Virus record (IMG/VR): IMGVR_UViG_3300021399_000003 | Location: 64,001-128,000 of that record | Length of the DNA: 64,000 nucleotides | Origin: a virus | Lineage: Duplodnaviria; Caudoviricetes | Strand: one strand, 5' to 3' | Shown here: in pieces, positions 1 to 64,000 of the stretch | How positions within the stretch are numbered: position 1 is the first letter of the stretch | Layout: each line of letters opens with the position of its first letter | Notes under the pieces: model-generated | Databases searched by the model: none | What the model was told of the DNA's origin: nothing | Seen by the model: only the letters and a program-made list of their open reading frames with translations | Translations under genes and position numbers: made by a program

Positions 1-15
1 GGAGATTTCTCTCCC

Positions 16-1251
16 TCATATAATTTTGGCTAAGTCAGCAGTTTTACTGCGTTCTGTTTTTAATAATTTGACTGTTCCTGCTAGAGTGTTATCTTTTAAG
101 GAATTAATTAAGCGAGCTAGCCCATTATTTTTTTCAAATTCTGCGCTATCGGTCTGTAGTATGTCCCCATTAACCCATAATTGGCTATTTTGGCCGCATC
201 GACTTACTAGTAACTTATAACCGCCGCCAGTAATATTTTGTCCTTCAGAAACATAAATAATTGTGTTATCCCAAGAACAACCACGAATAAAACCAAGATT
301 AGCAGCTTCAATAAGACCCTGATCCTGATATTGAGCTAATCCTTCTTCTCCTAAAATACTACTTATGGGGCCCAGTCCCCAAGCTATTTTTTCTTGCAAG
401 TCTCCCGCGAGAAATCCTATTTCTGGTGCATCTTTAAATGGAACTAAATTACGTATAAATATAATTTTTTCCATGATGCCTTTTTGAATAAGATCTAAAG
501 CATGCAATAGCATTAAATAATCTTTACCACTTCCTGGTACTCCGTATAAAATTTTAACCGGAATATCCATATTTTGAAGTAAATCAAATGCCATTTTTTG
601 TTCTAGATTATATGGTTGTACTTTCTTGTTTAGAAAATTATTTTTAAAATTATTCCATTTAAGAGGGACATATTTATCGCCAGTCCATCTTAATACATCT
701 TTTAATTCTTCATTTTCAAATATTTCACAATATTCATTAATATTTGCTTGAAGAATATTTACATTTGGATTTGAATATAAAGAAACTAATTCTTCTTCAT
801 TTGGAGTAAATTTGCGCCAACCAGTATATTCTTCTATCGGCTTTTCTTTTTTTATCCAATAATAACATCTAATGTTGGCAATAGATGCCGCGCATATATT
901 ATATAAACTAGCATCGCTAGTAATAAAAGTTACTTCTTCGTTTTTTTCTTGTTGTAAGAAAAAAGCTGAAGCAAGAATATTATGATCTGGAATATCCATT
1001 AAACATGGATGATGTTTAATGAATCTTTTAATTTTATTTAATGGTGGAAAATAGGTATGATATTGAGATGAAAAGACTATATCGCGTGTTGCTTTTCGTG
1101 CGAGATATTTTACTTCTTCATCTTTATGTACATTGGTCTTTATAGTCTCTAATTCTGTAATAACTAAAGGGCTGATCCAAATATCATCATAATACTCAGA
1201 ACAGCCATTTAGAATTGCAGAAGTATCTGCAAAATAAAGCAATATTATCAC
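16..1251 (-). CDS. phoH: PIN-domain + PhoH-family ATPase (PhoH2-like)
   Basis: N-terminal PIN signature (DTS..., DHNIL, ITSD); C-terminal Walker A GVPGSGKD, IGFLAGDLQEK, RGCSW, SRCG..GD..Q.D PhoH motifs. Confidence 0.9.
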   Translation of the reverse strand: MIILLYFADTSAILNGCSEYYDDIWISPLVITELETIKTNVHKDEEVKYLARKATRDIVFSSQYHTYFPPLNKIKRFIKHHPCLMDIPDHNILASAFFLQQEKNEEVTFITSDASLYNICAASIANIRCYYWIKKEKPIEEYTGWRKFTPNEEELVSLYSNPNVNILQANINEYCEIFENEELKDVLRWTGDKYVPLKWNNFKNNFLNKKVQPYNLEQKMAFDLLQNMDIPVKILYGVPGSGKDYLMLLHALDLIQKGIMEKIIFIRNLVPFKDAPEIGFLAGDLQEKIAWGLGPISSILGEEGLAQYQDQGLIEAANLGFIRGCSWDNTIIYVSEGQNITGGGYKLLVSRCGQNSQLWVNGDILQTDSAEFEKNNGLARLINSLKDNTLAGTVKLLKTERSKTADLAKII

Positions 1252-1844
1252 TTCCCAATTATTTCATTTACTAAACCGTATTCTAGCATTTCTTCAGCAC
1301 TAATATACCACTGTTTACGATGATGTTGCTGATAAAGCTCTTCAGTAATATTAGTATTTTGTACTACATATTCTTTAATTTTATTATCAACACTGCGATT
1401 AAAATCAATTACATCATCTACAGAAGTAGATTCACCGCCAACATAAGTTTGACCAGAGTGAAAAAGTGCGAAAGAAAAAGGATAACATTTCTTAGTAACG
1501 TTGGGATTTTTATTACCTGAACAAAGTATTATAGTTCCCATACTACAAGAATAAGATGGTACTATAATTTCTAATGGCTTTGTATAATTGTCTATAATAT
1601 TACAAAGCATTAGTCCATCCGCGACGGAACCTCCGGGTGTATTTAAAATTAATGTAATTGGATCAGGAACACTATCTTTTTCAAAATCTAATAAAGGAAT
1701 AACAACAGTTTCTAAAATACTATCATCAATTTCTGCATTTAAAACTATTGTTCGTTTATTAAGTAGTTGATTAAAATATTGATACATAATAGGGTCGAGT
1801 GTGCTAACTTCATTAGCAAACCCTAAAAATTCTAAATCACTCAT
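1248..1844 (-). CDS. clpP: ATP-dependent Clp protease proteolytic subunit
   Basis: LNTPGGSV, catalytic-Ser region SCSMG, H in ALFHS, WYISAEEMLEYGLVNEI. Confidence 0.88.
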   Translation of the reverse strand: MSDLEFLGFANEVSTLDPIMYQYFNQLLNKRTIVLNAEIDDSILETVVIPLLDFEKDSVPDPITLILNTPGGSVADGLMLCNIIDNYTKPLEIIVPSYSCSMGTIILCSGNKNPNVTKKCYPFSFALFHSGQTYVGGESTSVDDVIDFNRSVDNKIKEYVVQNTNITEELYQQHHRKQWYISAEEMLEYGLVNEIIGK

Positions 1845-1886
1845 TTAATCCTCCTCGTTGTCGGAGGGACAACTTATTTATTTATA

Positions 1887-3014
1887 TTAAGAAAGAATTT
1901 TTGATAGAGTACAGTCTTTTGGATCTATATCATTCTTTCTAATACTTTTTATATAAGGATGGCGAATTGATATGCCGGTACCATCACTTTCTGCCTGTGC
2001 GGTTGAAACCATCATTCCACCGATAGTTAATGGACACATATACCATTCATCAAAATTATCACGCAATTCAGTTTTAAAATCTTCTGTAAGACCCGCAACT
2101 TTACATAGTGGAATAATATTACCATTGTCGTCATAGACGCTAGTATAAATAGCACCCGGCCACCCATAAAAATAACCTTTTGATACTGGACGGATAGCTC
2201 TACCATTACGATATTCGCCGTAGAGTTCGCCAGTTAGCTTTTCGCCGCTGCGTTCATCCTCCCACAGATTCCACGAACCAATATCTTTGCCTGTATAATC
2301 TCGTACTGCTGGTTCGGTGCCTGTAATAAAACAATCAACATCTGCGGAAATTTCTTGTTTTACCTTACAGGTTTCCCAAGCAGAAGGGCCACGCTTTCCT
2401 GGAATGTAAATGGAAGAACGTTTATAGCATACAGCACCTTCGCCGCCATCCATAAAAATATTGTTTAAATCATCAAAGAAATCTTCGTCCATATAATGAT
2501 AATCAATTCCAGTAACTAATGGGCTATTAATCATTTTGACTACTTCTGGAATAAGTTTTACACGTTCTTCAACGCCGCAATTCATCATATCTTTGCCATT
2601 AAGAGCAAGAATATCAAAAATGCGCCATTCTAGTTTCTTATCTTTTTGCCGCGCCAATGCTTTTGGATCAAGGCAACGAAGAATGGAGCCGACATCTTTA
2701 TCAATACCGCCGGGAAGATAAACTTCACCAAGTATAACAGTAGTATCAGTAAATGTCTTTACTACATCTTCCCAAAAGAAAACTTTGTTTTGAATTTCAC
2801 CATAAGTTCCAGTTTTCTTGCTGATACCGCGAGTTTGAAGGGCACTACGATCAGGCGTAATAACAGCGCGAGACCAATTGCCGTCATACTTACGGCTCCA
2901 TATGTATTGGCCACCAGCAATCATCTGTTCCAAATGCTGACGTTTAACAGCTGGAGACATAGAACTCGCGGGTGCCCAATAACGCATCGGTTCACTAGTA
3001 AAATAATCAATCAT
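1887..3014 (-). CDS. ATP-dependent DNA ligase
   Basis: KYDG motif I, LGEVY, IFDIL, EGAVCY, YIPGKR, KVK, C-terminal IRHP. Confidence 0.85.
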   Translation of the reverse strand: MIDYFTSEPMRYWAPASSMSPAVKRQHLEQMIAGGQYIWSRKYDGNWSRAVITPDRSALQTRGISKKTGTYGEIQNKVFFWEDVVKTFTDTTVILGEVYLPGGIDKDVGSILRCLDPKALARQKDKKLEWRIFDILALNGKDMMNCGVEERVKLIPEVVKMINSPLVTGIDYHYMDEDFFDDLNNIFMDGGEGAVCYKRSSIYIPGKRGPSAWETCKVKQEISADVDCFITGTEPAVRDYTGKDIGSWNLWEDERSGEKLTGELYGEYRNGRAIRPVSKGYFYGWPGAIYTSVYDDNGNIIPLCKVAGLTEDFKTELRDNFDEWYMCPLTIGGMMVSTAQAESDGTGISIRHPYIKSIRKNDIDPKDCTLSKILS

Positions 3015-3585
3015 AAAAATGCTCCTCTTTCATAATTTCGTCTACGCTGCCTTCAAGGTCTTCAAGTCCCCTACAATTCTCTATAATCCAATTAAACGCG
3101 AAATTATCAAGCTCACATTCACTAATATGATTTAATTGGTCAGAAGTCATATTTGGATTTTCCCAATCTAAACCATTTTCATCATATCTTATTATGCGAA
3201 TAGTAATTGTTTCATTGTTCTGAATAGCGGCATAATCGTATACTACTTCATATTCATTTATAAAACGCCAATCAGGAATTAAAATGTAATCAAAAAAACT
3301 ATGATCTGGAATTGTATAGGCATCAATAAACTTTCCAATTATTTCAGCCCAATAAGTTGGATAGCGGCCGCGCATAACTGTTGTGCCAATTTCTTGTAGT
3401 AAACTGCGACCAGCTTCATCTTTTTCGCCATTCCAATTAAAATACTGGACTGCGTAATACTTAACTAAATCAGCAAAGTGCATTACAAGAACACGCTTTC
3501 CAGTATTTTCTAGCTTTTCTTTCATAATGTTTGCTACGGTATCTTTGCCCGACATACTTTTTCCACTAATCATTACTATTTTCAT
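3007..3585 (-). CDS. deoxynucleoside monophosphate kinase-like P-loop protein
   Basis: SGKSMSGKDT, FADLVK, RSLLQEIGT, DWRFINE, HISE. Confidence 0.8.
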   Translation of the reverse strand: MKIVMISGKSMSGKDTVANIMKEKLENTGKRVLVMHFADLVKYYAVQYFNWNGEKDEAGRSLLQEIGTTVMRGRYPTYWAEIIGKFIDAYTIPDHSFFDYILIPDWRFINEYEVVYDYAAIQNNETITIRIIRYDENGLDWENPNMTSDQLNHISECELDNFAFNWIIENCRGLEDLEGSVDEIMKEEHFYD

Positions 3586-3770
3586 TTCTTAATTGCTCCA
3601 ATCTTAATCTAAAATAAAAGTCCACAAAATCTTTTTCTTCTTCTGTTTGACAGGAGTTTGCGAAATTAGAAACCATTTTTACACCTTCAAATGGATTAGG
3701 TTGTTGTAATGCTAAATCAACCCAATTTTTTGCTAAATCTCTAATATATCCAGGAACATTTGGAAATAAT

Positions 3771-4112
3771 TCAATCATTTTGTTTTTCCTCTTGTATTTT
3801 TTTAATAGCGTCAAAAAAGGCTTGCACCTCTTCTTTTGAATTAAGAACTAATTTTCGCACTGGTATAGGTGGTCTTCGCTCGTCATCATCCGGCATTTCA
3901 AAAATATAATACTTTTCTGGTTCTGGTTCTCCAAAATCAGCCGAATAAAAAATACGGCTACATAAACACTTACCAGTTTTGTTACTATATATTTTTGCCG
4001 CACTATGAGTAGTCCCTATTTGTTCTAGTACAACTTTGCGGCATTCGGGCTTAATTTGTTCTACAAACCCCTTATAATCGTTTCTTGTAACTTCAAAAAT
4101 ACTATTATCCAT
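3771..4112 (-). CDS. hypothetical protein
   Basis: ORF in tightly packed operon. Confidence 0.6.
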   Translation of the reverse strand: MDNSIFEVTRNDYKGFVEQIKPECRKVVLEQIGTTHSAAKIYSNKTGKCLCSRIFYSADFGEPEPEKYYIFEMPDDDERRPPIPVRKLVLNSKEEVQAFFDAIKKIQEEKQND

Positions 4113-4113
4113 A

Positions 4114-4614
4114 TTAACCTCGCCAATGTATTTTTAGTGTTTCCGCTTCTAGTTGTGCAAGTTTATCACATTGTTCATTCCAGTAATTTCCAGTGTGTCC
4201 TTCTACTTTGCGGAAATCATACCAAAAATTATCAAAGAATGGAATAATTTCTTGCCACAAATCTTGATTTGCAACAGGTTGGTTTTTAGAGTTTTGCCAG
4301 CCATTAGTTCGCCAACTTGTATACCATTCTTGTTTATAGCAATTAATAGCATAAGCAGAATCACTATAAATAATTACTTTTTCTCCTTTTTGTCGAATAC
4401 CTTGAGCATATCTTAGCGCTTCAAGGATAGCCATTAATTCCATACGTTGATTAGTAGTCATTGGAACTCCGCCTGATTTATGATAGAAGTCATTTCCTTC
4501 GCGTAAAGCATAAAAAGCCCATCCACCAAAAGTGGATTGTTGTCCCATATGTTTTAATGAACCGTCAGTGTAAATTTCTAATGGAATAATTTTTTCCTTG
4601 CTTCGCTTTTCCAC
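4114..4614 (-). CDS. rnhA: ribonuclease HI
   Basis: YTDGS, TNQRMELMA, YSDSAY, NQDLWQ, VEGHTG..NEQCDKLA. Confidence 0.93.
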   Translation of the reverse strand: MEKRSKEKIIPLEIYTDGSLKHMGQQSTFGGWAFYALREGNDFYHKSGGVPMTTNQRMELMAILEALRYAQGIRQKGEKVIIYSDSAYAINCYKQEWYTSWRTNGWQNSKNQPVANQDLWQEIIPFFDNFWYDFRKVEGHTGNYWNEQCDKLAQLEAETLKIHWRG

Positions 4615-4681
4615 AAGATATCCTCCTTTTATTCTTTATATTTATTATATAATAAATTATAAAAAAAGTCAAGGAAGAAGC

Positions 4682-4924
4682 TTATGCTTCTTCCTCTTCT
4701 TCAATTTCATCATCATCTTCATCTTCATATTTTTCTAGTTCTGGTAATCCAGCTATACTAGTTAAAAGACTAAGAATACCAGCCAATACAGAAGCAGATG
4801 CCACAACTGCCCAATTTACTTCAGAAAGAATTGCACTTGTGCCTATAGTTGCTACAGCTGTTTGAGCTACGGTTTTAATTGCGCGGATGCCTGCTGCCGC
4901 GAACCAACGTTTAAAGTTGAACAT
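4682..4924 (-). CDS. holin (r1t-type)
   Basis: [15 protein letters not shown]...[11 protein letters not shown], two hydrophobic helices, acidic tail. Confidence 0.85.
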
Positions 4925-4936
4925 AATAATACCTCC

Positions 4937-5413
4937 TTATTTTAAAAAGCCATCTGTTTTTAATAAATCTTCATAAAGTGATTTTATATAATTAAATTCC
5001 ATTTTAAATACTCCATTTTTATCATCGGTTTGAGCTAATAAAATGGTATATTTATCATTTAATTCAATTATATGTTTAAATTCATCTTTGGTATGTTGTC
5101 TACCATTATGACAAGAATTAGCAAAATCTAATATTTCCCATCGTATACGGTCTTTTTCATTTTCTTTAACTTCTCTTTCAATTATATTTATTTGTTTAAC
5201 CAAGTCATCGATTTTTCCGCACGCTTCTCCCATTATTGTTTTGCCAATCCATTTGATGATAGTAGACCAAGGATTTACTTTTATTGGAGCAATTTGGATA
5301 AACAAAGAACCAACTAGTATTATTTGCCATAGGTTCTTTCCTATCCACTCCCATATTTGTTGAGCATTTCCCACTGGCCTTCCCCTCCATAAAAAGAATA
5401 AATGAGATTTCAT
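4937..5413 (-). CDS. phage membrane protein (holin-adjacent)
   Basis: IQIAPIKVNPWS and R.EILDFANSC motifs; true start probably downstream GTG. Confidence 0.6.
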   Translation of the reverse strand: MKSHLFFLWRGRPVGNAQQIWEWIGKNLWQIILVGSLFIQIAPIKVNPWSTIIKWIGKTIMGEACGKIDDLVKQINIIEREVKENEKDRIRWEILDFANSCHNGRQHTKDEFKHIIELNDKYTILLAQTDDKNGVFKMEFNYIKSLYEDLLKTDGFLK

Positions 5414-5465
5414 TTCTCATGAGATATGTAGTGTGTGTAAAGAAGGGATTGAATAAAATGTTCTA

Positions 5466-7592
5466 TTAAAAACTCATTGCTTCATTTATATTACTTAATA
5501 TATCAAGTATGCCAGCAAGGAAATGCATATCTAGTTTTGTTGCTCCCATAGCAGCTTCACTTGTGGCTTCCCAATCAGATGTTTCTAAATGGCCGTCTGA
5601 ATTTATTGGTCCATTATTATATGTATATAATGTTGCTTTTATTCCGCCTTTTAAATTTGATTTAATATCTGCGCTTGCTTTTATTAATGTATTGTAAGTT
5701 TGTTGTAATATAAAAGAATTTGGCATATATATTCCATTAATAGTGTATAAATGAATATCATTCGCGCCAGTATCATTATAGCCTATTTGTTTAATAGCAT
5801 CTTCAAACATTAACTGAGCATCATTAAACATTAAAAAACCAATCATTGTTGAAAAATAATTCTCTAAAGAACTTTTATTATTTTGACCTATTGCTCCACT
5901 GCCAGCATTTAACATAGCAAACAGTAACCAGTTAATATCAGTAGAAGTAAGAAAACCATTCATTGTTTCTTGTATAATGGATAATTGTTCAAAGATGTTA
6001 GAACCGAATGACGCTCCTTGTAATCCTTGATATTCACGATTGTTTTCTCCAATACTAATATATCCTTTAATAGAGCCATGAATATTTACGCTATTTAAAA
6101 AATTATTAATGATTCCTTCCTCATCTTCTATGCTTTGCAATGTTTGTTGAATAATGATATTTTGTTTTGTTCGTAAATTTCGTAAAGTCGTAATATTTGC
6201 TCTATAGCTTGCCAAATCAGTAGTAGTTTGAATATTTTTAAAGGCGTCTTCTCTTCGAGAAGATATTAATTTTTGAGCTTTTTCAATTTTTTGATTTACT
6301 TTTTCATTTTCTGTAATTGTAAAAAATAATCTTCCAGCCAAATAGTCATTAGTAGGGTTTTTATTACCACCTAAAGTTCCATCTAATCCAGCGGCAATCA
6401 TTTCCATGAGAGTTATTTGTTCACTGGCATAGTAATGTTGAATTGATACATTTTGACTGCTTAAATACATTTGTTTAAGTGTTTCATCATCAGCCCCTAT
6501 TTCTTTTCTCCATTTATCGAAATTTTTTCCGCGCCTGCCGTGGGGCCTAGTTTGCTTGTAAGATTGAAGTAAACGATTTTTAATTGTTTCTATTTGTTGT
6601 TCTATATTCTCTATTTCTTTAACATTTTTATCCATACCCATTTGTTTTGCCATAGAAGTCAAAGCTGGTTTTAAAGCAGAAGATTTTTCTAAAGATTCAA
6701 TAAAATTGGTAAACTCTTTTCCTTCTATTATTTTTTCCATTTCTTCTTGATATTGTGGGATATTATCTTGTGTTTTTATTTTGGTTGCTTCTATTCCTTT
6801 AGTTATAATAAATATTTCATTAGCTTTATCAATAAGGGTTTTTAATAAACTATTCATTTCACTCCCATTTAATTCTAATTGTTTTCTTATTGTAAACAAT
6901 TTGCTCCCATATTTTTTTATTATTATTTCTGTTAATATACTTATATTACTTTTATTAGAAAAAATACTATTAATGACAGTGCTTGTTTTCCCTGTTTTAT
7001 CATCATTTTGAAAACTGCTTAATTGAGTACGATTAGAATAATAATGCTCTGATTTTATCTGACTGCGCTCTTTAGAGTCCGTTATATCTTTTACTAAATT
7101 TTCTGCTTCTGATATTAATTTTTTTCTTTCTTCTGCTCGTGCGAGTTCTTGTTCTAACTGTTTTTTAAATGGTTCAAAATTTTTTATTATACTATTTAAT
7201 TTAATAATTAACTTCATATAATCATCTTTAACACTTTCAATACCAAGAGGAAGTTGCTTTTCAGGAAATTGTTTTAAAAAATTTTCTATAAATTTTTCTT
7301 CTTTAACTCTTTCATTAGATGCAGCTTTTTGTAAATATTGAAGAGCTATGTCCATTTTTGTTTGTGGCTCTCCATTTTTAGAGGATGTTAATTGCCCTAA
7401 TCCGCTATTTAAATAATTTACCGCGTCATCATAAGCTCTTACTCCTTGGGGAGTTTTTACATTAGCTAATGATGAATAATAAACGTATCTTGCTCCGACC
7501 GTAAATGGGTATCCATTTTCAGCCATAAAATATTTTGAATAGTCTATTTTTGTTTTTTTCGCGTTAGTTTTTCCCATTCCCTCACCCCACAT
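5466..7592 (-). CDS. large hypothetical protein (708 aa)
   Basis: long ORF, coiled-coil-rich, no recognised motif. Confidence 0.75.
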   Translation of the reverse strand: MWGEGMGKTNAKKTKIDYSKYFMAENGYPFTVGARYVYYSSLANVKTPQGVRAYDDAVNYLNSGLGQLTSSKNGEPQTKMDIALQYLQKAASNERVKEEKFIENFLKQFPEKQLPLGIESVKDDYMKLIIKLNSIIKNFEPFKKQLEQELARAEERKKLISEAENLVKDITDSKERSQIKSEHYYSNRTQLSSFQNDDKTGKTSTVINSIFSNKSNISILTEIIIKKYGSKLFTIRKQLELNGSEMNSLLKTLIDKANEIFIITKGIEATKIKTQDNIPQYQEEMEKIIEGKEFTNFIESLEKSSALKPALTSMAKQMGMDKNVKEIENIEQQIETIKNRLLQSYKQTRPHGRRGKNFDKWRKEIGADDETLKQMYLSSQNVSIQHYYASEQITLMEMIAAGLDGTLGGNKNPTNDYLAGRLFFTITENEKVNQKIEKAQKLISSRREDAFKNIQTTTDLASYRANITTLRNLRTKQNIIIQQTLQSIEDEEGIINNFLNSVNIHGSIKGYISIGENNREYQGLQGASFGSNIFEQLSIIQETMNGFLTSTDINWLLFAMLNAGSGAIGQNNKSSLENYFSTMIGFLMFNDAQLMFEDAIKQIGYNDTGANDIHLYTINGIYMPNSFILQQTYNTLIKASADIKSNLKGGIKATLYTYNNGPINSDGHLETSDWEATSEAAMGATKLDMHFLAGILDILSNINEAMSF

Positions 7593-7594
7593 AC

Positions 7595-7620
7595 AAAAAA
7601 TTCGCCCGCAAACGCGGGCG
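7595..7620 (-). terminator. intrinsic terminator
   Basis: CGCCCGC-GTTT-GCGGGCG hairpin followed by AATTTTTT. Confidence 0.7.
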
Positions 7621-7668
7621 TTCCTCTGTATATAAGTATTAAATTATCATTTTATTTACATCATTTTC

Positions 7669-7914
7669 TTAATGAACCCTATCATAAAAATACTTTAAAA
7701 GATAGGCTTCATCTGCTAAGTCCATACAAAAAATTTCATATTCATCGCCATGAGTATCAGCAAGCTTTCCAAGTGCAATAAACTCAGATAACTTACTTTT
7801 AAGATTAAATTCTTCAGTTCCATCTACACTACGAAGAATTACATCTCCTCTACATTGTCTAATTGCAGCGCGAAACGCTTCTAGATCACTAATATTCTTT
7901 AAAAACCTACTCAT
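7669..7914 (-). CDS. small hypothetical protein (HPr-like fold possible)
   Basis: CRGDVILRS..FNLKS pattern. Confidence 0.55.
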   Translation of the reverse strand: MSRFLKNISDLEAFRAAIRQCRGDVILRSVDGTEEFNLKSKLSEFIALGKLADTHGDEYEIFCMDLADEAYLLKYFYDRVH

Positions 7915-8213
7915 TACTCAATCACATCCCTTATTATTCTTTCATAGTGTATTGGATCAATATTTTTATAATCTGACCACTTTACTAAGTTATCAACAGA
8001 TTCTGCGTCACTTAAATCATATTCTTGACGCCAACCTGACCAATCGTAAAACTTATCAAAGTTACGGAAAAGGAAATGTCCCTCTACAAGGTCATACCAA
8101 ATTTCTCCCTTAAATCGCATCTTAAGAATGCGCGCAAAGTAGTAACAGTTTCCTTCTAACCAATCACAGTTTGATGGAAAACGACGGTTAATAAATTCCT
8201 CTATCTTATCCAT
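7914..8213 (-). CDS. hypothetical protein
   Basis: ORF with RBS; GNCYYFA..H..YD motif. Confidence 0.6.
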   Translation of the reverse strand: MDKIEEFINRRFPSNCDWLEGNCYYFARILKMRFKGEIWYDLVEGHFLFRNFDKFYDWSGWRQEYDLSDAESVDNLVKWSDYKNIDPIHYERIIRDVIE

Positions 8214-8238
8214 TCCGAATACCTCCTAGAATAATTAC

Positions 8239-8309
8239 TAGACGCCTTATAAATAAAATAAAAATGGAGCCAAAATATAATTGCTGTTGTTGTGGCACAA
8301 TGGCGTCTA
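8239..8309 (-). ncRNA. Y-RNA-like family member (ACAGCAA motif)
   Basis: terminal stem TAGACGCC/GGCGTCTA enclosing ACAGCAA. Confidence 0.45.
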
Positions 8310-8313
8310 AAAT

Positions 8314-8390
8314 TAGCAGGCGTGGCTGGATTTGAACCAGCGAATGCATGGGTCAAAGCCATGTGCCTTAACCACTTGGCTACACGCCTA
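8314..8390 (-). tRNA. tRNA-Gln(TTG)
   Basis: cloverleaf; CATGG-CTTTGAC-CCATG; GTTCAAATC T-loop; ends GCTA. Confidence 0.92.
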
Positions 8391-9108
8391 TAATTTTATT
8401 ATACCATTCTATTAGTTCTTTTTTCTTAGACGGAATATTATTTTTTACACACCATTTTACAACTGCTTTATCAGAAACTCCATATTTTCTGCCTACTGCA
8501 GAAAAACTAGATTCAACAATTTCTTTTGCCAGTTGAATACCTTGCGGGCGTGCAGATATTTTTTCTTGTCTTTCTTGTATTTTTTGTTCTTTTTGACGTT
8601 GTTTTTCGTTTCGAGCAATATCTATTAAAGACGGTCTAATAGGATAGATTAAATAATCTTTTCTCCAAGAAGCTCCACTATTAATTGCTCGAATAGTTCT
8701 TCCAGAAACATTATATTTTGCACCAATAATATCGCTATTATCTAATGTATTTTTTAAATCATTAACAATATTATTAAAAATTTCGTCCGTCATTTTAATT
8801 GCATGAGGAGCATTTTGACCACCTTCTGTTCGATTATATCCATTATTAAAACTGTCATAATAAGAAATCCAATATTTTTCTTTTTCATCTAATTCGGATA
8901 CAAGACATTCTTCTAATATTTCAAAAGAAAAATTATTTAATCCATACAATCTCATATCTTTATATAATGGATTATTATAATTGACTATATTATTACCTAA
9001 ATAATCTGTTCTATGATTTCTCCAACGAGTTTTAATATCTTGTGCTTGACCAATATAAACTAATCCATTTATTAAATTAGTTATTTTATAAATACCACAT
9101 TGTACCAT
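8380..9108 (-). CDS. GIY-YIG homing endonuclease
   Basis: GIYKITN..VYIGQ, R...H, E..WI, GYN..GG. Confidence 0.88.
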   Translation of the reverse strand: MVQCGIYKITNLINGLVYIGQAQDIKTRWRNHRTDYLGNNIVNYNNPLYKDMRLYGLNNFSFEILEECLVSELDEKEKYWISYYDSFNNGYNRTEGGQNAPHAIKMTDEIFNNIVNDLKNTLDNSDIIGAKYNVSGRTIRAINSGASWRKDYLIYPIRPSLIDIARNEKQRQKEQKIQERQEKISARPQGIQLAKEIVESSFSAVGRKYGVSDKAVVKWCVKNNIPSKKKELIEWYNKIIGV

Positions 9109-9136
9109 AATATCACTCCTATTTGTGATTTAAATT

Positions 9137-9205
9137 ATAATATTGGCTTAATGAATAGGCATTATTATCTCAAAAGTTAATTACTCTTTTGCTACCCAAT
9201 ATTAT
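9137..9205 (-). promoter_or_regulatory. structured anti-SD leader of homing endonuclease (copy A)
   Basis: 3-way junction shared with 10406-10462; loop CCTATT complementary to AATAGG of RBS. Confidence 0.6.
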
Positions 9206-9206
9206 T

Positions 9207-9283
9207 TGGTGCGAGTAGAGGTAGTCGAAACCTCATCTCCTGGGTGGAAGCCAGGTATTCGAGCTGTTGAACTATACACCTGC
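9207..9283 (-). tRNA. tRNA-Gly(TCC), imperfect acceptor stem
   Basis: CCTGG-CTTCCAC-CCAGG; T arm GAGGT-TTCGACT-ACCTC; ACCA end. Confidence 0.7.
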
Positions 9284-9466
9284 ATAATGCCACTTTAACC
9301 GCTGTGGCCGCGTGCTCCCCAGGTACGCTTGAATCAGAGGCGCGGGCAAGTCTATCAACAAAGTCGCAAAGCGACTTTTCCGCTCTTTCTACACATGGTA
9401 GATGAGCTATGTAGTAACCCCGTGTTTAATGAGCTTTCTGCACGCTACTCTGGCCAGCTCAATATT

Positions 9467-9624
9467 TGTGGTGTGCTATTACGCCAAATCTCATGTTCCC
9501 ATTATCCGTAGGCACATCATACTCAAAAGGGCGTTCCACAATCGTAGCCTTTTGATACATTTCGCACCCACGGGAGAACTTAGAACTCCTTAGCTGGTGG
9601 CTGCTTCTAAGCCAACAGTCCACA
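9467..9624 (-). ncRNA. 23S rRNA H43/H44 (GTPase-associated centre) mimic with 100-nt hairpin insertion
   Basis: TGTTGGCTTAGAAGCAGCCACCA...GAGT[insert]GCGTAATAGCACAC closed by TGTGG/CCACA. Confidence 0.65.
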
Positions 9625-9626
9625 TT

Positions 9627-9722
9627 TGGCGACAGGCTTCGGACTTGAACCGAAACATCAGTATATACTAATTACTCTCTGATTAGCAATCAGATGCCTT
9701 ACCAAATTAGGCTTAGCCTGTC
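9627..9722 (-). tRNA. tRNA-Ser(GCT)
   Basis: TCTGA-TTGCTAA-TCAGA; long variable arm; GACAGGC/GCCTGTC-GCCA. Confidence 0.88.
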
Positions 9723-10387
9723 TTATCATTATCTTGCCATTTCCAAATATAGCCATAAGCGATATTCCTTAGTCCTCGTGCGCATTGACTAATATGGTTA
9801 CTACCTGATTCTTTTCCTAAACTTTTTGCAGCAGAATAACAAGAATAAAATTTATTGATTAAATTACCATTTAAATCATATTGACATAAAATATTATAGT
9901 TATTTTTTATTTGTTTTTCATTAAATAAATCATTTTTTAATTTTATTTCTTTGTTCAAAATAGTAGATAAAACATTCTCTGCGGTATAATTTTCAATGAA
10001 AAAATTAACATTTTGATTTTTTTGTATAGGTGTAAAACTTAAAGTGATTTTATTAGAATAATTTTCACATTCTTGAACAGGAATTAAATAACATTGATTA
10101 TTAAAGTAAGTTGCAAATAAATCAATTTCATTACTAGAATAATTATGTTTAATGTTTTCTTTACCTGATGTTGTTAGACTATATAAATTAAATTCAATTC
10201 CAGTATCTTTTTCTTTACAAGTTTTTACTTGTATTTTTAACAATTTCAACTTAATATCTAATATCATATCATATCTGCAATCTTCTCCAATTGGAATGCT
10301 TATATTATATCCTAAAGAAGTAAGATATGCTTGACATAATAATTCTGTTGTGATTCCTTTAATTTTAGTATCTACCATTTTTATCAC
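9713..10387 (-). CDS. PD-(D/E)XK homing endonuclease with NUMOD1-like C-terminus
   Basis: KG..TE, RYDMILD..KIQVKT, EIDLFA, QYDLNG...AYGYIWK. Confidence 0.82.
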   Translation of the reverse strand: MIKMVDTKIKGITTELLCQAYLTSLGYNISIPIGEDCRYDMILDIKLKLLKIQVKTCKEKDTGIEFNLYSLTTSGKENIKHNYSSNEIDLFATYFNNQCYLIPVQECENYSNKITLSFTPIQKNQNVNFFIENYTAENVLSTILNKEIKLKNDLFNEKQIKNNYNILCQYDLNGNLINKFYSCYSAAKSLGKESGSNHISQCARGLRNIAYGYIWKWQDNDKTG

Positions 10388-10405
10388 TCCTTTGATAAAA
10401 CTTTG

Positions 10406-10462
10406 TAGGGCTTGCGAAGGAGCGCATTATCTCATCAGTTAATTACTCTGATGCTACCCCTA
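10406..10462 (-). promoter_or_regulatory. structured anti-SD leader of homing endonuclease (copy B)
   Basis: same junction consensus as copy A; loop CTCCTT complementary to AAGGAG RBS. Confidence 0.6.
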
Positions 10463-10606
10463 GTGCGCCATCACGGATTTGAACCGTGGACTCCTTGATT
10501 AATGGTGGAGACCGCCAGAATTGCACTGGCACTATCAGTTTGTTCCTTTACTTCAATGCGCTTGCAGTCCCCAAGTCAAGTGCTCTACCAACTGAGCTAA
10601 TGGCGC
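10461..10606 (-). tRNA. tRNA-Lys(TTT) split in the anticodon by a 70-nt tRNA-like insert (10503-10572)
   Basis: exon1 GCGCCATTAGCTCAGTTGGTAGAGCACTTGACTT + exon2 TTAATCAAGGAGTCCACGGTTCAAATCCGTGATGGCGCA gives canonical cloverleaf. Confidence 0.88.
10503..10572 (-). ncRNA. nested tRNA-like element, Ala/tmRNA-TLD-like
   Basis: GGGGACT/GGTCTCC acceptor with G3:U70, A73, CCA; T arm GCCAG-TGCAATT-CTGGC. Confidence 0.75.
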
Positions 10607-10607
10607 A

Positions 10608-10682
10608 TGGCGTCCTTACTAGGAGTCGAACCTAGATTTTGAACTTAGAAGGTTCAAGTCCTATCCTTTAGACGATAAGGAC
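10608..10682 (-). tRNA. tRNA-Arg(TCT)
   Basis: TGAAC-CTTCTAA-GTTCA; GTTCGACTC; GCCA end. Confidence 0.9.
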
Positions 10683-11008
10683 ATTCTTTTATAATATTTT
10701 TCTTCATCTTTTCCGCAATTATCACACCAAGGAAGAATCCAACCAGTAGAATATTTTGTAGCAGGTTGGCCGCAAACACAACACGTTCGTGCGCTTAATT
10801 CTTCGTATTTATTTTCAATTGCATCTATTTCACGCCAATAAGTCATATCACATCTTGCAATTACATCAAGACTTCCCCATTTCTCTTTTAGGTCACAAAT
10901 GTAATAAGTTGGGTCAATAGCTTCACACTCTTCTATCATTTTTCGCGCAAGTTCAATCCAACCAGAAGGAATTGAAGAAAGCCATTTATAATTATTTACT
11001 TGCTCCAT
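10661..11008 (-). CDS. hypothetical protein (KEKWGSL motif, C-terminal CxxC pairs)
   Basis: ORF; GW..L, KEKWG, CCVCG, CDNC. Confidence 0.65.
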   Translation of the reverse strand: MEQVNNYKWLSSIPSGWIELARKMIEECEAIDPTYYICDLKEKWGSLDVIARCDMTYWREIDAIENKYEELSARTCCVCGQPATKYSTGWILPWCDNCGKDEEKYYKRMSLSSKG

Positions 11009-11430
11009 TCTTTTAACTCCATACCATGCTCTTTAAACCACCGAATAAGAGGCCATCGTTCGGAACAAATATTATCATATTTTTCATAGACTAACAACGC
11101 AAAATCTACATCATTAAATTGTTCTCCAATTTTTATGGTCTCGCTTAATACTTGAAGATGCTCCATCAACATATTGAAATCTATTTTATCTAGTTGTTTT
11201 TTATATTCGTGCAGGAAATCACAATTATTTGGATGCTTAGGAGAGCACTTGCCATTACATAGCCCATCGCAACTCTTTCCGGGCTTCAGCGGTGGAATAT
11301 CTAACCAAATAATTCCATTTTGACTTCTTCCTTTTTGAAGCCATTTTGGATTCCAAACCGCAGTAGAAAGCCCGACCAAATTAGGCGGGAAGTTACGAAT
11401 TTGAGCAAAATAGGAAATATAAATCTTCAT
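10996..11430 (-). CDS. DUF488-like hypothetical protein
   Basis: IYISYFA, LLVYEK..CSER pattern. Confidence 0.55.
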   Translation of the reverse strand: MKIYISYFAQIRNFPPNLVGLSTAVWNPKWLQKGRSQNGIIWLDIPPLKPGKSCDGLCNGKCSPKHPNNCDFLHEYKKQLDKIDFNMLMEHLQVLSETIKIGEQFNDVDFALLVYEKYDNICSERWPLIRWFKEHGMELKEWSK

Positions 11431-11444
11431 AAAATCCTTTCATC

Positions 11445-11556
11445 TAGGCACATTATTTTCTATTGCCCTACCTGCTGGGCGACATGCTAAATTTAGCACA
11501 ATCGGACTCGAACCGATGACTCATAGATTACCTATGTAAGTTGCTGTGTGCGCCTA
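11445..11556 (-). ncRNA. Y RNA (YrlA-like), circularly permuted tRNA domain
   Basis: terminal stem AGGCGCA/TGTGCCT with ACAGCAA; T arm, loop-closed acceptor stem, then D arm. Confidence 0.7.
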
Positions 11557-11636
11557 TTTATTATAATTTTAATTCTGGTTTCTTATTAAATTTGGCTTGC
11601 GGTTCTGCGATTGGTTTTTTAATGAAAATCCAATAG

Positions 11637-11711
11637 TAGAGGTCCCGAGCGGCCATGATCCGCTAATTGAAGATTACAAATCTACTATTTTGCCAATTAA
11701 ATTACAGGACC
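11637..11711 (-). tRNA. tRNA-Thr(TGT)-like, degenerate T loop
   Basis: GGTCCTG/CGGGACC; GTAGA-TTTGTAA-TCTTC; T loop ATCATGG. Confidence 0.55.
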
Positions 11712-11717
11712 AAATTC

Positions 11718-11800
11718 AAGGCACTAATAATTTACTTTAATATACTATTCAAATCTATATTTGTATTTGTAATTATAAAAGTAATTGCTGTATGTGCCTT
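11718..11800 (-). ncRNA. Y-RNA-like family member
   Basis: AAGGCAC/GTGCCTT stem followed by ATACAGCAA. Confidence 0.5.
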
Positions 11801-11814
11801 ATTTGTAATAATAC

Positions 11815-11915
11815 TAAGCCGTTTATTGTTTAATTGTGATGGACTTGAACCATCTCTCATTTTGTTTCTCAATCAAAATAATTTATCCACTTAAAAAGAT
11901 TGCTGTGACGGCTTA
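11815..11915 (-). ncRNA. Y-RNA-like family member with internal T arm
   Basis: TAAGCCGT/ACGGCTTA stem, CACAGCAA, GATGG-TTCAAGT-CCATC. Confidence 0.55.
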
Positions 11916-11919
11916 AATT

Positions 11920-12147
11920 TTAAGATTTCTTAGAAATAAATTTCATTTCGATTTTAGTATTTGCGGGAATAGAATATAAATCAAAATAATCCGCGGGCAA
12001 TTGACACATAATACTAGAACCCTCAATAGTAAAACAATCACTATACTCTTCTTTATCATTCTGTTTAAGAGTATTCATAAGCCAATGATGAATTGACTTA
12101 ACAAATTCAGCTTTGGTTGCTTGCGCGGACAATTCTTTCTTATCCAT
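11920..12147 (-). CDS. hypothetical protein
   Basis: ORF with RBS and own sigmaA promoter. Confidence 0.6.
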   Translation of the reverse strand: MDKKELSAQATKAEFVKSIHHWLMNTLKQNDKEEYSDCFTIEGSSIMCQLPADYFDLYSIPANTKIEMKFISKKS

Positions 12148-12260
12148 AATATTTATTTCCTTTCCTTTGATATATTTATTATATCAAAAATTCTAGAAAA
12201 AGTCAAGAAAGAAAGGGGAAGATTTTACGGTTGGGATAATCTTCAAACCCAGTTTTTAAA

Positions 12261-12337
12261 TAGTCGGAATGACACGATTTGAACGTGCAACCCTACGCTC
12301 CCAAAGCGTATGCTCTACCAAATTGAGCCACATTCCG
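12261..12337 (-). tRNA. tRNA-Pro(TGG)
   Basis: TACGC-TTTGGGA-GCGTA; canonical arms; ends ACTA. Confidence 0.92.
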
Positions 12338-12338
12338 A

Positions 12339-12414
12339 TAGCGAGCCTAACAGGATTCGAACCTGCGATCTTCCGGGAGACAACCGGATATTCTAGCCGC
12401 TGAACTATAGGCTC
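12339..12414 (-). tRNA. tRNA-Asp(GTC)
   Basis: TCCGG-TTGTCTC-CCGGA; canonical arms; ends GCTA. Confidence 0.92.
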
Positions 12415-12427
12415 AAATTAGAGTGGC

Positions 12428-13012
12428 TTATGGCCACTCGCCTAGAGGCATACCAAGCCCCGCGCGCTCTACATTGGTATTATAAAATACACCTTCAGTA
12501 GCAGGGCCAGTTAGAAGCTCATCAGCAATAATCTCATATAGAGTACTAATAACACCATGACAATCATTTAAATTATCTGCCGCGAATTGTACTACGCAAT
12601 TATTAAATACTACATAAGTAGTTCCAATCCACTGATAGCCTTCTTCAGCAGGACATACAGAATATGCATAAGCAGGATTACCCTTGAAAGCTGTATCAAA
12701 CAATTCAACCTTACTGGTAAAAGCGCGGTTAGAAGGAATACCATCTACATTTACAGCCAACTTAATATTACCAAAAGAAACTTCTGAAGGAAGAATTTGC
12801 TGCAGTGCGGCGACCTTATCACCATTATTACATGCTAGAACAATAGAAGGATTAGAGCCGCCAAAATTACAATTACAAGCAATCTGTGGGTCACCATCAA
12901 ATAGAGCCTCAAATTTACGAATAGCTATAGTCCAAGGTGGTAGAATCTTTAGTCTTACATCACTCATTTTGTTTTCTCCTTTAATATGAATCGTAGAATA
13001 ACAAATAAACAT
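12428..13012 (-). CDS. hypothetical protein
   Basis: ORF; likely start MSDVRLK after AAGGAG. Confidence 0.65.
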   Translation of the reverse strand: MFICYSTIHIKGENKMSDVRLKILPPWTIAIRKFEALFDGDPQIACNCNFGGSNPSIVLACNNGDKVAALQQILPSEVSFGNIKLAVNVDGIPSNRAFTSKVELFDTAFKGNPAYAYSVCPAEEGYQWIGTTYVVFNNCVVQFAADNLNDCHGVISTLYEIIADELLTGPATEGVFYNTNVERAGLGMPLGEWP

Positions 13013-13397
13013 CAGGGTTATTTTTCATAAATGAAGCGATTAATGCCAAATTTATGATATCTTGCTGTAAAATAGGAAGTATTTCATCATAATCCCAAAT
13101 GGAATCACCATCTTCTTCCCAAGTTTCTTTGTTCATAAAAGAAACAATAATGCGAATTAGCTCAAATACTTGCTGCGGAGTTTCGATAAGATAGTCATAG
13201 CCAGTATCTTTATAAATTGGAAAAATATTTACTACCTTATTTCTTAAACCCCAATTCTTTCGCCAATAAAGAATTTCTACTCCTCCATCTTGATTATCAA
13301 ATTTTTCATCCAAAGGGTATACCATTCCTTCTGGTAGTATTTCACGCGTAATCTTGCGATGATTTGAGCGGGCAATTATACCATTATCCAATCCCAT
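12981..13397 (-). CDS. hypothetical protein (MGLD...YWRK family)
   Basis: ORF with RBS; MGLD/YWRK motif common in phage small proteins. Confidence 0.65.
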   Translation of the reverse strand: MGLDNGIIARSNHRKITREILPEGMVYPLDEKFDNQDGGVEILYWRKNWGLRNKVVNIFPIYKDTGYDYLIETPQQVFELIRIIVSFMNKETWEEDGDSIWDYDEILPILQQDIINLALIASFMKNNPDVYLLFYDSY

Positions 13398-13667
13398 GCT
13401 TATTACTCCTTTTATGAAATAGCTTTAAGATCAGCTAACCGCGCATCCGTTTATTTGCTATCGTGATGGTGATAGGCTTTTCTTAGGAACCTAACGAACC
13501 TATACTCTTTGCCAGCTACATTAGGCGGCTCATGGCACCGCTTATCCCCGTAGACCATTTTAGGGGTTCCTTCGTACTTCGGAAGGGCTAGCTCTCTTAT
13601 GTGACTTCGCGCGTTCACATAAGTGAGACATTGAGTAAGCATAGAGAATAAGTCCTCTATGTGACTA

Positions 13668-13744
13668 TGGCGGCCCGCCACGGACTTGAACCGCGGACAT
13701 CTTGCTTAACAGGCAAGCGCTCTAACCAACTGAGCTAGCGGGCC
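13668..13744 (-). tRNA. tRNA-Asn(GTT)
   Basis: CTTGC-CTGTTAA-GCAAG; GCCA end. Confidence 0.93.
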
Positions 13745-13812
13745 AAGGAGGTCCCGTTTATTACTCTAACGGGCAAGAGTGAGGTCATATCAAAGAACAC
13801 ACATTAGGGCAA

Positions 13813-14396
13813 ATACCCTATTTAATAAAACCGTTGCGGCCTTCGCCGTACTTGTATTATCCTTCTAACATATTCAACCACGTTGGAGATGAAGGCTGAG
13901 CCACGGGTAGCAATTCCGGACTTCTTCACCCCGTCTTTCGACCAACAACGGAGAGACTGTTTACTCTCAAATTTCACCTAAACCATTCAGCACAATAATA
14001 TCTAATCAAATCTATTAGATTCATTGTCGTTTTGGGCTACTTTTTCTGTGAACCTCGCTTATATCCTATTTCTAGGTTTCAACGACATCAAGCGTCTTGT
14101 TGGCATTTCCAAGGTTTGCGGTGGTAGCCAGCCACATCTAAAACGCCTAACTTGGATTCAGGTCACGCTTTTAACGCTCACCTTCTATTGCGACGCCGCG
14201 AGGAGCCAAGTTTTTGTTAGCGGATAACCAAGCACCTATCCTTAACATTAGGAGTTTCTCCATATCGCTAGTCATTACTGATTTCGCGGCCTTGGCTTGA
14301 AAGTATCCCATCAAGTTTGGGGCTGTTATTCAGATAGTCCAAGCAGAGTGGTTAGCTCTTCTTCACTTGGTTCAACCATTTTATTAAATAGGGTAT
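13813..14396 (-). ncRNA. large structured ncRNA, ROOL-sized candidate
   Basis: 584-nt ORF-free region closed by perfect 18-bp terminal helix; dedicated promoter at 14424-14452. Confidence 0.5.
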
Positions 14397-14423
14397 CTAC
14401 TTCCTTTCCTTGTTTCTATAATC

Positions 14424-14452
14424 ATTATAGCATGATTTTCAGAAAAAGTCAA
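14424..14452 (-). promoter_or_regulatory. sigmaA/sigma70 promoter
   Basis: TTGACT-17 nt-TATAAT with extended -10 TG. Confidence 0.75.
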
Positions 14453-14972
14453 ATATTAAAGTGAGCTGTTTTCATCGTGGCCGGTCCACTCTTATCCACG
14501 CTTTCTTGTACACCCCGGGTTCCCTTATACGGGTGCTCGCACCCGCCCAATATCACTGGGGAGCTCTTTGGCATTTCTACTCGCTGATCAGGACGGGAAA
14601 TGCGCTCTTTAATATTTATTGTAAAGATTAGTCTCAACTACGCCACCAGACGGGCTTATAAGAAGCAATCAAATGCTCTGATTATTTGGTTAGTTGATTA
14701 ACAGCATCGCCACGAGAAGGCTCTTTACTTGATGCCGTAACATCCTAGGATTTGTTCGCTGAGTATTAAGTCCAATAACGAGTCAGGACTCCTAGAATGT
14801 GATAGTTACAGCGGTCGCTACATACGGTTAGCGCCGTTGGCCTGGCTTCTTTTATTTTATAGTCGCGTTTTCCCAGCGTAACTAACAAACGAATGTTAAC
14901 GCGACTTGTCACATTAGCGGGAGGTGACTTGCGTCTGATAGGTTATCATCGCAAACCATTCAGACATAAACT

Positions 14973-15037
14973 AGGCGGATTTTTAGCTATATAGTTTACA
15001 AAATCTATTGCTTAAATAATAGTTGCTGTGGCCGCCT
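14973..15037 (-). ncRNA. Y-RNA-like family member
   Basis: AGGCGG/CCGCCT stem, CCACAGCAA. Confidence 0.5.
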
Positions 15038-15211
15038 TGTATCTTATCATTGTAAAGAATTGAGACATATAAATTGTGCTAAAGGACTTGCACCTTTAGG
15101 AGCAGCGACTGACTTGATTGCGCACATCACATCAGTAGGGCTTTAATCATAATCTTCTATTTTCCACTCAACTGCTTTTTCATACTCTATGTTTTTAAGA
15201 GATTTTCTTTT

Positions 15212-15285
15212 TGTTCGAAGCATTGCGATTTGAACGCAACCTTGCCCCTCACAGCGGGGCCGTGCTGCCGCTACACTATACTTCT
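15212..15285 (-). tRNA. degenerate tRNA (loop GCTGTGA; His/Thr ambiguous)
   Basis: D arm GTGT/GCAC, GCCCC/GGGGC stem, T arm TTGCG-TTCAAAT-CGCAA. Confidence 0.55.
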
Positions 15286-15628
15286 AATCTCTGCCGCACC
15301 ATAATTAGGCTGTACGGGCCTTAATATATGGGTTGTACGTGCGACACATTTCATATGGCTTTATACTCACTACACAATTTTTCTTACATATTTATTATAG
15401 CAGATTTTCTGCTAAAAGTCAATTATTTTTCTTTTCTATTTTGTCAACAACTGGTGCCCATTCGCCGCAACCTTCACATAGCCAAGGCTCTTCAGAAAGA
15501 ATAATTTCTTCATCTTCTTCAACTGGGCCAAATAGTTTTAGAAAACAATCTTTACAAAACTCTGCCATTTTATTATCCTTTCCCTTTACTATAATTATTA
15601 TACTATAATTTTAAAAGAAAGTCAAATA

Positions 15629-15844
15629 CTACTTAGTTGGAATCCAAGAAAACTTTCCGCGGCCTCCGTTCCACGCCTGATTCTCTTCTACAAGTTCAAA
15701 AGATGCACAACTACTCTCCTTAAAATAACCATCACCATATTTTTCAAATAGATGGTCAATAGTATCCTGATAAATAACGTTATCTATATTTTTATAAAGC
15801 TGGTCAAGAAGATATGATAGCTAGCCCTTAGTTAATGCTTGCAT
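15629..15844 (-). pseudogene. 71-codon ORF interrupted by in-frame TAG at codon 8
   Basis: AGAAAGGA RBS, MQALTKG*LSYLLDQ...WIPTK*. Confidence 0.5.
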
Positions 15845-15900
15845 AATTGTTTCCTTTCTCTGCTATAATTATTATACTATAATTTTAGAAGAATGCCAAA

Positions 15901-15978
15901 TGGTAGCACCGATGGGATTCGGACCCATACTGAAATCATTTTGAGTGATTTGCCTCCTGCCAATTGGGCTACGGTGCC
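15901..15978 (-). tRNA. tRNA-Leu(CAA), short variable loop
   Basis: AATCA-CTCAAAA-TGATT; ACCA end. Confidence 0.85.
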
Positions 15979-16084
15979 ATAATGGTTATTGTTCCACTAT
16001 CAACTACTTACAGGGTTCTCTTACCCAAGCCATATTACTTCTAATCAGTTTATATAGGACGTATGAAGTAAGAACAGTAGTCCT

Positions 16085-16218
16085 TGGTGCCCCAGACGGG
16101 ACTTGAACCCGTACACCCTCACGGATAGCGGATTTTGGTCGTGGGAAGGAGTGCTGCTCTCCAACAAGCCACTGGGCCCACGTAAGTCCGCTGCGTCTGC
16201 CAATTCCGCCACCAGGGC
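16085..16218 (-). tRNA. tRNA-Leu(TAA) split in the anticodon by a 47-nt minihelix-like insert (16136-16182)
   Basis: GCGGA-CTTA|AAA-TCCGC restored on removal; Leu D loop GGAATTGGCAGAC, long variable arm, ACCA. Confidence 0.88.
16136..16182 (-). ncRNA. nested tRNA minihelix-like element
   Basis: CGTGGG/CCCACG-ACCA; T arm GGAG-AGCAGCA-CTCC. Confidence 0.7.
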
Positions 16219-16938
16219 ATAAAAACCTGATGTAACCCTCACGCAGCTAGATGGTTACTTTGAATAGTACTTTAAGGTATACTGCTAATATATAGGCTAT
16301 CAGGCGTAGCCTTAACAAGTAAATGTGTGGTTGTTCGATATTTGCTCCTTTTATTTCTGAACCACACTAAGAAGCCCTTAAATCGACACTCCTCGAACAG
16401 GGTGCGTCCGCGACCATCACGCCGCTATGCATTGTTAACAATGGGCGATTTTTATCGTTGTTCGCCGCAACTACCTAGGTAATAAGTCTCCTAGTGGTGC
16501 GCTTCTTTGAGAGGCGTAAGGAGAACATTTGCGGTGGCGCCTCACAATTAACCGCAATTTCCCTTATAAAGCCCAGTGGGTGGACTCTGGCGCCGAAGTT
16601 TTATTTTCTAGTTTGTGGTGAACTTCAAACCCTTTATAAACTCCATTAATTGCTTCATACTAGAAAAGTAATTAATTTCATCGTTTCATAATCATCTTGT
16701 GATTATGCCGAATACGCTTTCACGTATTCTAAAACTCCTTGTACGCTTGGTACATGAGATAGCGGTGACGCCCTTCAAAAGTACTGGCCGCAATTTTTCG
16801 TTCAGCGTCTAATCCTGCCACTCATCAAGCTTTTCAGCTTGCTCACGGCGAGTCCAAGAAGAAGAAAATACAGTACGAGAAGTCTTACGCACAACTATCA
16901 TTCCTTTCCTTGTTTCTATAAATATTATATCACAATTT

Positions 16939-17313
16939 CTATTCTTCGTCAAATAATTCTTTTAGTTGATTTTCACCATTTTGAATTTTACGTTTATCTG
17001 CGGGAGACCAATTTTTAGAAGGATTATAATTTCCATAGGCATTACGATGTTTGCCCTTGTTATTAGTCTTATTCCGTCTTTGATAATAAAATTCTGGTTT
17101 AGTTTTTGAATAGTAATGAATGGGCTTAAAATATTCTAGAAATTTTTCGCCCCATTTTTCGCGCAATAATTTATAGTTGCGCTTGGCATGACGCCAATCA
17201 TTTTTTCTTTTTTGAGGAGATTCGTCTATATGAATCTCCTCTTCATATGTATACCAGTCATTTCCAAATTCATCACTTTGAGGGCCAATAAGAAAATCAT
17301 CAAATTCTTCCAT
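16939..17313 (-). CDS. hypothetical protein
   Basis: ORF with RBS and promoter. Confidence 0.6.
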   Translation of the reverse strand: MEEFDDFLIGPQSDEFGNDWYTYEEEIHIDESPQKRKNDWRHAKRNYKLLREKWGEKFLEYFKPIHYYSKTKPEFYYQRRNKTNNKGKHRNAYGNYNPSKNWSPADKRKIQNGENQLKELFDEE

Positions 17314-17370
17314 AAATGATTTGCTCCTTTCCTCTTACTATAATAATTATACTATAATTTTTATAGAAAG

Positions 17371-19086
17371 TCAATCATTTATTCTATAATATTTTATCGG
17401 GACAAATTTTTCTTCCTCTAATTCTTGTAAAAATTTATTAATATTAGCATTAATTTTAGAAATATTATAAAATCGTTGTTTCATTTGAACTAAACAACTA
17501 TGATAACATAAAGACAAAGTTTTTGGAGCGATTTTCATATATTGACGATAATGATTAAAATAAAAGTTTTGAATTATATTCCACTCATCTTCAAGTAATT
17601 CCGGACGTTCATAAGCGATAGCAATAAAGAAGAAATATTCTTGTGCTAAAATATAATTATATTCATCAATTAAATTTTCTATTTCGACATTATTATTTTT
17701 AGCAATGTTTATTGCATGAAGTCCATTGATAATAATTCCTTTACTTAATTTAGTATAGAAAAATTCATTATTATTTTTTTTCGTTAAGGAATTTTTATTA
17801 ATGTGTTCATAGAGAACAGGAATTTTAATTAACTTTGTCATAGGCCAAAATCCATACTCTTCTAACTGATTTAAAATTATTCTACAAGCGCGGCTAAAGC
17901 CATAATCTTCATTAGCATATGATCCTTCTTTATTAAAATGAATATTATACATTTCAATAAAAGAACGTTTATATACAGTACCAATGGTTTTATCATCTTT
18001 ATAGTCAACTAAAATATTTTTATCATCATATACATACGACCAATCATACATTTTAATATAAGTATTTTGTTGAATTTGATTTAAAATAATATTTATACCA
18101 TTTTCATAAAAATAATCGCCTGTATCAACAAAAATAAAATAAGTTCCATTACTATGTTCAATACCAAACTGTCTTGCCATTCCAGGCCCTTGATTTTTTT
18201 TGAGTTGATATAACTGTATTAATGGATATTCATTAATAATATCAGTATAATCTAAATTAGAACAGTCATCAATAACTATTGTATTAATTTGATTATAATT
18301 TTTAAAATCTTTAGTAAAAATTGAATTTAATGTTCTTCTTAGTTCTTTTTTATTTTTATATGTAGGGATGATAATATCTAATACTATATTATCTTGCTTG
18401 TTTCGTTGAATTTTTTCAATCGGTAAATTTTTATAATAATTAAAATGAGGAAAATTTTTTAATTTATAAATGCCAGCAAAATGAGTAATTTTTTCATGTA
18501 TAGGCTCATTTGCTTGTATACAACAATTATAATCCGCAGGAAGAATTAAAACTTTTCCTCGTAATAATTCATTGAAACAATCTTGTTCTTTATATCTATA
18601 CCAATAAGTATTAACCGCATTAATTAATTCGTCATCTTTTTTATCTTCTCGCATTTTATGTAAATTTAACATTACTACACCCATATTAAAATAAGAACCT
18701 TCTTTTTCAGTCAGAACTCTTTCTTCAACTGCGGCTAGATAATAATTGGATAAATCAATTTCCCATAAATCAGATATATTTTCATTTACTATTGTATCCA
18801 TATCAATAGATAAAATTTTATCTAAATGTGGAAAAAATTTAGTATAGGCCGCGCGCAAAAGAACCATATAACTTAAAACATTATCATAATTAGGTCCTGT
18901 TGAAGGGAAATATTGCTGGTCACTAATATTTATACACTCTATTTCTGCTGGAAGTGAATAGGGAAAAATATCATCTTCTATAAGAAAATATATTTTTTCT
19001 ACATTTGAATGTTCGAGTAATGATTTAGCGGAGGTTAACATATTTTCGTATATATTATGCGTTCCACTATAGACAGCCGCGTTCAT
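17371..19086 (-). CDS. bifunctional glycosyltransferase GT8 + GT2
   Basis: DMDTIV, YFNMGV, EQD, HFAG (GT8); IIIPTY, IDDCS, GPGMARQFG (GT2). Confidence 0.85.
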   Translation of the reverse strand: MNAAVYSGTHNIYENMLTSAKSLLEHSNVEKIYFLIEDDIFPYSLPAEIECINISDQQYFPSTGPNYDNVLSYMVLLRAAYTKFFPHLDKILSIDMDTIVNENISDLWEIDLSNYYLAAVEERVLTEKEGSYFNMGVVMLNLHKMREDKKDDELINAVNTYWYRYKEQDCFNELLRGKVLILPADYNCCIQANEPIHEKITHFAGIYKLKNFPHFNYYKNLPIEKIQRNKQDNIVLDIIIPTYKNKKELRRTLNSIFTKDFKNYNQINTIVIDDCSNLDYTDIINEYPLIQLYQLKKNQGPGMARQFGIEHSNGTYFIFVDTGDYFYENGINIILNQIQQNTYIKMYDWSYVYDDKNILVDYKDDKTIGTVYKRSFIEMYNIHFNKEGSYANEDYGFSRACRIILNQLEEYGFWPMTKLIKIPVLYEHINKNSLTKKNNNEFFYTKLSKGIIINGLHAINIAKNNNVEIENLIDEYNYILAQEYFFFIAIAYERPELLEDEWNIIQNFYFNHYRQYMKIAPKTLSLCYHSCLVQMKQRFYNISKINANINKFLQELEEEKFVPIKYYRIND

Positions 19087-19098
19087 TTGGTTTCCTCC

Positions 19099-20046
19099 TT
19101 ATTCAACTGGGACATTTATATATTCCAAAACCTCACGCAAACCAAGTCCACCTTCATCCCAAGATCTCATACAATATTCCCAAATTTTTGGATGAGTTTC
19201 TTTTAATTGTTGAAAACGATTAGGACATTTTTCTCTATGGCACCCAAAACCACAGAAAATACATCCAGTGCGGTGAATACCAGTTGTGGTCCAATTTCCT
19301 TTTTTGTCCTTGACAATATCACCATACAATGAACAATATGGAATTTCAAATTTAGTTATATATTCAAAAATATCATTATCTGTCCAAAATGAAATAGGCT
19401 TACTAGTCGGCTTTTTACTATCAAATAAATTACATCCACTACGCATCCATTCATTACGACGAGCAATGGATTCACAGGCTAATGTTCCAAGAATTGGAAA
19501 GCGTCCAGTTTCTTTAGAATAATGGTGATTTGGTTGTTTTTTCATTACATCGCAGCAGTAATCACTAATTTTAAATGGAGCATCTACTAAGAAATTCCAT
19601 TTGCCATTACCAAAGCCAAAAATTTTACTGTCATATTCGCCACTAAGAAATTTAGCCCGAGCAGAATTAGGATTACGTTTAGCGGTAGCCACATATCCTG
19701 CTATTTTTTTACTAACAATAGGATAACCAAATTCTTCAATAACCTGCCTGAATGTTTTTTTAGGACGAATTACCTCTACATTTTCATGTGATTTTACAAA
19801 TTGCTTAACTTCAGGATATTCTAAACCGGTATCAATAAAAACAGCAGGACAATTAGGCCATACTCGCCGCACTAAATCAAGTAACACGGTGCTATCTTTT
19901 CCGCCACTAAAAGCTACAAATATTTTATCTTCACCTAATTTAAGTCCATACTCAAGTATACGGGTTTGAGAAACTTGAATTTTACGTTCTAATGGCCATT
20001 GTTGCATTTCTTTTAAATCAGTAGCAGTATACTTATTTTCTGCCAT
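19099..20046 (-). CDS. PAPS reductase-family protein
   Basis: FSGGKDS PP-loop, DTGLEY, CCDVMKK, RTGCIFC. Confidence 0.85.
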   Translation of the reverse strand: MAENKYTATDLKEMQQWPLERKIQVSQTRILEYGLKLGEDKIFVAFSGGKDSTVLLDLVRRVWPNCPAVFIDTGLEYPEVKQFVKSHENVEVIRPKKTFRQVIEEFGYPIVSKKIAGYVATAKRNPNSARAKFLSGEYDSKIFGFGNGKWNFLVDAPFKISDYCCDVMKKQPNHHYSKETGRFPILGTLACESIARRNEWMRSGCNLFDSKKPTSKPISFWTDNDIFEYITKFEIPYCSLYGDIVKDKKGNWTTTGIHRTGCIFCGFGCHREKCPNRFQQLKETHPKIWEYCMRSWDEGGLGLREVLEYINVPVE

Positions 20047-20187
20047 AATTATACACCTCGCTTTATTTATAATAGGCCTGGGCCTACCTTTATACATAAT
20101 TATAACAGAAAATAAAGAAAAAGTCAAGTATTTACTTGACTTTTCTTTAAGAAGGCCGTTTGAATATTAAGCTTTAGAAATAATGAA

Positions 20188-20258
20188 TACTGCGTAGGGG
20201 AATTGAACCCCTCTGTCGAGATTGAAAGCCTCGTGTCTTACCACTGGACTAACGCAGC
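20188..20258 (-). tRNA. tRNA-Glu(TTC)
   Basis: CGAGG-CTTTCAA-TCTCG; AGGGG-TTCAATT-CCCCT. Confidence 0.85.
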
Positions 20259-20323
20259 ATATTGCGGCTTTAAGCCAGCCGCACGGCTGATTCGATTATG
20301 GCGATTTATAATGTTTATAAATA

Positions 20324-20965
20324 TTATGTGCTATTTTTATCGTATATCATATATTCCCATTTATATCCGCCAGTAGTCTTACGTTTTCCATTACATACTT
20401 CTTGAATATGATTACTGCGGCAACCAATAGCTTCTGCTGCCTCTCGTGCCGAAGAATACACTTTAATTAATGTACCATCTTTTAATAACTGTTTAACAGG
20501 TTTACTATACAAATGTTGCATAGTTTGATAACCTCTTAATATCCGTTCTTGTGATGGAATATCTTTTAAAGCTTGAGATACTGTTGTATCACAATATCCA
20601 GTAATTTCTTTAATAGATTTTTTACTATATCCCTCATTCCATAAATTAATAATTAATTCATAGCTGGCATAAGGTTTTCCATCGCCGCCAATAGTAGCAT
20701 TATAACCATTAGAAAATGAATTATAACTTTCAATCCAAAAACGTTCTTTTTCATCTAGTTCTTCCAAAGTGCATTCTTCTACTATTTCAATATGAAAATT
20801 TTCAATTCCATATTTATTCATGGCAGAATATAATGGACGATGTTCTTTTGATGACCGTTTTGCGTCTTTACAATGTTCTTTCCAACGACGTTCAATAGTA
20901 AAAGCAGTTTTGCCAATATAAATTTTTCCATTAATATCATTAATAATTTTATAAATGTATGGCAT
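20324..20965 (-). CDS. GIY-YIG homing endonuclease with NUMOD1-like C-terminus
   Basis: YIYKI..YIGKT, RWKEH, GYN..GG, GGYKWEY. Confidence 0.87.
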   Translation of the reverse strand: MPYIYKIINDINGKIYIGKTAFTIERRWKEHCKDAKRSSKEHRPLYSAMNKYGIENFHIEIVEECTLEELDEKERFWIESYNSFSNGYNATIGGDGKPYASYELIINLWNEGYSKKSIKEITGYCDTTVSQALKDIPSQERILRGYQTMQHLYSKPVKQLLKDGTLIKVYSSAREAAEAIGCRSNHIQEVCNGKRKTTGGYKWEYMIYDKNST

Positions 20966-21488
20966 AGTTAAATACCTCCTATTTATAATAGGACTAAAGT
21001 GGTTTGATTATAAAGTATAGTTTACTAAGTTCATAGATAAACACTTCTCCCAATCCACTTGAGTCCTGAAAATTCAGGAAATTTTAAAATCTGTGTCTAC
21101 GGACACTTCCTCCCGAATCAATAACATTTGATAACCCAGCTGCCTACTGGGGAGCCAGGGTAACTTTGCTACAGGTGCACCGGTATTACCGCTCATGTCG
21201 CTCCTAACGACTTAATTACATAAATCAACCGGTTGTTTTAAATGAAGTGTCTTCTATCATAGGTCATGACTTCTATGGCAGTTATTACTTCATTTAATAT
21301 GCTGTATTTAATTGGTTTTTCCTATTTATATAGCGCCGATAAGACCATTTGGAGTAACAGTTTGCTCTCCTTTTGCGCTCTAACTTATATTGCACCCTCT
21401 GCTTCACAGGAATCGAACCCGATATAAGTTAGAAACTTATCTTTTAGATAAGATTAAGTTTTTCACAGATAAAACTTTAAAAACTGGC

Positions 21489-21561
21489 TGGTTGCAGGGG
21501 TGGTTGCTGCCACCACGGAGTCTGGTTTATGAGGCCAGATTGAATACTGATTCTCCCTGCA
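21489..21561 (-). tRNA. tRNA-Met(CAT)-like, non-canonical D and T loops
   Basis: TGCAGGG/CCCTGCA-ACCA; CTCATAA loop; T loop GGCAGCA. Confidence 0.65.
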
Positions 21562-22042
21562 TTATTTGGTGAGTTCCCTCACCTTGTATAATAATTATAT
21601 CAAAATTTTTAATAAAAGTCAAGTATTTTCTTCAGCTAAAATGTCCTTAATTTCCTCATCACACATACAATCTTCACATTCATATACTTTTACGGTATTT
21701 ACATTAGTTTTTCCGTAGTAGTCAACTATTCTATCTACCGCAGCGCCTAACGTTGTTCCTATAGTAAATCCGCCCTCTGTATGACAAGTTTTATCAATTT
21801 CATCCCAAAATTCAATTATATAACGCACTATCATAATATTTTCTCCCATATAGTATAAATACTATTATCGTCATATTGATTATTAGAAAATTGTTTAATC
21901 AGATCAATTGAAGTCATATGTAAAAGTCCATCTGAAGTTTTCCATGAAACCATTTTATTCTGCATTTTATTCTTATCTGCGGCGATAAGAATAATAAAAT
22001 CTTTAATTGTTATTTTTTCTAGTCCGCGTACTTTATTCCATC

Positions 22043-22693
22043 TCATACAAACTCTTTCATATCTTCCCATTTAATTTTTACAATTATACGTTCGCCGCGA
22101 CGATTGCGCAATTCAATAGCAGGTCTACATACTACTCCTTCCATTTCACGTTCCTCTTCCGCGATTACAGAATTAGGATGGGTCTTTACATATTCTTCTG
22201 CTGCGTATAAGGAACCAGTGCCTACAATAGGCACAGCCTTAATTCCGAACATTTTTGCAGTTGTTTCTACCCATTCGCGCTCCTGATAGTTATCGCCAAT
22301 AAGCACATCAAAGAGAATAAAATCTACACCGTTGGGAATATACTTTCCACCGCCCTTCTGAATCTTGCGGCCATAACCTTCACCGAAAAGAATAACTTCC
22401 TTTTCGCCAAAAACCTGTTCAAAAATCTGAGCATTAACCTCACCGCCGAACAACTCATTCAAACGAGTAACAAGTTCTGCGGGAATAGCAGCATTATCGG
22501 TGCGACCACCAAAGGTAACAGTATGGCCATCCCAACATACGCGAATGTTAGTGCCATCAACCTTCTCAGTCCAAATCCAGCAATTATCGCTGAGATATTC
22601 TATAGTTGGGTCACGAAATACTCCCGGAAGTAGCTTTTTAGTTCCAGTTGTGTCTCTTTGATAGAGAGTATCAATCTTTTCATACTTTCTCAT
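22043..22693 (-). CDS. ATP-dependent RNA ligase (Rnl2-like)
   Basis: TEKVDGTN motif I, FGEGYG, FDV, EGVV, KIK. Confidence 0.82.
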   Translation of the reverse strand: MRKYEKIDTLYQRDTTGTKKLLPGVFRDPTIEYLSDNCWIWTEKVDGTNIRVCWDGHTVTFGGRTDNAAIPAELVTRLNELFGGEVNAQIFEQVFGEKEVILFGEGYGRKIQKGGGKYIPNGVDFILFDVLIGDNYQEREWVETTAKMFGIKAVPIVGTGSLYAAEEYVKTHPNSVIAEEEREMEGVVCRPAIELRNRRGERIIVKIKWEDMKEFV

Positions 22694-22755
22694 GTGTTTT
22701 GTTCCTTTCTACTTACTATAATAATTATAGCAAAAATTATATAGAAAGTCAAATA

Positions 22756-23109
22756 TTAAATTTCCTTATATCCATAATGAGTAAGAAGTTGCCGCATATT
22801 TGCGACACCAACAGGATTCATGCTATGGATATGAAAACCTACAAGTGGAATTTGATTTTCTACAATATATTTACAAATATCATAACCTGATTTAGCAAGA
22901 GTGTCATCTATTTCATGCCCTTCACCCAAATCATGGTCAAGGTCAATAATTATATTATAAAACTCCTCATTATAATAGTTTAGAAAGAAAATTGCTTCTT
23001 CTACGCTACGGCAAGTAATAGGAATCCATTCCATATGGGTATAGTTACCCAACGTCTTGAAGAAAGTATCATCTTCACGAATATCATCTACATAGATATA
23101 AATATTCAT
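22756..23109 (-). CDS. cyclic-phosphate-processing receiver-domain protein
   Basis: YVDDIR, DLDHDLG, SGYD, IHSMNPVG. Confidence 0.75.
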   Translation of the reverse strand: MNIYIYVDDIREDDTFFKTLGNYTHMEWIPITCRSVEEAIFFLNYYNEEFYNIIIDLDHDLGEGHEIDDTLAKSGYDICKYIVENQIPLVGFHIHSMNPVGVANMRQLLTHYGYKEI

Positions 23110-23179
23110 ATCTCTCACCCTTTCTATAATTATTATACTATAATTTCTATATTTAGTCAAGAAAAAAGAAGATGAACTT

Positions 23180-23965
23180 TCATTCATCTTCTTCTTTCAC
23201 TAAATATTCATCACTAAATAACATTTCAAGAGTAATATTATCGCGTTCCCAGTATGGAATGCGAACGAGAGGAATGTTGTGGGAAAGGGCGTATTGATTT
23301 TTTTCTTTATCGCGTTGCTGCTGCTCTTTTAATCCATTTCGTGCCTGCCATTTGCCCCATGTTTCTTGATAATGTTGAATACCATCAAATTCAATTAAAC
23401 GGATTAATTCATTATTTTTATTATATATTCCAAAGTCATACCAATAAGGATGTTTATTTTTTCCTAGCAAATTATCAAATCGTACTTCAGGTTTAAAATT
23501 GATATTATTTTCTTTTAAAATTTTTGTTATATTAACTGCTCCAACTGATTTTTCTCTTTTTATACACCCACAAGAAATCGTATGTAAACTACGTAAATTA
23601 TTAGCATCTACATCGCATTCATTTCCGCAAGCACATTTACAATGCCATATGGCATTTTGACTTATGTTACTTCCAGTTTTATAAAGAGCAGTTAAATATC
23701 CAAATGTTTGACCAGTAATATCTTTAGTTAATTTATCACCTATAATTTTACTTTTCATACATCCACAACTGGTATCTCTTTGTAAATTACGAAAATTCTT
23801 TACACAATAATTTCCGCAATGTTTACATAAACAATTCCAAAAGGTATGAGTACCTTTGTTGGGAGCTCGTCCTATTATTTTAAAATTCTCATCTTCATAT
23901 CCAGTTCTATCTTTAAGTGTATTACCTGCTACACCATTAAACCACTGTAATTCTTCATATAACAT
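23180..23965 (-). CDS. putative homing endonuclease (Cys-rich repeats + Vsr/DUF559-like nuclease)
   Basis: CxC.CG/SCGC repeats, YDF, IEFDGIQH, RD..K, RIPYW. Confidence 0.7.
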   Translation of the reverse strand: MLYEELQWFNGVAGNTLKDRTGYEDENFKIIGRAPNKGTHTFWNCLCKHCGNYCVKNFRNLQRDTSCGCMKSKIIGDKLTKDITGQTFGYLTALYKTGSNISQNAIWHCKCACGNECDVDANNLRSLHTISCGCIKREKSVGAVNITKILKENNINFKPEVRFDNLLGKNKHPYWYDFGIYNKNNELIRLIEFDGIQHYQETWGKWQARNGLKEQQQRDKEKNQYALSHNIPLVRIPYWERDNITLEMLFSDEYLVKEEDE

Positions 23966-23989
23966 AACATCACCTAAAAGAGCCCGTTC

Positions 23990-25522
23990 TTAATGAATGG
24001 GCTCATATCTCTTACTGTTCAGCTTTTCATACATCATGTCCTCAGCCTTCTTGCCAGACATAATCATTTCAAAGATTACAGGAGAGCAACCAGAAACAGT
24101 AGTTACGTCAGGGCCAACGTCCAAAACTGTATTATTACGTGCGTTTACATTCCAAAAAACAAGAGAAGGCATCTTGTATCCAGAATGGCTCCACTTATCA
24201 CGCATCTTATCCATAAAGGTTTGTACCTGATTGGCACTGTAGCCATTATTTCTATTCCAAGAGGAATATCCCTGTGCGGAATCAATTTCTTGGTCACTGA
24301 TAATGACAATGGTTTCAGGCATATCTGCCTGACGCAGATGATTCCGAACAGCAGTATTCAGCACAAGGTCAAATACAGACTGTAGATTGGTGTTTTCGCA
24401 AAGATTCGTCTTTACGATACGGTCAACCTTGTCGCAGAAGTCCACGCCGCGAGTCTCAACAAACTTCGCCGTGCGGCTGAAGCTGATGTAAGAGTTTGCG
24501 AAAGGTCCCTTATTACGCTCTGCGGCATAAAGAGCAAGAGAGACTGCGACATCAATAGGAGCAACGCTACCAGCACCACTCGTCATACTTCCGCTTGTAT
24601 CGGCGACAACAAGGGCATTCAGGGACATGCCATGGAAGTAATCAGTTAGATTCTCCCAATACTTGTTAATCATCAGGCGGTCGGTATTGTCAAGGGCAAT
24701 ATTACTGCCACGGCCATACCAGCTATAGTCCGAACCCATAAGCTTAATGGCCTTAGCAACCACATCATAAGGATATAGTGCGGCTGCATTAACCTTGGTA
24801 GAGGTATCCTTGGCAAACGCTTCATACTTCGCCTTGATTAGATCACGACGAGCAAAAGCGTTCTTATAAATCAGGCCAGCACGAGAAGGAATCTTGTCAA
24901 ATTCAATCTCATTCCAGCGATTTGTGGACATAAGGCGCTCCAGTACACGAATACGCTCACGAAGGTTAGAAAGCAGTACACGATACTGACGAGAGGTTAG
25001 ACCCATAGTATGGGCAGTTAGACGTCCATAACGCTTAGTCTTGGCAGAAGAAGCGTTCTCGGAAGCTGCCCACTTACCAGCAAGGGAAATAGCACCCTTG
25101 GTCTTGTAGTCAAGGGCAAGCTGCTTACCAAGAGCATATAGAGCCTCATGCTCACAGGAAGTCCCTACGAGAGCATATAGGTCGTCCCAGCGGCCATACT
25201 CAGCAATCTGGTCAAGATTGCGAAGTACAGCATCACGATCTACATCAGCAAGCCAATGTAGGCATACACGGAAAAATCTTCTTTCCCCTTGGCCGCCGCG
25301 CACGTCCCGCTCGTAGAATAGGCACTTTAGGGCATATACAGGGTTCTCCTGATAGGCTTCCTTAAAAAGCAGAATACAATCACTTTCGGTGCGCTGACGA
25401 TAAGCTGCGCCGAAAGAGAAGAGGTCATATAGCTTAGAGCTAGTAGTGGTTCGCGCAACAGCATGATTTTCGGTATACTTATAAGTATTTTGAGAAGCCA
25501 TAGCATTGTAAAGACGATTCAT
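23990..25522 (-). CDS. DUF2828 / Ro60(TROVE)-like protein with vWA domain
   Basis: RDVRGGQGER, YGRWDDL, MIDAS DTSGSM, ISDQE, FWNV. Confidence 0.8.
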   Translation of the reverse strand: MNRLYNAMASQNTYKYTENHAVARTTTSSKLYDLFSFGAAYRQRTESDCILLFKEAYQENPVYALKCLFYERDVRGGQGERRFFRVCLHWLADVDRDAVLRNLDQIAEYGRWDDLYALVGTSCEHEALYALGKQLALDYKTKGAISLAGKWAASENASSAKTKRYGRLTAHTMGLTSRQYRVLLSNLRERIRVLERLMSTNRWNEIEFDKIPSRAGLIYKNAFARRDLIKAKYEAFAKDTSTKVNAAALYPYDVVAKAIKLMGSDYSWYGRGSNIALDNTDRLMINKYWENLTDYFHGMSLNALVVADTSGSMTSGAGSVAPIDVAVSLALYAAERNKGPFANSYISFSRTAKFVETRGVDFCDKVDRIVKTNLCENTNLQSVFDLVLNTAVRNHLRQADMPETIVIISDQEIDSAQGYSSWNRNNGYSANQVQTFMDKMRDKWSHSGYKMPSLVFWNVNARNNTVLDVGPDVTTVSGCSPVIFEMIMSGKKAEDMMYEKLNSKRYEPIH

Positions 25523-26142
25523 ATTTTATTTCTCCTTTTCATTTGGTCAGCCCTGGACTAGGGCTCGTTTCTTTCTTACAATATTATTATAGCAGAATTT
25601 TTAGTAAAAGTCAAATAATTTTTCTTAAATGAAATCGCCAAATTTTTCTCTTTTGCTTTATTTCATTACGCTTGGATTTTTCAGTAAGATGAAAAAATTG
25701 AGCTTGCAATTCATTGAATTCTTGCAGCAACTCAGTATGCGCTTGCTGTAATTCATTAAATTTTTCTTTATATTCTAATCCAAACATTTATTGCTCCTTT
25801 GGTCCAATATAGGTATCCCAAATATATTGTAAAACTTTTTGCTCCGCTCCCTTACAGCCATAATTCATACGATAAATGACATCTACTGGTGCTTTTCCAA
25901 AGAAAACGCGATAAGCATAATTGTATACGTCTTTCATCGCATCATATAAATTATCATCTTGAATAAACATAATTACTCCTTAGTAAGTTGTGTGGGAGAA
26001 ATTGAAAACATTTCATGCGTTCTCGTGTCCTCTACATAACAAATCATTCCTTTTTCAGTTAAATTAATATCTAATATTTTTCCGCCCTTCATGAATCCGT
26101 CATACCAAAATTTAATTGAATCAAACTTTTTAATATCTTCCA

Positions 26143-26604
26143 TTATTCATGTTCCTCCATAATTTTAGCGGTGTTTATTAAAATTTGAGTCAATTGATTA
26201 CTAATGCCAAAACGTTTGGCATTAATTTCTATACTTTTAAGTAAATTACCCGACTGTTGTCGTTCAGCAGATGCTTTCCAATCAGCCATCATTTCAATTA
26301 AATCTAACAAAGACATGTCATTTATGCCTTCTTTCCAATGCTGTGGATGGTGTTTATTTACGGCATAATGATGGTCAAGTGCTGGTTTAAGTGCCTCTAA
26401 TTCTTTTTTATATTCTTCTGAGCCATATTCAATTTTATTCAAATTTTCTGTATGTTCTGCGAATAATTCTACTTCAGGAGAGACTAATTTACTAGCATCA
26501 TGTTCTACACCACGAGTAGTTAATCTATCAGTAAAAAAGCGGATATACTTACGCACTTTTTCTATGTGCTTTTGAGTTTCCACTCTACATTCGTCAAGTG
26601 TCAT
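26143..26604 (-). CDS. HD-like (DUF5662-type) protein
   Basis: HDASK, HHY..NKHHPQHW, EMMADW. Confidence 0.7.
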   Translation of the reverse strand: MTLDECRVETQKHIEKVRKYIRFFTDRLTTRGVEHDASKLVSPEVELFAEHTENLNKIEYGSEEYKKELEALKPALDHHYAVNKHHPQHWKEGINDMSLLDLIEMMADWKASAERQQSGNLLKSIEINAKRFGISNQLTQILINTAKIMEEHE

Positions 26605-26861
26605 TGTTCTTTACCTCCGAAAGGATAAAAGCCTTGAAAGCATTATATCTTATGAACCAATAGTCATTTATACTATTATAGAAAGATACTCCTTCTTTCT
26701 TTTCTTCAAAATTATGAATATTTTCAAAAGTTTCTCGATTGTTATCAGTGTTAATAAAAATAACGTTCATAAAATGCTCCTTTTCTTTTATATAATAATT
26801 ATACTATAATTTCTACTAGAAGTCAAATAGAAAAAACGCACGGTTTCCCGTGCATTTTGAA

Positions 26862-26931
26862 AGCGTCCGGTCAGTGCTGCCCTGACTATCAAGCGGGTTA
26901 CAGCCGCCGTTTGCTGATTCGGTACGGACGC
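26862..26931 (-). tRNA. tRNA-Tyr(GTA)-like, non-canonical
   Basis: GCGTCCG/CGGACGC; GGCGG-CTGTAAC-CCGCT; T loop GGCAGCA; no long variable arm. Confidence 0.6.
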
Positions 26932-27250
26932 ATTATTTTGTCACTTCAATTATTGTACATAGACACATTAAAAGGCAACCTGCTAAATTAATGCCACGCA
27001 CCCATGTAGCATTATCTTTAAAAGTATAAAAACAAAAAAGATTTAAAGCCGCTATAAAAGCATAAAATAGTTTCATCGTCCACTAAAATCCTCCAAAAAA
27101 GTCATAAAAGACATCATCCACGCGGAACCATACACTACCCAAAATTGCCAAGTTTTGATATTGAAACCAATATTAAACATTACTACTATAAGAATGGTGC
27201 CAAAAATAATGCGACCAAATTTGTATTTGTTCATTATGTTCTCCTTTGAA

Positions 27251-27404
27251 TAGTCGGGAACCTGGGACTCGAACCCAGGACACACGGCTTATTGGTCATG
27301 AAGGATAGATTTGAACTATCATTATCTTCTGCTAGACAGAAGTAGTTTTCCAATTTAACTTACTTCATGAAGGCCGCTGCTCTGACCTACTGAGCTAGTT
27401 CCCG
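27251..27404 (-). tRNA. tRNA-Ile(TAT) split in the anticodon by a 77-nt full tRNA (27293-27369)
   Basis: GCGGC-CTT|ATAA-GCCGT restored on removal; canonical D and T arms. Confidence 0.87.
27293..27369 (-). tRNA. nested cloverleaf with CTA (amber) anticodon
   Basis: CATGAAG/CTTCATG-ACCA; D arm AGTT/AACT; CTTCT-GTCTAGC-AGAAG; GATAG-TTCAAAT-CTATC. Confidence 0.72.
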
Positions 27405-27815
27405 ATAAATCTCGCGGCTTCTTCTCCTATTGGCATCTTCCGGGCCTCAATCCATCCGAGCCGCCACTTGATTCCACCGCGAATGTCGTTATGAAGGAGC
27501 AAACACTCGCGTTGTGTATACTCCAAGAAATATTTATGTATCATTTGCTCTTATTGGTAGATACTAGACCTCACCGCCTATTTTTCACGCACGGATTCGT
27601 GGCCACCACTAACGAGGACGACTTCCGCTGAATCAAATTATCACGGCCGACCCAGATACCGGGCAACCTCTTGTACTATTCCGGACTAGCTCTCGGTGCA
27701 AGCTCACCGGCATTCTATTCAGAGAATCATATTGTCGCGTTTGCCGTTTCAACAATATTAGCTATATCTGCTTATTTCTTTTGTTCGCGATACTGGCAGA
27801 AATAAGAACAGCCAT

Positions 27816-27889
27816 TGGCAGGAACTGAAAGATTTGAACTCTCATCTGGCGGGTTGGAGCCGCATATGTTGCCATTACACCAAGTTCCT
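27816..27889 (-). tRNA. tRNA-Trp(CCA)
   Basis: GCGG-CTCCAAC-CCGC; GCCA end. Confidence 0.88.
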
Positions 27890-27941
27890 AAATTACAATC
27901 TCTCCCTATAATCTTTAGTTATTTTTCTGTTCTCTTTTCTA

Positions 27942-28029
27942 GGCACGAAAAACTATCCAATTATAGGGAGATTGTATCAAACCATCTACATTTCTTAATA
28001 CTTATGTAAAAAGTATTGCTGTACGTGCC
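27942..28029 (-). ncRNA. Y-RNA-like family member
   Basis: GGCACG/CGTGCC stem, TACAGCAA; promoter just upstream (28068-28096). Confidence 0.5.
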
Positions 28030-28099
28030 AAAAGAGATTTTTTTGTTTCCCTCAACCTTACATAAATATTATAGCAGAATTTTAATCAAAAGTCAAATA

Positions 28100-28780
28100 T
28101 TATGGAAGTGTAGTTTTTGCCGCGGTTTCTATAGCCTTTTTATGCTTGGGGCATACTTTATTGCTACAGTGAGTTCTTGAATTTGTAAAATGAATACAAT
28201 GGTGTCCAGGGAAATTATTATTTTTAATGGAACCATTACCATGTGGCTGGCAATTCATAGAAGCCGCGTAATTTACTCCTTTAATAGTAACAAAAATCGC
28301 GCGACGTTCCCATGACCATTTTTTACAAGCTTTCTTAAAAGCAGCAGTATCTGCTGCGGTACAAGGCTGACAATCGGCATGATTTGTGCCGCCCTTGCGT
28401 TGTTCGCGCCAAGATAAGCCGGTTTTTACATCAGTAATAGTTGCTACTGTACCTTTAGAAAATATTTTTCTAATATCTGATTTCCACCAATCCATCTTTT
28501 TTGCAGTACCGTGAGCAGGTTCACAAGTGCTTCCTGCTTTTCCAGTAGACTTTGGTATTTCATACTTTTTAGCTTCTTCTGAAAATAATTTAGCTTTTGT
28601 TTTTGGGCCATATATTCCATCTGCGACTAAACCATTTTGAGATTGAAATGTAGTTACTGCTTCTTGAGTTAAAGATAAATAATTACCTCTAATTTCTCCA
28701 GTAAAATATCCTAATTCTTTAAGGCGTTTTTGTAGCTCTTTTACCGCATCGCCTTTGTCACCATATTTGAGTGATGCCAT
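28100..28780 (-). CDS. peptidoglycan-binding domain protein with His/Cys-rich C-terminal domain
   Basis: LKYGDKGDAVKELQKRL...DGIYGPKT; GHHCIHF. Confidence 0.75.
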   Translation of the reverse strand: MASLKYGDKGDAVKELQKRLKELGYFTGEIRGNYLSLTQEAVTTFQSQNGLVADGIYGPKTKAKLFSEEAKKYEIPKSTGKAGSTCEPAHGTAKKMDWWKSDIRKIFSKGTVATITDVKTGLSWREQRKGGTNHADCQPCTAADTAAFKKACKKWSWERRAIFVTIKGVNYAASMNCQPHGNGSIKNNNFPGHHCIHFTNSRTHCSNKVCPKHKKAIETAAKTTLP

Positions 28781-28837
28781 AAAATCACCTCATAAAATAA
28801 TAAAGCCCGTGTTTTCCACGGGCTTGTGTAAAATGAT

Positions 28838-29140
28838 TTAAGAGAAGATATTAAAAATGTCGTTAAAAAGGGTAGGAATATCACTTACATCCTTTGTTGA
28901 ATAGTGATATGTACCATACTTCTTACAAAAGGCTTCTAGTTCCTTCTTATAATTAGATTGGGCCTCTGTCATTGCCTTACGCGCGGCTTCAACCTTGTCC
29001 GCGGCAGCCTTGCGTTCTGCGGCCTGACGTTCCTTCTCATACTTTTCCTTGTCGCGCTTTGCGATTAGCTCTCGTTCCGCCGCGAGACAATCGTTAGCGT
29101 TGTCATAAAACTTTTTAGTTTCTTCAGAATAATACTTCAT
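28838..29140 (-). CDS. hypothetical coiled-coil protein
   Basis: ORF with RBS. Confidence 0.6.
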   Translation of the reverse strand: MKYYSEETKKFYDNANDCLAAERELIAKRDKEKYEKERQAAERKAAADKVEAARKAMTEAQSNYKKELEAFCKKYGTYHYSTKDVSDIPTLFNDIFNIFS

Positions 29141-29227
29141 ATAAGTTCCTCTCCTTATATATTTTATTTATCAGATAAGAGTTCCTTTCCTCTCTCTGAT
29201 AATAATATTATAGCATGAATTTGATTA

Positions 29228-31330
29228 TTAGTCAAGTGTTAAACCATATGATTTGCGAATTATTTTTTCTATGTTATCTTTATTGGTGATAAAAGCAGTA
29301 CAACCGGCTTCATAAAGTTTTATTATATCTGCTGTACTAGTATTTTCTTGTATTGTCCAAGTACTTACTTTCATACCGTAGTTCGCGGCAGTTCCAATAA
29401 TGTCTATATTATTATTATCTATAGCACTAATTAAATTACCAGAAGAAGGATTAAAGAAAACATTTTTTACTGTTTTTCCTTCAAGATAGTCTGCGGCAGT
29501 TTCTATTGCCCCTTCACTTGCTTCGCCATTGTTAATAATAATACAAAAATTTTGTGCACCCGCGCCAGCTGCTTCTTCTATAACTTTGTTTGCAACAGCA
29601 TATGCTATTATATAAGCATTATCTAACATACCATATTTTTTAATTATATTGACTATATTTGTTACTTGTCCTGTATATTTAGTATCGTTTAAAGAAAATT
29701 TAGGCTCAATAAATACGGTGGCGCCAGCTGCTTTAGCTAATAATAAAAATTCTTGAAGAGTTGGAATTTTTTCATCTTCAAAACCAGAAATAATTTCACT
29801 TGGTGGAGTTGGTGGATTAGTACTATAACTTCCTGCAAGACAACCAAAATTATATTGTCTAAGATCCGCTAAGGTTTTTTTAGAAATTTTTATTATATTA
29901 TCTCCCTCATAAGGTAATTCATTGCCATTTGCATCGCGAGCATGAATATAAATATTGTCATCATGACATAAGACATAATCATGTTTAGTTGCACCTTCGG
30001 TCATGTTTGTAACCATGATGTCACATTCCCAATTCATGATATTATTTTTATAATATTGCTTATACAAACCTAAAGTATTTGGAGGCCAAACTTTTGTACC
30101 GCCGTGGCCTATGGATAAAATTTTAGATGGAGCCGGACTAAAAGCAGTAGTAAAAGGTGTAATTATTGAAGAAACATTAAATTTTACATCGTTCATAAAG
30201 TTATTGATATCTAATTTTTCTGAAGTATTCGTTTCTGGCTGAGTACGAAATAAAAGACGATAGTGAATATTTGGTTGTAGTATAACTGAAGTAGTCCAAC
30301 TAATATCACCATTAGTTATATATTCACCATTATCATTAAAAGTTTGACAAAAAATACGATAAGTAGAGTTTGTAAAAGTAATTTCTACTGCGTGTTCAAA
30401 AGTTAATATAGACTCACTAACAATACGATGAGTCTTTGTTTTGTCAACTACTCCTTTATCATTACTATTGCCATTAATAAGTGTTAATTTTTTCCAAAAA
30501 GTATCGGGGAATAAAGCACCATAAGGCTCTATCGCGGCGATCCGTAATGAATTTATGCTGGTTGATAATTCAGTGTTTGTTAGTGCATTAAAAATCATTG
30601 GATGAACTGTTTCCTCATCAATTTCCATTCCACTAGCGACTCTTAATTTTATCTCAAGACCTTTTACATTTGGGCCAATAGTATATTCTTCGTTTTTATA
30701 TATTACTGTAATTACTGATGTTCCGTCTTGTTTGTACTCTGTTAATGAAAGCCCAACTTTTTCGCCGGTATATTTTATATAATATGTCTTACCAATTTCA
30801 AATCCAGCAGGAAGACTTGTCTGACTACCATATAGAGTTTTAGCGCGAGTTAAGGCTACAGTATTAGATGAAGTAGTAACAGTCCATGAACCATCATTGT
30901 TATTTGTAAATGTAACTTCTTGTACAGTACCTGATGCCGCAGGTGGTAAATTATTTAATATGTTATAAGCGCTGTTTTCTTCTATCGTAGCAATGTTTTC
31001 TTCTATCGTAGCGATATTTGTAGTAAGCGATGTTATATCAGACGCTTTGCCTGCACCAATATTTGACCTCGCTTGTGTTTTTTGTGCGTCTGTAAGAGAT
31101 TGAGGTTCATTAAAAAGCACTACGTTATTATTATCATTTAATAACATCCAAGGGGCACCTGTAGCACCAGGACGATTATCATCTTTACTCTTATTCTCAG
31201 CAGTAGCTATATAACTGGCATTATTGAAAGTGACTATATCTAATTCTTTATATTCTATTCCTTTATTGCTCCAAGCGCCTTTTGGTTTCATAGCTATTTT
31301 ACCTAAAGCGACAAAATTTTCATTGGCCAT
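29228..31330 (-). CDS. tail-associated protein with glycerophosphodiester phosphodiesterase (GDPD) domain
   Basis: QKTQARSNIG; IGHGG..PPNT, ECDI, LCHD, IPTLQE, IEPK, WTI. Confidence 0.75.
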   Translation of the reverse strand: MANENFVALGKIAMKPKGAWSNKGIEYKELDIVTFNNASYIATAENKSKDDNRPGATGAPWMLLNDNNNVVLFNEPQSLTDAQKTQARSNIGAGKASDITSLTTNIATIEENIATIEENSAYNILNNLPPAASGTVQEVTFTNNNDGSWTVTTSSNTVALTRAKTLYGSQTSLPAGFEIGKTYYIKYTGEKVGLSLTEYKQDGTSVITVIYKNEEYTIGPNVKGLEIKLRVASGMEIDEETVHPMIFNALTNTELSTSINSLRIAAIEPYGALFPDTFWKKLTLINGNSNDKGVVDKTKTHRIVSESILTFEHAVEITFTNSTYRIFCQTFNDNGEYITNGDISWTTSVILQPNIHYRLLFRTQPETNTSEKLDINNFMNDVKFNVSSIITPFTTAFSPAPSKILSIGHGGTKVWPPNTLGLYKQYYKNNIMNWECDIMVTNMTEGATKHDYVLCHDDNIYIHARDANGNELPYEGDNIIKISKKTLADLRQYNFGCLAGSYSTNPPTPPSEIISGFEDEKIPTLQEFLLLAKAAGATVFIEPKFSLNDTKYTGQVTNIVNIIKKYGMLDNAYIIAYAVANKVIEEAAGAGAQNFCIIINNGEASEGAIETAADYLEGKTVKNVFFNPSSGNLISAIDNNNIDIIGTAANYGMKVSTWTIQENTSTADIIKLYEAGCTAFITNKDNIEKIIRKSYGLTLD

Positions 31331-31333
31331 ATA

Positions 31334-31741
31334 TTATGCCACCTCCTTCCAACCAGCTGGATAAGCAGAAGGAGACCAAATATTATTTGCAATTACACAT
31401 TCATAAACTTTTCCTTCAAACATAACTTTATCGCCAATTTGATAGGCATTTGTGCTATCTGGTTGCTCCCACTCTGGTATTATTTCTGGGTCTGGAATTA
31501 ACACTTTAGCCCAAAGACTTGGAGCTGAAATTGGACTCCAAGTAGGTTGAGCAATGTGGTCTTGTAAACAGCGATAGAGTACATTATGAAAACGTACTCT
31601 ATCACCTGTTGTATATTTTGCGCTATCATTCCATTGAGGGAATAATTGCACAGCTTCCAAAGCATCTGTATCATCTAAAGCAATTGCTGCTTTTTCAATA
31701 TATGGGCGGAGTTTAACCGCTAAATCAACTAAAGTACCCAA
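31334..31741 (-). CDS. CBM5/12-like tail-associated protein
   Basis: LFPQW..YTTGDRV, PSLW, EWEQPDSTNAY. Confidence 0.7.
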   Translation of the reverse strand: MGTLVDLAVKLRPYIEKAAIALDDTDALEAVQLFPQWNDSAKYTTGDRVRFHNVLYRCLQDHIAQPTWSPISAPSLWAKVLIPDPEIIPEWEQPDSTNAYQIGDKVMFEGKVYECVIANNIWSPSAYPAGWKEVA

Positions 31742-32005
31742 TTACTCCACCCCCAATAATATTTTTGCTGCTTGAAGTTCTTCTTGTAATGCTGCGATAT
31801 CTTGTTGATTTTGAGAGAGAATAGTAAGATATTCATCTTTATCATATTCTGTTAAGGTGTATTGATAGCAATGTTCAATTGTATCTTCCACTTCACGCTC
31901 AATTTCTTGAATATCAGAAGCGATAAAAACTTTTGTTGCAGTTATATCAATTTTGGGTGGTTCTATTGTAGAATAGGTAAAATTATAGGTTTTCATTTTA
32001 ACCAC
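31742..32005 (-). CDS. small tail-fibre assembly-type protein
   Basis: YDKDEY..., AKILLGVE, module context. Confidence 0.55.
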   Translation of the reverse strand: MVKMKTYNFTYSTIEPPKIDITATKVFIASDIQEIEREVEDTIEHCYQYTLTEYDKDEYLTILSQNQQDIAALQEELQAAKILLGVE

Positions 32006-32008
32006 CTC

Positions 32009-33880
32009 TTATGAATTTATCCAAGCATGATAGTTATTTAATTCAATAGTTGAACCTGCGGTTGGGATATACATTACTCGTGCAGAATCACTACGATAAT
32101 GATAATTAGCTTTTGCTACATTAAATCCATAATAGAACGGTCCGCAATTATCCTGTGAACTAATTAAGCCACCAGCAAGACCAGAATTTATAGTTGTACT
32201 ATTAGTTAAATGCGCATAGTCGCCTATTGGTAAAGAACTATTGCCTTCGCATTCTATTGGTAAGAACACCCACTTATAATTTTCATCATAGCCAAAGGCG
32301 CTAATCCATCCAGGAACTGCTGGAAGTTTAAAATTAACTTCCTCTCCATTATATGAAAGCACACGACTTTTTACTTCTACTCCACCAATAAAACGCCAAA
32401 TATTGCCATATGGATTTTCTAATCCACGATAACTAATAGCGCACTTGCCTTCTTCACTATATACATTTGTTGCTCCATTGGTAATATTTGTAGTGCTCTC
32501 TGCTCTACCAGATTCATTTAATAATGAATGTGTAGAACCAGAAATAGAAGAAATATTTGTTTCGCCATTGATGCTAATGCGCGAAAGACCTAAATCAAAT
32601 GTATTTTGTAGATTCATAGAACCATATTCAATACTCATTAACATTTGATGCAATGACTCAAAGCGTAAGTCAGTTAATTGCCACCCTTCGCCATTGTTTT
32701 CAGCCATTTGTTGCGCGGCGTCATAAGTAAAGCTTTGAGTATATCCACTTATTGGTTTAGTATTAACTATTGAAACTAATTTATCGGTAGAAAAGACAAC
32801 ATCTTGCTTATCATCTTTTACAAACTCACCATTCGCGCGCAATGTGCCGCTTTCATATGCTGGTAATAAAATATATTTAACTTCATTACCGTTTTTATCT
32901 TTAAAAATCGGATGTAATTCAAAACCAGCATATTTCGTATCAGAAAGATAAATTTGCTCTTTATTTATTTTAATACCATTTGCTATTATTGTTGTAGATA
33001 TGGGGACACGCATGTAATAACAAGCTGGTTGATATACCATAATACGTTTATCAACTACATCTTCAATGGTATCTGAAGCTGTTAAGAAGCGAATAATGCT
33101 GCCGTCTTCATTTACTAAACAACGTTTTCTTCCGCCCAGCATAGTATATTTATCAAAATCATGACCTGCGGTTTTATTTTTTGCGCCTTGAAGACGAGTA
33201 AAGACTTTATTTGTATAATCTATTTCTAAGCCAATAATATTATCATTTTGATAAGTACCCGTAATGATTTGAGTAAGAATTATATCTTCCTCTGTTATTG
33301 TACTTGGAGTAATATTGCCATTATCATCAACCGTAACCATTGAACCAGCATCCTCCGCTGAAATATTACCAGAGATATTGCCAGAGCCACTTCCAGAACC
33401 GCCGCTGTTTTTAATTTTATTTTCTAATTCGGTTTTTTGCGCACTTAAAGCATTTGTAATTGCTTTTTGTGTCATACTTCCATCCTCGTTTTGACCTGTA
33501 GAAGTATAGTTTTTCATAGTATCATATGCTTGGATAATGCCCTTTTTGCGCACCCGAGTTTTCTTAATTTTTGCCGCGGAAGTATTGTCATCTATTACAT
33601 CAACCTCAGAAACCGCTTCTGCGGTGGCTGCTTGAATTTTTTCATCTATAATATTATTTACTGCCGTATCAATATCTTGTTGAATTTCATCAAGATTATT
33701 TGCTACTTCTTGCGCGCGAGTATTGGCTGCTTCAGCCGCGTCCAATGCCTCCTGTGCTTCATCAATCTTTGCAGCGACTTTATTAGCTTTAGCCATCGCA
33801 GCTTGTGCTTGCTTAGTTAGCTTAGCTGTTTCTGCTGTAAAAGATTGATTTTTTGCTATTAAAATATCAATAATATCCAT
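32009..33880 (-). CDS. tail fibre / structural protein
   Basis: coiled coil, MTQKAIT motif, YRGLENPYGNIW. Confidence 0.65.
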   Translation of the reverse strand: MDIIDILIAKNQSFTAETAKLTKQAQAAMAKANKVAAKIDEAQEALDAAEAANTRAQEVANNLDEIQQDIDTAVNNIIDEKIQAATAEAVSEVDVIDDNTSAAKIKKTRVRKKGIIQAYDTMKNYTSTGQNEDGSMTQKAITNALSAQKTELENKIKNSGGSGSGSGNISGNISAEDAGSMVTVDDNGNITPSTITEEDIILTQIITGTYQNDNIIGLEIDYTNKVFTRLQGAKNKTAGHDFDKYTMLGGRKRCLVNEDGSIIRFLTASDTIEDVVDKRIMVYQPACYYMRVPISTTIIANGIKINKEQIYLSDTKYAGFELHPIFKDKNGNEVKYILLPAYESGTLRANGEFVKDDKQDVVFSTDKLVSIVNTKPISGYTQSFTYDAAQQMAENNGEGWQLTDLRFESLHQMLMSIEYGSMNLQNTFDLGLSRISINGETNISSISGSTHSLLNESGRAESTTNITNGATNVYSEEGKCAISYRGLENPYGNIWRFIGGVEVKSRVLSYNGEEVNFKLPAVPGWISAFGYDENYKWVFLPIECEGNSSLPIGDYAHLTNSTTINSGLAGGLISSQDNCGPFYYGFNVAKANYHYRSDSARVMYIPTAGSTIELNNYHAWINS

Positions 33881-34001
33881 TGTTTGTCCTCCTTATACTG
33901 CTGTGGCTTGTGTTAACGTTTCAATCCAAACACTAATTACAGCAGTATCTCCTTCTTTATATCCGTTATTTGCACAATAATTACAGAAGAACCATTGCTA
34001 G

Positions 34002-34256
34002 TTATGGTTTGTCTCCTTCTTCTTCTTCATCTTCTCCAGAGCTAGAGCCGCCGCTCATAGTAGAAAAAGCATTCCACTGTTTATCAGAACCAGCAATGTA
34101 AATTCCCATTCCATTATTTTCATCTTGTAGAACTATGGCAACTGAACCTAAAGTAATTTGGTCTTTAGGAATATTATTTAAATCCGCCTTTGTGTCACAA
34201 TAATGTTCGTAGGTAACAACATTATCCAATGAACCACGTTTTGTCATTACATTCAT
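34002..34256 (-). CDS. short paralog of 37010-38047 N-terminus
   Basis: MNVMTKRGSLDNVVTYEHYCDTKADL. Confidence 0.6.
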   Translation of the reverse strand: MNVMTKRGSLDNVVTYEHYCDTKADLNNIPKDQITLGSVAIVLQDENNGMGIYIAGSDKQWNAFSTMSGGSSSGEDEEEEGDKP

Positions 34257-34257
34257 T

Positions 34258-34671
34258 TTAATCTCCTCCTTCTATGCTCCATCCATATACACCAGGTTCC
34301 CAGACATTATTATCTACGTCGCTTATCCAAGTACTATTATTATGTAGTACTTTATCACCTTTCATATAGGGATTTGTGCTATCAGGTTGTTGCCATTCTA
34401 AAATTTGATTATCTATTACTAATACGCGAGCGAATAAAGAAGGAGAATTATCTGGGGTCCAATTTTCTTGGGAGTCATGTTCTTGTAGAACTTTGTATAA
34501 TATTTTATTGTATTGTACTCTATCATTTATTTGATAATGATAGTCTGTTTTCCATTGCGGGAAAAGTTCTACTGCTGTTAAAGCAATTTCATCTGATAGG
34601 GCTGCTGAGCTAATTTCAATTGCTTTGCGCAAATTTAAAATTTTAGTCCGATTCATTAGTATCACCACCAA
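34258..34671 (-). CDS. CBM5/12-like tail-associated protein
   Basis: LFPQW, PSLFA, EWQQPDSTNPY, VWEPGVYGW. Confidence 0.7.
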   Translation of the reverse strand: MVVILMNRTKILNLRKAIEISSAALSDEIALTAVELFPQWKTDYHYQINDRVQYNKILYKVLQEHDSQENWTPDNSPSLFARVLVIDNQILEWQQPDSTNPYMKGDKVLHNNSTWISDVDNNVWEPGVYGWSIEGGD

Positions 34672-34867
34672 GTAGTATGTTTAATGCTTCTTCTGGTGTT
34701 ATATCATCTTCAGTAAGAATGTTTGTCTCTATATATGTGTAACCACTGTTTTCAATATCAATGGCTTCTGCATATTCTATGCCGGTTTGTTCTTGCCGAA
34801 TTAAAAAGCCGGAATCAGAATATGTCTTAATCAAATTGCGCCCTTCTATACGCTCTTGAACAATCAT
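34643..34867 (-). CDS. small tail-fibre assembly-type protein
   Basis: TYSDSGFLIRQ..TG.EY.EAID. Confidence 0.55.
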   Translation of the reverse strand: MIVQERIEGRNLIKTYSDSGFLIRQEQTGIEYAEAIDIENSGYTYIETNILTEDDITPEEALNILLGGDTNESD

Positions 34868-35850
34868 GCTGCCACCTCCATTTCCTCAACATGCCTGAGC
34901 CACGCGTCAATCGTTATAGCTTCCATCATCATACCTTCCATTACGCTGCGTTGCCTGACCTGATTCGAAATCATCATCTTGTCACCGACAGGGAGATCAT
35001 TCCACATACCCTTATGTTTGGCATAGTATGCGGCAAATCGTCTTTCTGTGCTATCCCTATATTCCTGATTCTCTTGATTCATCCATTCAGGCTTGTTCAT
35101 AGTATAGTAGGCATCAAATATCATAAAAGCGGTAAAGAACATTGCCTTGTCCTGAACACCACGCTTTATGAACTCATCTACAAGCGCATCATTGCTATCC
35201 AGCATGTTCCGATAGGTTTTCAGAATATACTTCGGGTCGTGTCGGCACACACTCTCGTCGCGCCATTTCCAGAGATAGAACGGTGTCGGGCAATATTTCA
35301 CGTTTTCAGATAGATTCTGACAGAGAATGTTGAAATAGCTGTCCTCATGAATCGTAAGCTTGTCATTCCAACGAATATGCTTGTCAATCAGGTATTGACG
35401 CCTGTGAATTTTGCCATGAACGAATGTACTGTCCATTTCATGATTAATATACTCAACAGCCTTCGTATCTGGTCGCCTTGTTTCCTCAACGAACATGCTA
35501 ACCAGCGAATCAAAACCCGTTTCCATCTCGCGGAATATCATCCACAATCCGCAAGCGTTATAAAACATGTCGTCCGCATCGCAAAACATTACATAATCTG
35601 CTGTTGCGTAGTCAAGACAGGCGTTACGAGTACCGCTAACGCCACGATGTGGTTCATGATAGTATGCTATTTTGAATGGATAGGCAGTAATCAAATCATC
35701 TGACAGGAACACGTCACTACCGTCGTTGCAGATTATTACGCCGATTTCGTCAAATGGTACGTTCTGTTGAATTGCAATACTATCTAATAGCGGCTTTACA
35801 ACATCATCTGTTTCTTTATACTGCGGTATCAATATCTGTAGTTTCATCAT
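34864..35850 (-). CDS. glycosyltransferase family 2
   Basis: LIPQY, CNDGS, GVSGTRN, FCDADD, HEDS. Confidence 0.85.
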   Translation of the reverse strand: MMKLQILIPQYKETDDVVKPLLDSIAIQQNVPFDEIGVIICNDGSDVFLSDDLITAYPFKIAYYHEPHRGVSGTRNACLDYATADYVMFCDADDMFYNACGLWMIFREMETGFDSLVSMFVEETRRPDTKAVEYINHEMDSTFVHGKIHRRQYLIDKHIRWNDKLTIHEDSYFNILCQNLSENVKYCPTPFYLWKWRDESVCRHDPKYILKTYRNMLDSNDALVDEFIKRGVQDKAMFFTAFMIFDAYYTMNKPEWMNQENQEYRDSTERRFAAYYAKHKGMWNDLPVGDKMMISNQVRQRSVMEGMMMEAITIDAWLRHVEEMEVAA

Positions 35851-37010
35851 GCTCCCTCCAATTCGGCAATTTCTTCGTCAGTAAGGCCGACTATTCGTGA
35901 ACTATAGTATATCCAGTTGGTTGCAGACTGGAATGCGGTTAACAGAGATGTGCGAACGTAAATAGAACCTGAAACTCCACCTGTATAGACAGTGGTGCCA
36001 TCTATCGGCGTATTTTTAAATGCGTTTGAAGCATATAAGGCGACAAGAGAGGTAGATAATAAATATACACTAATTAACTTTCTACACGAAAAAAAAGCAT
36101 TCCCACCTATATAACTACACTCTGGCAAATAAGCATTTGATAAATTGTGACACGATGAAAATGTTTGGCCGCCAACTGATTTGCAGAGTGGTAAGCTAAT
36201 ATATTTCAAAGAGATACACTGTTTAAATGCGCTACTGGCTGCCGTCAAACATTTCGGCAAATATATTGTCGTTAATTGTTCACAGCTTAGAAAAGCTTCA
36301 TTATTTATACGTTCAGTAATCGGTAAACTGATATTTGTTATTCTTGTGCAACCATAAAACGCAGAAGATCCTATGCTTTCACAGTTTTCTAAATTCACGT
36401 CTTGCAATCTTTGACAATATCTAAATGCAGTACCACTAACCAGACTACAAGAAGGCATGATTACCGATACGAGCGAACTACAGCCTTCAAACGCGCCATA
36501 AGATATTAGTTTAACAAGCGATGCTTTTATATTATTTAATTTACTGCAAGAGTAAAATGTATATCTGTCAATAATTGTACAAGATGGGAGGCTCACAGTT
36601 ATTAAACTCGTGCATAGCCCGAACGCTTCCTCTCCAACACTAGAAACATTTTTTAGCTCAACATTTATAATATTGCTTTGGCCGTAAAAGGCATATGATT
36701 GTAATATGCTAATTCTGCTATTAGAATAATATCCCGATAAACTGCCAGTAAGTAATTCATCTTCTAAATCTGTTCCTCCGCCGCTCCCAGCAACGTCAAC
36801 AGTAACCTGACTATAACCGTGTCCGCTGGATGCAGTATATGTACCATTCTCGGTAACACTGAGTGAGCTAAGCTTTACAGCATCCGGAAATGCAGAAACA
36901 GCACTGACAAATCCAGTTGGCCACGTAAGGGATGCGCTGGTATTGCCTTTTGCACGAATGGCATTTGCCACAGAAGTTAAATCGCTATCTGAAACAATAT
37001 AATTCGCCAT
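35847..37010 (-). CDS. BspA-type leucine-rich repeat protein
   Basis: tandem AF..C..L..I.LP repeats. Confidence 0.82.
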   Translation of the reverse strand: MANYIVSDSDLTSVANAIRAKGNTSASLTWPTGFVSAVSAFPDAVKLSSLSVTENGTYTASSGHGYSQVTVDVAGSGGGTDLEDELLTGSLSGYYSNSRISILQSYAFYGQSNIINVELKNVSSVGEEAFGLCTSLITVSLPSCTIIDRYTFYSCSKLNNIKASLVKLISYGAFEGCSSLVSVIMPSCSLVSGTAFRYCQRLQDVNLENCESIGSSAFYGCTRITNISLPITERINNEAFLSCEQLTTIYLPKCLTAASSAFKQCISLKYISLPLCKSVGGQTFSSCHNLSNAYLPECSYIGGNAFFSCRKLISVYLLSTSLVALYASNAFKNTPIDGTTVYTGGVSGSIYVRTSLLTAFQSATNWIYYSSRIVGLTDEEIAELEGA

Positions 37011-38047
37011 TAGAAATTCACCCCCGTAGCAGAAGTAAGAGAGAGTAGGTTCTGTAGCGCGACTTCAGTTAAAGTCGTTGAACCCAATGTTAAAGAATTA
37101 GATGTAATTGCTGGCTTATTAGCAATATAGCCAGGTGCGCCGCTTGCCGCATTCCAATCTGGTGTTGGAATAAATTTACTATCTATTTTTTTAATTTGAG
37201 GAGTTGCTACACTACGATAAATATCAATAGTGTGCTCACCATCATCTATATCATCACAATGTATTGTCAATGATTTGCTTGAACCAGAGGTGTAGTCAAT
37301 CCATAATGGCTGACTATGCAAGGTATTAGCATATGTATTACTCAATACTTGGCTTATAGTGAAATCAACAATATAATAGTCGTTTTCATCTACTTCTACG
37401 CGCACGTTTTTTAATTCACCATATTGTATTAGTTCATCATGATTATTAGAATCAGAATAACTTCCATTAGAAAAATTACCAGTAATAGAAGTAAGATATT
37501 CTAATTCATATGTTTCATATTCATAACAAATGCGATTTTGAATATAAGCTGGACTAGTTGTGTCATTTTCATTCCAATTACTCTGTGGAATTTCAATTGT
37601 AGCGCTTTCGCCGCCACCAAATTTTTCCCAACTTTCATTTGCATAAATCCATTCATCAAACAAATTATTTGAACTACCATTATTGGGTACTAAATAAATA
37701 ATATTTTCTTCAGGTTCATCAATAGTTGGTTCTCCTGTTTCGCTGTCATATTCATCACTAGTACAAATATGAAGCAAATTAAAAGTACTGCTTTGTCCCT
37801 CATCGCTGCCGCTAGATGACATAGAAATAGCTACCCATTCTTTTGTAGAAGTCGCTATATATACGCCCAAGCCATCATTTTCATCTTTAAGAACAATAGC
37901 AACTGAGCCAAGCGACATTTGACTTTTAGGAATATTTGCTAAATCTGCTTTTGTATCACAATAATGCTCATAAGTAATAACATTATCTAATGAGCCTTGT
38001 TTAGTCATAACATTCATTCTATAACCTCCTTTACTCGCCGTCCCCAA
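37010..38047 (-). CDS. tail-fibre-related protein
   Basis: NWN.....YIQN / DWN.....YIANKP repeats; likely start 38017. Confidence 0.6.
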   Translation of the reverse strand: MGTASKGGYRMNVMTKQGSLDNVITYEHYCDTKADLANIPKSQMSLGSVAIVLKDENDGLGVYIATSTKEWVAISMSSSGSDEGQSSTFNLLHICTSDEYDSETGEPTIDEPEENIIYLVPNNGSSNNLFDEWIYANESWEKFGGGESATIEIPQSNWNENDTTSPAYIQNRICYEYETYELEYLTSITGNFSNGSYSDSNNHDELIQYGELKNVRVEVDENDYYIVDFTISQVLSNTYANTLHSQPLWIDYTSGSSKSLTIHCDDIDDGEHTIDIYRSVATPQIKKIDSKFIPTPDWNAASGAPGYIANKPAITSNSLTLGSTTLTEVALQNLLSLTSATGVNF

Positions 38048-38475
38048 GAAAAGCGTTTATTATAAAAATCTTCTAATAAGGTAGAAATCACAACTCCTTT
38101 ATTTTTACGACTGGAAGAACAATGAATGAACTCTCCATCGCCTAAATAAATACCAACATGGTCACATAAATCTTTATCGCGCACAGTATTGAAGAATACT
38201 AAATCCCCTTCTTTGAGTAAGTCAATACTTGTAATTTTTTGATATTCAGTATTATATCCTTGTGCCTTAGCTGTACGTGGTAATTCTATATCTAAAGTTG
38301 TTTTAAAACAATAATAAGTAAAACCAGAACAATCAAATGTTTTAGGGCCTTCTGTACCCCAAACATAAGGCTTACCTAAATGAGTCATGGCTTCATCAAT
38401 AACCGATAAGGTTGCTTGAGCAGTAAAGCAGAAGAGCAATAAAGCTACGATTATTGCTGCAAGGAATTTTTTCAT
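38014..38475 (-). CDS. NlpC/P60 peptidase with signal peptide
   Basis: PYVWG..FDCSG, GDLVFF, HVGIY, FIH. Confidence 0.9.
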   Translation of the reverse strand: MKKFLAAIIVALLLFCFTAQATLSVIDEAMTHLGKPYVWGTEGPKTFDCSGFTYYCFKTTLDIELPRTAKAQGYNTEYQKITSIDLLKEGDLVFFNTVRDKDLCDHVGIYLGDGEFIHCSSSRKNKGVVISTLLEDFYNKRFSWGRRVKEVIE

Positions 38476-38530
38476 TTATACCACCTCAAAAAGAGAAGTG
38501 GAAAGCCTACCTGATTGTTCTGGTTTTTTA

Positions 38531-39463
38531 TTATACCAAAGTGCTAACTGTATTTCTTACCCAACCAATTTGTCCATTAAAGTCTATTTTCATCCAACCA
38601 TCTGCGGTTGTTTCATTAAGATAGAGGAATAGAGAATCTTTTTTTACAATTTCAATAACATTATAGCCAATACCGGGGCCTGTACGTATGTTTACGGTAT
38701 TACCGATTATTTTTACTTTTCGCGCCATATTGATAATTTTATCAAGAAGGGCTTCAGTAATGGTATCATATTTTCCGGTCATTTCTATGCTATATTCTTT
38801 TTGAAATTCTAGAATTGCGGCCATAGTTTCAGAGCCATAATTACCATCAGCGCCATACTTGGGTAGGCATTCAGGGTTCCATTTGAGCAGTTTGAGTTGT
38901 AGTTCTTTTACTTGTTCGCTTGTTTCTCCCGCGCGAATCCCTTGTTCATCGGTAATAAAACGACGGACTTTAATCAATTGCGCGCGGCCTAATGGTGTTG
39001 AAGTCTTCTGATTATAACGCTTTTTACAATAAGTGTTCATATCCTGCTTTTTAGGGGTACTATATCCGTGGCCATATAAAGTGTATTTAGTACCATTGAT
39101 TTCTCCCACCATTTCTACATGGCCGACATAACCTGAAGATTTGCGCGACTTATCTTTTCCCGCAAATAAAAGCATATCGCCTATGCGTAAGACTTCTGGA
39201 TTTTGAATAATACCATTTTTAATTACTACAGGAACATCAACTAATTTTTTACTATTATACATACCTACTGTGTTTAAAATGCCAAAACTCTCTCCCGCCT
39301 GTTTATAGCAGTACGAGATAGAGCTTGAACAATCGGAATAATATTTTCCGTCTTTATATTTTTTAAAACAGTAGTTACGCAATGCTTGACTATATTTGTT
39401 ACGACCTAATATTGAACGATATTGGTCGCGTACTTCTATTCTGCGTTCACTAGCTGTTGCCAT
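38531..39463 (-). CDS. cell-wall hydrolase: NlpC/P60-like + PG-binding + SH3b
   Basis: DCSS, GHVEM, LPKYGADG.YG, VNIRTGPG. Confidence 0.8.
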   Translation of the reverse strand: MATASERRIEVRDQYRSILGRNKYSQALRNYCFKKYKDGKYYSDCSSSISYCYKQAGESFGILNTVGMYNSKKLVDVPVVIKNGIIQNPEVLRIGDMLLFAGKDKSRKSSGYVGHVEMVGEINGTKYTLYGHGYSTPKKQDMNTYCKKRYNQKTSTPLGRAQLIKVRRFITDEQGIRAGETSEQVKELQLKLLKWNPECLPKYGADGNYGSETMAAILEFQKEYSIEMTGKYDTITEALLDKIINMARKVKIIGNTVNIRTGPGIGYNVIEIVKKDSLFLYLNETTADGWMKIDFNGQIGWVRNTVSTLV

Positions 39464-39468
39464 TTAAA

Positions 39469-40236
39469 TCACTCCTCAATTAGAGTCCAACCTGCTGGAT
39501 AGGCTTCTGGTGACCATGTATTATTGTTAATGGTAGACTCATAGATTTGACCATTATACATTACACGGTCTCCAATAGAATATGGATTTGTAGAATCAGG
39601 TTGTGTCCACTCTGGAATAGTTGTTTCTTCCTCTTCTTCTTGTCCTTCTACTTTCCAAGGCGCACCAACACTACCAGGCTCCCAGACATTATTATCTGCT
39701 GTTGAAATCCAGATAACGCCGCTATGAAGTACGCGGTCATTTAAAGCATATCCGTTAGTAGAATCTGGCTGTATCCATTCTGGCACCACAGAAGGGTCGG
39801 GATTAAGTAGAATAGCGAATAGGCTGTGCGCAACTGTTGGCTCCCAACCTGCTTGTGAAGTGTGAGCTTGAAGGACTTTAAAGAGCCCTTGTCCATAACG
39901 AATGCGGTCGCCTACAATATAGGCTACGCCCGCGCGCCATTCTTTGAAGAGAATTGGATATTCAATAGCGGTTTCGTCTGTAAAGGAAGAGGTTATTGAG
40001 TCTAAAGAGGTGCGTAGTATTTCTACTTCTTGACGATTATCAATACCAAGTTTAGTGTAAATTTGTTCTGATTCAGAACGAGAATATAAATTACCGTTGC
40101 TAATATATAAATCAAAATAGTTAATAGCTTCTTGGATGCTATCGGTTGGAGTGTAATTTGCGGTTGGGGTATTGCCATTAAAAGCAACAATTAAACCTGC
40201 ACGATTGTTTGAATAAGTTTCTTTTATAAAGCCCAT
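39469..40236 (-). CDS. CBM5/12-like repeat protein
   Basis: EW.QPDSTN.Y repeats, WSPEAYPAGW. Confidence 0.7.
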   Translation of the reverse strand: MGFIKETYSNNRAGLIVAFNGNTPTANYTPTDSIQEAINYFDLYISNGNLYSRSESEQIYTKLGIDNRQEVEILRTSLDSITSSFTDETAIEYPILFKEWRAGVAYIVGDRIRYGQGLFKVLQAHTSQAGWEPTVAHSLFAILLNPDPSVVPEWIQPDSTNGYALNDRVLHSGVIWISTADNNVWEPGSVGAPWKVEGQEEEEETTIPEWTQPDSTNPYSIGDRVMYNGQIYESTINNNTWSPEAYPAGWTLIEE

Positions 40237-40248
40237 ATTGGTTCCTCC

Positions 40249-43044
40249 TTAATTAGATACTATACCATTCCAATAAAAATGTATGTATAAACCACTTTCT
40301 GTATTGCTTGCATCATAAGGCACGCCACACATTGTTATAGGAGAATTATTAGTAACACTAGTAAAAGCGGTATCAGCGTAGCTGCCAGTACGGTCTAATT
40401 GTATGTTAATAATTCCTAATTGATAATCTATAATTGTTGTTGTCGCAGTTAATTTAGCTGCTCCTGTAGGCAAAGTACCAGTTGTTTCTTTGTCAGTTAC
40501 TTGCCAAGGATCACTTCTTGAATTTAAATATCCAGAAGCTCCTCGTAAATATACATATCCATATGTTTCAGCAAGACAACTATAATCAATTGGTCGTCCT
40601 AAATATATAGTAAATAATAATATATTGGTACTACCAGAAATAATTCCTGGGATTACAATATGACTTTCTTTATCTAAGTGAACGTAATCGTCCTGTCGTA
40701 TACTCATACTATGCCAAGCTTCATCATAAGTAGTAGCACCAGTACCACCACGTTCTATAGGAATAATACTATCAAACTTTCTAAAACACCCATTGTTGTA
40801 CCAATAAATTGGATTATCGGCTTCAAGCGCAATATGATATGTGTCATACGCTGTACCTAGATAGATATAAATAAATCCATCTTCTGATGCGGGCTCAGTT
40901 TGAGTCCACCAACTATTCGCGGGTGAAGAGCGTAATTTAAAACTATCATTATATATGTTATATGTTCCTACAAGATATACGGGTTCGCGCGCGACCAATG
41001 TAGTACCGCAATTGGTACTATAACGTAAATCTACATTGTTCTGTGTAACAGTGGCATTACCATGCGTATCGGTATTATTATTAGCAGCAATATCAGTAGA
41101 AATATTCCAAAAATATACTGGACGATTTAATTTAAATTCAGCATTGCTATTTAATACATGTCCTGTGCCGGTATTATTAAATGTAGAAGTAATACTCTGG
41201 AATTTTCCATCTGCATCTTCCATAAATAAAGTATAACGTCCTAATCCTACAGCTCCAGTATTAACACGCTTAGTACCTAAACTAATATAATGTCCCCAAG
41301 AATCAGCATCACCAGTTTCCTGTAAGCCAGTACCAACGCCACTCATCTCACCACTACTGTAATATGTAGCATTATATAGTGAAGCGTAAGTAACAAGTGA
41401 ATCTTTGAATGCTACGCTACATCCGTAAGTCTCTAATATATTAATTTTATATGTCCTAGCAAGAGAAGTAGCATTATACGCTGATTGTATTCTTATTCCT
41501 AAATGTGCTCCTTGAGCACTATAACCAGATTTTGGGGCTAAAACCCGATGATGATATATGGGATAATAAGATGTGCTATAAAAATGATTAAATATTTGAT
41601 AACGTGCTTGGTCACCACAATATCCAACCCATACATCATAAAATCCTTGACATTGCGTAGTGGAAGTAGATACATCAATAGTATAATGTACCCACCAAGG
41701 TGCATAATAATTACTTGTATTATTTAAAGTAACAGTACCAAAATAAATTACACCGTCATTAGCATCATTTTCTGTAACGGTATAATCGGAATAAGTTTTA
41801 GTGAATATTGGATTTATATCTGATGTTTTAATGTTTGCCCATGAAGGCGCGCTAGTACCGTTAGATTTAAGGAATTGACCACTTGTTCCTGCTGTAGTAG
41901 AAGCATACGCGGTAGCGGAAGAACCATAGATAACACCGCCTTGTGTTGGTGCGGTTGATGTACCCGTGCCACCTGTCTCTACTCCTATAGTACTTCCGTT
42001 CCAAGCTCCATTTAAAAAAGAAATGTTGTTATTTGTGTCTATGGTAATAAATGATTTAGCAGTTCCTGTGCCGTGTGCTGTAACTGCTAATCCACGGTTG
42101 CCGTTACCGCTAGAGTTACCAGTAGAATACATATATAAACCACCAGAATTAGTGAGAACCTGAGCTCTAGACTCAGCAGTACGATCACTACTTCCTGCGC
42201 GTAATTCCAAAGTTGTATAAATAGAACCATTTGAAGCTATCCTGGCAGTATCAGATTCGTCATAACCGATACGAAGCTCTGAGATAGCAGTACTACCACT
42301 AATATATTTATTTGTACTTATTATATAATCATTTTTTCCAGTAGTACTAATAGCACCATATTTGATAAAAAGCCTATCAGACGATGCTGTGCCAGTACCG
42401 GTTTGATATACAGTTTCCGTGGCATAATATGAAACACTAGAAGTGCTAGGTGTTGTGCCTTTAGTATAAGTGGTTCTCCACTTTTTTGGTACATAGTCAG
42501 ATGCTGTTTCAGTCGCCATGCTACCTAAACCCAAATTTGTCCTTGCTTCTGCCGCAGAAGTCGCGCCTGTACCGCCGTGGTCTATTGCAACGGTGCCTGT
42601 TACATTTGTGGCAGTGCCTGTTAAATTACCAGTAATAGTATAATCACCAGTTATAGTTTTATCATAAGGATCAATTACTAGTGGAGTACCAGTACCGGTT
42701 TTAGTTACACCATCAATGGAAGGGCTACCAAAAATACGAAAATCGCCATAGTAATTATCTAATACTATCCCATTAAGAGTGGTTTCTGCCGTAGAGGCCG
42801 CGAGTTCTATTTCGCCGCCCTTTCCGGTAGCAGGTTTAAGTGTCAGATTACCAGTTATTGTGTCTCCACTTTTAGAAACTTTTGCGCTTGCTAAATCATA
42901 AGCACTTTTAACTGCTTTAGAAGAAGCAGAAACATCTGACGAACTACTATTTACTGCATCACTAATAGAACGCCAAGTATCTTTTAAATTACAAACATCA
43001 CCATTAGGTAATTTTATTTTGCTTATTGTATATTCATTTGCCAT
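40249..43044 (-). CDS. tail fibre protein
   Basis: ASSKAVKSAYD, KSGDTITG, GGTGATSAAEARTNLG. Confidence 0.8.
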   Translation of the reverse strand: MANEYTISKIKLPNGDVCNLKDTWRSISDAVNSSSSDVSASSKAVKSAYDLASAKVSKSGDTITGNLTLKPATGKGGEIELAASTAETTLNGIVLDNYYGDFRIFGSPSIDGVTKTGTGTPLVIDPYDKTITGDYTITGNLTGTATNVTGTVAIDHGGTGATSAAEARTNLGLGSMATETASDYVPKKWRTTYTKGTTPSTSSVSYYATETVYQTGTGTASSDRLFIKYGAISTTGKNDYIISTNKYISGSTAISELRIGYDESDTARIASNGSIYTTLELRAGSSDRTAESRAQVLTNSGGLYMYSTGNSSGNGNRGLAVTAHGTGTAKSFITIDTNNNISFLNGAWNGSTIGVETGGTGTSTAPTQGGVIYGSSATAYASTTAGTSGQFLKSNGTSAPSWANIKTSDINPIFTKTYSDYTVTENDANDGVIYFGTVTLNNTSNYYAPWWVHYTIDVSTSTTQCQGFYDVWVGYCGDQARYQIFNHFYSTSYYPIYHHRVLAPKSGYSAQGAHLGIRIQSAYNATSLARTYKINILETYGCSVAFKDSLVTYASLYNATYYSSGEMSGVGTGLQETGDADSWGHYISLGTKRVNTGAVGLGRYTLFMEDADGKFQSITSTFNNTGTGHVLNSNAEFKLNRPVYFWNISTDIAANNNTDTHGNATVTQNNVDLRYSTNCGTTLVAREPVYLVGTYNIYNDSFKLRSSPANSWWTQTEPASEDGFIYIYLGTAYDTYHIALEADNPIYWYNNGCFRKFDSIIPIERGGTGATTYDEAWHSMSIRQDDYVHLDKESHIVIPGIISGSTNILLFTIYLGRPIDYSCLAETYGYVYLRGASGYLNSRSDPWQVTDKETTGTLPTGAAKLTATTTIIDYQLGIINIQLDRTGSYADTAFTSVTNNSPITMCGVPYDASNTESGLYIHFYWNGIVSN

Positions 43045-43066
43045 TTTATCACCTTCCTAGTGATAA

Positions 43067-44002
43067 TTAAGAAACAGTAACGCTTTTATTTGTTCCAGTA
43101 AAGGTTGGCTGCGATACAGTACCAGCCGCGGTTGTTGTTCCTGCGAGTTGTACTTTCGTTCCTGTAAAGGTTGGTTGAGAAATTGTTCCACTTACTTGTT
43201 CGGCTGTACCACTAAATGATGCGGTTTTAGGTACAGATATATTTCCAGTTACTAATCGTACATCATCGCCCGTAAAACTATAAGATGCATCTCCTGTTTT
43301 TACTGGAATATCATTACTCATAGTAGGCAATGTACCCGCGCTCCAACCAATAGTTAACGTTTCATTTACTACATTAGTTGTTAAATTTGGTAAAGACCCA
43401 ACGCCGGTAATTGAATTAACTGTTTGTGTAGTACCAGCAATATCTATACTAATAGAACCACTTGGTGTGTATGTTTTAGGATTAGAGGCATTAATTGTAG
43501 TAGTAGAAACTGTTGCAGTTTTATTTTCATTTGTGAAAGATATGTTTCCACTTGGTGTAAAATTATTGCCTGTAAAGGTCGGTGTACTTACTGTACCGGC
43601 AGGCTGATAGTTTCCATTTGTATTTGTAGTAGAAGTTATCGTTACATTAGAACTACTACCAGTAAAAGTTGGTTGACTAACCGTACCTTCAGGTTTATAG
43701 CTGCCAGAAGCATTATCTTTATAGGCTAAAGCTTTTAATGAAGTATTATCGCCTAACTCATGCCACTTATTATCACTTGTAGAGAAAACAAATTCTTTAC
43801 TACCACAAACAACCATATCGCCATTTGCAGCCGTAAGATTGTTTGTGCCTATTTTATAAGTAGTAGTATCGGCCCCATCGGTTAAGGTAGTAGTAGTAAC
43901 GCCACGAAATTGTAGCCCACCGCCCGCAGTTTCACGGGCTATTGCGTCTTTTATGTCATACGTAGTACCCGAAGGTAATGTTATTTTACTAATATCTGCC
44001 AT
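43067..44002 (-). CDS. T/G-rich fibre-like structural protein
   Basis: GTVSQPTFTG repeats. Confidence 0.65.
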   Translation of the reverse strand: MADISKITLPSGTTYDIKDAIARETAGGGLQFRGVTTTTLTDGADTTTYKIGTNNLTAANGDMVVCGSKEFVFSTSDNKWHELGDNTSLKALAYKDNASGSYKPEGTVSQPTFTGSSSNVTITSTTNTNGNYQPAGTVSTPTFTGNNFTPSGNISFTNENKTATVSTTTINASNPKTYTPSGSISIDIAGTTQTVNSITGVGSLPNLTTNVVNETLTIGWSAGTLPTMSNDIPVKTGDASYSFTGDDVRLVTGNISVPKTASFSGTAEQVSGTISQPTFTGTKVQLAGTTTAAGTVSQPTFTGTNKSVTVS

Positions 44003-44014
44003 ATTTTTTCCTCC

Positions 44015-44536
44015 TTAATTGCGGGTTAAAACAAGAGTTTCATTTACTATATTGTCATTGCAATTTAATTTACCATTCCATTTAGTACGTTCTGTTGCGG
44101 TAATATGAACTGTTGTATTATTTATATGAGATAGCAAATCTGCTGCTATATCATCTCCAACGAATGGTAAATCTATTCCATAAGCTAAGCCATCACCTAT
44201 TTTTATACCCGGCACAGTTGTAGTGCTATTTATCACTGTTTTATCAGTATATAAAATGATATCGCCTTTTTTTGGAATATATCCAATTTTTGATTGCCAT
44301 TCTTCTGTTGAGCCTACTTCTATAGTTTTTCCATTTATTGTAAAAGCATCAATAAATGGTAAATTTATTACTGTTGTATTTCCGTCCCCTACCTTTAAAC
44401 GAGAAAAAGGGTGAGTGTCATCAGCTGAATAAATGATGACCTCACCCTGCCGTGGAATAAAATTAATAGCCTTATTCCAATTAACTTCAGTATCATTTTT
44501 CAACTGAATTCTCGTTTTTATGGTATTTTCTGCCAT
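44015..44536 (-). CDS. Mtd-N/hyaluronidase-N-like repeat protein
   Basis: two K(V/I)GDG...LPF repeats. Confidence 0.65.
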   Translation of the reverse strand: MAENTIKTRIQLKNDTEVNWNKAINFIPRQGEVIIYSADDTHPFSRLKVGDGNTTVINLPFIDAFTINGKTIEVGSTEEWQSKIGYIPKKGDIILYTDKTVINSTTTVPGIKIGDGLAYGIDLPFVGDDIAADLLSHINNTTVHITATERTKWNGKLNCNDNIVNETLVLTRN

Positions 44537-44559
44537 AAAATCACTTCCTTGGCATCATT

Positions 44560-45438
44560 TCAGCCAATTAATTTCTTTATGGTCTTAGGCCCGCATACGC
44601 CATCAACCGTTAAATTATTATCTTTTTGGAATTGTTTTAATGCGGTTTCCGTATCAGTATCAAATAAACCATCATCGCGGCCGCATAGATATCCAAAACT
44701 ATTTAAAAGTAATTGTAATTCTTTAACAGCTTCTCCATTATCATTTTTTCTTACTGTTGTATTTAAAAGATAAAATAAACTATTTTTTAAAGGTGGTTCA
44801 ATTAATAAAGCATCGTTAATAAACCAATTTAAATCTTTATTCCCACATAACTTACTCAAATCCACTCTACCCGCAATTCCATTTATATGGCCATAACTTG
44901 TATATTGCCATAAATCACATGGAAATTTAGGCGCATATTTTTCATCTGCTTCTCCAGTGTTTTTGCCCCATCGTGGAATCCAAATAAAATCATATTCATT
45001 TTTAATATCTTTCATATAAGAGTAGCGAGTCTGTCCTATGTATATGCCAATTTTATTTACGCCCAAATTTTTTAATGTTTTAGCAATAGAAGCACATACA
45101 GGCTTAGTTGTTTTAGAAGTTTGAGTACTATATTCTATATCAGCACAATAAAATAATGGCTCAAGTTCTTCTTGATGCGCACATTCATAGAAAAATTTGG
45201 TTTCTTTTTCTGCTTCTGCAGCAGTGCCTGCTTTATAAAAATGATATACTCCAAATGGTATTCCACAATTTTTAGCATTATGTACATATTTTGTATCTTT
45301 TTTGTTTCCTACACTCGCGCGAAAAATAACAAAATCTAATTCTTTACGAGCGATTTCCCAGTCAATATTTCCTTGATAAACGCTTATATCGGCAATCTTC
45401 ATATTATCGCCTCCTAAAAGAAAAAGGCGGGTTTTCAC
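44560..45438 (-). CDS. GH25 lysozyme endolysin with PG-binding domain
   Basis: DISVYQG, GVYHF, DIE, WQYTS..VD; likely start 45402. Confidence 0.88.
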   Translation of the reverse strand: MKTRLFLLGGDNMKIADISVYQGNIDWEIARKELDFVIFRASVGNKKDTKYVHNAKNCGIPFGVYHFYKAGTAAEAEKETKFFYECAHQEELEPLFYCADIEYSTQTSKTTKPVCASIAKTLKNLGVNKIGIYIGQTRYSYMKDIKNEYDFIWIPRWGKNTGEADEKYAPKFPCDLWQYTSYGHINGIAGRVDLSKLCGNKDLNWFINDALLIEPPLKNSLFYLLNTTVRKNDNGEAVKELQLLLNSFGYLCGRDDGLFDTDTETALKQFQKDNNLTVDGVCGPKTIKKLIG

Positions 45439-45443
45439 CCGCC

Positions 45444-46358
45444 TTATTTATAAAAGATAAAATATTGCTTGTGTGCGTTTTGAACTTCTTTTTCTGTTCC
45501 TTTAGCACGAGTAGATGAAGCACTTGCTGGGTCATTTATATAGAAGTATTTACCATCCCATTTCCAAATGCAACAAAAATGGCCCAGTTTAGTCCATTTT
45601 GAATGACCAAATGATACTACGGCGTAGGCACCATTTTGTAATGCCGCCTTTAAAGTCGTAGTTGATGATGTTTGTACAAACTTACTCGCGCCATATTTAT
45701 TAGCACAATATTTAAAGAAACCCCAAGCAGTGCCACTATTTGTAGTACGATATCCTTGCTTAACTGCTAATGCCGCAAGTGTTTTTGGTGTGGCTGCGAC
45801 GTCCCACCATGTAGCAACTATATCAGCCATAGCGGTAGGGCCACAACCTGAATTACGTATTGTTTGACGTTTATTGTAGGTATTGTTACGTGTATAAACT
45901 GTAGAGCCCCACTTGCTATCATATTGTTTGAAATTTTTTGGCTGTGCATTTTTCTTAGTTGTTGAAGGAACTTTTTCGTCTAATTCTGTAGAAAAAGCTT
46001 TTAGCCAAGTAGATGGTGCAACTATTCCATCTGCTAGTAAGTTGTTTGTGCTTTGATATGCTTTTGTAGACGCTTTTGTCTGCGCGCCAAAAATACCATC
46101 CGCGGTAATATTTAAAATTAATTGCCACATAGCGACATATTTATTTTTATCATTCTGTTTAATGGTTGGCAGAGTTTTAGATAAAATAAGCCAATCATTA
46201 GTGCTCATAATTCCATTGACTTCTAAACCCATTTCATTTTTCCACGCATTTAAAGCGGAGGTAGTTTTGGGGCCAAAAATACCATCTGCTTCAATACCTA
46301 AAAAGGTTTGTAGTATGGTTACTTCAATCCCTTTGCTTTTATTTTTAATTGCTTGCAT
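45444..46358 (-). CDS. PG-binding repeats + C39-like peptidase
   Basis: ADGIFG repeats; Q.D..W, SGCGPT, GHF, INDP. Confidence 0.8.
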   Translation of the reverse strand: MQAIKNKSKGIEVTILQTFLGIEADGIFGPKTTSALNAWKNEMGLEVNGIMSTNDWLILSKTLPTIKQNDKNKYVAMWQLILNITADGIFGAQTKASTKAYQSTNNLLADGIVAPSTWLKAFSTELDEKVPSTTKKNAQPKNFKQYDSKWGSTVYTRNNTYNKRQTIRNSGCGPTAMADIVATWWDVAATPKTLAALAVKQGYRTTNSGTAWGFFKYCANKYGASKFVQTSSTTTLKAALQNGAYAVVSFGHSKWTKLGHFCCIWKWDGKYFYINDPASASSTRAKGTEKEVQNAHKQYFIFYK

Positions 46359-46485
46359 TATTATCCTCCACCTTGACTAATACTCCTTTATCATTTTGTA
46401 TCCAAATTTCATCAAGAGCATCAGTTTCTTCAAAATCATTGGGCTCTGTTGCTACATTAAAGTTAAATAATATCATAAGCCCTCC

Positions 46486-47952
46486 TTAGGCAGTATAATT
46501 GTCTACCAAAGTGCTAGCGGTGCCGCAATCAAATATAAGACATTTAGTACCACTAGGATTTGTTACTGTATTGCTGCCTTCTTGTAAATCATATATACTT
46601 ATATCTTCTACATTCTCATATGCGGCAGTTCCTAATCCATGAATAGAAACGGTTTGAGCTGTTCCACCAGATGGTGTCACAGAAAATGCTCCATCTGTAG
46701 TTCCTTCTGCAAAGGTATAAGTAGTGTTATTATCTGGAATAGTAATTGTAGTTGGCTGTGCGCCAGTTGCTGAGGAAGTAAAGGTTAAAACGTGTCCATC
46801 GTTACTATCTTGTGTAAGAGTATAAGTAGTATTGGTAACAGTTTCGGTAGCAGTTCCTACACCAGTAATATGACCAAATTTATCTGTAGTAATTGTTTGA
46901 ATATATGTGCGGCCGCCAGATGTGCCTTTTGTGCTCGCACTGGCACCATTAGGTACAGCGTGTGTAATAGTTCTATTAGCACTTATATCACCGCCACCAG
47001 TTAAACCATCTCCACCACTAATAGTTATACTACTTAAAGCATAAGAGCCTTCATTACCAAGTTCACGCCAATTTGTCCCATCATACACATATTCTTTATT
47101 TCCAAAAGTAACAACATCACCAGAAGCATATGTACCTGTAGGAGTTGTTTCAGTTGGGTCTGCCGCGACACCCCCACGATAGTGCATAGCACCGCTTAAA
47201 CCAGCTGTTTTAGATGCCACATAAGTAGCAACTTGTGCTTTAGTTGGCAAATCAGTACTTGAGTCATTATCAGTAATTGCTGTTGTAGCAGTATTGGAAG
47301 ATATTGCAGTACCAGCATCAGTAATTTGATTTTTGGTTATAGCAATGTCTTGGAAGGTTGCAGCAATATAACCATCTTGTTCAGTTAAAGTGGCTAAAGT
47401 TTTATTAGGAGCAAATCCAAGAATGTGATGAGAAAGTGTACTTGTCCCACCATTTTCAGTATCTACATTATCAACATCTAAATCAGCTAATGCGTTTGCT
47501 ATTTGGGTAGAAATACTACCTGCTCCACCTGATAATCCATTAATATCATTTGTTAAAGCTTGTAACCAGTCTTGAATAGATGGTTGTGTCCATTTATTCT
47601 CATTAGTTAAATCTGTTGAATCTTTTCTAGTAGCTGTAATTTCATTACCTGTATAAGTTGGTTTGGTAGCTGCTTTAGCCCATGCATAAACATCTCCTGC
47701 TATTCCTTGAATCCAAGGTAATTTAATAAAAGTATGCGTTCCGTCACCAACTTTAATAGCTATCGCCGGTGGAGTCATTTGAGCTTGATTTGTAGTTTGA
47801 GTATCTGCTTGAGTAGCAGAACCAGGAATTTCTACAATACAAATCTCACCACGTAAAGGTATAAAAGGAGGAGTAGTTTGTGCGCTAGTAATCCAGTTAG
47901 CCAGCGTATCATATTTAGACTGTATTCTAGTTTTAATAGTATTTATAGCCAT
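46486..47952 (-). CDS. tail-fibre-related structural protein
   Basis: KVGDG..LPW N-terminus, GDGLTGGG, D.FGHIT. Confidence 0.7.
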   Translation of the reverse strand: MAINTIKTRIQSKYDTLANWITSAQTTPPFIPLRGEICIVEIPGSATQADTQTTNQAQMTPPAIAIKVGDGTHTFIKLPWIQGIAGDVYAWAKAATKPTYTGNEITATRKDSTDLTNENKWTQPSIQDWLQALTNDINGLSGGAGSISTQIANALADLDVDNVDTENGGTSTLSHHILGFAPNKTLATLTEQDGYIAATFQDIAITKNQITDAGTAISSNTATTAITDNDSSTDLPTKAQVATYVASKTAGLSGAMHYRGGVAADPTETTPTGTYASGDVVTFGNKEYVYDGTNWRELGNEGSYALSSITISGGDGLTGGGDISANRTITHAVPNGASASTKGTSGGRTYIQTITTDKFGHITGVGTATETVTNTTYTLTQDSNDGHVLTFTSSATGAQPTTITIPDNNTTYTFAEGTTDGAFSVTPSGGTAQTVSIHGLGTAAYENVEDISIYDLQEGSNTVTNPSGTKCLIFDCGTASTLVDNYTA

Positions 47953-47964
47953 AATTACACCTCC

Positions 47965-48918
47965 TTATGCGTTACCGCCATTTAAAATAAATTCATCTCC
48001 AGTAGGTACATAAAGCTTTGTAGTAGATACACGATTTAGAGACATAACACCAAGAGAATTAATTGAAATACTATTATCTGCATTACTAGAAAGAACTCCA
48101 CCAAGAATAGTATCTGTAGCGACTCTAAGCAATCCTACTTCACTAGCAGCTATTCCACTATCTACTAAACTTCCATCCGCCGCAACACTTAGTAAATTTC
48201 CTTCTGCTTGAACAGTTGGTTTTTGTACATAATTAGTTAAATCAACAGAAGTATCACCTATCAATACCATTTCATTATTAATAAGTAAATATTCTTTATA
48301 TTTATCTGCACCAGTAGCATTAACATCTTTTAACATATAAACAGTGTTTTTATCTGCATAATTAGCACTTGGTATTTCTGTTACTATTTCTCTACGTAAA
48401 TGAGAAGCATTCGCAATTTGTGTAGTAATAGTATCATCAACATACTTTTTTGTAGTAGCTTCTGAATTAGTACGTGGTTCACGTGCGAGAGAAACTATCG
48501 CGCCACTAATTATACCTTGTGATTTATCAAAATTAAAATTATCTGGTGGCTTTACCCATTTTGCTACTCCATTAGTAATATCTAATTCTACTACGCTTGG
48601 CCAGGGATGAGTAGAATCTACCGTTACTTTATTTTCAGTACCAGTACTATAATCATAAACATAATAATATTTACCATAATTCGCAACAGTAAATTTATTA
48701 TTTACTAATGTAACTAATGCGCCATCACCTTCATGGCCACCGCCACCTTCATTTATATAATTTAAATCATTATATGGGAGCGTGCCATCGCCTAATTTTA
48801 ATAGACCAGTATCTATTTCAGCTCCAATTTCGCCTTTAGCTAGTATAGGATTTCTAGACACCCAAGTATCTCGCGTATCATTACGTAAAATAAGTCTTGC
48901 TCTAACTGAATATGGCAT
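47965..48918 (-). CDS. Mtd-N-like tail protein
   Basis: NPILAKGEIG.E.DTG..KLGDG, ATTKKYVD. Confidence 0.7.
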   Translation of the reverse strand: MPYSVRARLILRNDTRDTWVSRNPILAKGEIGAEIDTGLLKLGDGTLPYNDLNYINEGGGGHEGDGALVTLVNNKFTVANYGKYYYVYDYSTGTENKVTVDSTHPWPSVVELDITNGVAKWVKPPDNFNFDKSQGIISGAIVSLAREPRTNSEATTKKYVDDTITTQIANASHLRREIVTEIPSANYADKNTVYMLKDVNATGADKYKEYLLINNEMVLIGDTSVDLTNYVQKPTVQAEGNLLSVAADGSLVDSGIAASEVGLLRVATDTILGGVLSSNADNSISINSLGVMSLNRVSTTKLYVPTGDEFILNGGNA

Positions 48919-49382
48919 TATGCTTCACCCCCATTAACAATAGTGTTGGTAATAAGCATTGCATTAACTGGAATATATTCATTATCCCAATAATATAGTA
49001 TTTTTTCAACTTGATCAAAATAAAGTTTTGAAGTTGAACCATAAACAGGAAAATTATCATAATTTTCAAAAATAATTTGTTTATCAGAAACATAATTAAC
49101 AAATCTATCTAAAAATTCTTTTTCAGTTCCAACAAATCCATTAATTAAAGCAACTTTATATAATTGATTTGAAAAAATTGATAAAGAAGTATTTTCCCAA
49201 GGATAAATTAAAGAAATATTTTGTTGTATCGGAATTGGTATTGTAAGTGTACCTTCGTCTGTTGGCACGGTCGCGCCCCAACTATATATATTACCCAAAC
49301 CTGCGGTGCGAGGTTTGGGCGGTATAATATGAGAATCATATTCAAGAAGTAAATCTCTTGTGCGCCATCTTTCTTTACACAT
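48918..49382 (-). CDS. hypothetical structural-module protein
   Basis: A..NGFVGTE.EFL motif. Confidence 0.55.
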   Translation of the reverse strand: MCKERWRTRDLLLEYDSHIIPPKPRTAGLGNIYSWGATVPTDEGTLTIPIPIQQNISLIYPWENTSLSIFSNQLYKVALINGFVGTEKEFLDRFVNYVSDKQIIFENYDNFPVYGSTSKLYFDQVEKILYYWDNEYIPVNAMLITNTIVNGGEA

Positions 49383-49758
49383 CTTGAGTCACTTCCCGAA
49401 TATCACAAATTGGAAGAGAGAAGGCTGCATAATATGAATTAATTTCATCACCATCTATAGGGCGTATTTGCTCTTCATCGCCTTCTTCATATTGCGGATT
49501 CTTATATAAAACTATATCCCAAAGATATTTTTTAGGTTCTAAATTAGCTGTATCTTCACGAATAAAATTAATTGTAATAACATCACCATCAATAGTACCC
49601 TTTATAGCATGAACCGATTTTTTAGTCATTGGGTCATATATATAAAAAACCGCTGTATCATTTCCTTCCACCGTTCCCTGTAATGGGATAGTAAAAGAAC
49701 CGGTGTCACCGCGAGGAATGATTAAACGACGTTGTATCAGCCTAATCATCTTCATCAC
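49375..49758 (-). CDS. BppU-like baseplate-associated protein
   Basis: RGDT, DT.NL...Y.WDI, EVT. Confidence 0.55.
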   Translation of the reverse strand: MMKMIRLIQRRLIIPRGDTGSFTIPLQGTVEGNDTAVFYIYDPMTKKSVHAIKGTIDGDVITINFIREDTANLEPKKYLWDIVLYKNPQYEEGDEEQIRPIDGDEINSYYAAFSLPICDIREVTQDV

Positions 49759-49764
49759 CTACTT

Positions 49765-50628
49765 TTAACGATAATACCTACGATTGTCGCGCATATAATC
49801 ATATCTATAATATCCGAAATTCTCTTCATCTTCATCATCATCGTCATCATTGAAATTATAATTGGCATAATTACCTTCACCGCGACGACGGAACTGAGAA
49901 TTTTTTTCATTCATAGTACGTATTTTATCAGCGTAATGACGCTTTAATTCATCTTGCTGTTGTAGAATATAGGCCATATCATAACCAGTGCTTTCAAGAT
50001 TCATCATCTTGTTTTCAGCAGTCGCAATTTCTTTCTCTACATGCTCAATTAGATGGTCTAATTTACGTGCGGCTTCACGCTCATTCATTTGCTCTAAGCG
50101 TTGTGCCATTTGAGATAGATATTGACGAGTTTCTTTCTCATATTCAATCCATTTCTTAAAACCGTCTTTAACCGCATTGCGCTTGGTTCCTTGGTCTACA
50201 TCATAACGAGTATAATTATACCAATTTGTAGGAATAACATTATTAGCATAATTTTTACCAACATTGGCCATGCTGGTCATACCATTGGTATTATTATTCA
50301 TACCAGTGTTATTCATACTATTTTGGTTATTATTATTGTTTTGGTTATTATTTTGATTATTATTGGCCATGTTAGCCATATTAGATAACATGCCGCTTAC
50401 CATATATGTAGGTTGTACTAACTGATTGTACTCTTTCATATACATATCTTTTGCCTTACGATATGTAAGTAGTTCGCAAAGCATTTGATACTCATGGCAC
50501 TTCTGATAACCAGGTAGGTTTAAGAAAGCATAATAATCAGCAAGTTGTTCGTGCATCTCCACACCCTGCTTCATTCTATTAATCAATTCAGAGTAGAGAG
50601 TCTGTAGTTCTTGATTATTTTGAGCCAT
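49765..50628 (-). CDS. ferritin-like helical protein with N/Q/M-rich insert
   Basis: G..MH.QLADYY.FL.LPGY..CHEY, W..YE.ET. Confidence 0.6.
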   Translation of the reverse strand: MAQNNQELQTLYSELINRMKQGVEMHEQLADYYAFLNLPGYQKCHEYQMLCELLTYRKAKDMYMKEYNQLVQPTYMVSGMLSNMANMANNNQNNNQNNNNNQNSMNNTGMNNNTNGMTSMANVGKNYANNVIPTNWYNYTRYDVDQGTKRNAVKDGFKKWIEYEKETRQYLSQMAQRLEQMNEREAARKLDHLIEHVEKEIATAENKMMNLESTGYDMAYILQQQDELKRHYADKIRTMNEKNSQFRRRGEGNYANYNFNDDDDDEDEENFGYYRYDYMRDNRRYYR

Positions 50629-50640
50629 AACTATCCCTCC

Positions 50641-51102
50641 TTAGCAAAGTTTAGTAACAATCATATTAATATGACCCTCAGTTACATCACCTGCTCCTTC
50701 AGGATTTATAATACTTAAATTAGTTGCAGAAGTAGTCCAATTGCAAGGACAATCGGTTTGAGCTACAGTAACTAAAGTAGTAAAGCTACCAGAAGCAACA
50801 CTATTCGCGGCAGCTGTTGTGGTGCTAATAGCCTGTGGTACTGGTACGCCGTTTTGAGCTAATTGGATGGAATAGACTCCATCAGCTGCGACAGTACCGA
50901 AGCCATCAACTTGAACAACATAAACGCCTTTTTTATCTAGAGCAATAGAACCAACAGCATTTTGGACCGCAGTCTGACCTTTATAAAAAGTTACATTATT
51001 GAGTGGATAAGTTCCACCAGCAGCAACAGATACACCATTACTATAAACTTGAATCATAATAATTCCTCCTATAATAAAAAAGAGGCACTTGCCCGAAAGC
51101 AA
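50641..51102 (-). CDS. BclA-C-like beta protein
   Basis: GVY.V, LAQNGVPVPQA, VTKLC. Confidence 0.5.
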   Translation of the reverse strand: MLSGKCLFFIIGGIIMIQVYSNGVSVAAGGTYPLNNVTFYKGQTAVQNAVGSIALDKKGVYVVQVDGFGTVAADGVYSIQLAQNGVPVPQAISTTTAAANSVASGSFTTLVTVAQTDCPCNWTTSATNLSIINPEGAGDVTEGHINMIVTKLC

Positions 51103-51108
51103 GTGCCT
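51076..51108 (-). terminator. intrinsic terminator
   Basis: AGGCACTTGC/GCAAGTGCCT hairpin + T tract. Confidence 0.7.
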
Positions 51109-51149
51109 TTTGTATTAAACTAGATACACTAAATGCATTCGGTGTTTAA

Positions 51150-51869
51150 TTACATATTGCAACCACAGCCGCAACCGCAGCCATTGTTGTTGCAGAAAGG
51201 ATTGTTACCAGCATTATAGGTCCAGCCGCTTGGATAACGGACTACACCATTTAGAGCATTCTGTAGCTGTAGAGCATCAATTTGATTCTGCATATCAGCC
51301 ATACGATTACCAGTAATAGCATCAATAATCTTCTGAACACCAGCATTGGTAGTCTGGTTGATAGAAGCGGTATTCATAGCATTCTCGTAACGAGCCTGTG
51401 CTAGATTAGAATTGATGTTATTGCCAACTTCATTAATTAGCATACGAGTATCGCAGCAGCACTGGTTCTGATTTGCAAGTAGAGTCATTTGATTAGTACG
51501 AACATCATTAATTTGGGCACCAATAACAGCTTGAATATCCTTCATTACATTAATATTGTCGTACTTTGCTTGAGACGTGGCAGCAACTGCTTGCGCAGTA
51601 CCATTGGTAATTGCATTCATAATGTCACGATTTTGGTCCTGTAAGTCGGAGAAGTTCATTCCATTCTGTACGAAATCCTGTGTGGCGTACTGTGGATGAT
51701 AGCCATTGCCACCAAAGCCACCGTTGCCCCAGCCGCCCATTAGGGCAATAATTGCGAATAACCAAATCATGCTACCCCAGCCTCCTTCCATACCCCAGCC
51801 ATTGTTATTGCCGGTTAATAGAGCAACATCAGAAGCAGTTAGTCCTTCATTACCATTCATAAGGGACAC
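51150..51869 (-). CDS. conserved Firmicute-phage protein (Gly-rich TM, QCCC, GCGC tail)
   Basis: GGWGNGGFGG, NQCCCD, CGCGC. Confidence 0.7.
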   Translation of the reverse strand: MSLMNGNEGLTASDVALLTGNNNGWGMEGGWGSMIWLFAIIALMGGWGNGGFGGNGYHPQYATQDFVQNGMNFSDLQDQNRDIMNAITNGTAQAVAATSQAKYDNINVMKDIQAVIGAQINDVRTNQMTLLANQNQCCCDTRMLINEVGNNINSNLAQARYENAMNTASINQTTNAGVQKIIDAITGNRMADMQNQIDALQLQNALNGVVRYPSGWTYNAGNNPFCNNNGCGCGCGCNM

Positions 51870-51943
51870 CTCTCTAATTTTATTATATATAATAAAAAAT
51901 CCGTTTTAACGGATTTTGGCATAATAAAAGAGCCAGTAATAAA

Positions 51944-52231
51944 TTACTGACTCATTAATTCACGCATAAATTCTGCGGGGTCAATGCCTTTTTGTTTTGC
52001 TAATGATATAAAAGCTGTTTGAAGATTTCCTCCGTTTTGTTTGATTAACTCTAATGCTGGTTTAACATTAGGGTTATTCATAAGCATTTGATTCATCATA
52101 GCTTGGGGATTTCTTAAACTCATTACCTGTTGTAATGCTTGTTTAGCCTGCTGTATTTGAGGTTTCGTCAAATTGTTCATTGCGGGCATTTGACTTCCGC
52201 TGTTTATTTGCTCCATTATAGGATTTGGCAT
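51944..52231 (-). CDS. hypothetical Q/M/N-rich protein
   Basis: NPQAM, LAKQKGID. Confidence 0.6.
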   Translation of the reverse strand: MPNPIMEQINSGSQMPAMNNLTKPQIQQAKQALQQVMSLRNPQAMMNQMLMNNPNVKPALELIKQNGGNLQTAFISLAKQKGIDPAEFMRELMSQ

Positions 52232-53277
52232 ATATCTTTTCCTCCAATGCTGCTAGCCGTTGTTCAAGAGAATTTAAATCAACTGGCGGGGCTGGTTGAA
52301 ATGGCGTAATGGTATATGGAGTTATTGTTTTGTATCCCGCACCATCTGTCTGTACAAACCAGACTAGAGGATCATTTTCATCTAATAATAGAACTTTACT
52401 GTTAGGCGCCATTTGAAAAGCATCTGCACCATTTTGGCCCTTAACCTTAATGATGTCATAATGAGGAAAGCTATTTACACTCATGCGAGACAAATAATCT
52501 TGTTGTGGCATAGTATTCATTCCATTCATCATGCCCATTAGGTTATTATTATTCATCATACCATTATAACTATTCATATGTGGTCCTCCGAATATAAATA
52601 TCCTTCATTGAAAGTGTATGAAGGTTAAAAAGCGTTCATCACAATTTCTTCTTATATAAATATAAAAAGAGTAAGGCTGAACCTTACTCTTCCTCACCAT
52701 ATTCGCGGCCACAATAAGGGCAAAAATTACATACCCTCATATTATTCGCCGCATCTAAAAAGAATAATTCCTTATTCTTTTTCTTTTTCTTATCCCAGCA
52801 AAAACCGCATCCAAACTCTTCTTCAATTTTTGCTGGGGATTGTCCTTGTGAAGCCAAATAAGATTCTTCGTCGTAAAACTTCATTCTCTATCTCCTTTGT
52901 TTGCAGAACAAAGTGCTATAAGCATTATTCCACAAATTTCTCCAATAATAAAAGTAGGAATTAATATCCACCAACTTACCATACAATTACTCCTGCATTT
53001 CGCCGCAGTCGGTTATATTCGCCCTGAGATACCCAACGAATAATGTCAAAGGAACGCTTTGAATAAGTGTTATTAATAGCAATTTCTTCAACATCAAGAA
53101 CTCCAACTTTTACCTTATAGGCAATAAAAGGAGTTTCATAATCACCAAAGTCCTTAAAAGTAACGGTATCCAAAATAATCCAGTTATCCATGTCATAATA
53201 ATTAGGCCGCAAATTCTTCATACTCCCTTCCCCTTTCTGATAATATTATATCAGAATTTTAGTTAAAAGTCAAATAT

Positions 53278-53823
53278 TTATTTTGTAAGTCCATAATCAA
53301 TTATACGCAATCCAAACACTGGATGATAGCCAATATTTGTAGGATTATATATTATATCTTCTTCATTTAATTCTAGATAATCACATACATGCTGTATTGC
53401 GCGTAAAAATGTTAACACATCGGTTTTATCTACTTCTAATTCTTTTAGCCGCATGCCAACTAATATAAGGTTTTCATTATTATTATATTTATATACTTCT
53501 TCTTCATCTATTAATGGAGTAAATCTAGGAAAAGTTAATATAGGAGTATTAGAATATTGATCCCAGCCAGTACCAACAATAGGAGCCAAATATTTACGTA
53601 TATCTTCTGGACTATTAAACCAAGAATACCATTCATAATATTGTTGTTCAATAGCCGTTTTAAGTTCCGCGCCCAAAGAAGATGGAATATTTAAAACTTG
53701 CTCATTCTCATATTCATCAAAAGTGGGCAGCTTAAAACCAATTCGTAATGGGTCAACAGAAATTATTTTTTGAATATATTCCTTGCTGTTATTATAATAA
53801 GGAACTACTGCGCGACTGCCCAT
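53278..53823 (-). CDS. protein-kinase-like fold protein
   Basis: FKLP, EDI..NIG..IIDYG. Confidence 0.45.
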   Translation of the reverse strand: MGSRAVVPYYNNSKEYIQKIISVDPLRIGFKLPTFDEYENEQVLNIPSSLGAELKTAIEQQYYEWYSWFNSPEDIRKYLAPIVGTGWDQYSNTPILTFPRFTPLIDEEEVYKYNNNENLILVGMRLKELEVDKTDVLTFLRAIQHVCDYLELNEEDIIYNPTNIGYHPVFGLRIIDYGLTK

Positions 53824-54260
53824 TACTTTTCTCCTAGTAGAGTAGAAATCTTTTCATGTCTACGAGCTGTATTGCGCTCAATCTTATCACCATATTGGTT
53901 AATATTTACTACTGCTTCTGTTAGCCAGTCATCAATAGTATTAATATAGGTATTAGCACGCTTAAAGAAGCTCTTATGAATCTTATCCTTTGCGCGCGAA
54001 TAAGCTATCATCTTTCCTGTTTCAATAGAAAATTCATCTTCTGGGTCGCATGAGGCAATACCAATAAACTTATTGGGCATTGTTAACTTAGGATAAAGCT
54101 CACCATAGCCCCAAAGAGAATCACAAGTGGGACTAATCTTTGAATTTTGGTCTATATAGTTTATAAACATATCAGAAGTTCCTTCAAAAATACAAATAAC
54201 CTTTCGTGCTTCTTCATTAACAATAAACTTTGCCTGATTCTTAGTAATATTTAGGTTCAT
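53823..54260 (-). CDS. hypothetical protein
   Basis: A.C.PEDEFS.ETG..IA motif. Confidence 0.6.
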   Translation of the reverse strand: MNLNITKNQAKFIVNEEARKVICIFEGTSDMFINYIDQNSKISPTCDSLWGYGELYPKLTMPNKFIGIASCDPEDEFSIETGKMIAYSRAKDKIHKSFFKRANTYINTIDDWLTEAVVNINQYGDKIERNTARRHEKISTLLGEK

Positions 54261-55222
54261 TCTTTTTTTCTCCTTTTTTCTTTTATTATACTATAAATTT
54301 TATTAAAAGTCAATATTGATAGGAGCAATATTAAAATTTTTCACCAGTGAAGGAGGAATTGTAGTATTTAACCATTCAGTAAAACAACTAGCAGATGAAT
54401 GTGCATTATAGTAAAGATTATGCAGCCATTCATTCCAAGTTGGATAACGCGGAACAGGATGATTTATTGCCCAATCTGTAACTAATTGCACGCATTCCTC
54501 TGGAAATAAATTTGCCATTTGTGTACAGTCTTCATATTGATTAAGTTTATCAAATTTATAAAACGGGCATTCATTACATAGTCTGTCTTCATTACCTTCA
54601 TACTCACACATACGTTTTTGTTCCTTTAAATATTCAACAGCATCCATTGATAATATTTCCTCCCTGTTCTTTATATGAAAAAGATTTATTACATGCTAGA
54701 CAAGTACATTGATGTATAGAATAATTCCTATCTGGATTAATATTAATACCATCTTTATAAACAGGTGGAAAATATATTGCTGTTCGTGTTACATAATTCT
54801 CCATATAATAACTTTGCCCGCAAAACGGACATTCAATATTTGTATCCATTCTTTATCTCCTTATAAGTACGAGTAATATAAAATGGAGTTTCAATTTCTT
54901 CTCGTATTGGTCGTTGTTCAATCCAATTCATTATTCCTTCTACTCCAGCGGCCAGTACTACGGTTCCACCAAAACAACAAATTAAAGATAGCCAAAACAT
55001 CAATTTTTTCTCCTTTTCTTTTTCTACATCTATTATATCAAAAAATAAAGAGGAAGTCAAGTAATTATTACTTAACTTCCTTCTCAAGATTACGCTTCTC
55101 TCTTTGAAGTGCGGCAATAAGCTTGAGATTCATCATCTCATTACGCGCCTTCATCAGATTGATACGATATTCAATACGCTTAATCTCGGTTTCCTTATTA
55201 TAAAACATACTCCTTTTCCTCC

Positions 55223-55753
55223 TTAAATCCATAGCATACTATGATATTTAATTAGTTGTACATATGCATCTTGTATTATTTTTTCACGCTCTTCAGCTAG
55301 TTCTTGCTCACGTTCATGATATAATTGACAAATTTCATCGGCTTCTTCTTTTGTCATAGTAGTTGTCATGGTAATGTTTGGATGCGGATGACGGACTAGA
55401 AAGGCTTCTTCAAATTTATCTGCCCATTCATTGCGTCCTTCATACCAATTTTCTTCCCACACAGATTCAAACACATCGGCTAAAGAATTACACCAATCTG
55501 TCCACTTCTCTGGAGTTTCAAAAGGTTCAACTCCTGGATAAGCATATCCATTAGCTATGTCTCGCAACATGGAAGGGATAAGATGAAGCAAATATTCATC
55601 CATTTCTGCTGAATCGCGCCAAGCGTGACCTTTTCTCACGCGAGCAACACCGGCCTTAAAATTCCACCATATTTCTTGAAAAAATCGCCAAGGATGAGTT
55701 AAATAATAACGCGGCCGATAAGGGAAATCATTCCATGCATTCATTAAGCTCAT
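55223..55753 (-). CDS. hypothetical protein
   Basis: ORF in operon. Confidence 0.6.
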   Translation of the reverse strand: MSLMNAWNDFPYRPRYYLTHPWRFFQEIWWNFKAGVARVRKGHAWRDSAEMDEYLLHLIPSMLRDIANGYAYPGVEPFETPEKWTDWCNSLADVFESVWEENWYEGRNEWADKFEEAFLVRHPHPNITMTTTMTKEEADEICQLYHEREQELAEEREKIIQDAYVQLIKYHSMLWI

Positions 55754-56332
55754 ATTCTAATCCCCTCTATTCTTTTTAAATTACTTATATATTGTTGGGC
55801 TTCTTCTATTGTTTTATATATATAGTAATTATTAAATTCATCTTCTATATTTTTTTCAGGAAATACAGGTTGACCCCATTCAAAAGTTGTTATTTCTCTA
55901 ATACAATATGAAATGCCATGTACTTTGAAAATAGAAATTACATTTGTATTCTTTTGGTAAGGTGAATATAGGTCAATGATGTAGCCTACGGAGGGCACGG
56001 GCAAACGCCTCTTCTTCTTCATAATCTTCAAACCGCAAGAATACATCATTTTCAATCCACTCTGTATAAATGTCATCATATTGTGCCTTATTCATTTCAA
56101 TCTCTTCCTTATATTTTGTATCCGTAGAATTTATAGAATATATTTCCATCAGTAATGTGGTCAACCTGCATTACTATTCCATGATGTTCTGCCCAAGGGC
56201 GAACTAATTTTAAATCACCTTCAGTAAGAAGATAGTAAAAAGAATTTTCTTTATTTTCACGCGCGATTTCTAGACGGTCTTCAAGCAAATAAATAATTGC
56301 ACTTTTATTTTGAGGCTTCTTTTTAAATAGTG

Positions 56333-57052
56333 TCATAGTTCTTTCTTTAAATATCCTTTCACAATATTTTTCATACAGGTAGCCAAATCATCGTTCCAAG
56401 CCGCGATTAGATTAAGTTCAGATTCAGAATACATAAGATGATGATAATTACGGCAATTATCAGCAAAACGTTTCATATCTTCAAAAGTCGCAAAGATTGC
56501 TTCTTTTGTAGGGAGTTCCTTATCTTCATTGAAGCGCAATTCACGAGCATCGGCAAATACCTGTTTCTCTCCCCAAGTCGTATTGTCCATAGCAAAGTCA
56601 TGTTCTGCTACAAAATAACAAAGATTGATAAGATATAACGCGCGCGAAGCAGATTTACGGTTGACCCCATAGCGGTCAAGTGAATTTTTAATCATACCTT
56701 CTACTGTGGCCATAAAACTATCCCATACAATAAAAAGATAACCTTCTACATATGCGCGTTTTGCCGCATCAATATAAGTTTCAATGTTGCCCGCACATTT
56801 AATATAATGAGAGAAAAGCATTTCTAAGGCATTGACATTACCTTTACGAACATTCTTATCAAAAGTAAGAATACTCATGACATTACAATGTTCTGGGTCA
56901 TATCCATCAGGTAAATCATTTTTATCTACTTTGTGGTAGTTATAAAAATCATTGAAGTCGGGCATCATAAGAAGTTTATAATCAAAATCAGAATCAGGGC
57001 CATCTAAATAATAATTCTGGGAACCTACCAACATCTGTGCTACTGGTTTCAT
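56333..57052 (-). CDS. Pol-beta superfamily nucleotidyltransferase (RlaP-like)
   Basis: GSQNY.LD..DSDFD, GN.NALE.LF. Confidence 0.72.
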   Translation of the reverse strand: MKPVAQMLVGSQNYYLDGPDSDFDYKLLMMPDFNDFYNYHKVDKNDLPDGYDPEHCNVMSILTFDKNVRKGNVNALEMLFSHYIKCAGNIETYIDAAKRAYVEGYLFIVWDSFMATVEGMIKNSLDRYGVNRKSASRALYLINLCYFVAEHDFAMDNTTWGEKQVFADARELRFNEDKELPTKEAIFATFEDMKRFADNCRNYHHLMYSESELNLIAAWNDDLATCMKNIVKGYLKKEL

Positions 57053-57053
57053 A

Positions 57054-57512
57054 TTATTTTCCTTTCTTATAATATTTTTCTTCTACATATCCTCCCGCGT
57101 CAGTGTAACAAACTGTACGCACTCCTAAATTTCGCAAAAGTTTTTCACAGCTAGGGCAACACTTCGCGAGAGCCATTTGTCCATTCTTATGTTCTCTATA
57201 AATATAGACTACCACATCTTTGAAATCAATATCCAAATAACGAATTTTTCTATAAAGATTGGTTTCAGCGTGCGCACGGGCAGGTTTCAGCATTATATCG
57301 CTTTTATCTTCTATACGATAGCGATTATAATAATATTGAGTGGTATTGGTTTTTGAAGTATTATGCGCGCGAGCAAGTATAAATTTATCTTTATATACTG
57401 CCAAAGCGCCCAAGTGTGCACCATGATAATCAGACAAATGACTTTCTTTTTTGGCTTCTTCAAAAAACCGCTCTTTCACTAAATATTTTCTCCCTTCCGT
57501 TGATATAATCAT
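57054..57512 (-). CDS. cytidine/dCMP deaminase-like zinc protein
   Basis: HAE and CCPSC. Confidence 0.75.
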   Translation of the reverse strand: MIISTEGRKYLVKERFFEEAKKESHLSDYHGAHLGALAVYKDKFILARAHNTSKTNTTQYYYNRYRIEDKSDIMLKPARAHAETNLYRKIRYLDIDFKDVVVYIYREHKNGQMALAKCCPSCEKLLRNLGVRTVCYTDAGGYVEEKYYKKGK

Positions 57513-57535
57513 TATATCATAAATTTAAGAGTTAG

Positions 57536-58357
57536 TCAAATATTGACTAACTCATTTATATACTCTGGATGTTCTTGGAAAGAAGGAATATGCGTTGCTA
57601 CTTCCCAACGTTTACGCGCGACCTTAATAGGCTCTTTACCGGGAATTAAACAAGTTTCTGTGCAATCATATTTTCGCACACAAACACCTTTACGGTAGAA
57701 AGAAGGAATAAGATTCCAATCAACCTTATGCTGTTCTTGCATCATTTGCTTGCGTTCTTCTGTTGATTTACCTTCAAGCTCTTTATCAGAAAATAATGTG
57801 CGCGCGACCATACTTACAGCGTTACGTTCGCAATCTTTCTGCCGCCAAAGGAACGCATTATTTACTTCATCTTTAGGAAGAACAAAAGCGCGGCAATCAA
57901 AAACTGCTAATTTATTTTCCTGCGCCTTATAATGAGCTTCAATCCATTCAGGAATAATATAATCATTTTCCTCACAATTTTCAATATAGTCTTTAATGGC
58001 AAAGTCATGCGCTTTATAAAAGAACACAGAGGCCATACTTGCTGCAACACTACACATTTTCTGCAAATTCTTACCAAACCACGGCTCCGTTTCAAGTGTG
58101 TCGTAGTCTGTCAGAAGAATAGAGATTTCATCACTTTGAACGTAAGCCATCTTCGCGCCAGAAATATTCTGACACAGTTGCTTTGCTGTGTCCCATATAG
58201 CTTCCATAAATACGCGGTCAAAAGGTTTATTAAAACCCTTTGTATAACTATGAAAAGCCTTACCATCCAGCCGCAGAATACAAGGCATCCTCCTTGGAAG
58301 ATAAAAACGATTTACATTCTCATATGCCTTGAAGCGGTCGCCCATTTTATCAATCAT
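57536..58357 (-). CDS. tRNA(His) guanylyltransferase Thg1-like protein
   Basis: RLDGKAFHSYT, YVQSDEIS, FDCRAF, WRQ.D..RN. Confidence 0.92.
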   Translation of the reverse strand: MIDKMGDRFKAYENVNRFYLPRRMPCILRLDGKAFHSYTKGFNKPFDRVFMEAIWDTAKQLCQNISGAKMAYVQSDEISILLTDYDTLETEPWFGKNLQKMCSVAASMASVFFYKAHDFAIKDYIENCEENDYIIPEWIEAHYKAQENKLAVFDCRAFVLPKDEVNNAFLWRQKDCERNAVSMVARTLFSDKELEGKSTEERKQMMQEQHKVDWNLIPSFYRKGVCVRKYDCTETCLIPGKEPIKVARKRWEVATHIPSFQEHPEYINELVNI

Positions 58358-58372
58358 AATTAATTTCCTTTC

Positions 58373-59143
58373 TTAAAAATCACTATCAGTGCTATAACTA
58401 TCATGATAACCAGAATAGTCAATTGCTACATAATGGCCTTCTACATCACCAAAATTAGCAAAATGCAAATCATTGATATTCTCTTCATACATAAACTCAG
58501 TGACACGCGAATATTCCTCTTCTCCATATTCGCGAATAAAATCAATTGCTACGCACAAATTGCTATCACGCATAGGAGAAGCGATGCGCTGCGCCTTCTG
58601 AATATACTCATTTTCATTAGTAGTACCAGAAGGCAGATGAGGTTTGGCTTTAGGATAACCATACAAAGGAATACTGATAGTTATAGAATGTATATCTCCA
58701 AACGATTCCTCGTTAGCCAAGAAATCTCGCTCAAAATCCTCCCAATTATATCCAAACCAATCAATATTACGCTCTATTTTATCATAATCATAGAACTGAA
58801 TGGTTTTGACATAAGTGCCCAAGAACTTTGCTTCTGCAAAGTACTGGTTCAAATTATATTCTTTCGCGCGCGAATAAATACTAATTTCGCGCTCACAGCA
58901 GGAGCCCATATTATCAGGTTCTACATCAAATTTGCAGACGTAATCATAATCGTCGTCTACAATACAACCACGAGTCGCGCCAAAACGTATCTTGAGATTA
59001 TCAGGCATAGCCTCATCATCTATAGAGCCGTAAAAATTTTCTCCACCACAGGGCTGCTGAAAATAAGTGCAGAAAAACAGAGAATGAGCAAGCATATTGT
59101 CCAGAATAGAAGAGAAGTGCGCGAAAACCTCGTTTTTATTCAT
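58373..59143 (-). CDS. protein-kinase-like fold protein
   Basis: GATR, VCKF, E, DLHFANFG, IDYS. Confidence 0.55.
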   Translation of the reverse strand: MNKNEVFAHFSSILDNMLAHSLFFCTYFQQPCGGENFYGSIDDEAMPDNLKIRFGATRGCIVDDDYDYVCKFDVEPDNMGSCCEREISIYSRAKEYNLNQYFAEAKFLGTYVKTIQFYDYDKIERNIDWFGYNWEDFERDFLANEESFGDIHSITISIPLYGYPKAKPHLPSGTTNENEYIQKAQRIASPMRDSNLCVAIDFIREYGEEEYSRVTEFMYEENINDLHFANFGDVEGHYVAIDYSGYHDSYSTDSDF

Positions 59144-61026
59144 AGAATGAATATCTCCTTTTCACTTTCTATAATAATTATATCATAGAATTTAGAAAAA
59201 GTCAAATATTTTTTATTAGTATAAATCTTCACTGAACAATTGGGTTGGCTCTTTCCATTTTGGAATTTGATTTGCTATTTGCGCCCGTTTAAAGGCTTCC
59301 ACGCGCGAAACAAATTCTTCTTTTTGTTCTAATTCATTCCAATCAATGAAGCCTTGTTCTACACTTGCTTTATCATAATCCACATGTAGAAGTTTCATTG
59401 TTTCAAAGAAATCGCAGTGGCGATGACATTTTATTACAACGACCTCATTATTATTTATTATTGCCCGACATGCGGCAGAAGTAATCATTCTTCATTGCTC
59501 CTTATTCCTTGTTGTGGAATGCTATTTTGTGCGTCTAAAAGCATTCGTAATGTCGCTTCATCACTTGCCTGTATAGCCTTTTCTAAGCCATATATATCTG
59601 GATTTGTCATGAAATCTCTAATGTAAGATGGCGGTTGACCATTTATTGTATTAAATACTGGAATAGATAAACTGGTACCAGTTAATTCATCGTACCATAC
59701 TGCTAATTCTACTCCGCAGCAAGGACATCGTGCTAATCCATAACCTGTCATAGTGACTTACCTCATAAATCTTCGTCATCATAAAAATCATGGCATATAA
59801 TATTATTTAGTGCTGTAGTATTCACATAATATTGAGGATAAGGGTCGGCCGTAGTATCGCGTAAATATTTTTTCCACCATTCTTTATCGTTTATTGTAAC
59901 ATCAGTAGTAGCGAAACCGGTTCGTCGCACATCATTACAATAAGGACATTCACTAATGTGTGGTGCGAAACTCCTACCACATTTTCCGCAAACCCAACCA
60001 CTGTTTCCTATTATGCCATTATAATCAGGATTATACATAACTATCACCTCAAAATGGCATCAGTAAGATGCCATAATCAATCATTATTGCCGCGAAAGCG
60101 GTACTTAAAAGGCTCCAAAATAATCGGTCTTGGATAAGAAAATAGAAGGTGCTAAATAAGGCTCCGGCCGCAAAGCCCCAAGCAATTAAATCAAGAATCA
60201 CTTTTCACTTCTCCTTCATAGTTTTTATCATATTCTAATATATTTTGATGTTTACAAATTGGACAGTATACTAAATTGGCGCCATAAATATCGCTCTTTT
60301 GTATATTAGATAAAACAGCACCACAACCCTGACATACAATTATTATGCCAGGGTATTTTTGAGATAAAACTTCCATATTACACGCGACCTCCCGGCCATG
60401 TGCCATCATGTGTAGATTCATAAATTATAAAGAATATGATAAATAATATTACCAAAAAGCTAATACTCATCTTCTATATCATCCTCATTACAAAAACTAT
60501 TTTCATTGACATAAACGTAATAAGGTGTTTCATCGTCATAAGTCCGATAATAAGACATTCGCCGGCACCATCCTGTCTCTAAGGAAGGATTTTTCTGCCA
60601 GTAATGCTTCTCAAACATAGGGCAGTCGCGGCAAAACCGTATATTGATGGGAGTAAATTTCTTTTGAATAACTCTCCTATCACGTATGTCAAGAACAGAA
60701 TTTAAATCTGTTTCACTATAATAGTTCATTATTTTATTTCTCCAATTTTATCCTCATTACAGAAATCTGTGTCATCTACACGAACATAGTAAGGTACATA
60801 TTCATCTGAAAAACGAAGACATCTACCGTGAATAATACCGGGGTCAGGTTGAATACCATTTATATCAAATAAAGGGCAATCGCGGCAGAAACGTACATCA
60901 ATACTTGCGGAAACCGTTTTATCTTCTGTAATAGAAGGTTCGGTTTCATCTATAATATCTAAAATCTTATTTAAACGAGTATCTTTAAGATACTGTTCTA
61001 GAATTTCGCGGCTGTAATATCTCATA

Positions 61027-61911
61027 CTAATGCGCGGCTTCATCATATTGATGAAGTTCCACTACCTCCTTCCAAAGTTTTTCACCCATACGAGAACGCC
61101 AAGTATCCTGACACTTCTGGTCAGTATAGGGTATCATATGGTATGCTACAAGTTGTGCTACGTGAGCATTATACCCCATAGTAAGAGCCATATAACAAGA
61201 TACATTTGCATGATTAGGATAATGAAGTTCCCTGTAATCATCTTTTCCCCATCTGGTAGCAGTCCAAACCTTGCCATAATCATGAATATAGGCTGCGCGC
61301 ACAATATTGGCATTGGATAGCCCCAACAGCGCTATGTCTCCGCAAGCATGGCAATGCTCCTGTAGTGTAAGAGAATGATGGCTATTGCCCTGTTCTCCAT
61401 ATTCTTTTACAAGATGAGCATAAGAACGACGATAATAATCCCTATCATATTCTGGCGCGTAATCATACCGGATAAGAACCTTATTCCATCCTTCGCCTTC
61501 GCACGGCATCTCAAATTGCCGCAGCATGCGGTCAATAACATACGAAGGGACTACTCGTTCACGAGCACCATTGCGCTCATGGCATACATCAATAGGAGTA
61601 GCCATGACTACACAATAATAATGAATATCAGGGAACATCTTCTTCAAAGACTTCACGAGATTCATACGACGACGAGAAGAGAGATTAGTAGCATCATAGA
61701 AAACAGTATGATTAGTTTCTAACGCAGCGCTAGTGCGCTGGAACATAATGTTAAAAATGCGAGCGTTGTCTTCTTGGACCGAAGCATCTCCATATAATTC
61801 TTCTCTAATAGAGTCACTAGATACAATTACATCATAGGGCTTTGCCTTTTTGCGTGCCCAATAACTTTTCCCACTGCCAGGAAGACCACAAAGCATGTAA
61901 AAAATAGTCAT
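61027..61911 (-). CDS. polynucleotide kinase (AAA_33) + HD domain
   Basis: GLPGSGKS, SSDSIR, DATNL, RN..RER, HDYGK. Confidence 0.85.
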   Translation of the reverse strand: MTIFYMLCGLPGSGKSYWARKKAKPYDVIVSSDSIREELYGDASVQEDNARIFNIMFQRTSAALETNHTVFYDATNLSSRRRMNLVKSLKKMFPDIHYYCVVMATPIDVCHERNGARERVVPSYVIDRMLRQFEMPCEGEGWNKVLIRYDYAPEYDRDYYRRSYAHLVKEYGEQGNSHHSLTLQEHCHACGDIALLGLSNANIVRAAYIHDYGKVWTATRWGKDDYRELHYPNHANVSCYMALTMGYNAHVAQLVAYHMIPYTDQKCQDTWRSRMGEKLWKEVVELHQYDEAAH

Positions 61912-61959
61912 TTAATCTCCCCTTTCTATAATTAATTATATAATAATTTTTATAAAAAG

Positions 61960-62910
61960 TCAAGTAACTAAAAATGTATCATTCATTATATTATCAATTG
62001 TGATATTATCTAATTCCCAATATGGAATACGTTTTAATGGTATATTATTTTCTTTGCACCATTGATTTTTATATTTATCTCTTTCTTGAGTTATTTTAAA
62101 ACTTTCTTCGTTATTCCATCCAGAAGTTGATTTAAAATGCTGTATACCATCAAATTCTAATAAAAAATTATTATCAATATAAAAATCAAATCTTGATAAG
62201 TTCGTTTTAGAATTAAAATAGCATGAAGAAAAAGTTTTTTGTTCTTCAAAAAATACATTATTTTCTTTTAATATTTGTTTTATTTTAGCTTCTCCAATAG
62301 AATGCAAACAACCGCAACTTTTTGTTTTTCCTGTTGTTAAATAATGTCCTTGTACTTCTTTATAATTACCACACTCGCATTTACAAAGAAAAATTGCTCT
62401 TGAATCTTCTATTTTTAGAAACTTTTTAACATATAATTTTCCAAAGGTTTGTCCAGTTAAATCATTATATGTTCTTTGTCTTGCTAAGTTATCATTACAT
62501 TTCTTACACCTATGTATTTTATTTTGTTTAATTATTTCACCAGTTGTGGAAAATATCTCACCACAATCACATCGACATTTAAAGGCCGTTTTATACACTG
62601 CATATGTTTTATTTTTATAAAAATCTTTATCTACTTCAATTACTGTGAAATTATTTATATGCTTTCCCAATAATTCTTCTATTAACTCTTTTGATTGTAA
62701 TTCCTTTTTATAACATCCACAAGATTGTGATTTACCATTCCGTAAATTGTCTCCACATACGGATTTAATTTTTCCACACTTACATTCACATATCCAATAT
62801 GGTTTTGGTACTTTTATATTATGTTCTTTACAATAATCAAAATCTTGTTTTATAACGGTCCAATATCCAAATTGTTTTCCTGTTAAATCAATAAAATTAT
62901 GTGCTATCAT
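61960..62910 (-). CDS. putative homing endonuclease (paralog of 23180-23965)
   Basis: DLTG.FG/CxC.CG/SCGC repeats, FDF, LEFDGIQH, RIPYW. Confidence 0.7.
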   Translation of the reverse strand: MIAHNFIDLTGKQFGYWTVIKQDFDYCKEHNIKVPKPYWICECKCGKIKSVCGDNLRNGKSQSCGCYKKELQSKELIEELLGKHINNFTVIEVDKDFYKNKTYAVYKTAFKCRCDCGEIFSTTGEIIKQNKIHRCKKCNDNLARQRTYNDLTGQTFGKLYVKKFLKIEDSRAIFLCKCECGNYKEVQGHYLTTGKTKSCGCLHSIGEAKIKQILKENNVFFEEQKTFSSCYFNSKTNLSRFDFYIDNNFLLEFDGIQHFKSTSGWNNEESFKITQERDKYKNQWCKENNIPLKRIPYWELDNITIDNIMNDTFLVT

Positions 62911-62916
62911 TATTAT

Positions 62917-63114
62917 TCACTTCAATATAGACGAAAGTTCATTCGCCATTATTTTTAGAGTGGAGTAAAGCAATTCTTCATTTTTATGAGTAATACCTTT
63001 TTGACCATTGAGCCATTTAGTTAAAGTGGGAGCACTTACTTTCATTCTTTTTGCTACATAAGCAATAGATACTCCATGGTCAGAAAAATACTGTAATTGT
63101 TCTTTTACTGTCAT
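62917..63114 (-). CDS. XRE-type HTH protein
   Basis: VAKRMKVSAPTLTKWLNG. Confidence 0.7.
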   Translation of the reverse strand: MTVKEQLQYFSDHGVSIAYVAKRMKVSAPTLTKWLNGQKGITHKNEELLYSTLKIMANELSSILK

Positions 63115-63206
63115 ACTTTATTCCCTCCATATGACTAGTATTGACAAGATAATAAAACTGGTATAATTTATTCCAGAAAAAATAACTTTGTAGAGAATCT
63201 ACAAAG

Positions 63207-63596
63207 TCATTTATCTCCACATGCTCCTTTCTGTATGAAGTACGCATTCTGCTTAAAAATCTTGTGCTTGGATTTCGGGACATCGCCGATAAACCACAGA
63301 GAGCGAGTATCTCTTACAGTTCCATCTTTAAATTGTATTACATAATAACGACCGCTCATTCCTCGCGGCATATCATCATTACTTCCAATCTGATAAAGTT
63401 TACCGTTGGCAACAAAATATTCATGCTGTCCCGGCGCTATATATCTAGCCGCAAGCAAATCCCAATGATACTTATCGCGGCACTCATCACTAAAACAAGT
63501 AAAAGTGTTAGGAGCAACACAATAATAGGGTTCATGCTCCTTAATCTCGCGGCCACAAACGCAACAAAACTTACTCACTGTATAGCATCCTCCCAA
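63207..63596 (-). CDS. hypothetical protein with N-terminal CxxC
   Basis: CCVCG, F.DG......LW. Confidence 0.55.
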   Translation of the reverse strand: MGGCYTVSKFCCVCGREIKEHEPYYCVAPNTFTCFSDECRDKYHWDLLAARYIAPGQHEYFVANGKLYQIGSNDDMPRGMSGRYYVIQFKDGTVRDTRSLWFIGDVPKSKHKIFKQNAYFIQKGACGDK

Positions 63597-63865
63597 GAAA
63601 CATTCATAATACGACTATCAGGGTCATAATATTTTTTACCGTTCTTCTCATTAGGCATAAACTTTACATTATATCCAAGAGAAGTAAGATAGTCAAAAAG
63701 TCCATCTTGAATCGCAGGAGAATCAACTTGAAAGTTGCATTCAAATTGGCCCGCAGAAACACTTGCTATAATACGAGCATCTATCATGTTAATCATGCGT
63801 AGGCGCTTGGCTTCAATAGCCTCAATCGTCTTTGCGCGTGCGGTAGTCGCCTTCATGATTTCCAT
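63575..63865 (-). CDS. hypothetical protein
   Basis: ORF with promoter and RBS. Confidence 0.6.
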   Translation of the reverse strand: MEIMKATTARAKTIEAIEAKRLRMINMIDARIIASVSAGQFECNFQVDSPAIQDGLFDYLTSLGYNVKFMPNEKNGKKYYDPDSRIMNVSWEDAIQ

Positions 63866-64000
63866 AAGAAATTATCCCCTCTCTCTTTACTATAATAATT
63901 ATAGCAGAAATTAGGGATTTTGTCAAATATTATTCTTCATAAATTAACAAGAAATGTGTGTAATGGCCTGTGCCTGTATACTTAATATCTATTAGTTGTT

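What the first reader, a model, noticed from the sequence alone, without database searches (positions are those of the whole stretch)
8239..28029. Six-member small-RNA family: terminal stem + ACAGCAA with swappable cargo, candidate Y RNAs for DUF2828
Seen: loci 8239-8309, 11445-11556, 11718-11800, 11815-11915, 14973-15037 and 27942-28029 each have a 6-8 bp 5'/3' stem of different sequence with pairing preserved. Each carries an invariant ACAGCAA near the 5' strand, and the interiors are unrelated, some tRNA-like. Established: Y RNAs have a terminal Ro60-binding stem plus a variable effector module. Inference: a divergent Ro/Y system with one protein and multiple adaptor or decoy RNAs. The motif differs from the canonical Ro-binding helix.
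Basis: partly seen in the sequence, partly recalled or inferred. Interest (0 to 1): 0.78.

Follow-up and report, generated by a model that had tools for sequence, protein, structure and literature searches.

The report
Handle-tagged small RNAs for Ro60-like protein
This 169-kb phage carries six small RNA genes that share one conserved "handle" (a 7-bp closing stem plus ACAGCAA) but have different, partly tRNA-like middles. The same handle sits beside a Ro60-shaped protein gene in hundreds of phages and gut-bacterial assemblies, so it is most likely an uncatalogued relative of the Ro60/Y-RNA particle.

Summary
All six loci are on the minus strand at the stated places. Five (L2-L6) share a fixed geometry: a 7-bp covarying stem, 2 nt, ACAGCAA, a variable interior, a 3' strand ending CU(A/U), then G. 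L1 has the same stem and motif with a 14-nt insertion.

Across 79 related viral loci the design occurs 138 times on the DUF2828 strand and 3 times on the other. It also flanks DUF2828 genes in cultured Listeria, E. coli (Bas63), Mycobacterium and Bacillus phages. Searching by the RNA pattern alone recovers a DUF2828 gene in 68 of 78 viral records and 90 of 120 bacterial-assembly stretches.

The window's DUF2828 protein is predicted to fold like Ro60. Long elements carry YrlA-like tRNA mimics. Short ones are enriched for anticodon-loop look-alikes, mostly Lys and Asn.

Rfam 15 has no matching family, and I found no paper describing these RNAs. One preprint shows that the Bas63 homologue counters the Ppl defence and speculates about Y RNAs. 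The handle also matches Dictyostelium Class I RNAs.

RNA-protein binding is inferred, not shown.

This scan has noted the same system before on other DNA (262 notes, at least 200 genomes).

The parts
8238..8309 (-). L1: atypical family member. Stem UAGACGC(C)/(G)GCGUCUA + G, with a 14-nt insertion before (A)ACAGCAA (motif at 8281-8287). It starts 6 nt after tRNA-Gln.
   Evidence: Sequence. Conserved with the same insertion in three relatives. The handle model aligns it end to end with a 13-nt insert, but only weakly (13.7 bits, E 0.64). Minimum-energy fold closes the stem.
11444..11556 (-). L2: long member. Stem UAGGCGC/GUGCCUA (one G-U) + G, ACAGCAA at 11541-11547. The interior is a permuted tRNA mimic of YrlA type: T-arm, closed acceptor-like hairpin and D-arm, enclosed by UCUAU/AUAGA.
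   Evidence: Sub-threshold Rfam YrlA match at 11441-11535, 34.3 bits against a gathering score of 69, covering the full model length. Fold. The orthologue in L004 has a perfect 8-bp stem.
11717..11800 (-). L3: member with an AT-rich interior. Stem AAGGCAC/GUGCCUU + G, ACAGCAA at 11785-11791. It ends 5 nt before tRNA-Thr.
   Evidence: Orthologue in L004 at 20328.
11814..11915 (-). L4: long member. Stem UAAGCCG(U)/(A)CGGCUUA + G, ACAGCAA at 11900-11906. The interior is a non-permuted tRNA-like body: D-arm-like hairpin, anticodon-arm-like hairpin and T-arm GAUGG-UUCAAGU-CCAUC.
   Evidence: Weak tRNA match of 18.9 bits at 11830-11902. Fold. Orthologue in L004 at 20210.
14971..15038 (-). L5: short member (68 nt). 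Stem (A)AGGCGG/CCGCCU(A) + G, ACAGCAA at 15023-15029. Orthologues carry Lys-like (CUUUUAA) or Asn-like (CUGUUAA) 7-nt loops; here the loop has drifted.
   Evidence: Handle model R1 scores 26.1 bits, E 2.4e-4, full length. Orthologues in L001/L002/L004/L006/L008.
27939..28031 (-). L6: member. Stem UUGGCACG/CGUGCCUA (U-U at -8) + G, ACAGCAA at 28016-28022. It is the first gene after a strong promoter and is followed by tRNA-Trp.
   Evidence: Sequence. Promoter TTGACT-17-TATAAT at 28096-28068. Five orthologues keep the ends with compensatory changes while the interior diverges.
23990..25522 (-). Gene for the DUF2828 + DUF7788 protein (510 aa), predicted Ro60-like ring plus vWA domain. This is the proposed RNA partner.
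   Evidence: Pfam PF11443 3e-27 and PF25043 8e-37, with no TROVE hit. PHROG 850 'RNA-binding protein'. AlphaFold2 pLDDT 84.9. Foldseek top hits are all Ro60, E about 1e-8, TM about 0.55. The D-x-S-x-S (MIDAS) motif is invariant in 29 homologues.
22043..23187 (-). Downstream same-strand RNA-repair genes: cREC_REC cyclic-phosphate-processing domain protein (22756-23187) and RNA ligase (22043-22693).
   Evidence: Pfam PF20274 2e-16 and PF09414 3e-16. PHROG 548 RNA ligase.

Best explanation
These are genes for small non-coding RNAs that act as the Y-RNA-like partners of the phage's Ro60-like DUF2828 protein.

Inferred steps:
1. They are transcribed together with tRNAs and small ORFs from strong early-type promoters.
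2. They are cut out as species of about 50-130 nt, closed by the 7-bp stem.
3. The shared handle is the protein-recognition module. It comprises the stem with its conserved (A/U)AG...CU(A/U)-G ends and the mostly unpaired ACAGCAA just 3' of the 5' strand. This mirrors the 5'-strand GGUCCGA/GNCGAA motif that Ro60 is proposed to recognise on Y RNAs.
4. The variable interior is the effector module. It may be a whole tRNA mimic (L2, L4) or a small hairpin that in relatives often copies an anticodon stem-loop.
5. The particle presents tRNA look-alikes to other factors: host tRNA-targeting nucleases as decoys or baits, or the neighbouring RNA-repair enzymes and host exonucleases as tethers. This protects the phage's translation during infection.

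Shown here: the family, its covariation, its linkage to DUF2828, the Ro60-like fold and the tRNA-part mimicry.
Inferred: expression, processing, binding and the decoy/tether role.
For: Family and handle:
- Fixed geometry and covariation in 134 unique elements.
- In 40 aligned elements all 7 stem pairs show changes on both sides: 73 compensated cells against 12.9 in shuffles, and 100% of cells paired against 29-49% when the partner is slid.

Strand and adjacency:
- 138 hits on the gene strand against 3 on the other; 176 against 15 with the relaxed motif.
- 41 of the 176 elements lie within 200 nt of the gene.

Breadth: copies directly flank DUF2828 in Listeria phage LMTA-57, E. coli phage Bas63, Mycobacterium phage Jobypre and Bacillus phage 2S-4.

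Reverse test, searching with one specific RNA pattern only:
- More than 112 viral stretches.
- DUF2828 lies in the fetched piece for 46 of 80.
- It lies elsewhere in the record for 22 of 32 further records, and in 11 of 12 of those that are at least 90% complete.
- In bacterial assemblies, 90 of 120 stretches have it within 8 kb or less.

Protein: Ro60 structures (2i91, 1yvr, phage phiLo 9kop, Rsr 2nvo) are the top full-length fold matches.

Cargo:
- Lengths are bimodal.
- In the 100-139-nt class, 61 of 93 elements have a T-arm.
- YrlA sub-threshold hits fall on the long element in two unrelated phages.
- In short elements, 50 hairpin loops fit the anticodon-loop pattern YU-NNN-R-N against 0-3 in shuffles; CUUUUAA occurs 22 times.

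Context: an RNA ligase and a cREC_REC gene lie next to DUF2828, and an RtcB-type ligase lies near it in the Listeria phage.

Against: - No expression or binding data exist for any member.
- The motif is not the canonical Ro-binding sequence, and Pfam TROVE does not hit the protein.
- In this window the nearest element is 2.4 kb from the gene and the others are 9-16 kb away, inside the tRNA region. Linkage here rests on relatives.
- One apparently complete 75-kb viral record has an element but neither DUF2828 nor TROVE.
- Only about a fifth of short elements show an anticodon-like loop, and this window's own short element (L5) has lost it.
- ACAGCAA is only moderately more unpaired than the interior in predicted folds (67% against 51%).
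Confidence: 0.7

Rival explanations
1. The handle is a processing or stabilising signal for the tRNA/ncRNA operons, read by a host or phage RNase, ligase or other factor. DUF2828 merely travels in the same accessory tRNA/RNA-repair module.
For: - The elements are interleaved with tRNAs at 5-14-nt spacing in this window and in Bas63.
- No terminators follow them.
- The conserved 3' CU(A/U)-G and 5' (A/U)AG could be cleavage sites.
- An orphan element exists in a complete record that lacks DUF2828.
Against: - In Mycobacterium phage Jobypre the three copies fill the gap right after the Ro-like gene, with no tRNA array there.
- In bacterial assemblies 90 of 120 elements have DUF2828 within 8 kb.
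- Many elements lie within 200 nt of the gene.
- A pure punctuation signal would not need tRNA-mimic or anticodon-like cargo.
Confidence: 0.13
2. The elements are free-standing decoys or pseudo-substrates for host anticodon nucleases or tRNA-modifying enzymes and act without DUF2828. The handle only makes them stable.
For: Anticodon-loop look-alikes are enriched, led by Lys(UUU) and Asn(GUU). From general knowledge, these match the tRNAs cut by PrrC/PARIS-type and colicin-E5-type nucleases. tRNA-like bodies occur in the long forms.
Against: - The exact 7-nt motif and the conserved ends are kept across phyla, which points to one common reader, and the only gene that tracks them is DUF2828.
- Most elements lack an anticodon-like loop.
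Confidence: 0.1
3. The elements are cis-acting operators through which the DUF2828 protein autoregulates its own mRNA and the neighbouring operons.
For: 22 elements lie within 200 nt upstream of the gene start on the same strand. In Listeria phage LMTA-57 three copies fill the leader region.
Against: - A similar number lie downstream of the gene or many kb away. In this window none is in the gene's leader.
- Multiple diverse copies with tRNA-like cargo are not needed for an operator.
Confidence: 0.05
4. The loci are chance matches or decayed tRNA pseudogenes with no shared function.
For: ACAGCAA alone is not enriched in the window (13 matches against 10.3 expected). A 6-bp stem near a random site occurs about 20% of the time.
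Against: Strand asymmetry of 138 to 3, the unbiased 7-mer enrichment, compensatory changes in all 7 pairs, and conservation from mycobacteriophages to coliphages.
Confidence: 0.01

Closest known systems
Ro60 (Rsr/TROVE2) with Y RNAs, especially bacterial and phage YrlA/YrlB (Rfam RF02553; Chen et al. 2014, PMC4201824; Thermus phage phiLo Ro60-Yrl1/2, PMC12135203)
   Same: - A ring-plus-vWA protein predicted here to fold like Ro60.
- Several small RNAs encoded near it on the same strand.
- A terminal stem formed by the 5' and 3' ends.
- A short conserved motif on the 5' side next to a large internal loop.
- One RNA per genome with a permuted tRNA mimic, plus shorter companions.
- A neighbourhood of RNA-repair genes.
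   Different: - The protein belongs to Pfam DUF2828/DUF7788, not TROVE, at 10-15% identity to Ro60 structures.
- The motif is ACAGCAA instead of GNCGAA(N)G or GGUCCGA.
- The YrlA model scores only 34-39 bits against a gathering score of 69.
- Copy number is higher (up to 9-10 per 20-kb locus).
- Many cargoes are bare anticodon-arm look-alikes.
- Binding has not been shown.
Class I RNAs of dictyostelid social amoebas (Aspegren 2004; Kjellin et al. 2021, PMC7919456; search pattern in PMC5054030)
   Same: - About 42-65 nt long.
- A 6-bp covarying stem joins the ends.
- A conserved motif ending in ACAGCAA lies directly 3' of the 5' strand (D. discoideum GUUGRC-CUU-ACAGCAA ... GUCAAC-UG).
- Conserved AAG start and CU-G-type end.
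- The rest of the RNA is variable.
- Many clustered gene copies.
   Different: - Eukaryotic, with the DUSE promoter.
- 3-4 nt rather than 2 nt between stem and core.
- End is CUGU rather than CU(A/U)G.
- The only proven binder is the RRM protein Rnp1A.
- Reported as unique to Dictyostelia, with no published link to DUF2828.
- Homology was not tested statistically here.
Bas63 gp130 (Escherichia phage JohannRWettstein, bas63_0130), a counter of the Ppl defence (bioRxiv 10.1101/2024.10.10.617714)
   Same: A homologue of the window's protein (35.6% identity over residues 17-492). It was described as Ro60-like by structure comparison and sits directly upstream of a tRNA array. The authors guessed that some 'tRNA genes' might be Y RNAs.
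   Different: No RNA was identified there. Here four handle RNAs are predicted between and beside the annotated tRNAs, at MZ501086.1 about 82072-82139, 82239-82297, 82694-82762 and 82781-82907. The last overlaps a small annotated ORF on the other strand.

Membership tests
Y RNA / YrlA (Rfam RF02553) | Reaches the family's curated score (69 bits) | tested here: not met
   The best window match is 34.3 bits on L2 only. The other five loci give no match at E up to 5. L082 scores 39.3 bits.
Y RNA / YrlA (Rfam RF02553) | Conserved 5' motif GNCGAA(N0-1)G (bacteria) or GGUCCGA (animals) thought to contact Ro60 | tested here: not met
   The motif at the equivalent place is ACAGCAA (variants UCAGCAA, GCAGCAA). 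The canonical motifs are taken from PMC4201824.
Y RNA / YrlA (Rfam RF02553) | Terminal stem formed by the 5' and 3' ends, next to a large internal loop | tested here: met
   A 7-bp stem with compensatory changes at all 7 pairs. The stem is present in the unconstrained folds of all six loci.
Y RNA / YrlA (Rfam RF02553) | tRNA-like module (T-arm, D-arm, acceptor-like stem) | tested here: met
   Met for L2 (permuted, full-length alignment to the YrlA model) and in part for L4. Across the family, 61 of 93 elements of 100-139 nt have a T-arm. Not met for the short members.
Y RNA / YrlA (Rfam RF02553) | Encoded near, and on the same strand as, a Ro60 orthologue | tested here: inconclusive
   Same strand and strong linkage hold, but the linked gene is DUF2828/DUF7788, which has a Ro60-like fold and no Pfam TROVE hit.
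Y RNA / YrlA (Rfam RF02553) | Physically bound by the Ro60-type protein | not testable with these tools
   Needs co-purification or a gel-shift assay.
Ro60/TROVE protein (for the 23990-25522 product) | HEAT-repeat ring plus C-terminal vWA domain with a MIDAS motif | tested here: met
   AlphaFold2 model pLDDT 84.9, pTM 0.84. Foldseek ranks 1-13 are all Ro60, aligned over about 520-570 columns. D308, S310 and S312 are invariant in 29 homologues.
Ro60/TROVE protein (for the 23990-25522 product) | Sequence membership in Pfam TROVE (PF05731) | tested here: not met
   Only PF11443 and PF25043 hit at E up to 0.01. There is no sequence match to any PDB chain at E up to 10.
Dictyostelid Class I RNA | About 42-65 nt, with a short covarying stem joining the ends and a variable remainder | tested here: met
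   The short class peaks at 50-70 nt. Stem covariation is shown. The description of Class I RNAs comes from PMC7919456.
Dictyostelid Class I RNA | Conserved 11-nt motif next to the 5' strand (CCUUACAGCAA in D. discoideum) | tested here: inconclusive
   The 7-nt core ACAGCAA is identical and in the same place. The four preceding positions are not conserved in phages, and the spacing differs by 1-2 nt (PMC5054030).
Dictyostelid Class I RNA | DUSE promoter about 60 nt upstream; binding by Rnp1A | tested here: not met
   The promoters here are bacterial sigma-70-type TTGACT-17-TATAAT. Rnp1A binding cannot be tested with these tools.
tRNA (RF00005) | Reaches the tRNA model's score (29 bits) or an ARAGORN call | tested here: not met
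   L4 scores 18.9 bits and L2 15.7 bits. ARAGORN calls none of the six.

The most novel reading that the evidence does not exclude
The handle RNAs and DUF2828 proteins form one ancient ribonucleoprotein family that spans phages, bacteria, giant viruses and eukaryotes.

On this reading the Class I RNAs of Dictyostelium are its eukaryotic members. Those RNAs are abundant, regulated in development, unexplained for twenty years and reported as unique to social amoebas. A DUF2828-type protein would then be their missing partner.

In phages the same particle would work as a modular display stand, showing copies of tRNA parts (notably Lys and Asn anticodon arms) to disarm tRNA-cutting host defences.
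Probability: 0.3. Interest if true: 0.92.

Novelty: new variant of a known kind. Interest (0 to 1): 0.8.

Why it matters
- It gives a widespread protein family of unknown function (DUF2828; 696 of 50,697 cultured phage records) a concrete, testable RNA partner. This extends the Ro60/Y-RNA principle to a second protein family with a different recognition motif.
- It predicts the exact RNAs in Bas63, a laboratory coliphage whose DUF2828 gene already has a counter-defence phenotype, so the idea can be tested at the bench.
- The tRNA-part cargo suggests a programmable decoy or tether platform in the contest over tRNAs between phages and hosts.
- The shared handle offers a first lead on the function of Dictyostelium Class I RNAs.
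- For annotation, these elements explain many "empty" gaps, and some spurious small ORFs, in phage tRNA arrays.

Tried and rejected
- **ACAGCAA counts alone:** not enriched in the window. Free-geometry stem tests have a 20% null rate. Neither is informative by itself.
- **Covariance model from 40 short elements (R1):** it finds L5 clearly (26 bits) but only fragments of the longer members, because their interiors are too long. It aligns L1 end to end at only 13.7 bits. I used a fixed-geometry descriptor instead.
- **Relaxing the motif by one mismatch with G-U pairs allowed:** the output was flooded with noise.
- **Rfam's placement of the L2 closing stem (UAGGUA/UGCCUA):** rejected in favour of UAGGCGC/GUGCCUA, which fits the family geometry and the orthologue.
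- **Near-identity DNA search of cultured phages:** found only a tRNA-Pro match, so there is no close cultured relative.
- **Sequence search of PDB:** nothing. ESM Atlas gave only viral DUF2828 clusters.
- **Literature:** no paper links DUF2828, ACAGCAA and Y RNAs, and none links Class I RNAs with Ro60. The supplements of Chen 2014 and the Avesson 2011 paper are not held.
- **Records with an element but no DUF2828:** a profile search and a TROVE search both found nothing.
- **Unpaired state of ACAGCAA in predicted folds:** only weakly distinctive.

Full report
**Setting.** The window is bases 64001-128000 of a single-contig, 169,459-bp virus record with 35.7% G+C. Everything relevant is on the minus strand. 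The region 8-28 kb is a dense non-coding RNA zone. It holds 13 ARAGORN tRNAs, a ROOL RNA (13818-14394) and a drum RNA (16591-16686), and three tRNA matches carry long inserts. Strong TTGACT-17-TATAAT promoters head the operons, and no intrinsic terminators follow the elements.

**Checking the observation.** ACAGCAA occurs 13 times in the window, all on the minus strand, which by itself is not more than chance. The six named sites all have the terminal stems described, and each closes that stem in its unconstrained minimum-energy fold.

- The 5' strand always occupies positions -9 to -3.
- Two free nucleotides precede ACAGCAA.
- The 3' strand ends CU(A/U) and is followed by a conserved G.
- The 5' strand begins (A/U)AG.

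L2 to L6 fit this, with one G-U pair (L2), an A-A at -9 (L5) and a U-U at -8 (L6). L1 has the typical stem (UAGACGC/GCGUCUA + G) but 14 extra nucleotides before the motif. Three relatives keep exactly this form, so it is a real sub-type and not decay. Within this genome alone the strict stem test gives P of about 9e-5.

**Comparative evidence.** The 510-aa product of 23990-25522 matches Pfam DUF2828 and DUF7788. Its homologues brought in 79 viral loci, each oriented with the gene on the plus strand.
- A simple descriptor (at least 6 bp, gap 0-3 nt, ACAGCAA) found 138 elements on the gene's strand and 3 on the other.
- Taking every 7-bp stem followed by G and asking what 7-mer lies two bases after it gave ACAGCAA 102 times and UCAGCAA 15 times on the gene strand. 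Nothing comparable appeared on the opposite strand.
- In 40 aligned short elements all seven stem pairs change on both sides. There were 73 compensated cells against 12.9 in shuffles, and 100% of cells paired against 29-49% when the partner column is slid.
- 57 of 79 loci have at least one element within the fetched flanks, and 41 of 176 elements lie within 200 nt of the gene.
- Orthologues of L6 keep the ends, with compensatory changes, while the interior diverges almost completely.

**Breadth.** tblastn finds DUF2828 homologues in 696 cultured phage records. In the four that I opened, the elements sit next to the gene:
- Three lie in the 396-nt gap upstream in Listeria phage LMTA-57.
- Four lie in the tRNA array just after bas63_0130 in E. 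coli phage Bas63.
- Three lie in the 382-nt gap after the 'Ro-like RNA binding protein' of Mycobacterium phage Jobypre.
- Several lie in Bacillus phage 2S-4.

**Reverse test.** I searched with one specific version of the RNA only: AAGACAC NN ACAGCAA, 30-60 nt, GUGUCUUG.
- It hit more than 112 viral stretches.
- 46 of 80 have DUF2828 in the fetched piece, often 50-100 nt away on the same strand.
- 22 of the 32 remaining records have it elsewhere, including 11 of 12 that are at least 90% complete.
- In bacterial assemblies, 90 of 120 stretches have it within 8 kb. These are mostly gut and rumen MAGs, but include Clostridium tertium DSM 2485 and Oribacterium parvum ACB1.
- One complete 75-kb record has an element but neither DUF2828 nor TROVE.

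**The protein.** It has no sequence match in PDB. An AlphaFold2 model built on 29 homologues reached pLDDT 84.9 and pTM 0.84. Its best structural matches are Ro60 from Xenopus, human, Deinococcus and Thermus phage phiLo, over the full length, with E about 1e-8 and TM about 0.55. vWA domains follow far behind. The MIDAS D-x-S-x-S motif is invariant. Downstream on the same strand lie a homing-endonuclease-like ORF, a cREC_REC cyclic-phosphate-processing protein and an RNA ligase.

**The cargo.** I collected 431 unique elements. They fall into a short class (50-70 nt) and a long class (100-130 nt). In the long class, 61 of 93 contain a T-arm.
- L2 aligns over the full YrlA model: T-arm, closed acceptor-like hairpin and D-arm, in the permuted order typical of YrlA, though at only 34 bits.
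- The long element of the mycobacteriophage does the same at 39 bits.
- L4 is a non-permuted tRNA-like body.
- Among short elements, 83 of 267 hairpins have 7-nt loops against 15-24 in shuffles. Of these, 50 fit the anticodon-loop pattern YU-NNN-R-N against 0-3 in shuffles. The leaders are CUUUUAA (22, Lys UUU), CUGUUAA (7, Asn GUU) and CUGCUAA (4, Ser GCU).
- Orthologues of L5 carry the Lys or the Asn version. The window's own copy has drifted.

[quoted passage not shown] In bacteria one Y RNA carries a tRNA mimic and is encoded within a few kb of Ro60 on the same strand (PMC4201824; phage phiLo, PMC12135203). The present family works like this on every point I could test. It fails membership on the motif, on the Rfam score and on the protein's sequence family.

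Rfam 15 has no family for it. The only related paper I found is the PhageMaP preprint. It shows that Bas63 gp130 is Ro60-like and counters the Ppl defence, and it guesses that some neighbouring 'tRNA genes' might be Y RNAs, without identifying any.

Earlier notes of this scan pointed to Dictyostelium Class I RNAs, and I checked the papers. The published D. discoideum search pattern is GTTGRCCTTACAGCAA ... GTCAACTG (PMC5054030). Kjellin et al. describe RNAs of 42-65 nt with a 6-bp covarying stem, an 11-nt motif beside the 5' strand, an AAG start, a CUGU end and a variable remainder, and they call them unique to Dictyostelia (PMC7919456). The design and the 7-nt core are the same. Spacing and the promoter differ. 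Whether this is homology or convergence is untested, as is whether Dictyostelium has a DUF2828 protein. The only evidence for DUF2828 in eukaryotes here is indirect: the term appears in plant papers.

**Verdict.** The six loci are real members of a large, strand-specific, covarying small-RNA family that is tied to a Ro60-like protein family. The most likely mechanism is a Y-RNA-like particle in which the handle binds the protein and the variable module presents tRNA look-alikes. I put this at about 0.7. Binding, processing and the decoy or tether role are inferences. The same system has been noted many times by this scan on other DNA. I set the scores on what I tested here.

Noticed in passing
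window 13818-14394 (-), 16591-16686 (-), 16487-16523 (-): ROOL RNA (298 bits) and drum RNA (60 bits) lie in the same tRNA/ncRNA zone, with a just-sub-threshold abiF RNA match (32.5 bits against 37) beside drum. Listeria phage LMTA-57 has the same ROOL (sub-threshold there, 88.5 bits against 99.1) + drum + DUF2828 + handle-RNA combination (L080).
   Followed up: partly
window 10464-10606, 16088-16218, 27254-27404 (-): Three tRNA-model matches of 131-151 nt, that is, tRNAs carrying inserts of about 60-80 nt. ARAGORN calls a tRNA with anticodon CUA inside the third one (27293-27369). An RNA ligase gene lies nearby.
   Followed up: no
window 9290-9620, 13440-13670, 14470-14960, 26870-26940, 27410-27810 (-): Long G+C-rich intergenic stretches with no ORF and no Rfam match lie between tRNAs. 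They look like further structured RNAs.
   Followed up: no
L116 (IMGVR_UViG_3300021400_000864, 75,124 bp, direct terminal repeats), element at 1011-1065: An apparently complete phage record carries one handle RNA with a Lys-like CUUUUAA sequence, but no DUF2828 or TROVE gene. It may be an orphan that relies on a protein supplied in trans.
   Followed up: partly
L081 (Bas63, MZ501086.1) 8421-8547: The fourth predicted handle RNA of Bas63 overlaps a 50-aa 'hypothetical protein' annotated on the opposite strand (bas63_0137). That ORF call may be spurious.
   Followed up: no
window 23180-23965 (-): A 261-aa HNH/homing-endonuclease-like ORF sits between the DUF2828 gene and the cREC_REC/RNA-ligase genes. 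GIY-YIG endonuclease genes also interrupt the tRNA region: 20324-20965 by Pfam, and 8380-9108 by eye only (not run against Pfam).
   Followed up: partly
short elements in L047, L121, L184, L189, L190 (alignment A4): Many short members have a second small helix, (U)GG ... CC(A), that brackets the anticodon-like hairpin. This gives a three-tier layout: closing stem, then ACAGCAA loop, then 2-4-bp helix, then a 5-bp stem with a 7-nt loop.
   Followed up: no

Follow-up and report, generated by a model that had tools for sequence, protein, structure and literature searches.

Homing endonucleases are selfish DNA cutters whose expression must be restrained, and two such genes of a phage genome, like many of their relatives elsewhere, are preceded by what is probably a new class of structured 5' leader RNA of ~100 nt, in which one hairpin loop (L3) would clamp the ribosome binding site (RBS) of the nuclease gene by pairing with a second loop (L4), a further loop (L2) would form a dimer, and a three-way junction would set the geometry. 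Judged by comparative sequence analysis, its four helices (P1 to P4), the complementarity of L3 to L4 and the self-complementarity of L2 are all under selection. The window analysed here, a stretch of 64,000 nucleotides, covers positions 64001-128000 of an IMG/VR virus record that is 169,459 bp long and carries direct terminal repeats. DNA identical or close to the leader locus also occurs in gut metagenome runs from cattle, sheep and other sources. All genes around both leaders are located on the minus strand, within a long tRNA cluster that also contains ROOL RNA and drum RNA. An earlier note on this DNA had described a three-way-junction leader in front of both a GIY-YIG and a PD-(D/E)XK gene, a description borne out when the locus is read on the minus strand, with Pfam confirming both open reading frames. 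The features are as follows.

8380..9108, minus strand: GIY-YIG homing endonuclease ORF (Pfam)
9106..9205, minus strand: leader copy B, from the 5' arm of P1 to the GIY-YIG start codon (covariance model R1, 84.3 bits)
9112..9129, minus strand: P4 hairpin of copy B, 5-bp stem; ATG at 9106-9108
9154..9159, minus strand: L3 of copy B, 6-nt loop of P3 (9149-9164), complementary to 9118-9123
9177..9185, minus strand: L2 of copy B, 9-nt loop at the end of the 6-bp P2 (9171-9191); central palindrome identical to that of copy A
9207..9281, minus strand: tRNA-Gly(UCC) with encoded CCA (ARAGORN)
9713..10378, minus strand: PD-(D/E)XK (PDDEXK_5) plus NUMOD1 homing endonuclease ORF (Pfam)
10376..10462, minus strand: leader copy A, from the 5' arm of P1 to the start codon of the PD-(D/E)XK gene (R1, 67.1 bits)
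10379..10400, minus strand: P4 hairpin of copy A, 8-bp stem, with the 6-nt loop L4 (10387-10392) being the Shine-Dalgarno (SD) sequence
10417..10422, minus strand: L3 of copy A, 6-nt loop of P3 (10413-10426), complementary to L4 over its whole length
10439..10447, minus strand: L2 of copy A, 9-nt loop at the end of the 6-bp P2 (10433-10453); palindrome of 6 nt in its centre (10440-10445)
10464..10606, minus strand: insert-bearing tRNA (Rfam tRNA, 58 bits over 143 nt; insert ~70 nt)

Both copies start at a tRNA 3' end, as had been claimed: copy A begins 1-2 nt past the discriminator of the insert-bearing tRNA, and copy B begins 2-4 nt past the encoded CCA of tRNA-Gly. The 9-nt P2 loop and the junction letters are identical in the two copies, while P1 (up to 10 bp in copy B, 9196-9205 with 9137-9146), P2 and P3 differ yet stay paired, exactly as written in the earlier note. 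Equally correct was its statement that the P3 loop of each copy can pair with six letters at the SD of that copy, namely 9154-9159 with 9118-9123 in copy B and 10417-10422 with 10387-10392 in copy A. A P4 hairpin around the SD is predicted by RNAfold in both copies; its 3' arm directly adjoins the ATG at 10376-10378 in copy A, and in copy B its loop contains the L3 complement together with the 5' part of the SD. The fourth hairpin, the palindrome in L2 and two further copies in the same genome were absent from that first description. The pattern J1/2-P2-L2-P2'-J2/3 has exactly two matches in the window, at 9165-9195 and 10427-10457 (minus strand), where dinucleotide shuffles expect 0.00.

The family was collected by exact-pattern scans of IMG/VR, with the full pattern searched first and J2/3, J1/2 and L2 then relaxed in turn, and by one metagenome scan. 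Dozens of phage contigs of 4-330 kb were obtained in this way from IMG/VR and more from the metagenome, and wherever P2 was paired, it was accompanied by P1, P3 and complementarity between the P3 loop and the SD of the next gene. Over all searches, 112 distinct elements from gut and rumen phage contigs were parsed. Covariance model R1, run over 50 whole contigs, recovered nine further, more divergent copies and a third copy in the window's genome (G000:C1:49973-50035). A fourth, strongly diverged copy (G000:C1:33733-33794), which scores only 14.8 bits with R1 with the filters off, carries other letters in J1/2 and J3/1 and is preceded by a full -35/-10 pair. A second covariance model, R2, found no further strong copies in 25 genomes and missed this fourth copy. 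The window's genome encodes at least eight nuclease genes. The leader precedes four of them, and a fifth (window 20699-20965) is preceded by nothing more than a plain anti-SD hairpin at 20963-20990.

Among isolated phages, BLAST with the locus and with the leader alone against 50,697 records gave only tRNA or chance matches and no convincing member; the best BLAST candidate, from Bacillus phage BpSp, was rejected as a terminator-like hairpin that has no match to the covariance model. A scan of prokaryote genome contigs yielded only five loci, in Clostridia-type MAGs, plus chance matches. A new covariance model and an Rfam scan had both been proposed in the earlier note; Rfam 15 returned nothing on the leaders, neither over the whole window at gathering thresholds nor by cmscan of 9000-10720 at E up to 10, where only tRNAs and chance matches below 21 bits appeared. 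Full-text searches of the literature found no description of the leader, which may however be among the entries of a catalogue of 10,006 unnamed viral csRNAs (PMC10690425).

The leader is a selected RNA structure and not a product of chance. Covariation of P1-P3 was measured on a model-based alignment of 67 distinct sequences, in which 92.9% of the cells are standard-paired as compared to 61.5% in shuffles; changes on both sides occur in 18 of 19 pairs, the observed covariation is matched in 0 of 500 shuffles, and the paired cells fall to 29-47% when the pairing partner is slid along. P2 is paired in 100% of cells, with 6 bp in nearly all copies and an invariant C-G at its base, while P1 varies in length from 2 to more than 8 bp and P3 from 4 to 11 bp. 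The purine-rich junctions read G-N-A-G, A-G-(A)-U-A-A and R-G and are 88-100% conserved, a range inflated by the search patterns, such that true junction conservation is somewhat lower, as illustrated by the fourth genomic copy.

The contact between L3 and the SD is the second comparative signal. At least six Watson-Crick pairs link L3 to the element's own SD region in 94% of the elements, compared to 6% for the SD regions of other elements, so that the loop-SD covariation in homologues on which the earlier note had staked its reading is present; the 40 distinct pair types include many with letters outside the SD consensus. Furthermore, a stem of at least 4 bp directly flanks the L3-complementary stretch in 95% of 63 distinct elements, compared to 41% in cross controls that combine the 5' and 3' flanks of different elements, with mean stem lengths of 6.4 and 3.4 bp, respectively. 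On this comparative basis the SD is placed in L4, the 6-7-nt loop that a fourth hairpin presents, because the flanking stem is so regularly there, and L3 is complementary to L4 from end to end, a kissing loop supported by covariation. The L3-paired stretch ends mostly 8-9 nt 5' of the start codon, and the 3' arm of P4 occupies the spacer between SD and start, sometimes taking in the AUG; as in SD-sequestering elements generally, the SD is base-paired in a conserved helix, here L3:L4, which is flanked by P4. Of the translational repressor pseudoknot proposed in the earlier note, the repressor reading is the best one, with loop and SD covarying over ~40 pair types, and the contact itself is better drawn as a kissing loop with P4 than as a plain pseudoknot.

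A cis-acting translational clamp on nuclease synthesis is, as far as the sequences permit a judgement, the most likely function, with dimerization, a ligand or a protein as its input. It can be rationalized that L3:L4 and P4 would occlude the SD and the spacer and keep the RBS shut, such that little nuclease would be made, or only at a particular time, despite an abundant tRNA transcript or a strong promoter. L2 would pair with L2 of a second leader molecule in a DIS-type kissing dimer, so that the concentration of leader RNA, or the assembled dimer, would decide whether the clamp is open or shut, while the invariant junction would set the geometry and may also bind a ligand or a protein. That P2 is fixed at 6 bp, the junction invariant and the loop palindromic argues for more than a static hairpin; a plain hairpin such as that at 20963-20990 would be enough for constitutive repression, so that the elaborate fold implies an input.

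One such input would be a small molecule. In a riboswitch, the junction would be the aptamer for, e.g., a nucleotide-related signal of the infection stage, and the ligand would stabilize or release the L3:L4 kiss. Consistent with this, stems that covary freely surround a junction of about ten near-invariant letters, the topology is like that of three-way-junction aptamers, and the SD is held by a separate expression platform, P4, giving the generic combination of a conserved core and a platform. A riboswitch is nonetheless unlikely: no Rfam aptamer matches at E up to 10, the junction is small, the downstream genes are selfish nucleases without a metabolic theme, and the palindrome in L2 is not accounted for by a ligand pocket. 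A purine-type three-way-junction riboswitch in particular was considered and rejected, since L2 is self-complementary, L3 pairs with L4 instead of L2, and Rfam gives no match.

Another distinctive feature of the leader is this self-complementary L2 loop, of 9 nt, in which two letters, a 6-nt palindrome (loop positions 3-8) and one letter follow each other. In the model alignment, where the core was unconstrained, a Watson-Crick palindrome of at least 6 nt occurs in 15 of 19 distinct loops, whereas shuffled loops with a palindrome number 1.9 on average and seven at most in 2000 trials, and no such palindrome occurs among 43 P3 loops. In scans that left L2 free, all genuine elements carried the palindrome at these loop positions. 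When the metagenome was scanned with the outer pair alone fixed, 17 of 21 distinct loops are palindromic in the four free inner letters, for which the chance is 1/16. Overall the loop is palindromic in 95 of 99 cases, a proportion inflated by the search patterns, and copies found by the covariance model alone also carry the palindrome. Eight different palindromic cores occur, and one further loop, palindromic with G.U pairs, is intermediate between two of them. The few exceptions, elements L258 and L177 and four loop types of the metagenome scan, are one change away from a palindrome; some of them precede decayed genes, and L258 precedes an apparently intact one. A loop of ~9 nt whose central 6-nt palindrome is kept through compensatory change is the hallmark of DIS-type loops, and the L2 sequences thus suggest RNA-RNA dimerization. 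This is, to us, among the clearest comparative signals known for a functional RNA homodimer in a prokaryotic mRNA.

Only 2 of 39 elements with G/C-containing cores have the hexamer a second time within -100 to +400 nt; since it so rarely recurs nearby, the partner of L2 would have to be another molecule. Two L2 classes coexist in the window's genome, with two copies each, and many complete genomes hold a single leader copy, so that homodimers would be needed there. By nearest-neighbour calculation, the self-duplex of the commonest core, which is all A-U, is worth only -0.4 kcal/mol, and that of the most stable core -9.1 kcal/mol; by these modelled energies, dimerization of the all-A-U class would require extra stabilization or a high local concentration. 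The flanks of the palindrome are purines at all three positions in the main class, with C or U at some positions in variants. Given the short linker from P1 to P4 in some copies, the L3:L4 contact may form in cis or, in a dimer, in trans. P3, the kiss and P4 together amount to 17.8 +/- 2.2 bp, near the 18 bp of P2, the kiss and P2'. No compensation between the lengths of P3 and P4 was seen (rho about 0), and the geometry of a closed dimer stays speculation for this reason.

Taken further, the leader may tentatively be regarded as an RNA-only homodimeric device joined through L2, possibly with exchanged L3:L4 contacts in a closed three-rod bundle, in which the selfish nuclease would be translated according to how concentrated its mRNA is. 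If true, this would amount to a sensor of dosage or infection stage that uses neither a protein nor a metabolite as input; we know of no description of such control for bacterial or phage mRNAs. On the other hand, a phage or host RNA-binding protein, Rop-like or dimeric, could read the junction or the kisses and set translation or decay. P2 fixed at 6 bp, the invariant closing pairs and the junction letters would suit such an operator, as would two kissing-type helices, the kind bound by Rop, which recognizes loop-loop helices without sequence preference, and a weak A-U kiss would profit from a clamp. Such an operator is distinctly unlikely, as no candidate protein emerged and the element is spread over phages of 66 to 330 kb; a protein that reads L2 by its sequence is excluded by the variation of the L2 core.

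The genes behind the leaders encode free-standing homing endonucleases of the GIY-YIG, HNH or PD-(D/E)XK type. Among 59 downstream proteins there are 24 matches to GIY-YIG, 13 to HNH_3, 6 to HNH and 3 to PDDEXK_5, as well as NUMOD1/4 and HTH modules. The gene behind the weakest element resembles a tail-fibre gene. Unrelated ORFs lie behind leaders of 93-97% identity (over 105 nt) in at least four cases; the relative L046 matches the window exactly as far as the ATG and no further, with an HNH-type ORF taking the place of the GIY-YIG gene. As unrelated nuclease ORFs have been swapped behind near-identical leaders, the leader is a module in its own right, independent of the ORF. It looks like a portable expression controller for selfish genes, one module that serves three unrelated superfamilies and is swapped between genes.

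Swaps exactly behind the leader could also be read at the DNA level, with the conserved DNA serving as a homology arm in a homing target or a recombination site; G.U pairs and compensatory changes, seen across four helices and two loop contacts, are signatures of RNA, here on the minus strand, and speak against a DNA site. A new self-cleaving ribozyme could be suspected from the three-way junction with a conserved core, typical of small ribozymes, and has no ribozyme family match in Rfam against it; both the ribozyme and the DNA-level element are scarcely credible. A hammerhead ribozyme (CUGANGA plus GAAA) was considered as well and rejected, being a chance word across P2'/J2/3 of copy A that occurs neither in copy B nor in most homologues.

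With respect to transcription, 26 of 68 elements follow an ARAGORN tRNA at -4 to 6 nt, and others follow tRNA-like ...CCA ends; an extended -10 box stands 7-13 nt upstream of P1 in at least 13 elements. Since it starts either directly after a tRNA or shortly after an extended -10 box, the leader is predicted to form the very 5' end of the mature mRNA. The residence in tRNA operons suggested in the earlier note is hence common, and it is not required, as the elements with their own extended -10 promoter demonstrate. Inspection by eye of the segment from P1' to the SD revealed no conserved late promoter. This position, with P1 starting 0-6 nt past a tRNA 3' end or shortly downstream of a -10 box, would also fit an element of processing or stability, i.e., a mark for the cut between mRNA and tRNA, an RNase III substrate or a protection against 5' exonucleases, with translation control being secondary. 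The stack of P2, the kiss and P2' would measure 18 bp, and nearest-neighbour energies put the extended P2 duplex 6 kcal/mol below a pair of monomer hairpins; in addition, one 251-nt contig assembled from an RNA library covers 9106-9259 and spans tRNA-Gly and leader, a weak indication. It is very unlikely that processing is the main role, because many copies have no upstream tRNA and the tracking of the SD loop by L3 in 40 versions is left unexplained.

The ~100-nt size makes the question of how nucleases are tamed directly testable. Furthermore, with two orthogonal kissing loops and several specificity classes, the leader is a compact natural part for RNA engineering.

To our knowledge, only simple, idiosyncratic hairpins have been known until now to restrain homing endonucleases in T4-like phages. 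RNA structures that sequester the RBS have been described for I-TevI, I-TevII/III, mobE of Aeh1 and segB (PMC3014915). The leader resembles the I-TevI, mobE and segB hairpins of T4 type in that an RNA in cis hides the SD of a phage homing endonuclease gene, presumably to limit or delay nuclease synthesis, and segB resides in the tRNA region of T4 as the leaders do in the tRNA cluster. Unlike these single, local hairpins without conserved sequence, the leader combines a conserved junction, a kiss and a dimerization-type loop in one module common to three nuclease superfamilies. Among riboswitches, the L5:L13 kiss of the cobalamin riboswitch is the closest parallel, a folded receptor domain capturing a downstream RBS hairpin by loop-loop pairing, and preQ1-II, SAM-II and guanidine-II riboswitches also capture the SD; in contrast to these, the leader has no match in sequence or structure, no known ligand and no metabolic gene theme. 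In the ColE1 RNA I/RNA II and TAR/TAR* kissing complexes, loops of 6-7 nt are paired over their whole length, but these are antisense or designed pairs, whereas in the leader a single mRNA, or two copies of it, would supply both loops, the SD being one of the two. RNA oligomers are regarded as uncommon in nature; oskar mRNA is dimerized by a palindromic loop in its 3'-UTR (PMC7357161). L2 shares with the HIV-1 DIS and oskar loops the 9-nt size, the 6-nt palindrome with 2 + 1 unpaired flanks and a palindrome that covaries yet stays self-complementary (PMC7357161). It differs from them in being a predicted dimerization loop of a phage mRNA leader that has no apparent role in packaging or localization, in flanks that are not always purines and in a commonest core made up entirely of A-U pairs. 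Thus, cis repression at the RBS of homing endonuclease genes is known, and what is new is the architecture of the leader, its spread over three nuclease superfamilies and its putative dimerization loop.

The leader family, whose members form a three-way junction (P1, P2 and P3) 5' of homing-endonuclease genes, has two variants at its edge, one in the genome to which the window belongs (G000) and one in a related phage contig (L262).

G000:C1:33733-33794, minus strand: divergent fourth leader copy, outside the window
L262:118-183, plus strand: weakest leader-like element (37.5 bits), with an all-A-U palindrome

In the fourth copy, the letters of the junction strands J1/2 and J3/1 differ, P2 comprises 5 bp, its loop L2 is palindromic, and the complement between the P3 loop (L3) and the SD extends over 9 nt; this copy shows the family to extend beyond what the models pick up. 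The ORF behind the L262 element is tail-fibre-like and encodes no nuclease, and the element may be a relic, or a leader module that serves a non-nuclease gene. A further GIY-YIG gene of the window is without the three-way-junction leader; a simple hairpin, with a -10-like box upstream of it, pairs a 6-nt anti-SD to the SD of this gene.

20699-20965, minus strand: GIY-YIG domain of the further gene
about 20963-20990, minus strand: simple hairpin

The tRNA cluster that holds the window's two leader copies also contains ROOL and drum RNAs, and a G+C-rich stretch in which neither an Rfam match nor a long ORF was found.

13818-14394, minus strand: ROOL RNA (298 bits)
16591-16686, minus strand: drum RNA (60 bits)
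9282-9626, minus strand: G+C-rich stretch (~345 nt) between tRNA-Gly and tRNA-Ser

Over 9585-9621, contigs from RNA libraries align at a depth in the thousands with 85-95% likeness, which fits a segment similar to abundant rRNA.

10464-10606, minus strand: long tRNA match (Rfam)
16088-16218, minus strand: long tRNA match (Rfam)
27254-27404, minus strand: long tRNA match (Rfam)
27293-27369, minus strand: tRNA with CUA anticodon, labelled Pyl (ARAGORN)

Since the three Rfam matches span 131-151 nt, these tRNAs hold inserts of ~50-80 nt. Nested inside the 151-nt match is the CUA tRNA, a possible amber suppressor of the window's own phage.

In relatives, outside the window, many leader-bearing nuclease ORFs contain 1-9 in-frame TAG codons each (L004, L097, L102, L114, L257, L258, L260 and others). 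The TAG sites fall on glutamine positions of homologues, for example in the YIGQ motif, and the ORFs match Pfam models at full length once TAG is read as Gln. The phages concerned appear to recode TAG to glutamine; such recoding would place the synthesis of the nucleases under a second control, acting at a late stage.

Follow-up and report, generated by a model that had tools for sequence, protein, structure and literature searches.

The minus strand of a 169-kb gut phage carries, at 9624-9467 of the window (the whole 64,000-nt stretch of DNA that was analysed), a 158-nt RNA that resembles the GTPase-associated centre (GAC) of 23S rRNA. It belongs to a large family of phage RNAs, which lies outside Rfam 15 and for which no published description was found. 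As judged from the pattern of fixed and drifting nucleotides, selection appears to target the uL11-binding fold of the GAC rather than its whole factor-binding face. We give about even chances to the reading that these RNAs act away from the ribosome, as a uL11-binding decoy or RNP.

Layout of the GAC-like element

The original prediction, made from the sequence alone, had listed a closing helix, two rRNA-like halves and a long hairpin between them, and had placed the whole just 3′ of a tRNA-Ser gene. All of these parts were located on the minus strand and could be given coordinates (Table 1), and the element starts 2 nt past the encoded CCA of tRNA-Ser(GCU). In the window copy, the spacer from U1090 to G1091 is 100 nt long, comprising a 96-nt hairpin and a 4-nt linker. 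The fold of the whole element is more stable than that of shuffled sequences (z = -2.9). The GAC mimic is present in a single copy in the window's phage, and in two copies in a relative of 169,338 bp (L058 and L145).

Table 1. Parts of the GAC-like element and the adjoining tRNA gene in the window; four-digit positions in the remarks and part names from 1051 to 1108 follow 23S numbering
Part	Positions	Strand	Remarks
Closing helix, 5′ strand (UGUGG)	9620-9624	minus	equivalent of the top of H42, positions 1051-1055; pairs with 9471-9467
A1056 and H43 mimic (1057-1081), including the loop that bears A1067	9594-9619	minus	H43-like hairpin is 9618-9594
Junction and H44 5′ strand (1082-1090), ending in GAGU	9585-9593	minus	C1082:G1086 in the window copy
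Insert hairpin, 96 nt, between U1090 and G1091	9489-9584	minus	branches from H44; conserved internal loop, AUAAU bulge
Linker UUUG, between insert and G1091	9485-9488	minus	present in 93/104 listed members
H44 apical stem-loop (1091-1100) with A1101, C1102 and A1103	9472-9484	minus	ends into ACAC
Closing helix, 3′ strand (CCACA, 1104-1108)	9467-9471	minus	complement of 9624-9620
tRNA-Ser(GCU), CCA encoded	9627-9722	minus	called by ARAGORN and Rfam; 2 nt upstream of the element

Comparison with 23S rRNA

The E. coli rrn operon and a Paenibacillus 23S piece from a phage database record (L003) served as rRNA references. Positions 9617-9598 are identical to E. coli 23S 1058-1077 at 20 of 20 nucleotides, and likewise to the Paenibacillus 23S; the E-value of this 20-nt match by blastn-short is 1.2e-4 (20 kb of window DNA against 10 kb of rRNA). 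With the insert removed, the element agrees with 23S 1056-1104 at 42/49 positions for Firmicute rRNA and at 40/49 for that of E. coli. The seven mismatches to the Firmicute rRNA fall on the compensated pairs 1057:1081 and 1082:1086 (four positions) and on 1056, 1078 and 1101. At 1057:1081, the window copy has C:G and rRNA has A:U. The 23S sequence quoted in the original prediction was checked against these two rRNAs. The resemblance is far beyond chance, because more than 100 homologues retain the same bipartite layout.

The phage RNA shares the three-way layout of the 23S GAC (E. coli 1051-1108, the 58-nt domain that binds uL11 and thiostrepton), and retains its U1060-A1088 pair, G1071 and C1072, the covariation of 1082:1086 and the closure of the loop by G1093.A1098. 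In contrast to the rRNA domain, it is free-standing, adjoins phage tRNAs, and is closed by a short helix of its own whose sequence is free. It also differs in having a side helix and UUUG after U1090, in the replacement of U1101 by A, and in its variation at 1096, 1097 and sometimes 1067. The uninterrupted H44 with a GUAAUA loop and U1101 that characterises a genuine 23S gene is not found in the window copy, where A1101 takes the place of U. The flanks consist of a tRNA and unrelated small RNAs, with H41/H42 and H45 absent, and neither the window nor the complete 169-kb phage has a match to the bacterial LSU rRNA model (RF02541) at its gathering score.

Other rRNA mimics, namely the sarcin-ricin loop, H69 and pieces of 16S, were sought by comparing 20 kb of the minus strand with E. 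coli 16S, 23S and 5S and with the Paenibacillus 23S; only the GAC match was significant. A 15/16 match of 26912-26897 to 23S 1900-1915 stops before helix 69 and is probably due to chance. It lies within an intergenic, stem-closed RNA at 26935-26845 (minus strand), which is followed by a terminator-like hairpin. Among the inserts, a recurrent 11-nt match to the Paenibacillus 23S was rejected as rRNA mimicry, being a mere short hairpin-loop resemblance in one insert class.

The Paenibacillus reference is itself a genuine 23S stretch inside a GenBank phage record (Paenibacillus phage Pd_22F, MZ092003.1, 82477-85509), and probably stems from host DNA or from a faulty assembly. Fragments of rRNA also make up several short 'phage' records from Listeria, Staphylococcus, Escherichia and Salmonella.

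A family of GAC mimics in phages

A scan of IMG/VR with the 3′ half alone returned at least 118 stretches. Except for a few chance matches in coding sequences, those listed have a GAC-like 5′ half 75-500 nt upstream. The matches listed from the reciprocal scan, with the 5′ half only, are nearly all insert-bearing elements, with a handful of chance matches in coding sequences; genuine 23S genes were not found among them. A uniform parser applied to the listed IMG/VR matches yielded at least 104 distinct complete members. The search of phage genomes for the bipartite motif, which the original prediction had proposed as a check, thus recovered at least 104 complete IMG/VR relatives that hold both halves, in addition to cultured phages.

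The family design consists of a closing helix of free sequence, an rRNA-like H43 loop, a junction that ends in GAGU, a helix after U1090, the UUUG linker, the H44 loop and ACAC. Across the 104 listed members the insert is 25-346 nt long (median 127), and the insertion point is exactly after U1090. The window copy has every one of these traits: a closing helix flanking 1056/1103, an H43 with U1060, an N-U-A-A-N-GAGU junction, and the order insert-UUUG-ACAC.

Cultured carriers include both jumbo and T4-like phages: Kaldavass, XbC2, XacN1, GAP32, CBB, BF, the pEa_SNUABM phages, pf16, Astolliot, Milchi, UNO-G1W1 and Aeromonas phage 4_4572. Their hosts include Cronobacter (GAP32), Pectobacterium (CBB), Serratia (BF), Erwinia, Xanthomonas (XacN1), Pseudomonas (pf16) and Aeromonas, and the habitats of family carriers are gut, aquatic and soil. 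In the cultured-phage records, the site of the mimic is either without annotation or labelled as a hypothetical protein. In prokaryote genomes, 25 of 120 pattern matches are complete members, mostly on MAG contigs. The GAGU sequence is kept in Erwinia and Xanthomonas jumbo phages, although the host rRNA has GAAA at this place. Because family-specific traits are common to phages of unrelated hosts, the comparison of sequences points to a single origin followed by spread from phage to phage, rather than to repeated capture from hosts.

The inserts fall into several unrelated classes across the family. A G-N-UAA-K-G bulge occurs in about 30% of them, mostly at exactly 11 nt from the insert 3′ end, and in none of the shuffled controls. 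Since the differences between the inserts of subfamilies are great, the inserts may carry the real function. Two IMG/VR loci (L178 and L134) hold insert-free mini GAC mimics of about 60 nt. Of these, L178 has U1101 as in rRNA, a hint that A1101 accompanies the insert. About 20% of members (21 of the 104 listed, those with non-canonical spacing) have a second hairpin of roughly 20-70 nt after A1077 in the H43 3′ strand; these include L023, L033, L046, L047, L056, L090, L101, L102 and L069.

No match to the element was found in Rfam 15, either at the gathering score over the whole window or at E <= 10 over 9200-9750. In the latter region, cmscan at E <= 10 reported only two tRNAs and one chance match to a snoRNA, so that the element matches no group I or group II intron model and no other Rfam 15 model at this threshold. 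A match to a family already described in Rfam, which had been named as the outcome that would remove the novelty of the element, is thus absent from release 15. Full-text literature searches found no published description of such an RNA, and the genome papers of the carrier phages never mention a 23S or rRNA-like sequence.

Covariation and secondary structure

The original prediction had held that the closing helix is compensatorily replaced. UGUGG/CCACA is indeed a non-rRNA helix, and the helix covaries across the family. In the 104 listed members, the pairs 1051:1108, 1050:1109 and 1049:1110 are 96, 88 and 84% paired, with 6-8 pair types each; these are pairs 5-7 of the helix and were not imposed by the filter that defined members. 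Further covariation in the same 104 members is seen at 1055:1104 (G:C 94, A:U 10), 1057:1081 (A:U 67, C:G 14) and 1082:1086 (U:A 50, C:G 30, A:U 10), while 1058:1080 occurs as four pair types across the listed members. In the insert, pairs one and two are formed in 96% and 94% of the 104 listed members, each with at least six pair types.

An alignment of the window's own subfamily (A2, 12 sequences) supports the complete structure: 95.7% of its pairs are formed, with compensation at 25 of 46. Such a result was not obtained in any of 500 shuffles, and slid registers give 36-47%. Frequent G.U pairs are compatible only with an RNA made from the minus strand. The internal loop of the window insert is more conserved than the insert helices.

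U1090 and A1101 could form a pair, and are U and A in 101 of the 104 listed members. H44 seems to stay stacked, and the insert would then leave it as a side branch, with UUUG spanning the junction. RNAalifold proposed an alternative, in which 1081-1086 pair with the linker and G1091-C1092; this pairing fails across the family and conflicts with the 1082:1086 covariation. Positions 1071 and 1072 are without variation. Two members have a changed H44 pair (1091:1100 or 1092:1099), and both come from the scan that fixed the H43 sequence.

Conserved and drifting nucleotides

In what follows, the unbiased set scores each half only from the scan that had not fixed that half (n = 59 or 45). The U1060:A1088 pair is invariant in all 104 listed members, with U1060 present in 59/59 of the unbiased set. 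In the same set, G1071, C1072, A1084, A1085, G1087 and A1088 are each present in 59/59. The G1093.A1098 closure is likewise kept in 104/104 listed members, with A1098 at 45/45 in the unbiased set. U1094 (45/45), A1095 (44/45), A1069 (58/59) and A1067 (51/59) are also kept, as is A1101 in place of the rRNA U (44/45).

Some positions that are invariant in rRNA drift in the phage RNAs. In the unbiased set, 1097 is C in 24, U in 13, A in 7 and G in 1; 1096 is A in 32, G in 12 and U in 1; A1067 is changed in 8/59, and G1068 and A1070 in 9/59 each, all of which is a lower bound on the variation because the fuzzy matching permitted at most four substitutions per half. The H44 loop differs even among near-identical relatives, namely the window copy, L142 and L175.

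Binding of uL11 needs the GAC tertiary fold (PMC6239185), and uL11's C-terminal domain forms hydrogen bonds with the U1060-A1088 pair (PMC2175356). The fold nucleotides are fixed in the phage RNAs and the factor-facing 1096, 1097 and, in part, 1067 drift. This agrees with selection on the fold and on recognition by uL11, and agrees less well with selection on the complete factor-binding surface. A1067 and A1069 contribute no hydrogen bonds to the GAC fold, and A1095 makes no tertiary contact in the GAC and contacts cofactors instead (PMC6239185). The retention of A1095 is the one feature without an explanation under a simple fold or uL11 reading, and hints at a partner other than, or besides, the uL11 C-terminal domain.

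Genomic context

The element shares its orientation with 13 tRNA genes and with one ROOL and one drum RNA, all on the minus strand. The surrounding island contains tRNAs and RNA-repair genes. Association with tRNAs is widespread in the family: a same-strand tRNA lies within 20 nt in 34/103 listed members and within 500 nt in 57/103, and an opposite-strand tRNA within 500 nt was found in 0/103. In listed members, the gaps between element and tRNA are 0-13 nt on either side. Between 12178 and 17374 (minus strand) there are seven near-consensus sigma-70-type promoters with 11/12 matches, mostly TTGACT-17-TATAAT; the one nearest to the element, upstream and on the same strand, is at 12206-12178. 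These promoters suggest that the tRNA and ncRNA island may be strongly transcribed by the host polymerase. The two ORFs that flank the element, 8380-9108 and 9713-10387 (minus strand), are homing-endonuclease-like, with GIY-YIG on one side and PD-(D/E)XK plus NUMOD1 on the other.

A conserved partner gene was sought by comparing with one another the 2,280 ORFs that lie within 4.5 kb of the listed members, and no family was found in more than 8 of 104 neighbourhoods. Among the top neighbour clusters, one is an 80-aa ORF without a Pfam match, another is a YunG-like protein, and a third resembles HNH weakly, below the Pfam cut-off. A uL11 gene (PF00298) is absent from the phage, while the control search was positive in 14/14 genomes. 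Since there is neither a partner gene nor a phage uL11, the partner should be a universal host component.

Proposed function and alternatives

The claim that GAC mimicry is under selection, made at first from a single copy, has strong support from the number of relatives, from the covariation and from the constancy of the tertiary-fold nucleotides. Several targets had been proposed with it. uL11 fits best, given the U1060-A1088 pair in all listed members, and is the most likely partner because the conserved part is the fold to which it binds. uL10 is doubtful. Its site spans nearly all of H42, with a conserved H42 core that is thought to be essential for stalk binding (PMC1635324), and in the phage RNA a short helix of free sequence stands in for H42. 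Direct capture of translational GTPases is weakened as a proposal, because 1097, 1096 and A1067 vary although they are invariant in rRNA.

In the proposed mechanism, the element would be co-transcribed with the phage tRNA genes from the minus strand (9624-9467), and RNase P together with tRNA 3′-end processing would probably release a stable RNA of about 158 nt, whose 5′ end is probably set by 3′ maturation of tRNA-Ser(GCU). Its two ends would fold as the GAC tertiary structure (top of H42, H43 and H44), with the side helix off H44. Since the insert and the 4-nt linker sit inside H44, beside the core of the fold, this tertiary structure is a prediction for the phage RNA. The RNA would most likely bind host uL11 away from the ribosome and, as a uL11 sponge or as an RNP, could alter the amount of functional uL11 at the stalk base of host ribosomes. 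Because ribosomes already contain most of the cell's uL11, a sponge would have to be abundant or to rely on exchange of uL11. One plausible benefit is that uL11-dependent activation of RelA is weakened, and with it the stringent response during infection. Blunted alarmone signalling is plausible because RelA is activated through the uL11/H43-H44 site (PMC9998046), and phages that counteract the stringent response are known (PMC13483052). It is tempting to extend this to the whole family: many unrelated large phages might wield a portable, uL11-binding copy of the GAC against host translation control, stripping away or intercepting uL11 and possibly docking factors, and thereby causing RelA-dependent alarmone signalling to fail, along with other steps that depend on uL11. 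We put this wider reading forward tentatively, and think it rather doubtful.

Other readers of the same surface might account for part of the data. The rRNA-targeting factor of the original prediction could be a toxin, since one that hits nt 1095-1098 exists: Tre23 modifies 23S H44 within these nucleotides (PMC8661411). The phage RNA might then be a decoy or sponge for an attacker of the GAC, whether an ADP-ribosyltransferase or nuclease toxin or a thiopeptide, sparing host ribosomes for phage messages. Retention of A1095 (44/45), A1098 (45/45) and A1067 (51/59) would suit such a role, and an island of tRNAs and RNA-repair genes resembles a counter-defence kit. However, 1096 and 1097 lie in the Tre23 target window and are free to change, even from one near-identical relative to another; competing with thousands of ribosomes would demand very high levels of a decoy, and carriers that span very different hosts and habitats argue against one specific toxin or antibiotic. 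We regard this explanation as unlikely. A mini stalk base off the ribosome, made of the RNA and uL11, possibly with uL10/bL12, could instead capture translational GTPases, RelA or tRNA elbows. In the ribosome, A1067 and A1095 contact factors and tRNA, and most members keep them; linkage of the element to tRNA genes is tight, and uL10 reads mainly the backbone and overall shape of its site, including the upper H42 stem and the junction loops (PMC1635324). Against this, the conserved H42 core for stalk binding is missing and the closing helix is free in sequence, 1096 and 1097 are free as well, and a mimic of the sarcin-ricin loop was not found in the island; such a particle seems quite improbable.

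The remaining explanations do without a ribosomal partner. The GAC fold, once captured from rRNA, might merely be a stable, self-closing clamp that holds a functional variable insert. The range of insert lengths (25-346 nt) and the several unrelated classes, the bulge shared by about 30% of them and the internal loop of the window insert, which is more conserved than its helices, all speak for the inserts. A simple clamp, however, has no need of 20 nt of rRNA identity, and exposed loop nucleotides that provide no hydrogen bonds to the fold (PMC6239185) stay near rRNA (A1069 58/59, A1095 44/45, A1067 51/59). The insert-free minis imply moreover that the core is valuable on its own, and a pure clamp is in our estimate improbable. 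The long exact rRNA matches, and the presence of genuine 23S pieces in some 'phage' records such as that of Pd_22F, could also be taken as signs of a functionless remnant of host 23S, or of exons that once flanked an rRNA intron. This is hardly credible. There is no flanking rRNA, no LSU model match in the window or whole phage, and no matching intron model; the non-rRNA closing helix covaries, and A1101, UUUG, GAGU and the fixed insertion point are common to phages of unrelated hosts. Covariation and these shared family-specific features refute a dead rRNA fragment.

Relation to known RNAs and significance

The closest parallel to an off-ribosome uL11-binding RNA is found in the autoregulatory leaders of ribosomal-protein mRNAs (r-leaders, such as those for L1, L10, L20 and S15; PMC7247131), which likewise imitate the rRNA site of an r-protein away from the ribosome. 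They act in cis, as 5′ UTRs of r-protein genes, and reproduce no more than a few contact nucleotides (PMC7247131). The phage RNA, by contrast, reproduces an entire domain almost nucleotide by nucleotide; it is situated in an array of phage tRNAs, and r-protein genes are absent both downstream of it and from the phage as a whole. ROOL, GOLLD and drum (RF03087, RF02958; PMC5737381) share the habitat, being structured RNAs that travel with phage tRNAs in the same kind of island; in the window's phage, ROOL and drum sit 4-7 kb from the GAC mimic. Unlike the GAC mimic, none of them copies a ribosomal domain, and there is no relation in sequence or structure between them and it. The logic of capturing a partner by RNA imitation is also that of the pseudo-ToxI of phage PhiTE (PMC3475682) and of the tRNA-like Y RNAs (PMC4201824). 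The phage GAC mimic differs from these in imitating a functional ribosomal domain, for which no precedent was found.

If the RNA is indeed a portable trap for uL11, it would be the first case known from any virus of an rRNA domain imitated by a free-standing RNA. Binding to uL11, or to another reader of the GAC, would give phages an RNA-based route into the ribosomal stalk base, which is a control site for translation factor turnover and for the stringent response. To our knowledge, no virus hits the stalk base with an RNA. Because the family is present in cultured phages, the idea is directly testable in laboratory strains. The family also offers about 100 natural variants of the 58-nt GAC, a model of RNA folding, and shows which positions tolerate change and where an extra helix can be grafted.

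Further small RNAs beside the element

Downstream of the element lie a tRNA-Gly and small RNAs. At 9410-9355 (minus strand), a small motif of about 26 nt is followed by a hairpin, and no Rfam match was obtained at E <= 10. The 9406-9381 part is 100% identical to an unannotated site in P1/P7, located about 40 nt from the rlfB stop codon in the rlfB-rlfA (DUF3800) pair; a DUF3800 gene was sought in the window's phage and is absent. The same motif has about 93% identity to sites in SPbeta/phi3T phages, and occurs in a Vibrio phage as well. Between the GAC mimic and tRNA-Gly there are two more conserved, GC-rich RNA modules, at 9466-9411 and at 9352-9285 (minus strand). The GC-rich modules act as independent cassettes, since their combinations and orders differ between relatives, sometimes with an intron-bearing tRNA between modules.

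Follow-up and report, generated by a model that had tools for sequence, protein, structure and literature searches.

An alanine-marked, tRNA-shaped insert in the anticodon of a phage tRNA-Lys gene

Introns in bacterial and phage tRNA genes are, in the textbook account, self-splicing group I RNAs. The group I intron of tRNA-Leu(UAA), present in cyanobacteria, plastids and some phages, lies in the anticodon after U34, the same type of site as that of the 70-nt insert described here in a phage tRNA-Lys gene, but the insert would have to be five times longer, lacks both a catalytic core and a terminal G, and has CCA at its 3' end. Introns described as 'enigmatic' were also reported by Devoto et al. 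2019 (Nat Microbiol, PMC6784885) in the tRNAs of the Lak megaphages, with the comment that at least one of them 'may itself encode a tRNA'. Like the present insert, the Lak introns are located in the anticodon loops of phage tRNAs, have no Rfam match and are polymorphic in presence or absence between genomes; moreover, in the sequences listed in Table S6 a hairpin resembling a T arm is seen together with a terminal stem towards the 3' end (PMC6784885). Unlike the insert, they are 79-114 nt long as printed, carry an additional leader hairpin ahead of the tRNA-like part and have CA rather than NCCA at the 3' end, whereas the insert starts precisely at acceptor nucleotide 1 and stops at the A of CCA. 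For Lak, neither a mechanism nor alanine identity nor movement from one tRNA gene to another was described (PMC6784885), and a literature search on nested tRNAs, tRNA-like introns and RNase P-dependent tRNA splicing in phages returned nothing beyond this report.

The repair of tRNA-Lys in T4-infected cells is related in another way. The anticodon loop is broken (PrrC), the halves are held together by the cloverleaf and the phage reseals the break with Pnkp and Rnl1 (PMC3400036). The phage studied here has homologues of the T4 ligase and kinase. However, in the T4 system a host nuclease attacks a continuous tRNA, while here the discontinuity is in the gene, and release of an intervening RNA would take two cuts. 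The insert also resembles the tRNA-Ala minihelix and the tRNA-like domain (TLD) of tmRNA, with which it shares G1-C72, G2-C71, G3.U70, G4-C69, A73, CCA and a potential 12-bp acceptor/T stack, but unlike tRNA-Ala and tmRNA it would arise by excision from another tRNA.

The DNA analyzed, referred to as the window, is a stretch of 64,000 nucleotides that lies within a complete phage genome of 169,459 bp with direct terminal repeats and 35.7% G+C. The phage GenBank collection contained no relative of the region or of a structural gene. A minus-strand tRNA array at 8-28 kb is interspersed with homing endonucleases, ROOL RNA and drum RNA, and includes the only tRNA-Lys gene of the 169-kb genome, which is the interrupted one. 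The features of this gene and its neighbor were as follows.

10608-10682, minus strand: tRNA-Arg(UCU) with encoded CCA, separated from the tRNA-Lys by 1 nt (10607)
10464-10606, minus strand: interrupted tRNA-Lys(UUU), the outer tRNA, 143 nt (Rfam tRNA model, 58 bits, with a 73-nt loop insertion)
10573-10606, minus strand: 5' exon, consisting of the acceptor 5' strand, D arm, anticodon stem 5' strand, C32, U33 and U34
10503-10572, minus strand: tRNA-shaped insert, 70 nt, from G1 at 10572 to the final A of ACCA at 10503
10566-10572, minus strand: 5' strand of the acceptor-like stem (G1-G4, A5, C6, U7), pair probability 1.0, invariant in three alleles
10532-10549, minus strand: variable middle, insert positions 24-41, which holds all six sites that vary among the three alleles
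10514-10530, minus strand: T-arm-like hairpin with a 5-bp stem and a 7-nt loop, adjoining the 3' acceptor strand
10507-10513, minus strand: 3' strand of the acceptor-like stem, with U70 (10509) facing G3 (10570), read directly
10503-10506, minus strand: discriminator A73 (10506) and encoded CCA (10505-10503), the last A abutting U35 of the outer tRNA
10464-10502, minus strand: 3' exon, consisting of U35, U36, A37, A38, the anticodon stem 3' strand, variable loop, T arm, acceptor 3' strand and A73

The single nucleotide between tRNA-Arg and tRNA-Lys implies a dimeric precursor that would need an RNase P cut. The 3' CCA of the outer tRNA-Lys was not encoded in the window, but was encoded in a related record, L091. 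Deletion of the 70 nt left a tRNA of 73 nt whose anticodon loop has 7 nt and whose anticodon is UUU, and this product was about 90% identical to an uninterrupted phage tRNA-Lys(UUU) with the same acceptor stem (L342, L345); the 5' exon, apart from the D loop, was the 5' half of that tRNA. An earlier note on this DNA had placed the insert between U34 and U35 of tRNA-Lys, and direct reading of the minus strand, with U34 at 10573 and U35 at 10502, agreed. The first nucleotide of the insert is G, its last is A and there is a U on either side, so that the junction is unambiguous provided that the mature loop is the 7-nt loop of tRNA-Lys.

The coordinates, terminal stem, G3:U70, A73, T arm and ACCA end that had been described from the sequence by the earlier note were all present at the positions given there on the minus strand. 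The terminal stem has seven pairs (G1-C72, G2-C71, G3.U70, G4-C69, A5-U68, C6-G67 and U7.G66), and the loop of the adjoining hairpin has the T-loop bases U54, C56, A57 and A58, with a non-consensus G at position 55. In the 35-nt middle of the insert, no D arm or anticodon arm was formed, and inspection by eye found neither a 5-7-5 arm nor an alanine anticodon in a loop context. Similarly, ARAGORN and Rfam recovered neither a tRNA nor a tmRNA from the insert alone, which bears out the statement that it has 'no proper D stem or anticodon arm', and neither ARAGORN nor the Rfam tRNA model detected a tRNA-Ala cloverleaf, with a D arm and an anticodon arm bearing NGC. Because it has no anticodon arm, the insert is not a tRNA-Ala. 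One of 2,000,000 shuffles of the insert reproduced its architecture, in which a 7-bp terminal stem is combined with an adjacent hairpin (5-bp stem, 7-nt loop) and with NCCA at the end, and a chance origin of this architecture is excluded.

Either of two folds may be adopted by the insert. RNAfold gave a rod-like fold at -23.3 kcal/mol and the T-arm fold at -17.9 kcal/mol, so that the rod was preferred by 5.4 kcal/mol. In the rod, insert positions 14-19 are paired with positions 45-50, which form the 5' strand of the T arm. Neither the rod helix nor the T-arm helix varied among the three alleles, and neither had covariation. When the whole precursor was folded, the outer cloverleaf and the insert were predicted to be separate domains.

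The insert is not the only one of its kind in this genome. Three tRNAs (Lys, Leu and Ile) have such inserts and all three inserts end in ACCA, the other two being:

16088-16218, minus strand: tRNA-Leu(UAA) with a 47-nt minihelix insert at 16136-16182, ending in ACCA
27254-27404, minus strand: tRNA-Ile(UAU) with a complete 77-nt tRNA(CUA) inside at 27293-27369, ending in ACCA

In relatives of the phage, long tRNA-Leu(UAA) introns occupy the place where this phage has a minihelix, and a variant of the 47-nt tRNA-Leu insert in L089 and L096 has a compensatory change in the insert stem. Further members were sought in several surveys that left the 5' end and acceptor stem of the insert free and differed in what was demanded of the 3' end: 1) a metagenome scan accepted any insert of 48-78 nt at 34/35 of tRNA-Lys and did not demand CCA, 2) two scans with a Lys pattern demanded CCA or ACCA as the last nucleotides, the demand of the viral scan being only a CCA before U35, and 3) ARAGORN in intron mode, which did not demand CCA, was run on relatives retrieved by way of two neighboring proteins. 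Most of the matches from the metagenome scan were rejected as artifacts, in which the loop motif happened to recur downstream of a normal tRNA-Lys. Scans with exact patterns (the 3' end of the insert, the T arm, or inserts of the form GGGG...CCACCA) returned almost solely chance matches, and a scan of bacterial genomes with the T-arm pattern found nothing relevant, just ordinary tRNAs that share this T arm.

The combined surveys yielded 17 clear inserts in about 16 families, located in tRNA-Lys, tRNA-Leu, tRNA-Ile and one other tRNA. All 17, which range from 44 to 105 nt, had seven of seven terminal pairs, an NCCA end and a U at position -1. The CCA ends alone are weak evidence because free tRNA genes of the clade often encode CCA (77 of 99). 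The inserts were found at 34/35, 35/36 or 36/37. At one end of the range are complete tRNAs (Phe GAA in L053, Asn GUU in L376 and others), decayed tRNAs are intermediate, and at the other end are bare acceptor/T minihelices of 44-47 nt. The 70-nt insert has the anticodon-loop site, the 7-bp stem that starts at nucleotide 1, the NCCA end and the empty and filled alleles that characterize the group. It can be placed, as a new member bearing the alanine mark, in this class of tRNA-shaped phage tRNA introns, which has barely been described.

The acceptor-branch determinants of bacterial AlaRS are A73, G2-C71, G3.U70 and G4-C69 (Table 1, PMC9976931). The insert contains all of them, together with G1-C72 and an encoded CCA. 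The earlier note had named G3:U70 as the AlaRS identity element and had also noticed A73; both match the published determinants, and the wider acceptor set proved to be complete. Charging of acceptor minihelices by AlaRS was reportedly found by Francklyn and Schimmel in 1989. It is also described in the review that lists the determinants (PMC9976931). By the established identity rules it is plausible that the 70-nt RNA, if released, would be alanylated.

What is new here is that the full bacterial alanine acceptor set recurs in three of 11 tRNA-Lys insert families with unrelated interiors: the window insert, L372 (75 nt) and L381/L383 (47 nt). The similarity of the interior of the window insert to those of the other alanine-type inserts was not above that of shuffled controls. 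In the three families pairs 1-4 are identical, while pairs 5-7 differ with compensation. The set is over-represented among the inserts of tRNA-Lys, and it was absent from all five insert families hosted by other tRNAs. If identities were drawn at random from 20, the binomial probability of at least three in 11 would be approximately 0.015. All three alanine-type families fall among the six from the viral scan, in which the stem was free and only CCA was demanded. Conservation of G3:U70 among homologs, which had been proposed as a check, was borne out in part: the pair was present in three of three alleles and in two families with unrelated interiors, but most of the class lacks it. Since most members of the class lack G3.U70, the alanine mark is not the reason for the existence of the insert.

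The acceptor stem of a phage tRNA-Ala in L371 differs from that of the insert by one pair. In the interior, no homology above shuffled controls was found between the window insert and either a phage tRNA-Ala or a free-standing 61-nt alanine-type RNA. The acceptor stem looks as if it came from an RNA of the tRNA-Ala type, and the parts that correspond to the D and anticodon arms would have decayed or never have been there. The mark may reflect a preference for alanine-type RNAs as donors, or it may have been selected. The recurrence of the set on unrelated interiors makes alanylation of the excised piece plausible and possibly selected, and it raises the testable idea that an excised intron is charged. 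The stronger version of this idea, that the mark is under selection and that some tRNA-Lys introns are built for release as trans-acting alanyl-minihelices, is tentative and we consider it possible but unlikely. If it were true, splicing of the phage tRNA-Lys would be coupled to the production of a charged, non-decoding RNA, whose possible roles include titration of EF-Tu, AlaRS or SmpB, donation of alanine to a transferase, and protection by aminoacylation.

An optimal substrate of bacterial RNase P has a 12-bp stem, a T loop, RCCA and U(-1)/G(+1) (PMC10731613). In the insert the corresponding features are the U and G at positions -1 and +1, a potential acceptor/T stack of 12 bp, a loop that is T-like and the ACCA at the 3' end, and the features common to all inserts of the class are those of such a substrate. 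They suggest a pathway in which host RNase P would cut at 10573/10572, so that the 5' exon would be left with a 3'-OH, and a second endonucleolytic cut after the CCA (10503/10502) would release the 3' exon. The exons would be kept together by the outer cloverleaf, the phage kinase would first heal the ends if needed, and a phage ATP-dependent RNA ligase would seal them, as T4 Rnl1 does on nicked tRNA-Lys. The outcome would be a functional tRNA-Lys. Four putative repair functions are encoded within the window, three of them close together:

22043-22693, minus strand: small ATP-dependent RNA ligase with an Rnl2-type nucleotidyltransferase domain, the candidate sealer (PF09414, 3e-16; phrog_548 'RNA ligase')
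22756-23187, minus strand: cREC (cyclic-phosphate processing receiver) domain protein, adjoining the ligase (PF20274, 2e-16)
23990-25522, minus strand: Ro60/TROVE-like RNA-binding protein (DUF2828 and DUF7788) of the RNA-repair cluster (phrog_850, 2e-118)
61027-61911, minus strand: polynucleotide kinase (AAA_33) with a weak HD-domain match, the candidate end-healer

The gene of the small ligase is part of the tRNA array, and in G001 and G002 its homologues are neighbors of the tRNA arrays. The phage also encodes a homologue of the Rnl1 family, a 380-aa protein (G000, 131105-132247). At least one such ligase was found in six of six insert-bearing phage records with a completeness of at least 96%, but the presence of a ligase does not discriminate because these enzymes are common in large phages that have no such inserts (G003, G007). 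No RNase Z-like gene was found in these phages, and a gene for RtcB was also absent. In the T4 precedent, Pnkp and Rnl1 reseal tRNA-Lys nicked in the anticodon loop (PMC3400036), and the nicked tRNA of the proposed pathway would be exactly such a substrate.

The reading to which we lean, with a confidence only a little above even and on the basis of sequence features, is that a cut by RNase P, a second cut after CCA and resealing by a phage ligase would produce a working tRNA-Lys, the insert probably being alanylated. The series that leads from full tRNAs to 44-nt minihelices looks like a reduction to processing signals. If this reading is correct, the intron would be a minimal RNase P substrate completed by a ligase, that is, a new splicing route; it would constitute a third way to splice tRNAs, dependent on protein or RNP and not known from bacteria, and phage RNA ligases and kinases would gain a role beyond repair.

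The best of the alternatives is that the outer tRNA is a scaffold that carries the inner RNA, the exons never being rejoined and the host tRNA-Lys being used. Scaffolds made from tRNA are known to stabilize RNAs placed in the anticodon loop, as reported by Ponchon and Dardel, and this speaks for a carrier, as does the complete amber-anticodon tRNA in the tRNA-Ile of the window, for which release alone would suffice. Moreover, a precise cut directly behind an encoded CCA in such a context is not an established activity of any known bacterial enzyme, which also favors a scaffold over splicing. However, removal of the insert restores a perfect 7-nt loop in every case of the class and gives a UUU anticodon in the tRNA-Lys. 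The inserts of 44-47 nt consist of the processing signals alone, and no cargo is apparent in them, and the interrupted gene is the sole tRNA-Lys of a phage with an AT-rich genome. On balance a role as carrier is distinctly unlikely.

The alleles of the locus bear on a second alternative, that a mobile element broke the gene and that the tRNA-Lys is a recent pseudogene from which nothing is processed. One outer tRNA-Lys, syntenic between tRNA-Gln and tRNA-Ser, is known in four states: it is empty in L083 and L090, has a 105-nt insert in L085, L087 and L088, has a 44-nt minihelix at 36/37 in L086, and has the 70-nt insert of the window in L384, a rumen scaffold that was the one new allele among seven look-ups by way of a neighboring 115-aa protein. 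The same 70-nt insert is located in a different, unrelated tRNA-Lys gene in the window and in L091 (identical in L012 and L074). Its presence in two unrelated tRNA-Lys genes indicates that the insert is mobile. Similarly, a homologue of the 44-nt minihelix was found in another tRNA, in L096, with a compensated change in the stem. No further copies of the 70-nt insert were detected in the genome of the phage itself or in five related records. Because the inserts are mobile and polymorphic between near-identical phages, the system is tractable, one tRNA-Lys gene being available empty and with three different inserts.

The coexistence of empty and filled alleles side by side in close relatives shows that the insertions are young, as expected of a gene that was recently broken, and the host could supply tRNA-Lys. 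The alleles of the 70-nt insert (L091/L012, L384) are 94% identical. Among the three alleles there are six variable sites, all at insert positions 24-41, while positions 1-23 and 42-70 are invariant; since the variation is confined to the middle, the ends are the conserved part. The outer cloverleaf was 100% paired across the three alleles and nine pairs were changed on both sides, although most of this covariation lies between tRNA-Lys genes that are older than the insertions. One compensatory change, A-U to G-C in the T stem between the outer tRNAs of the window and L091, occurred after insertion, and on this single change the outer tRNA appears to have been under selection since then. Several observations thus argue against a dead insertion, 1) the insert has been retained in three lineages and in two tRNA-Lys genes, with invariant ends and a drifting middle, 2) the T stem of the outer tRNA has undergone the compensatory change and 3) three tRNAs of one genome are interrupted alike. 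It is very unlikely that the gene is simply inactive.

The interpretation proposed in the earlier note was that the excised piece may be a mini tRNA-like domain of the tmRNA type, alanylated and acting as an SmpB/EF-Tu decoy or a mimic in ribosome rescue. Its merits are the complete alanine acceptor set and the ACCA end. The wider phage group, moreover, does encode tmRNA-related RNAs, with a full tmRNA (97 bits) in G006 and the free-standing 61-nt alanine-type tRNA-like RNA in G000. The search with tmRNA covariance models went against it: RF00023 gave no match to the insert, searched alone at E values up to 10, and a search of the whole record with the same model did not report the insert, while ordinary tRNAs scored 17-27 bits. 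The sole match to any tmRNA model, which lends the proposal weak local support, was to the permuted model with 11.2 bits and an E value of 0.64, compared with a gathering score of 47, and it covered the T arm and 3' strand. The 70 nt contain no tag region or resume codon, the ARAGORN tmRNA search returned nothing, G replaces the consensus base at position 55 of the T loop, no D-loop analogue was recognized and the phage has no gene for SmpB. The GGGG start and CUCC-ACCA end, which had been taken as a tmRNA sign, are equally typical of an ordinary tRNA-Ala such as that of L371; alanine identity does not discriminate in favor of tmRNA because it is common to every tRNA-Ala. In addition, the sister inserts of the genome and most of the class lack G3.U70. 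Since it has no model match, tag region or D-loop analogue, the insert is not a tmRNA domain, and the proposal as a whole, including the decoy, is highly improbable.

A self-splicing or self-cleaving RNA, either group I-like or a small ribozyme such as the HDV-like theta, has a vanishingly small probability: 34/35 is the classical tRNA-Leu(UAA) group I site, where the tRNA-Leu genes of L092 and L097 carry introns of 259 and 349 nt with group I-like core motifs (seen by eye only, as Rfam at the gathering threshold did not score them as group I), and theta ribozymes are associated with phage tRNAs (PMC10879173), but a group I intron is far longer than 70 nt, the insert terminates in A and not G, no ribozyme family was matched at E values up to 10, and theta ribozymes are located after tRNAs rather than within them. 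A group I intron in the strict sense was rejected because the conserved P3-P9 core, the terminal G and a length above about 200 nt are lacking and there was no match to an Rfam intron model. An intron of the archaeal or eukaryal type, spliced by proteins, was also rejected; in the predicted fold of the precursor the stem of the insert starts right at the junction, and the loops have 2 and 7 nt, with no 3-4-3 bulge-helix-bulge, and the site is 34/35 rather than the usual 37/38.

The inserts also affect how such genes are annotated. In intron mode, ARAGORN labeled the split tRNA-Lys gene 'Thr(tgt) i(36,70)', a misassignment that was due to the shifted placement of the intron. Standard tRNA finders mislabel the interrupted genes more generally, Lys as Thr, Leu as Val and Ile as Arg, and phage tRNA repertoires and code-switch inferences that are based on such labels will consequently be wrong.

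A free-standing tRNA-like RNA with an alanine-type acceptor end was found in G000, the full phage record, outside the window, and a longer version was present at the syntenic position in a relative, G001.

G000:139151-139211 (L349:1652-1712, a piece of the same record), minus strand: free-standing tRNA-like RNA, 61 nt
L350:1558-1676 (a piece from G001): 119-nt version, syntenic with the G000 copy

The acceptor end of the 61-nt RNA consisted of G1-C72, G2-C71, G3.U70, G4-C69, A73, and CCA. The T arm was canonical and a small D-like hairpin was also present, but an anticodon arm was absent. The Rfam tmRNA model, RF00023, matched this RNA end to end with a score of 21.5 bits, which is below the gathering threshold but higher than the score obtained with the tRNA model. 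In the 119-nt version, pairs 1-4 were kept, whereas pairs 5-7 and the T stem had changed with compensation. A strong sigma-70-type promoter was located immediately 5' of the 61-nt RNA. The ARAGORN call for this region, a tRNA-His with a 399-nt intron, was a mis-call. A full-length tmRNA was encoded by G006 (673-987; RF00023, 97 bits), the 156-kb phage record from which L345 derives; its tRNA-Lys is uninterrupted and similar to that of the window.

All three interrupted tRNAs of the window were misassigned by ARAGORN in intron mode, Lys (10464-10606) as Thr, Leu (16088-16218) as Val, and Ile (27254-27404) as Arg, and without intron mode the outer tRNAs were missed entirely. For interrupted genes of this kind, automated inventories of phage tRNAs will contain wrong entries.

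Long interruptions were also found in tRNA genes of related phages.

L092:5281-5625 and L097:4652-5077: tRNA-Leu(UAA) with introns of 259 and 349 nt, respectively

These introns occupy the same anticodon site as the 47-nt minihelix of the window tRNA-Leu(UAA). As judged by eye, their core motifs are group I-like and their last nucleotide is G, but Rfam at the gathering threshold did not report them. In another relative (L096:7732-8284), a tRNA-Pro-like gene was interrupted after the anticodon arm by approximately 476 nt; an ORF within this segment is similar to the window's PD-(D/E)XK homing endonuclease (9713-10387).

The tRNA array of the window also contained two structured RNAs and, in its middle, an RNA-repair cluster.

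13818-14394, minus strand: ROOL RNA, 298 bits
16591-16686, minus strand: drum RNA, 60 bits
22043-25522, minus strand: RNA-repair cluster

The position of ROOL in the array was conserved in four relatives (L012, L092, L096, and L097). In addition to a cREC domain protein and a Ro60/TROVE-like protein, the cluster encodes a small RNA ligase and a 261-aa protein whose match to HNH homing endonucleases lies in their non-catalytic part.

The encoded CCA at the end of tRNA-Arg lies upstream of G1 of the window tRNA-Lys, with a single nucleotide between them (10607-10610), a spacing that implies a tight dimeric precursor. The end of a 115-aa ORF (10661-11008) falls within the same tRNA-Arg (overlap 10661-10682). 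The tRNA-Lys of the relative G002 (L399:1501-1576, corresponding to G002:53063-53138) was uninterrupted and located outside the tRNA array, immediately 3' of one of the repeated early promoters.

Follow-up and report, generated by a model that had tools for sequence, protein, structure and literature searches.

A 47-nt element within the tRNA-Leu(UAA) gene of a phage is proposed here, with a probability of about 0.5, to be a protein-spliced, tRNA-shaped intron of a functional tRNA, one that would be released by RNase P and by a cut directly after its CCA, with a phage ligase rejoining the exons. The gene lies in the window, the whole stretch of 64,000 nt that was analysed, taken from positions 64001-128000 of an IMG/VR virus record that is 169,459 bp long and has direct terminal repeats. 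The gene and its parts, by position in the window, are as follows.

16085-16218, minus strand: interrupted class II tRNA-Leu(UAA) gene, 134 nt, with CCA encoded at 16087-16085 (Rfam, ARAGORN, alignment)
16183-16218, minus strand: 5' exon, comprising the acceptor 5' strand, D arm, anticodon stem 5' strand, and C32 U33 U34 A35
16136-16182, minus strand: tRNA-like minihelix insert (intron), 47 nt, from helix base 1 to the A of CCA (covariance model)
16177-16182, minus strand: 5' strand of the acceptor-like helix, CGUGGG, pairing with 16145-16140
16163-16176, minus strand: 14-nt linker with the family CAGUG motif, in place of the D arm, anticodon arm, and variable loop
16148-16162, minus strand: T-arm-like hairpin, with GGAG at 16162-16159, loop AGCAGCA at 16158-16152, and CUCC at 16151-16148
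16147-16146, minus strand: UU between the T-like stem and the acceptor-like 3' strand
16140-16145, minus strand: 3' strand of the acceptor-like helix, CCCACG
16136-16139, minus strand: discriminator A and CCA, abutting the 3' exon
16085-16135, minus strand: 3' exon, comprising A36 A37 A38, the anticodon stem 3' strand, long variable arm, T arm, acceptor 3' strand, and ACCA

The outer gene (16218-16085) scores 40.6 bits with the Rfam tRNA family (RF00005), whose gathering score is 29, and the match contains an insertion of about 50 nt in the anticodon loop. Its body is that of a typical class II tRNA-Leu, in which the variable arm is long, position 73 is A, and CCA is encoded, and it can be aligned with uninterrupted Leu(UAA) genes in related phages. 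When the insert is removed in silico, the loop becomes CUUAAAA and ARAGORN calls an 87-nt tRNA-Leu(taa). In its default mode ARAGORN misses the interrupted gene; in intron mode the gene is found and the intron misplaced. The original prediction of a 47-nt tRNA-like insert in tRNA-Leu(UAA) is borne out by Rfam, by ARAGORN after removal, and by the covariance model described below.

The phage genome has a GC content of 35.7%, and all long open reading frames of the window are on the minus strand. A tRNA island at about 8-28 kb of the window contains ROOL and drum RNAs, several homing-endonuclease genes, and RNA-repair genes. The ROOL RNA is full-length (298 bits; 13818-14394, minus strand). The drum RNA (60 bits; 16591-16686, minus strand) precedes the interrupted tRNA-Leu gene by about 370 nt, and a near-consensus sigma-70-type promoter is found still further upstream at 16952-16924; the sigma-70-like promoters of this region do not identify the host.

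The insert resembles half of a tRNA. In the window copy, helices of 6 and 4 bp are separated by C.U and U.U mismatches at their junction, giving 12 stacked positions, and the helices of relatives have 7 and 5 bp where the window copy has the two mismatches. The 7-nt loop AGCAGCA (family consensus GGCAGCA) is no canonical T-loop of the UUCRANY type. The acceptor-like helix, the T-like hairpin, and ACCA are therefore present as had been claimed, whereas a true T arm is not. Taken on its own, the insert is called as a tRNA by neither ARAGORN nor Rfam, and it would be unable to decode because it has no anticodon arm and no D stem. The single-sequence fold of the insert is not better than that of shuffles (z = -1.23), and the case therefore rests on comparison. 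The minimum free energy fold of the whole precursor retains the outer cloverleaf and the insert helix. A pairing of the linker with the loop region, as given by the single-sequence minimum free energy fold, has zero covariation and was rejected for the T-like arm.

For the comparison, viral contigs were searched by neighbouring protein and by DNA patterns; a first loose pattern gave mostly chance matches, and a tighter one was used. A covariance model built from nine homologues recovers 15 distinct family sequences in uncultured phages, at 47-67 bits, and matches the window site at 53.7 bits (E ~3e-11), its sole match in the 169-kb genome. The identical 47-mer is found in contigs L015 and L020, where the outer tRNA differs at two bases. 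The insert of L006 is also 47 nt long, so that the window copy, earlier described as minimal, is not singularly short. Across the 15 members, 96.6% of the cells in both helices are standard pairs, compared with 30-43% when partners are slid by one to three columns, and double changes occur in 11 of the 12 pairs. These are both-sided changes in all seven pairs of the acceptor-like helix and double changes in four of the five pairs of the T-like stem. In bacterial genomes, none of the at least 120 listed matches to the family pattern was in a tRNA context on a check of stem and flank, and these matches give no hint of the host.

The motifs CAGUG and GGCAGCA(C), the discriminator A, and CCA are invariant or nearly so across the family. 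Acceptor-like stems have only 0-6 of 14 bases in common with the window copy, except for that of L006, which occupies the same site and agrees at 9 of 14. In the unpaired linker and loop, identity to the window copy extends to as many as 19 of 21 positions, a value reached by L002, whose insert is at another site. Since linker and loop are more conserved than the stems, selection acts on something beyond generic RNase P recognition, and these unpaired parts probably serve as a compact mimic of the elbow or as the binding site of a specific factor. No conserved aminoacylation identity element was found in the acceptor-like stem of the family alignment. The same figures, together with the missing T-loop, make the claim that the insert has shrunk to exactly the processing determinants too strong, and descent from a full tRNA by shrinkage is not supported.

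All 15 distinct members begin with helix base 1 and end with the A of CCA. They occupy three positions of the anticodon loop, 32|33, 34|35, and 35|36, and the tRNAs that they interrupt are of at least three types: Leu(UAA), Ile(UAU), and Sup(CUA). The insert follows C32 in L002, L009, L116, L144, L146, L150, and L152; U34 in L012, L029, L148, L160, and the Ile(UAU) gene of L066; and position 35 in the window, L006, and the Sup(CUA) gene of L147. Excision in silico restores the 7-nt loop of uninterrupted homologues. Because the insert ends are the same at three exon positions, they are set by the insert and not by the exon position. Insert-defined ends of this kind are the expectation for a route through tRNA end-processing enzymes.

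At the window site itself, the DNA leaves the position ambiguous by one base, A35|A36 or U34|A35, and A35|A36 is chosen only by the rule that the insert extends from helix base 1 to CCA. The predicted position after A35 holds under this rule; the DNA alone also allows U34|A35. An enumeration of all excision boundaries with ARAGORN was uninformative, many of them yielding "a tRNA", and boundary placement consequently rests on uninterrupted homologues. The anticodon arm in its uninterrupted form is common to 55 phage contigs. No near-identical intronless allele of this exact tRNA was found among the viral contigs, where the best overall match was 73/87.

The window linker most resembles those of copies that are inserted at different sites and in a different tRNA, an argument for movement between sites. 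No target-site duplication was seen in the junction sequences. The suppressor tRNA(CUA) that carries the family after position 35 (L147, 4500-4700) belongs to a 122-kb phage, and its outer tRNA has the T-loop GGCAGTA, so the unusual loop type exists in bona fide phage tRNAs.

The 3' end of the insert is equally constant. Discriminator A and CCA are invariant in 15/15 family members, and all three inserts of the window end in ACCA; CCA is encoded by 149 of 276 ordinary tRNAs in related loci and by 6 of 15 free-standing or outer tRNA genes in the window phage. By this comparison, the CCA of the insert family is selected. The original prediction that selection acts on excision and not on decoding agrees with an insert that has no decoding arms, whose helices covary, whose CCA is invariant, and whose ends are insert-defined. 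Two tRNA-like inserts of other families, in L005 (10489-10607) and L008 (15733-15866), have no CCA and end in the tails AA and AC, respectively. They are exceptions that any model built on RNase P and CCA must explain.

In the proposed route, the outer cloverleaf of the precursor would fold with the minihelix projecting from the anticodon loop. Host RNase P would read the coaxial acceptor-like and T-like helix together with ACCA and cut 5' of 16182, which would leave a 3'-OH on the 5' exon. A second endonuclease, for which an RNase Z/BN-type enzyme or a phage factor are candidates, would cut exactly after CCA, 3' of 16136. The Rnl2-like phage ligase would then reseal the anticodon loop, with end-healing by cRec and PNK-HD if needed. 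Cuts by RNase P and RNase Z-type enzymes leave 3'-OH and 5'-phosphate ends, the substrate of ATP-dependent RNA ligases. The end chemistry would fit, since RNase P gives the 3'-OH and RNase Z-type enzymes the 5'-phosphate.

Minihelix model substrates of bacterial RNase P, attributed to McClain, Guerrier-Takada and Altman in 1987, reportedly consist of an acceptor stem, a T stem-loop, and a 3' CCA. At the level of sequence the insert corresponds to such substrates, in that its acceptor-like and T-like helices are coaxial over about 12 positions and its 3' tail is RCCA, here ACCA. It is unlike them in being natural and nested in a tRNA, and in having a non-canonical 7-nt loop, a conserved 14-nt linker, and two junction mismatches. 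The weak point of the RNase P route is its second step, since an endonucleolytic cut right after an encoded CCA is non-standard in bacteria, and in Bacillus-type hosts RNase Z is blocked by CCA. Also against the route are the conservation of linker and loop far beyond the textbook need of RNase P, the lack of a canonical T-loop, the shortening of the window helices to 6 + 4 bp with two mismatches, and the CCA-less inserts of other families in L005 and L008.

Candidates for the enzymes that would complete the reaction are encoded in the window.

22043-22693, minus strand: Rnl2-like RNA ligase with the nucleotidyltransferase domain only, 216 aa; candidate sealing enzyme (PF09414)
22756-23187, minus strand: cRec domain protein, directly upstream of the ligase (Pfam PF20274, E 2.2e-16)
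61027-61911, minus strand: fusion of polynucleotide kinase (AAA_33) and HD domains; candidate end-healing enzyme (Pfam, PHROG)

The ligase matches Pfam RNA_ligase PF09414 (E 2.9e-16) and PHROG 548 (RNA ligase), with a weak match to the T4 Rnl2 structure 1s68, and its gene is located in the tRNA island, 6 kb from the interrupted tRNA-Leu. Ligase-domain frames in related phages have 394-490 aa, as opposed to 216 aa here, and the shorter protein may therefore lack or have lost a C-terminal domain. Phage T4 repairs the anticodon loop of tRNA-Lys after PrrC cleavage by means of Pnkp and Rnl1. With AAA_33 + HD, cRec, and the PF09414 ligase, a heal-and-seal set of the T4 type is complete here at the domain level. 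In T4 a phage kinase/phosphatase and a ligase reseal the anticodon loop, a role that is predicted for cRec, PNK-HD, and the Rnl2-like ligase in the window phage; T4 mends damage by a host nuclease, whereas here the break would be programmed by the intron. The cRec domain is predicted to resolve 2',3'-cyclic phosphate ends and has a known link to RNA ligases (PMC7824862). The phage also encodes a Thg1-like protein and a Ro60-like protein. An open reading frame beside the repair genes (23180-23965, minus strand) is homing-endonuclease-like by PHROGs and was set aside as no repair enzyme.

Searches of the phage found no RtcB, EndA (PF01974), RNase Z-type metallo-beta-lactamase, RNase P RNA, or group I intron, so the nucleases would be host enzymes or unrecognised phage proteins. 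The PF09414 ligase is present in 13 of the 15 related records searched, and in 8 of 8 at 78% completeness or more. The ligase-bearing relatives include L013, whose 12-kb locus has no insert. Because the ligase is present with or without inserts, it is permissive and not diagnostic.

The repair genes lend themselves to a different reading, which we consider rather unlikely. A dedicated phage or host endonuclease would recognise the CAGUG / GGCAGCA elbow, with T4-type repair co-opted for splicing; both junctions would be cut to 2',3'-cyclic phosphate and 5'-OH, and cRec and PNK-HD would heal these ends before the Rnl2-like ligase seals them. The cRec gene adjoins the ligase gene upstream and the PNK-HD gene is in the window, and together they suggest the handling of cyclic-phosphate/5'-OH ends, which RNase P does not make. 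A near-invariant linker and loop alongside freely varying stems is what would be expected of a sequence-specific protein site, and some related inserts are without CCA. However, no candidate nuclease was found, and the phage has no member of the EndA or metallo-beta-lactamase families. For the repair genes, defence against host anticodon nucleases is an obvious alternative role, and such genes occur also in a phage without an insert at the searched locus. Finally, the invariant ACCA and the boundaries at mature tRNA ends are the prediction of RNase P-type recognition.

The conservation of linker and loop beyond structural need could also mean that the minihelix is itself the useful product, for instance as a decoy or ligand of a protein that binds tRNA in defence or repair, the Ro60-like protein being one candidate, with the outer tRNA mainly a scaffold for its folding and processing. 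This appears improbable. A small RNA with the same GGCAGCA arm (26931-26863) adjoins the Ro60-like gene, as the idea would have it. A scaffold, however, needs neither exact restoration of the loop to CUUAAAA at three insertion sites nor an anticodon that matches a class II Leu body, and the acceptor stem of the minihelix has no conserved identity element. A useful product would in any case be compatible with splicing and not exclusive of it. The small RNA itself is free-standing and tRNA-like, on the minus strand, with a 7-bp closing stem, an internal arm, and the T-like GGCAGCA arm, and it has no CCA. It is placed between the Ro60-like gene and an interrupted tRNA-Ile gene and is followed by a terminator hairpin and U-run (region 26832-26931). 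By its location, it may be a Y-RNA-like partner.

The excision route takes the outer tRNA to be functional, and the exons bear this out. Excision yields a perfect cloverleaf with the expected 7-nt loop in 10/10 interrupted alleles, and between alleles the acceptor, anticodon, variable, and T stems differ by compensatory changes. The interrupted gene is the one Leu(UAA) gene of the phage in ARAGORN intron mode, and UUA is its commonest Leu codon, at 46%. Interrupted genes make up 3 of the 16 tRNA genes and serve the major codons UUA, AAA, and AUA; the latter two, read by the other interrupted tRNA genes, amount to 72% of Lys codons and 29% of Ile codons. The compensatory changes, the sole Leu(UAA) gene, and the use of these three codons make a dead gene unlikely. 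As judged from the divergence of the alleles, the exons of the interrupted tRNA-Leu are under selection.

It is accordingly very improbable that the insert is never removed, that is, that a selfish element has inactivated the gene and the host tRNA-Leu(UAA) decodes. Homing-endonuclease genes throughout the tRNA island do show that mobile DNA is active there. Against this, widely diverged interrupted alleles keep every stem by compensation and the exact split loop, the phage has no second gene for its commonest Leu codon, and three tRNAs for major A-ending codons are interrupted in one genome.

A self-cleaving or self-splicing RNA, either a small ribozyme or a degenerate group I intron, is scarcely credible: to our knowledge, all bacterial and phage tRNA introns of known mechanism are self-splicing group I introns, and the tRNA genes of relatives hold probable group I inserts, but 47 nt is too small for a group I core (P3-P8, usually at least 200 nt), no Rfam ribozyme or intron matches even at E up to 10, and the fold supported by covariation is a plain two-helix minihelix. 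The inserts in question, of 174-175 nt, are in tRNA(CUA) genes of L002 (13263-13529) and L005 (5713-5975). They are probably group I by their size and are located in the same tRNA islands as minihelix introns. The group I intron of tRNA-Leu(UAA) in cyanobacteria and plastids is likewise an anticodon-loop intron in the same isoacceptor, unlike the present 47-nt element, which has no ribozyme core.

Splicing of tRNAs by enzymes is considered a feature of archaea and eukaryotes. There, an EndA-type endonuclease recognises a bulge-helix-bulge motif, two 3-nt bulges at the splice sites with a 4-bp helix between them. The protein-dependent logic of cutting and ligating is alike, and the geometry differs, as the insert has its 5' site at the foot of a 6-bp helix and its 3' site 4 nt past that helix. 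As tRNA is all that Rfam finds at this locus, and group I introns, EndA, and RtcB are lacking from the phage, neither self-splicing nor the archaeal route is open here.

Excision of tRNA-like structures from longer RNAs by RNase P and RNase Z is known from mascRNA in MALAT1 and from the "tRNA punctuation" of mitochondria. The insert locus gives a weak Rfam match to mascRNA (E = 1). In all of these, a tRNA-shaped element serves as a pure processing signal, or would do so, with ends made by the enzymes of tRNA end maturation. The flanks are not rejoined in the known cases, whereas here they are tRNA halves in need of ligation.

The closest precedents come from large phages. Lak megaphage tRNAs carry "enigmatic" introns, one of them possibly encoding a tRNA (Devoto et al. 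2019, PMC6784885), and introns in jumbo-phage tRNAs "could encode another tRNA" (2026, PMC13037316). These reports describe short inserts in the anticodon region, identical in sequence across samples and in some cases tRNA-looking (PMC6784885, PMC13037316), and the window insert is of the same description, a short anticodon-loop insert that is not group I and whose 47-mer is identical in L015 and L020. They report occurrence only, with no mechanism. Here, by contrast, the phage is of 169 kb and the insert is a half-tRNA of 47 nt that lacks an anticodon arm, with a defined family, covariation, three insertion sites, and the rule that the insert extends from helix base 1 to CCA. The literature search found no mechanism, minihelix form, or family analysis for phage tRNA introns. 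The insert is thus a variant of a barely described kind of intron and potentially a new splicing route.

More broadly, it may be that bacteria infected by phage possess protein-dependent tRNA splicing, in which mobile tRNA-shaped introns are released by two enzymes, RNase P and a 3' endonuclease directed by CCA, before phage ligase rejoins the exons. This generalisation is a tentative one, held at somewhat less than even odds. If true, it would be a third and very simple splicing logic, in which the intron is half a tRNA, its ends come from tRNA end-processing enzymes, and a phage ligase rejoins the exons. It would also add a housekeeping function to the RNA ligase and repair genes of phages and explain why standard tRNA finders miss essential phage tRNAs; 3 of the 16 tRNA genes of this phage are interrupted. 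As the boundaries coincide with the ends of a mature tRNA, the introns may even have entered by a reversal of this process, in which a mature minihelix was ligated into an anticodon loop that had been cleaved.

The other two interrupted tRNA genes of the window carry larger inserts. The tRNA-Lys(UUU) gene (10606-10464, minus strand) has a 69-nt tRNA-like insert after U34 with a near-canonical T-loop. In the tRNA-Ile(UAU) gene (27404-27254, minus strand), a complete CCA-ended tRNA(CUA) is inserted after U34. Both outer genes, together with those for Gln, Thr, Pro, and Asp, have CTA in place of CCA after the discriminator, a total of 6 of 15 genes, and such CTA 3' ends (8316-27404) are far commoner than chance. 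The TAG stop is used in only 3 of 68 long open reading frames.
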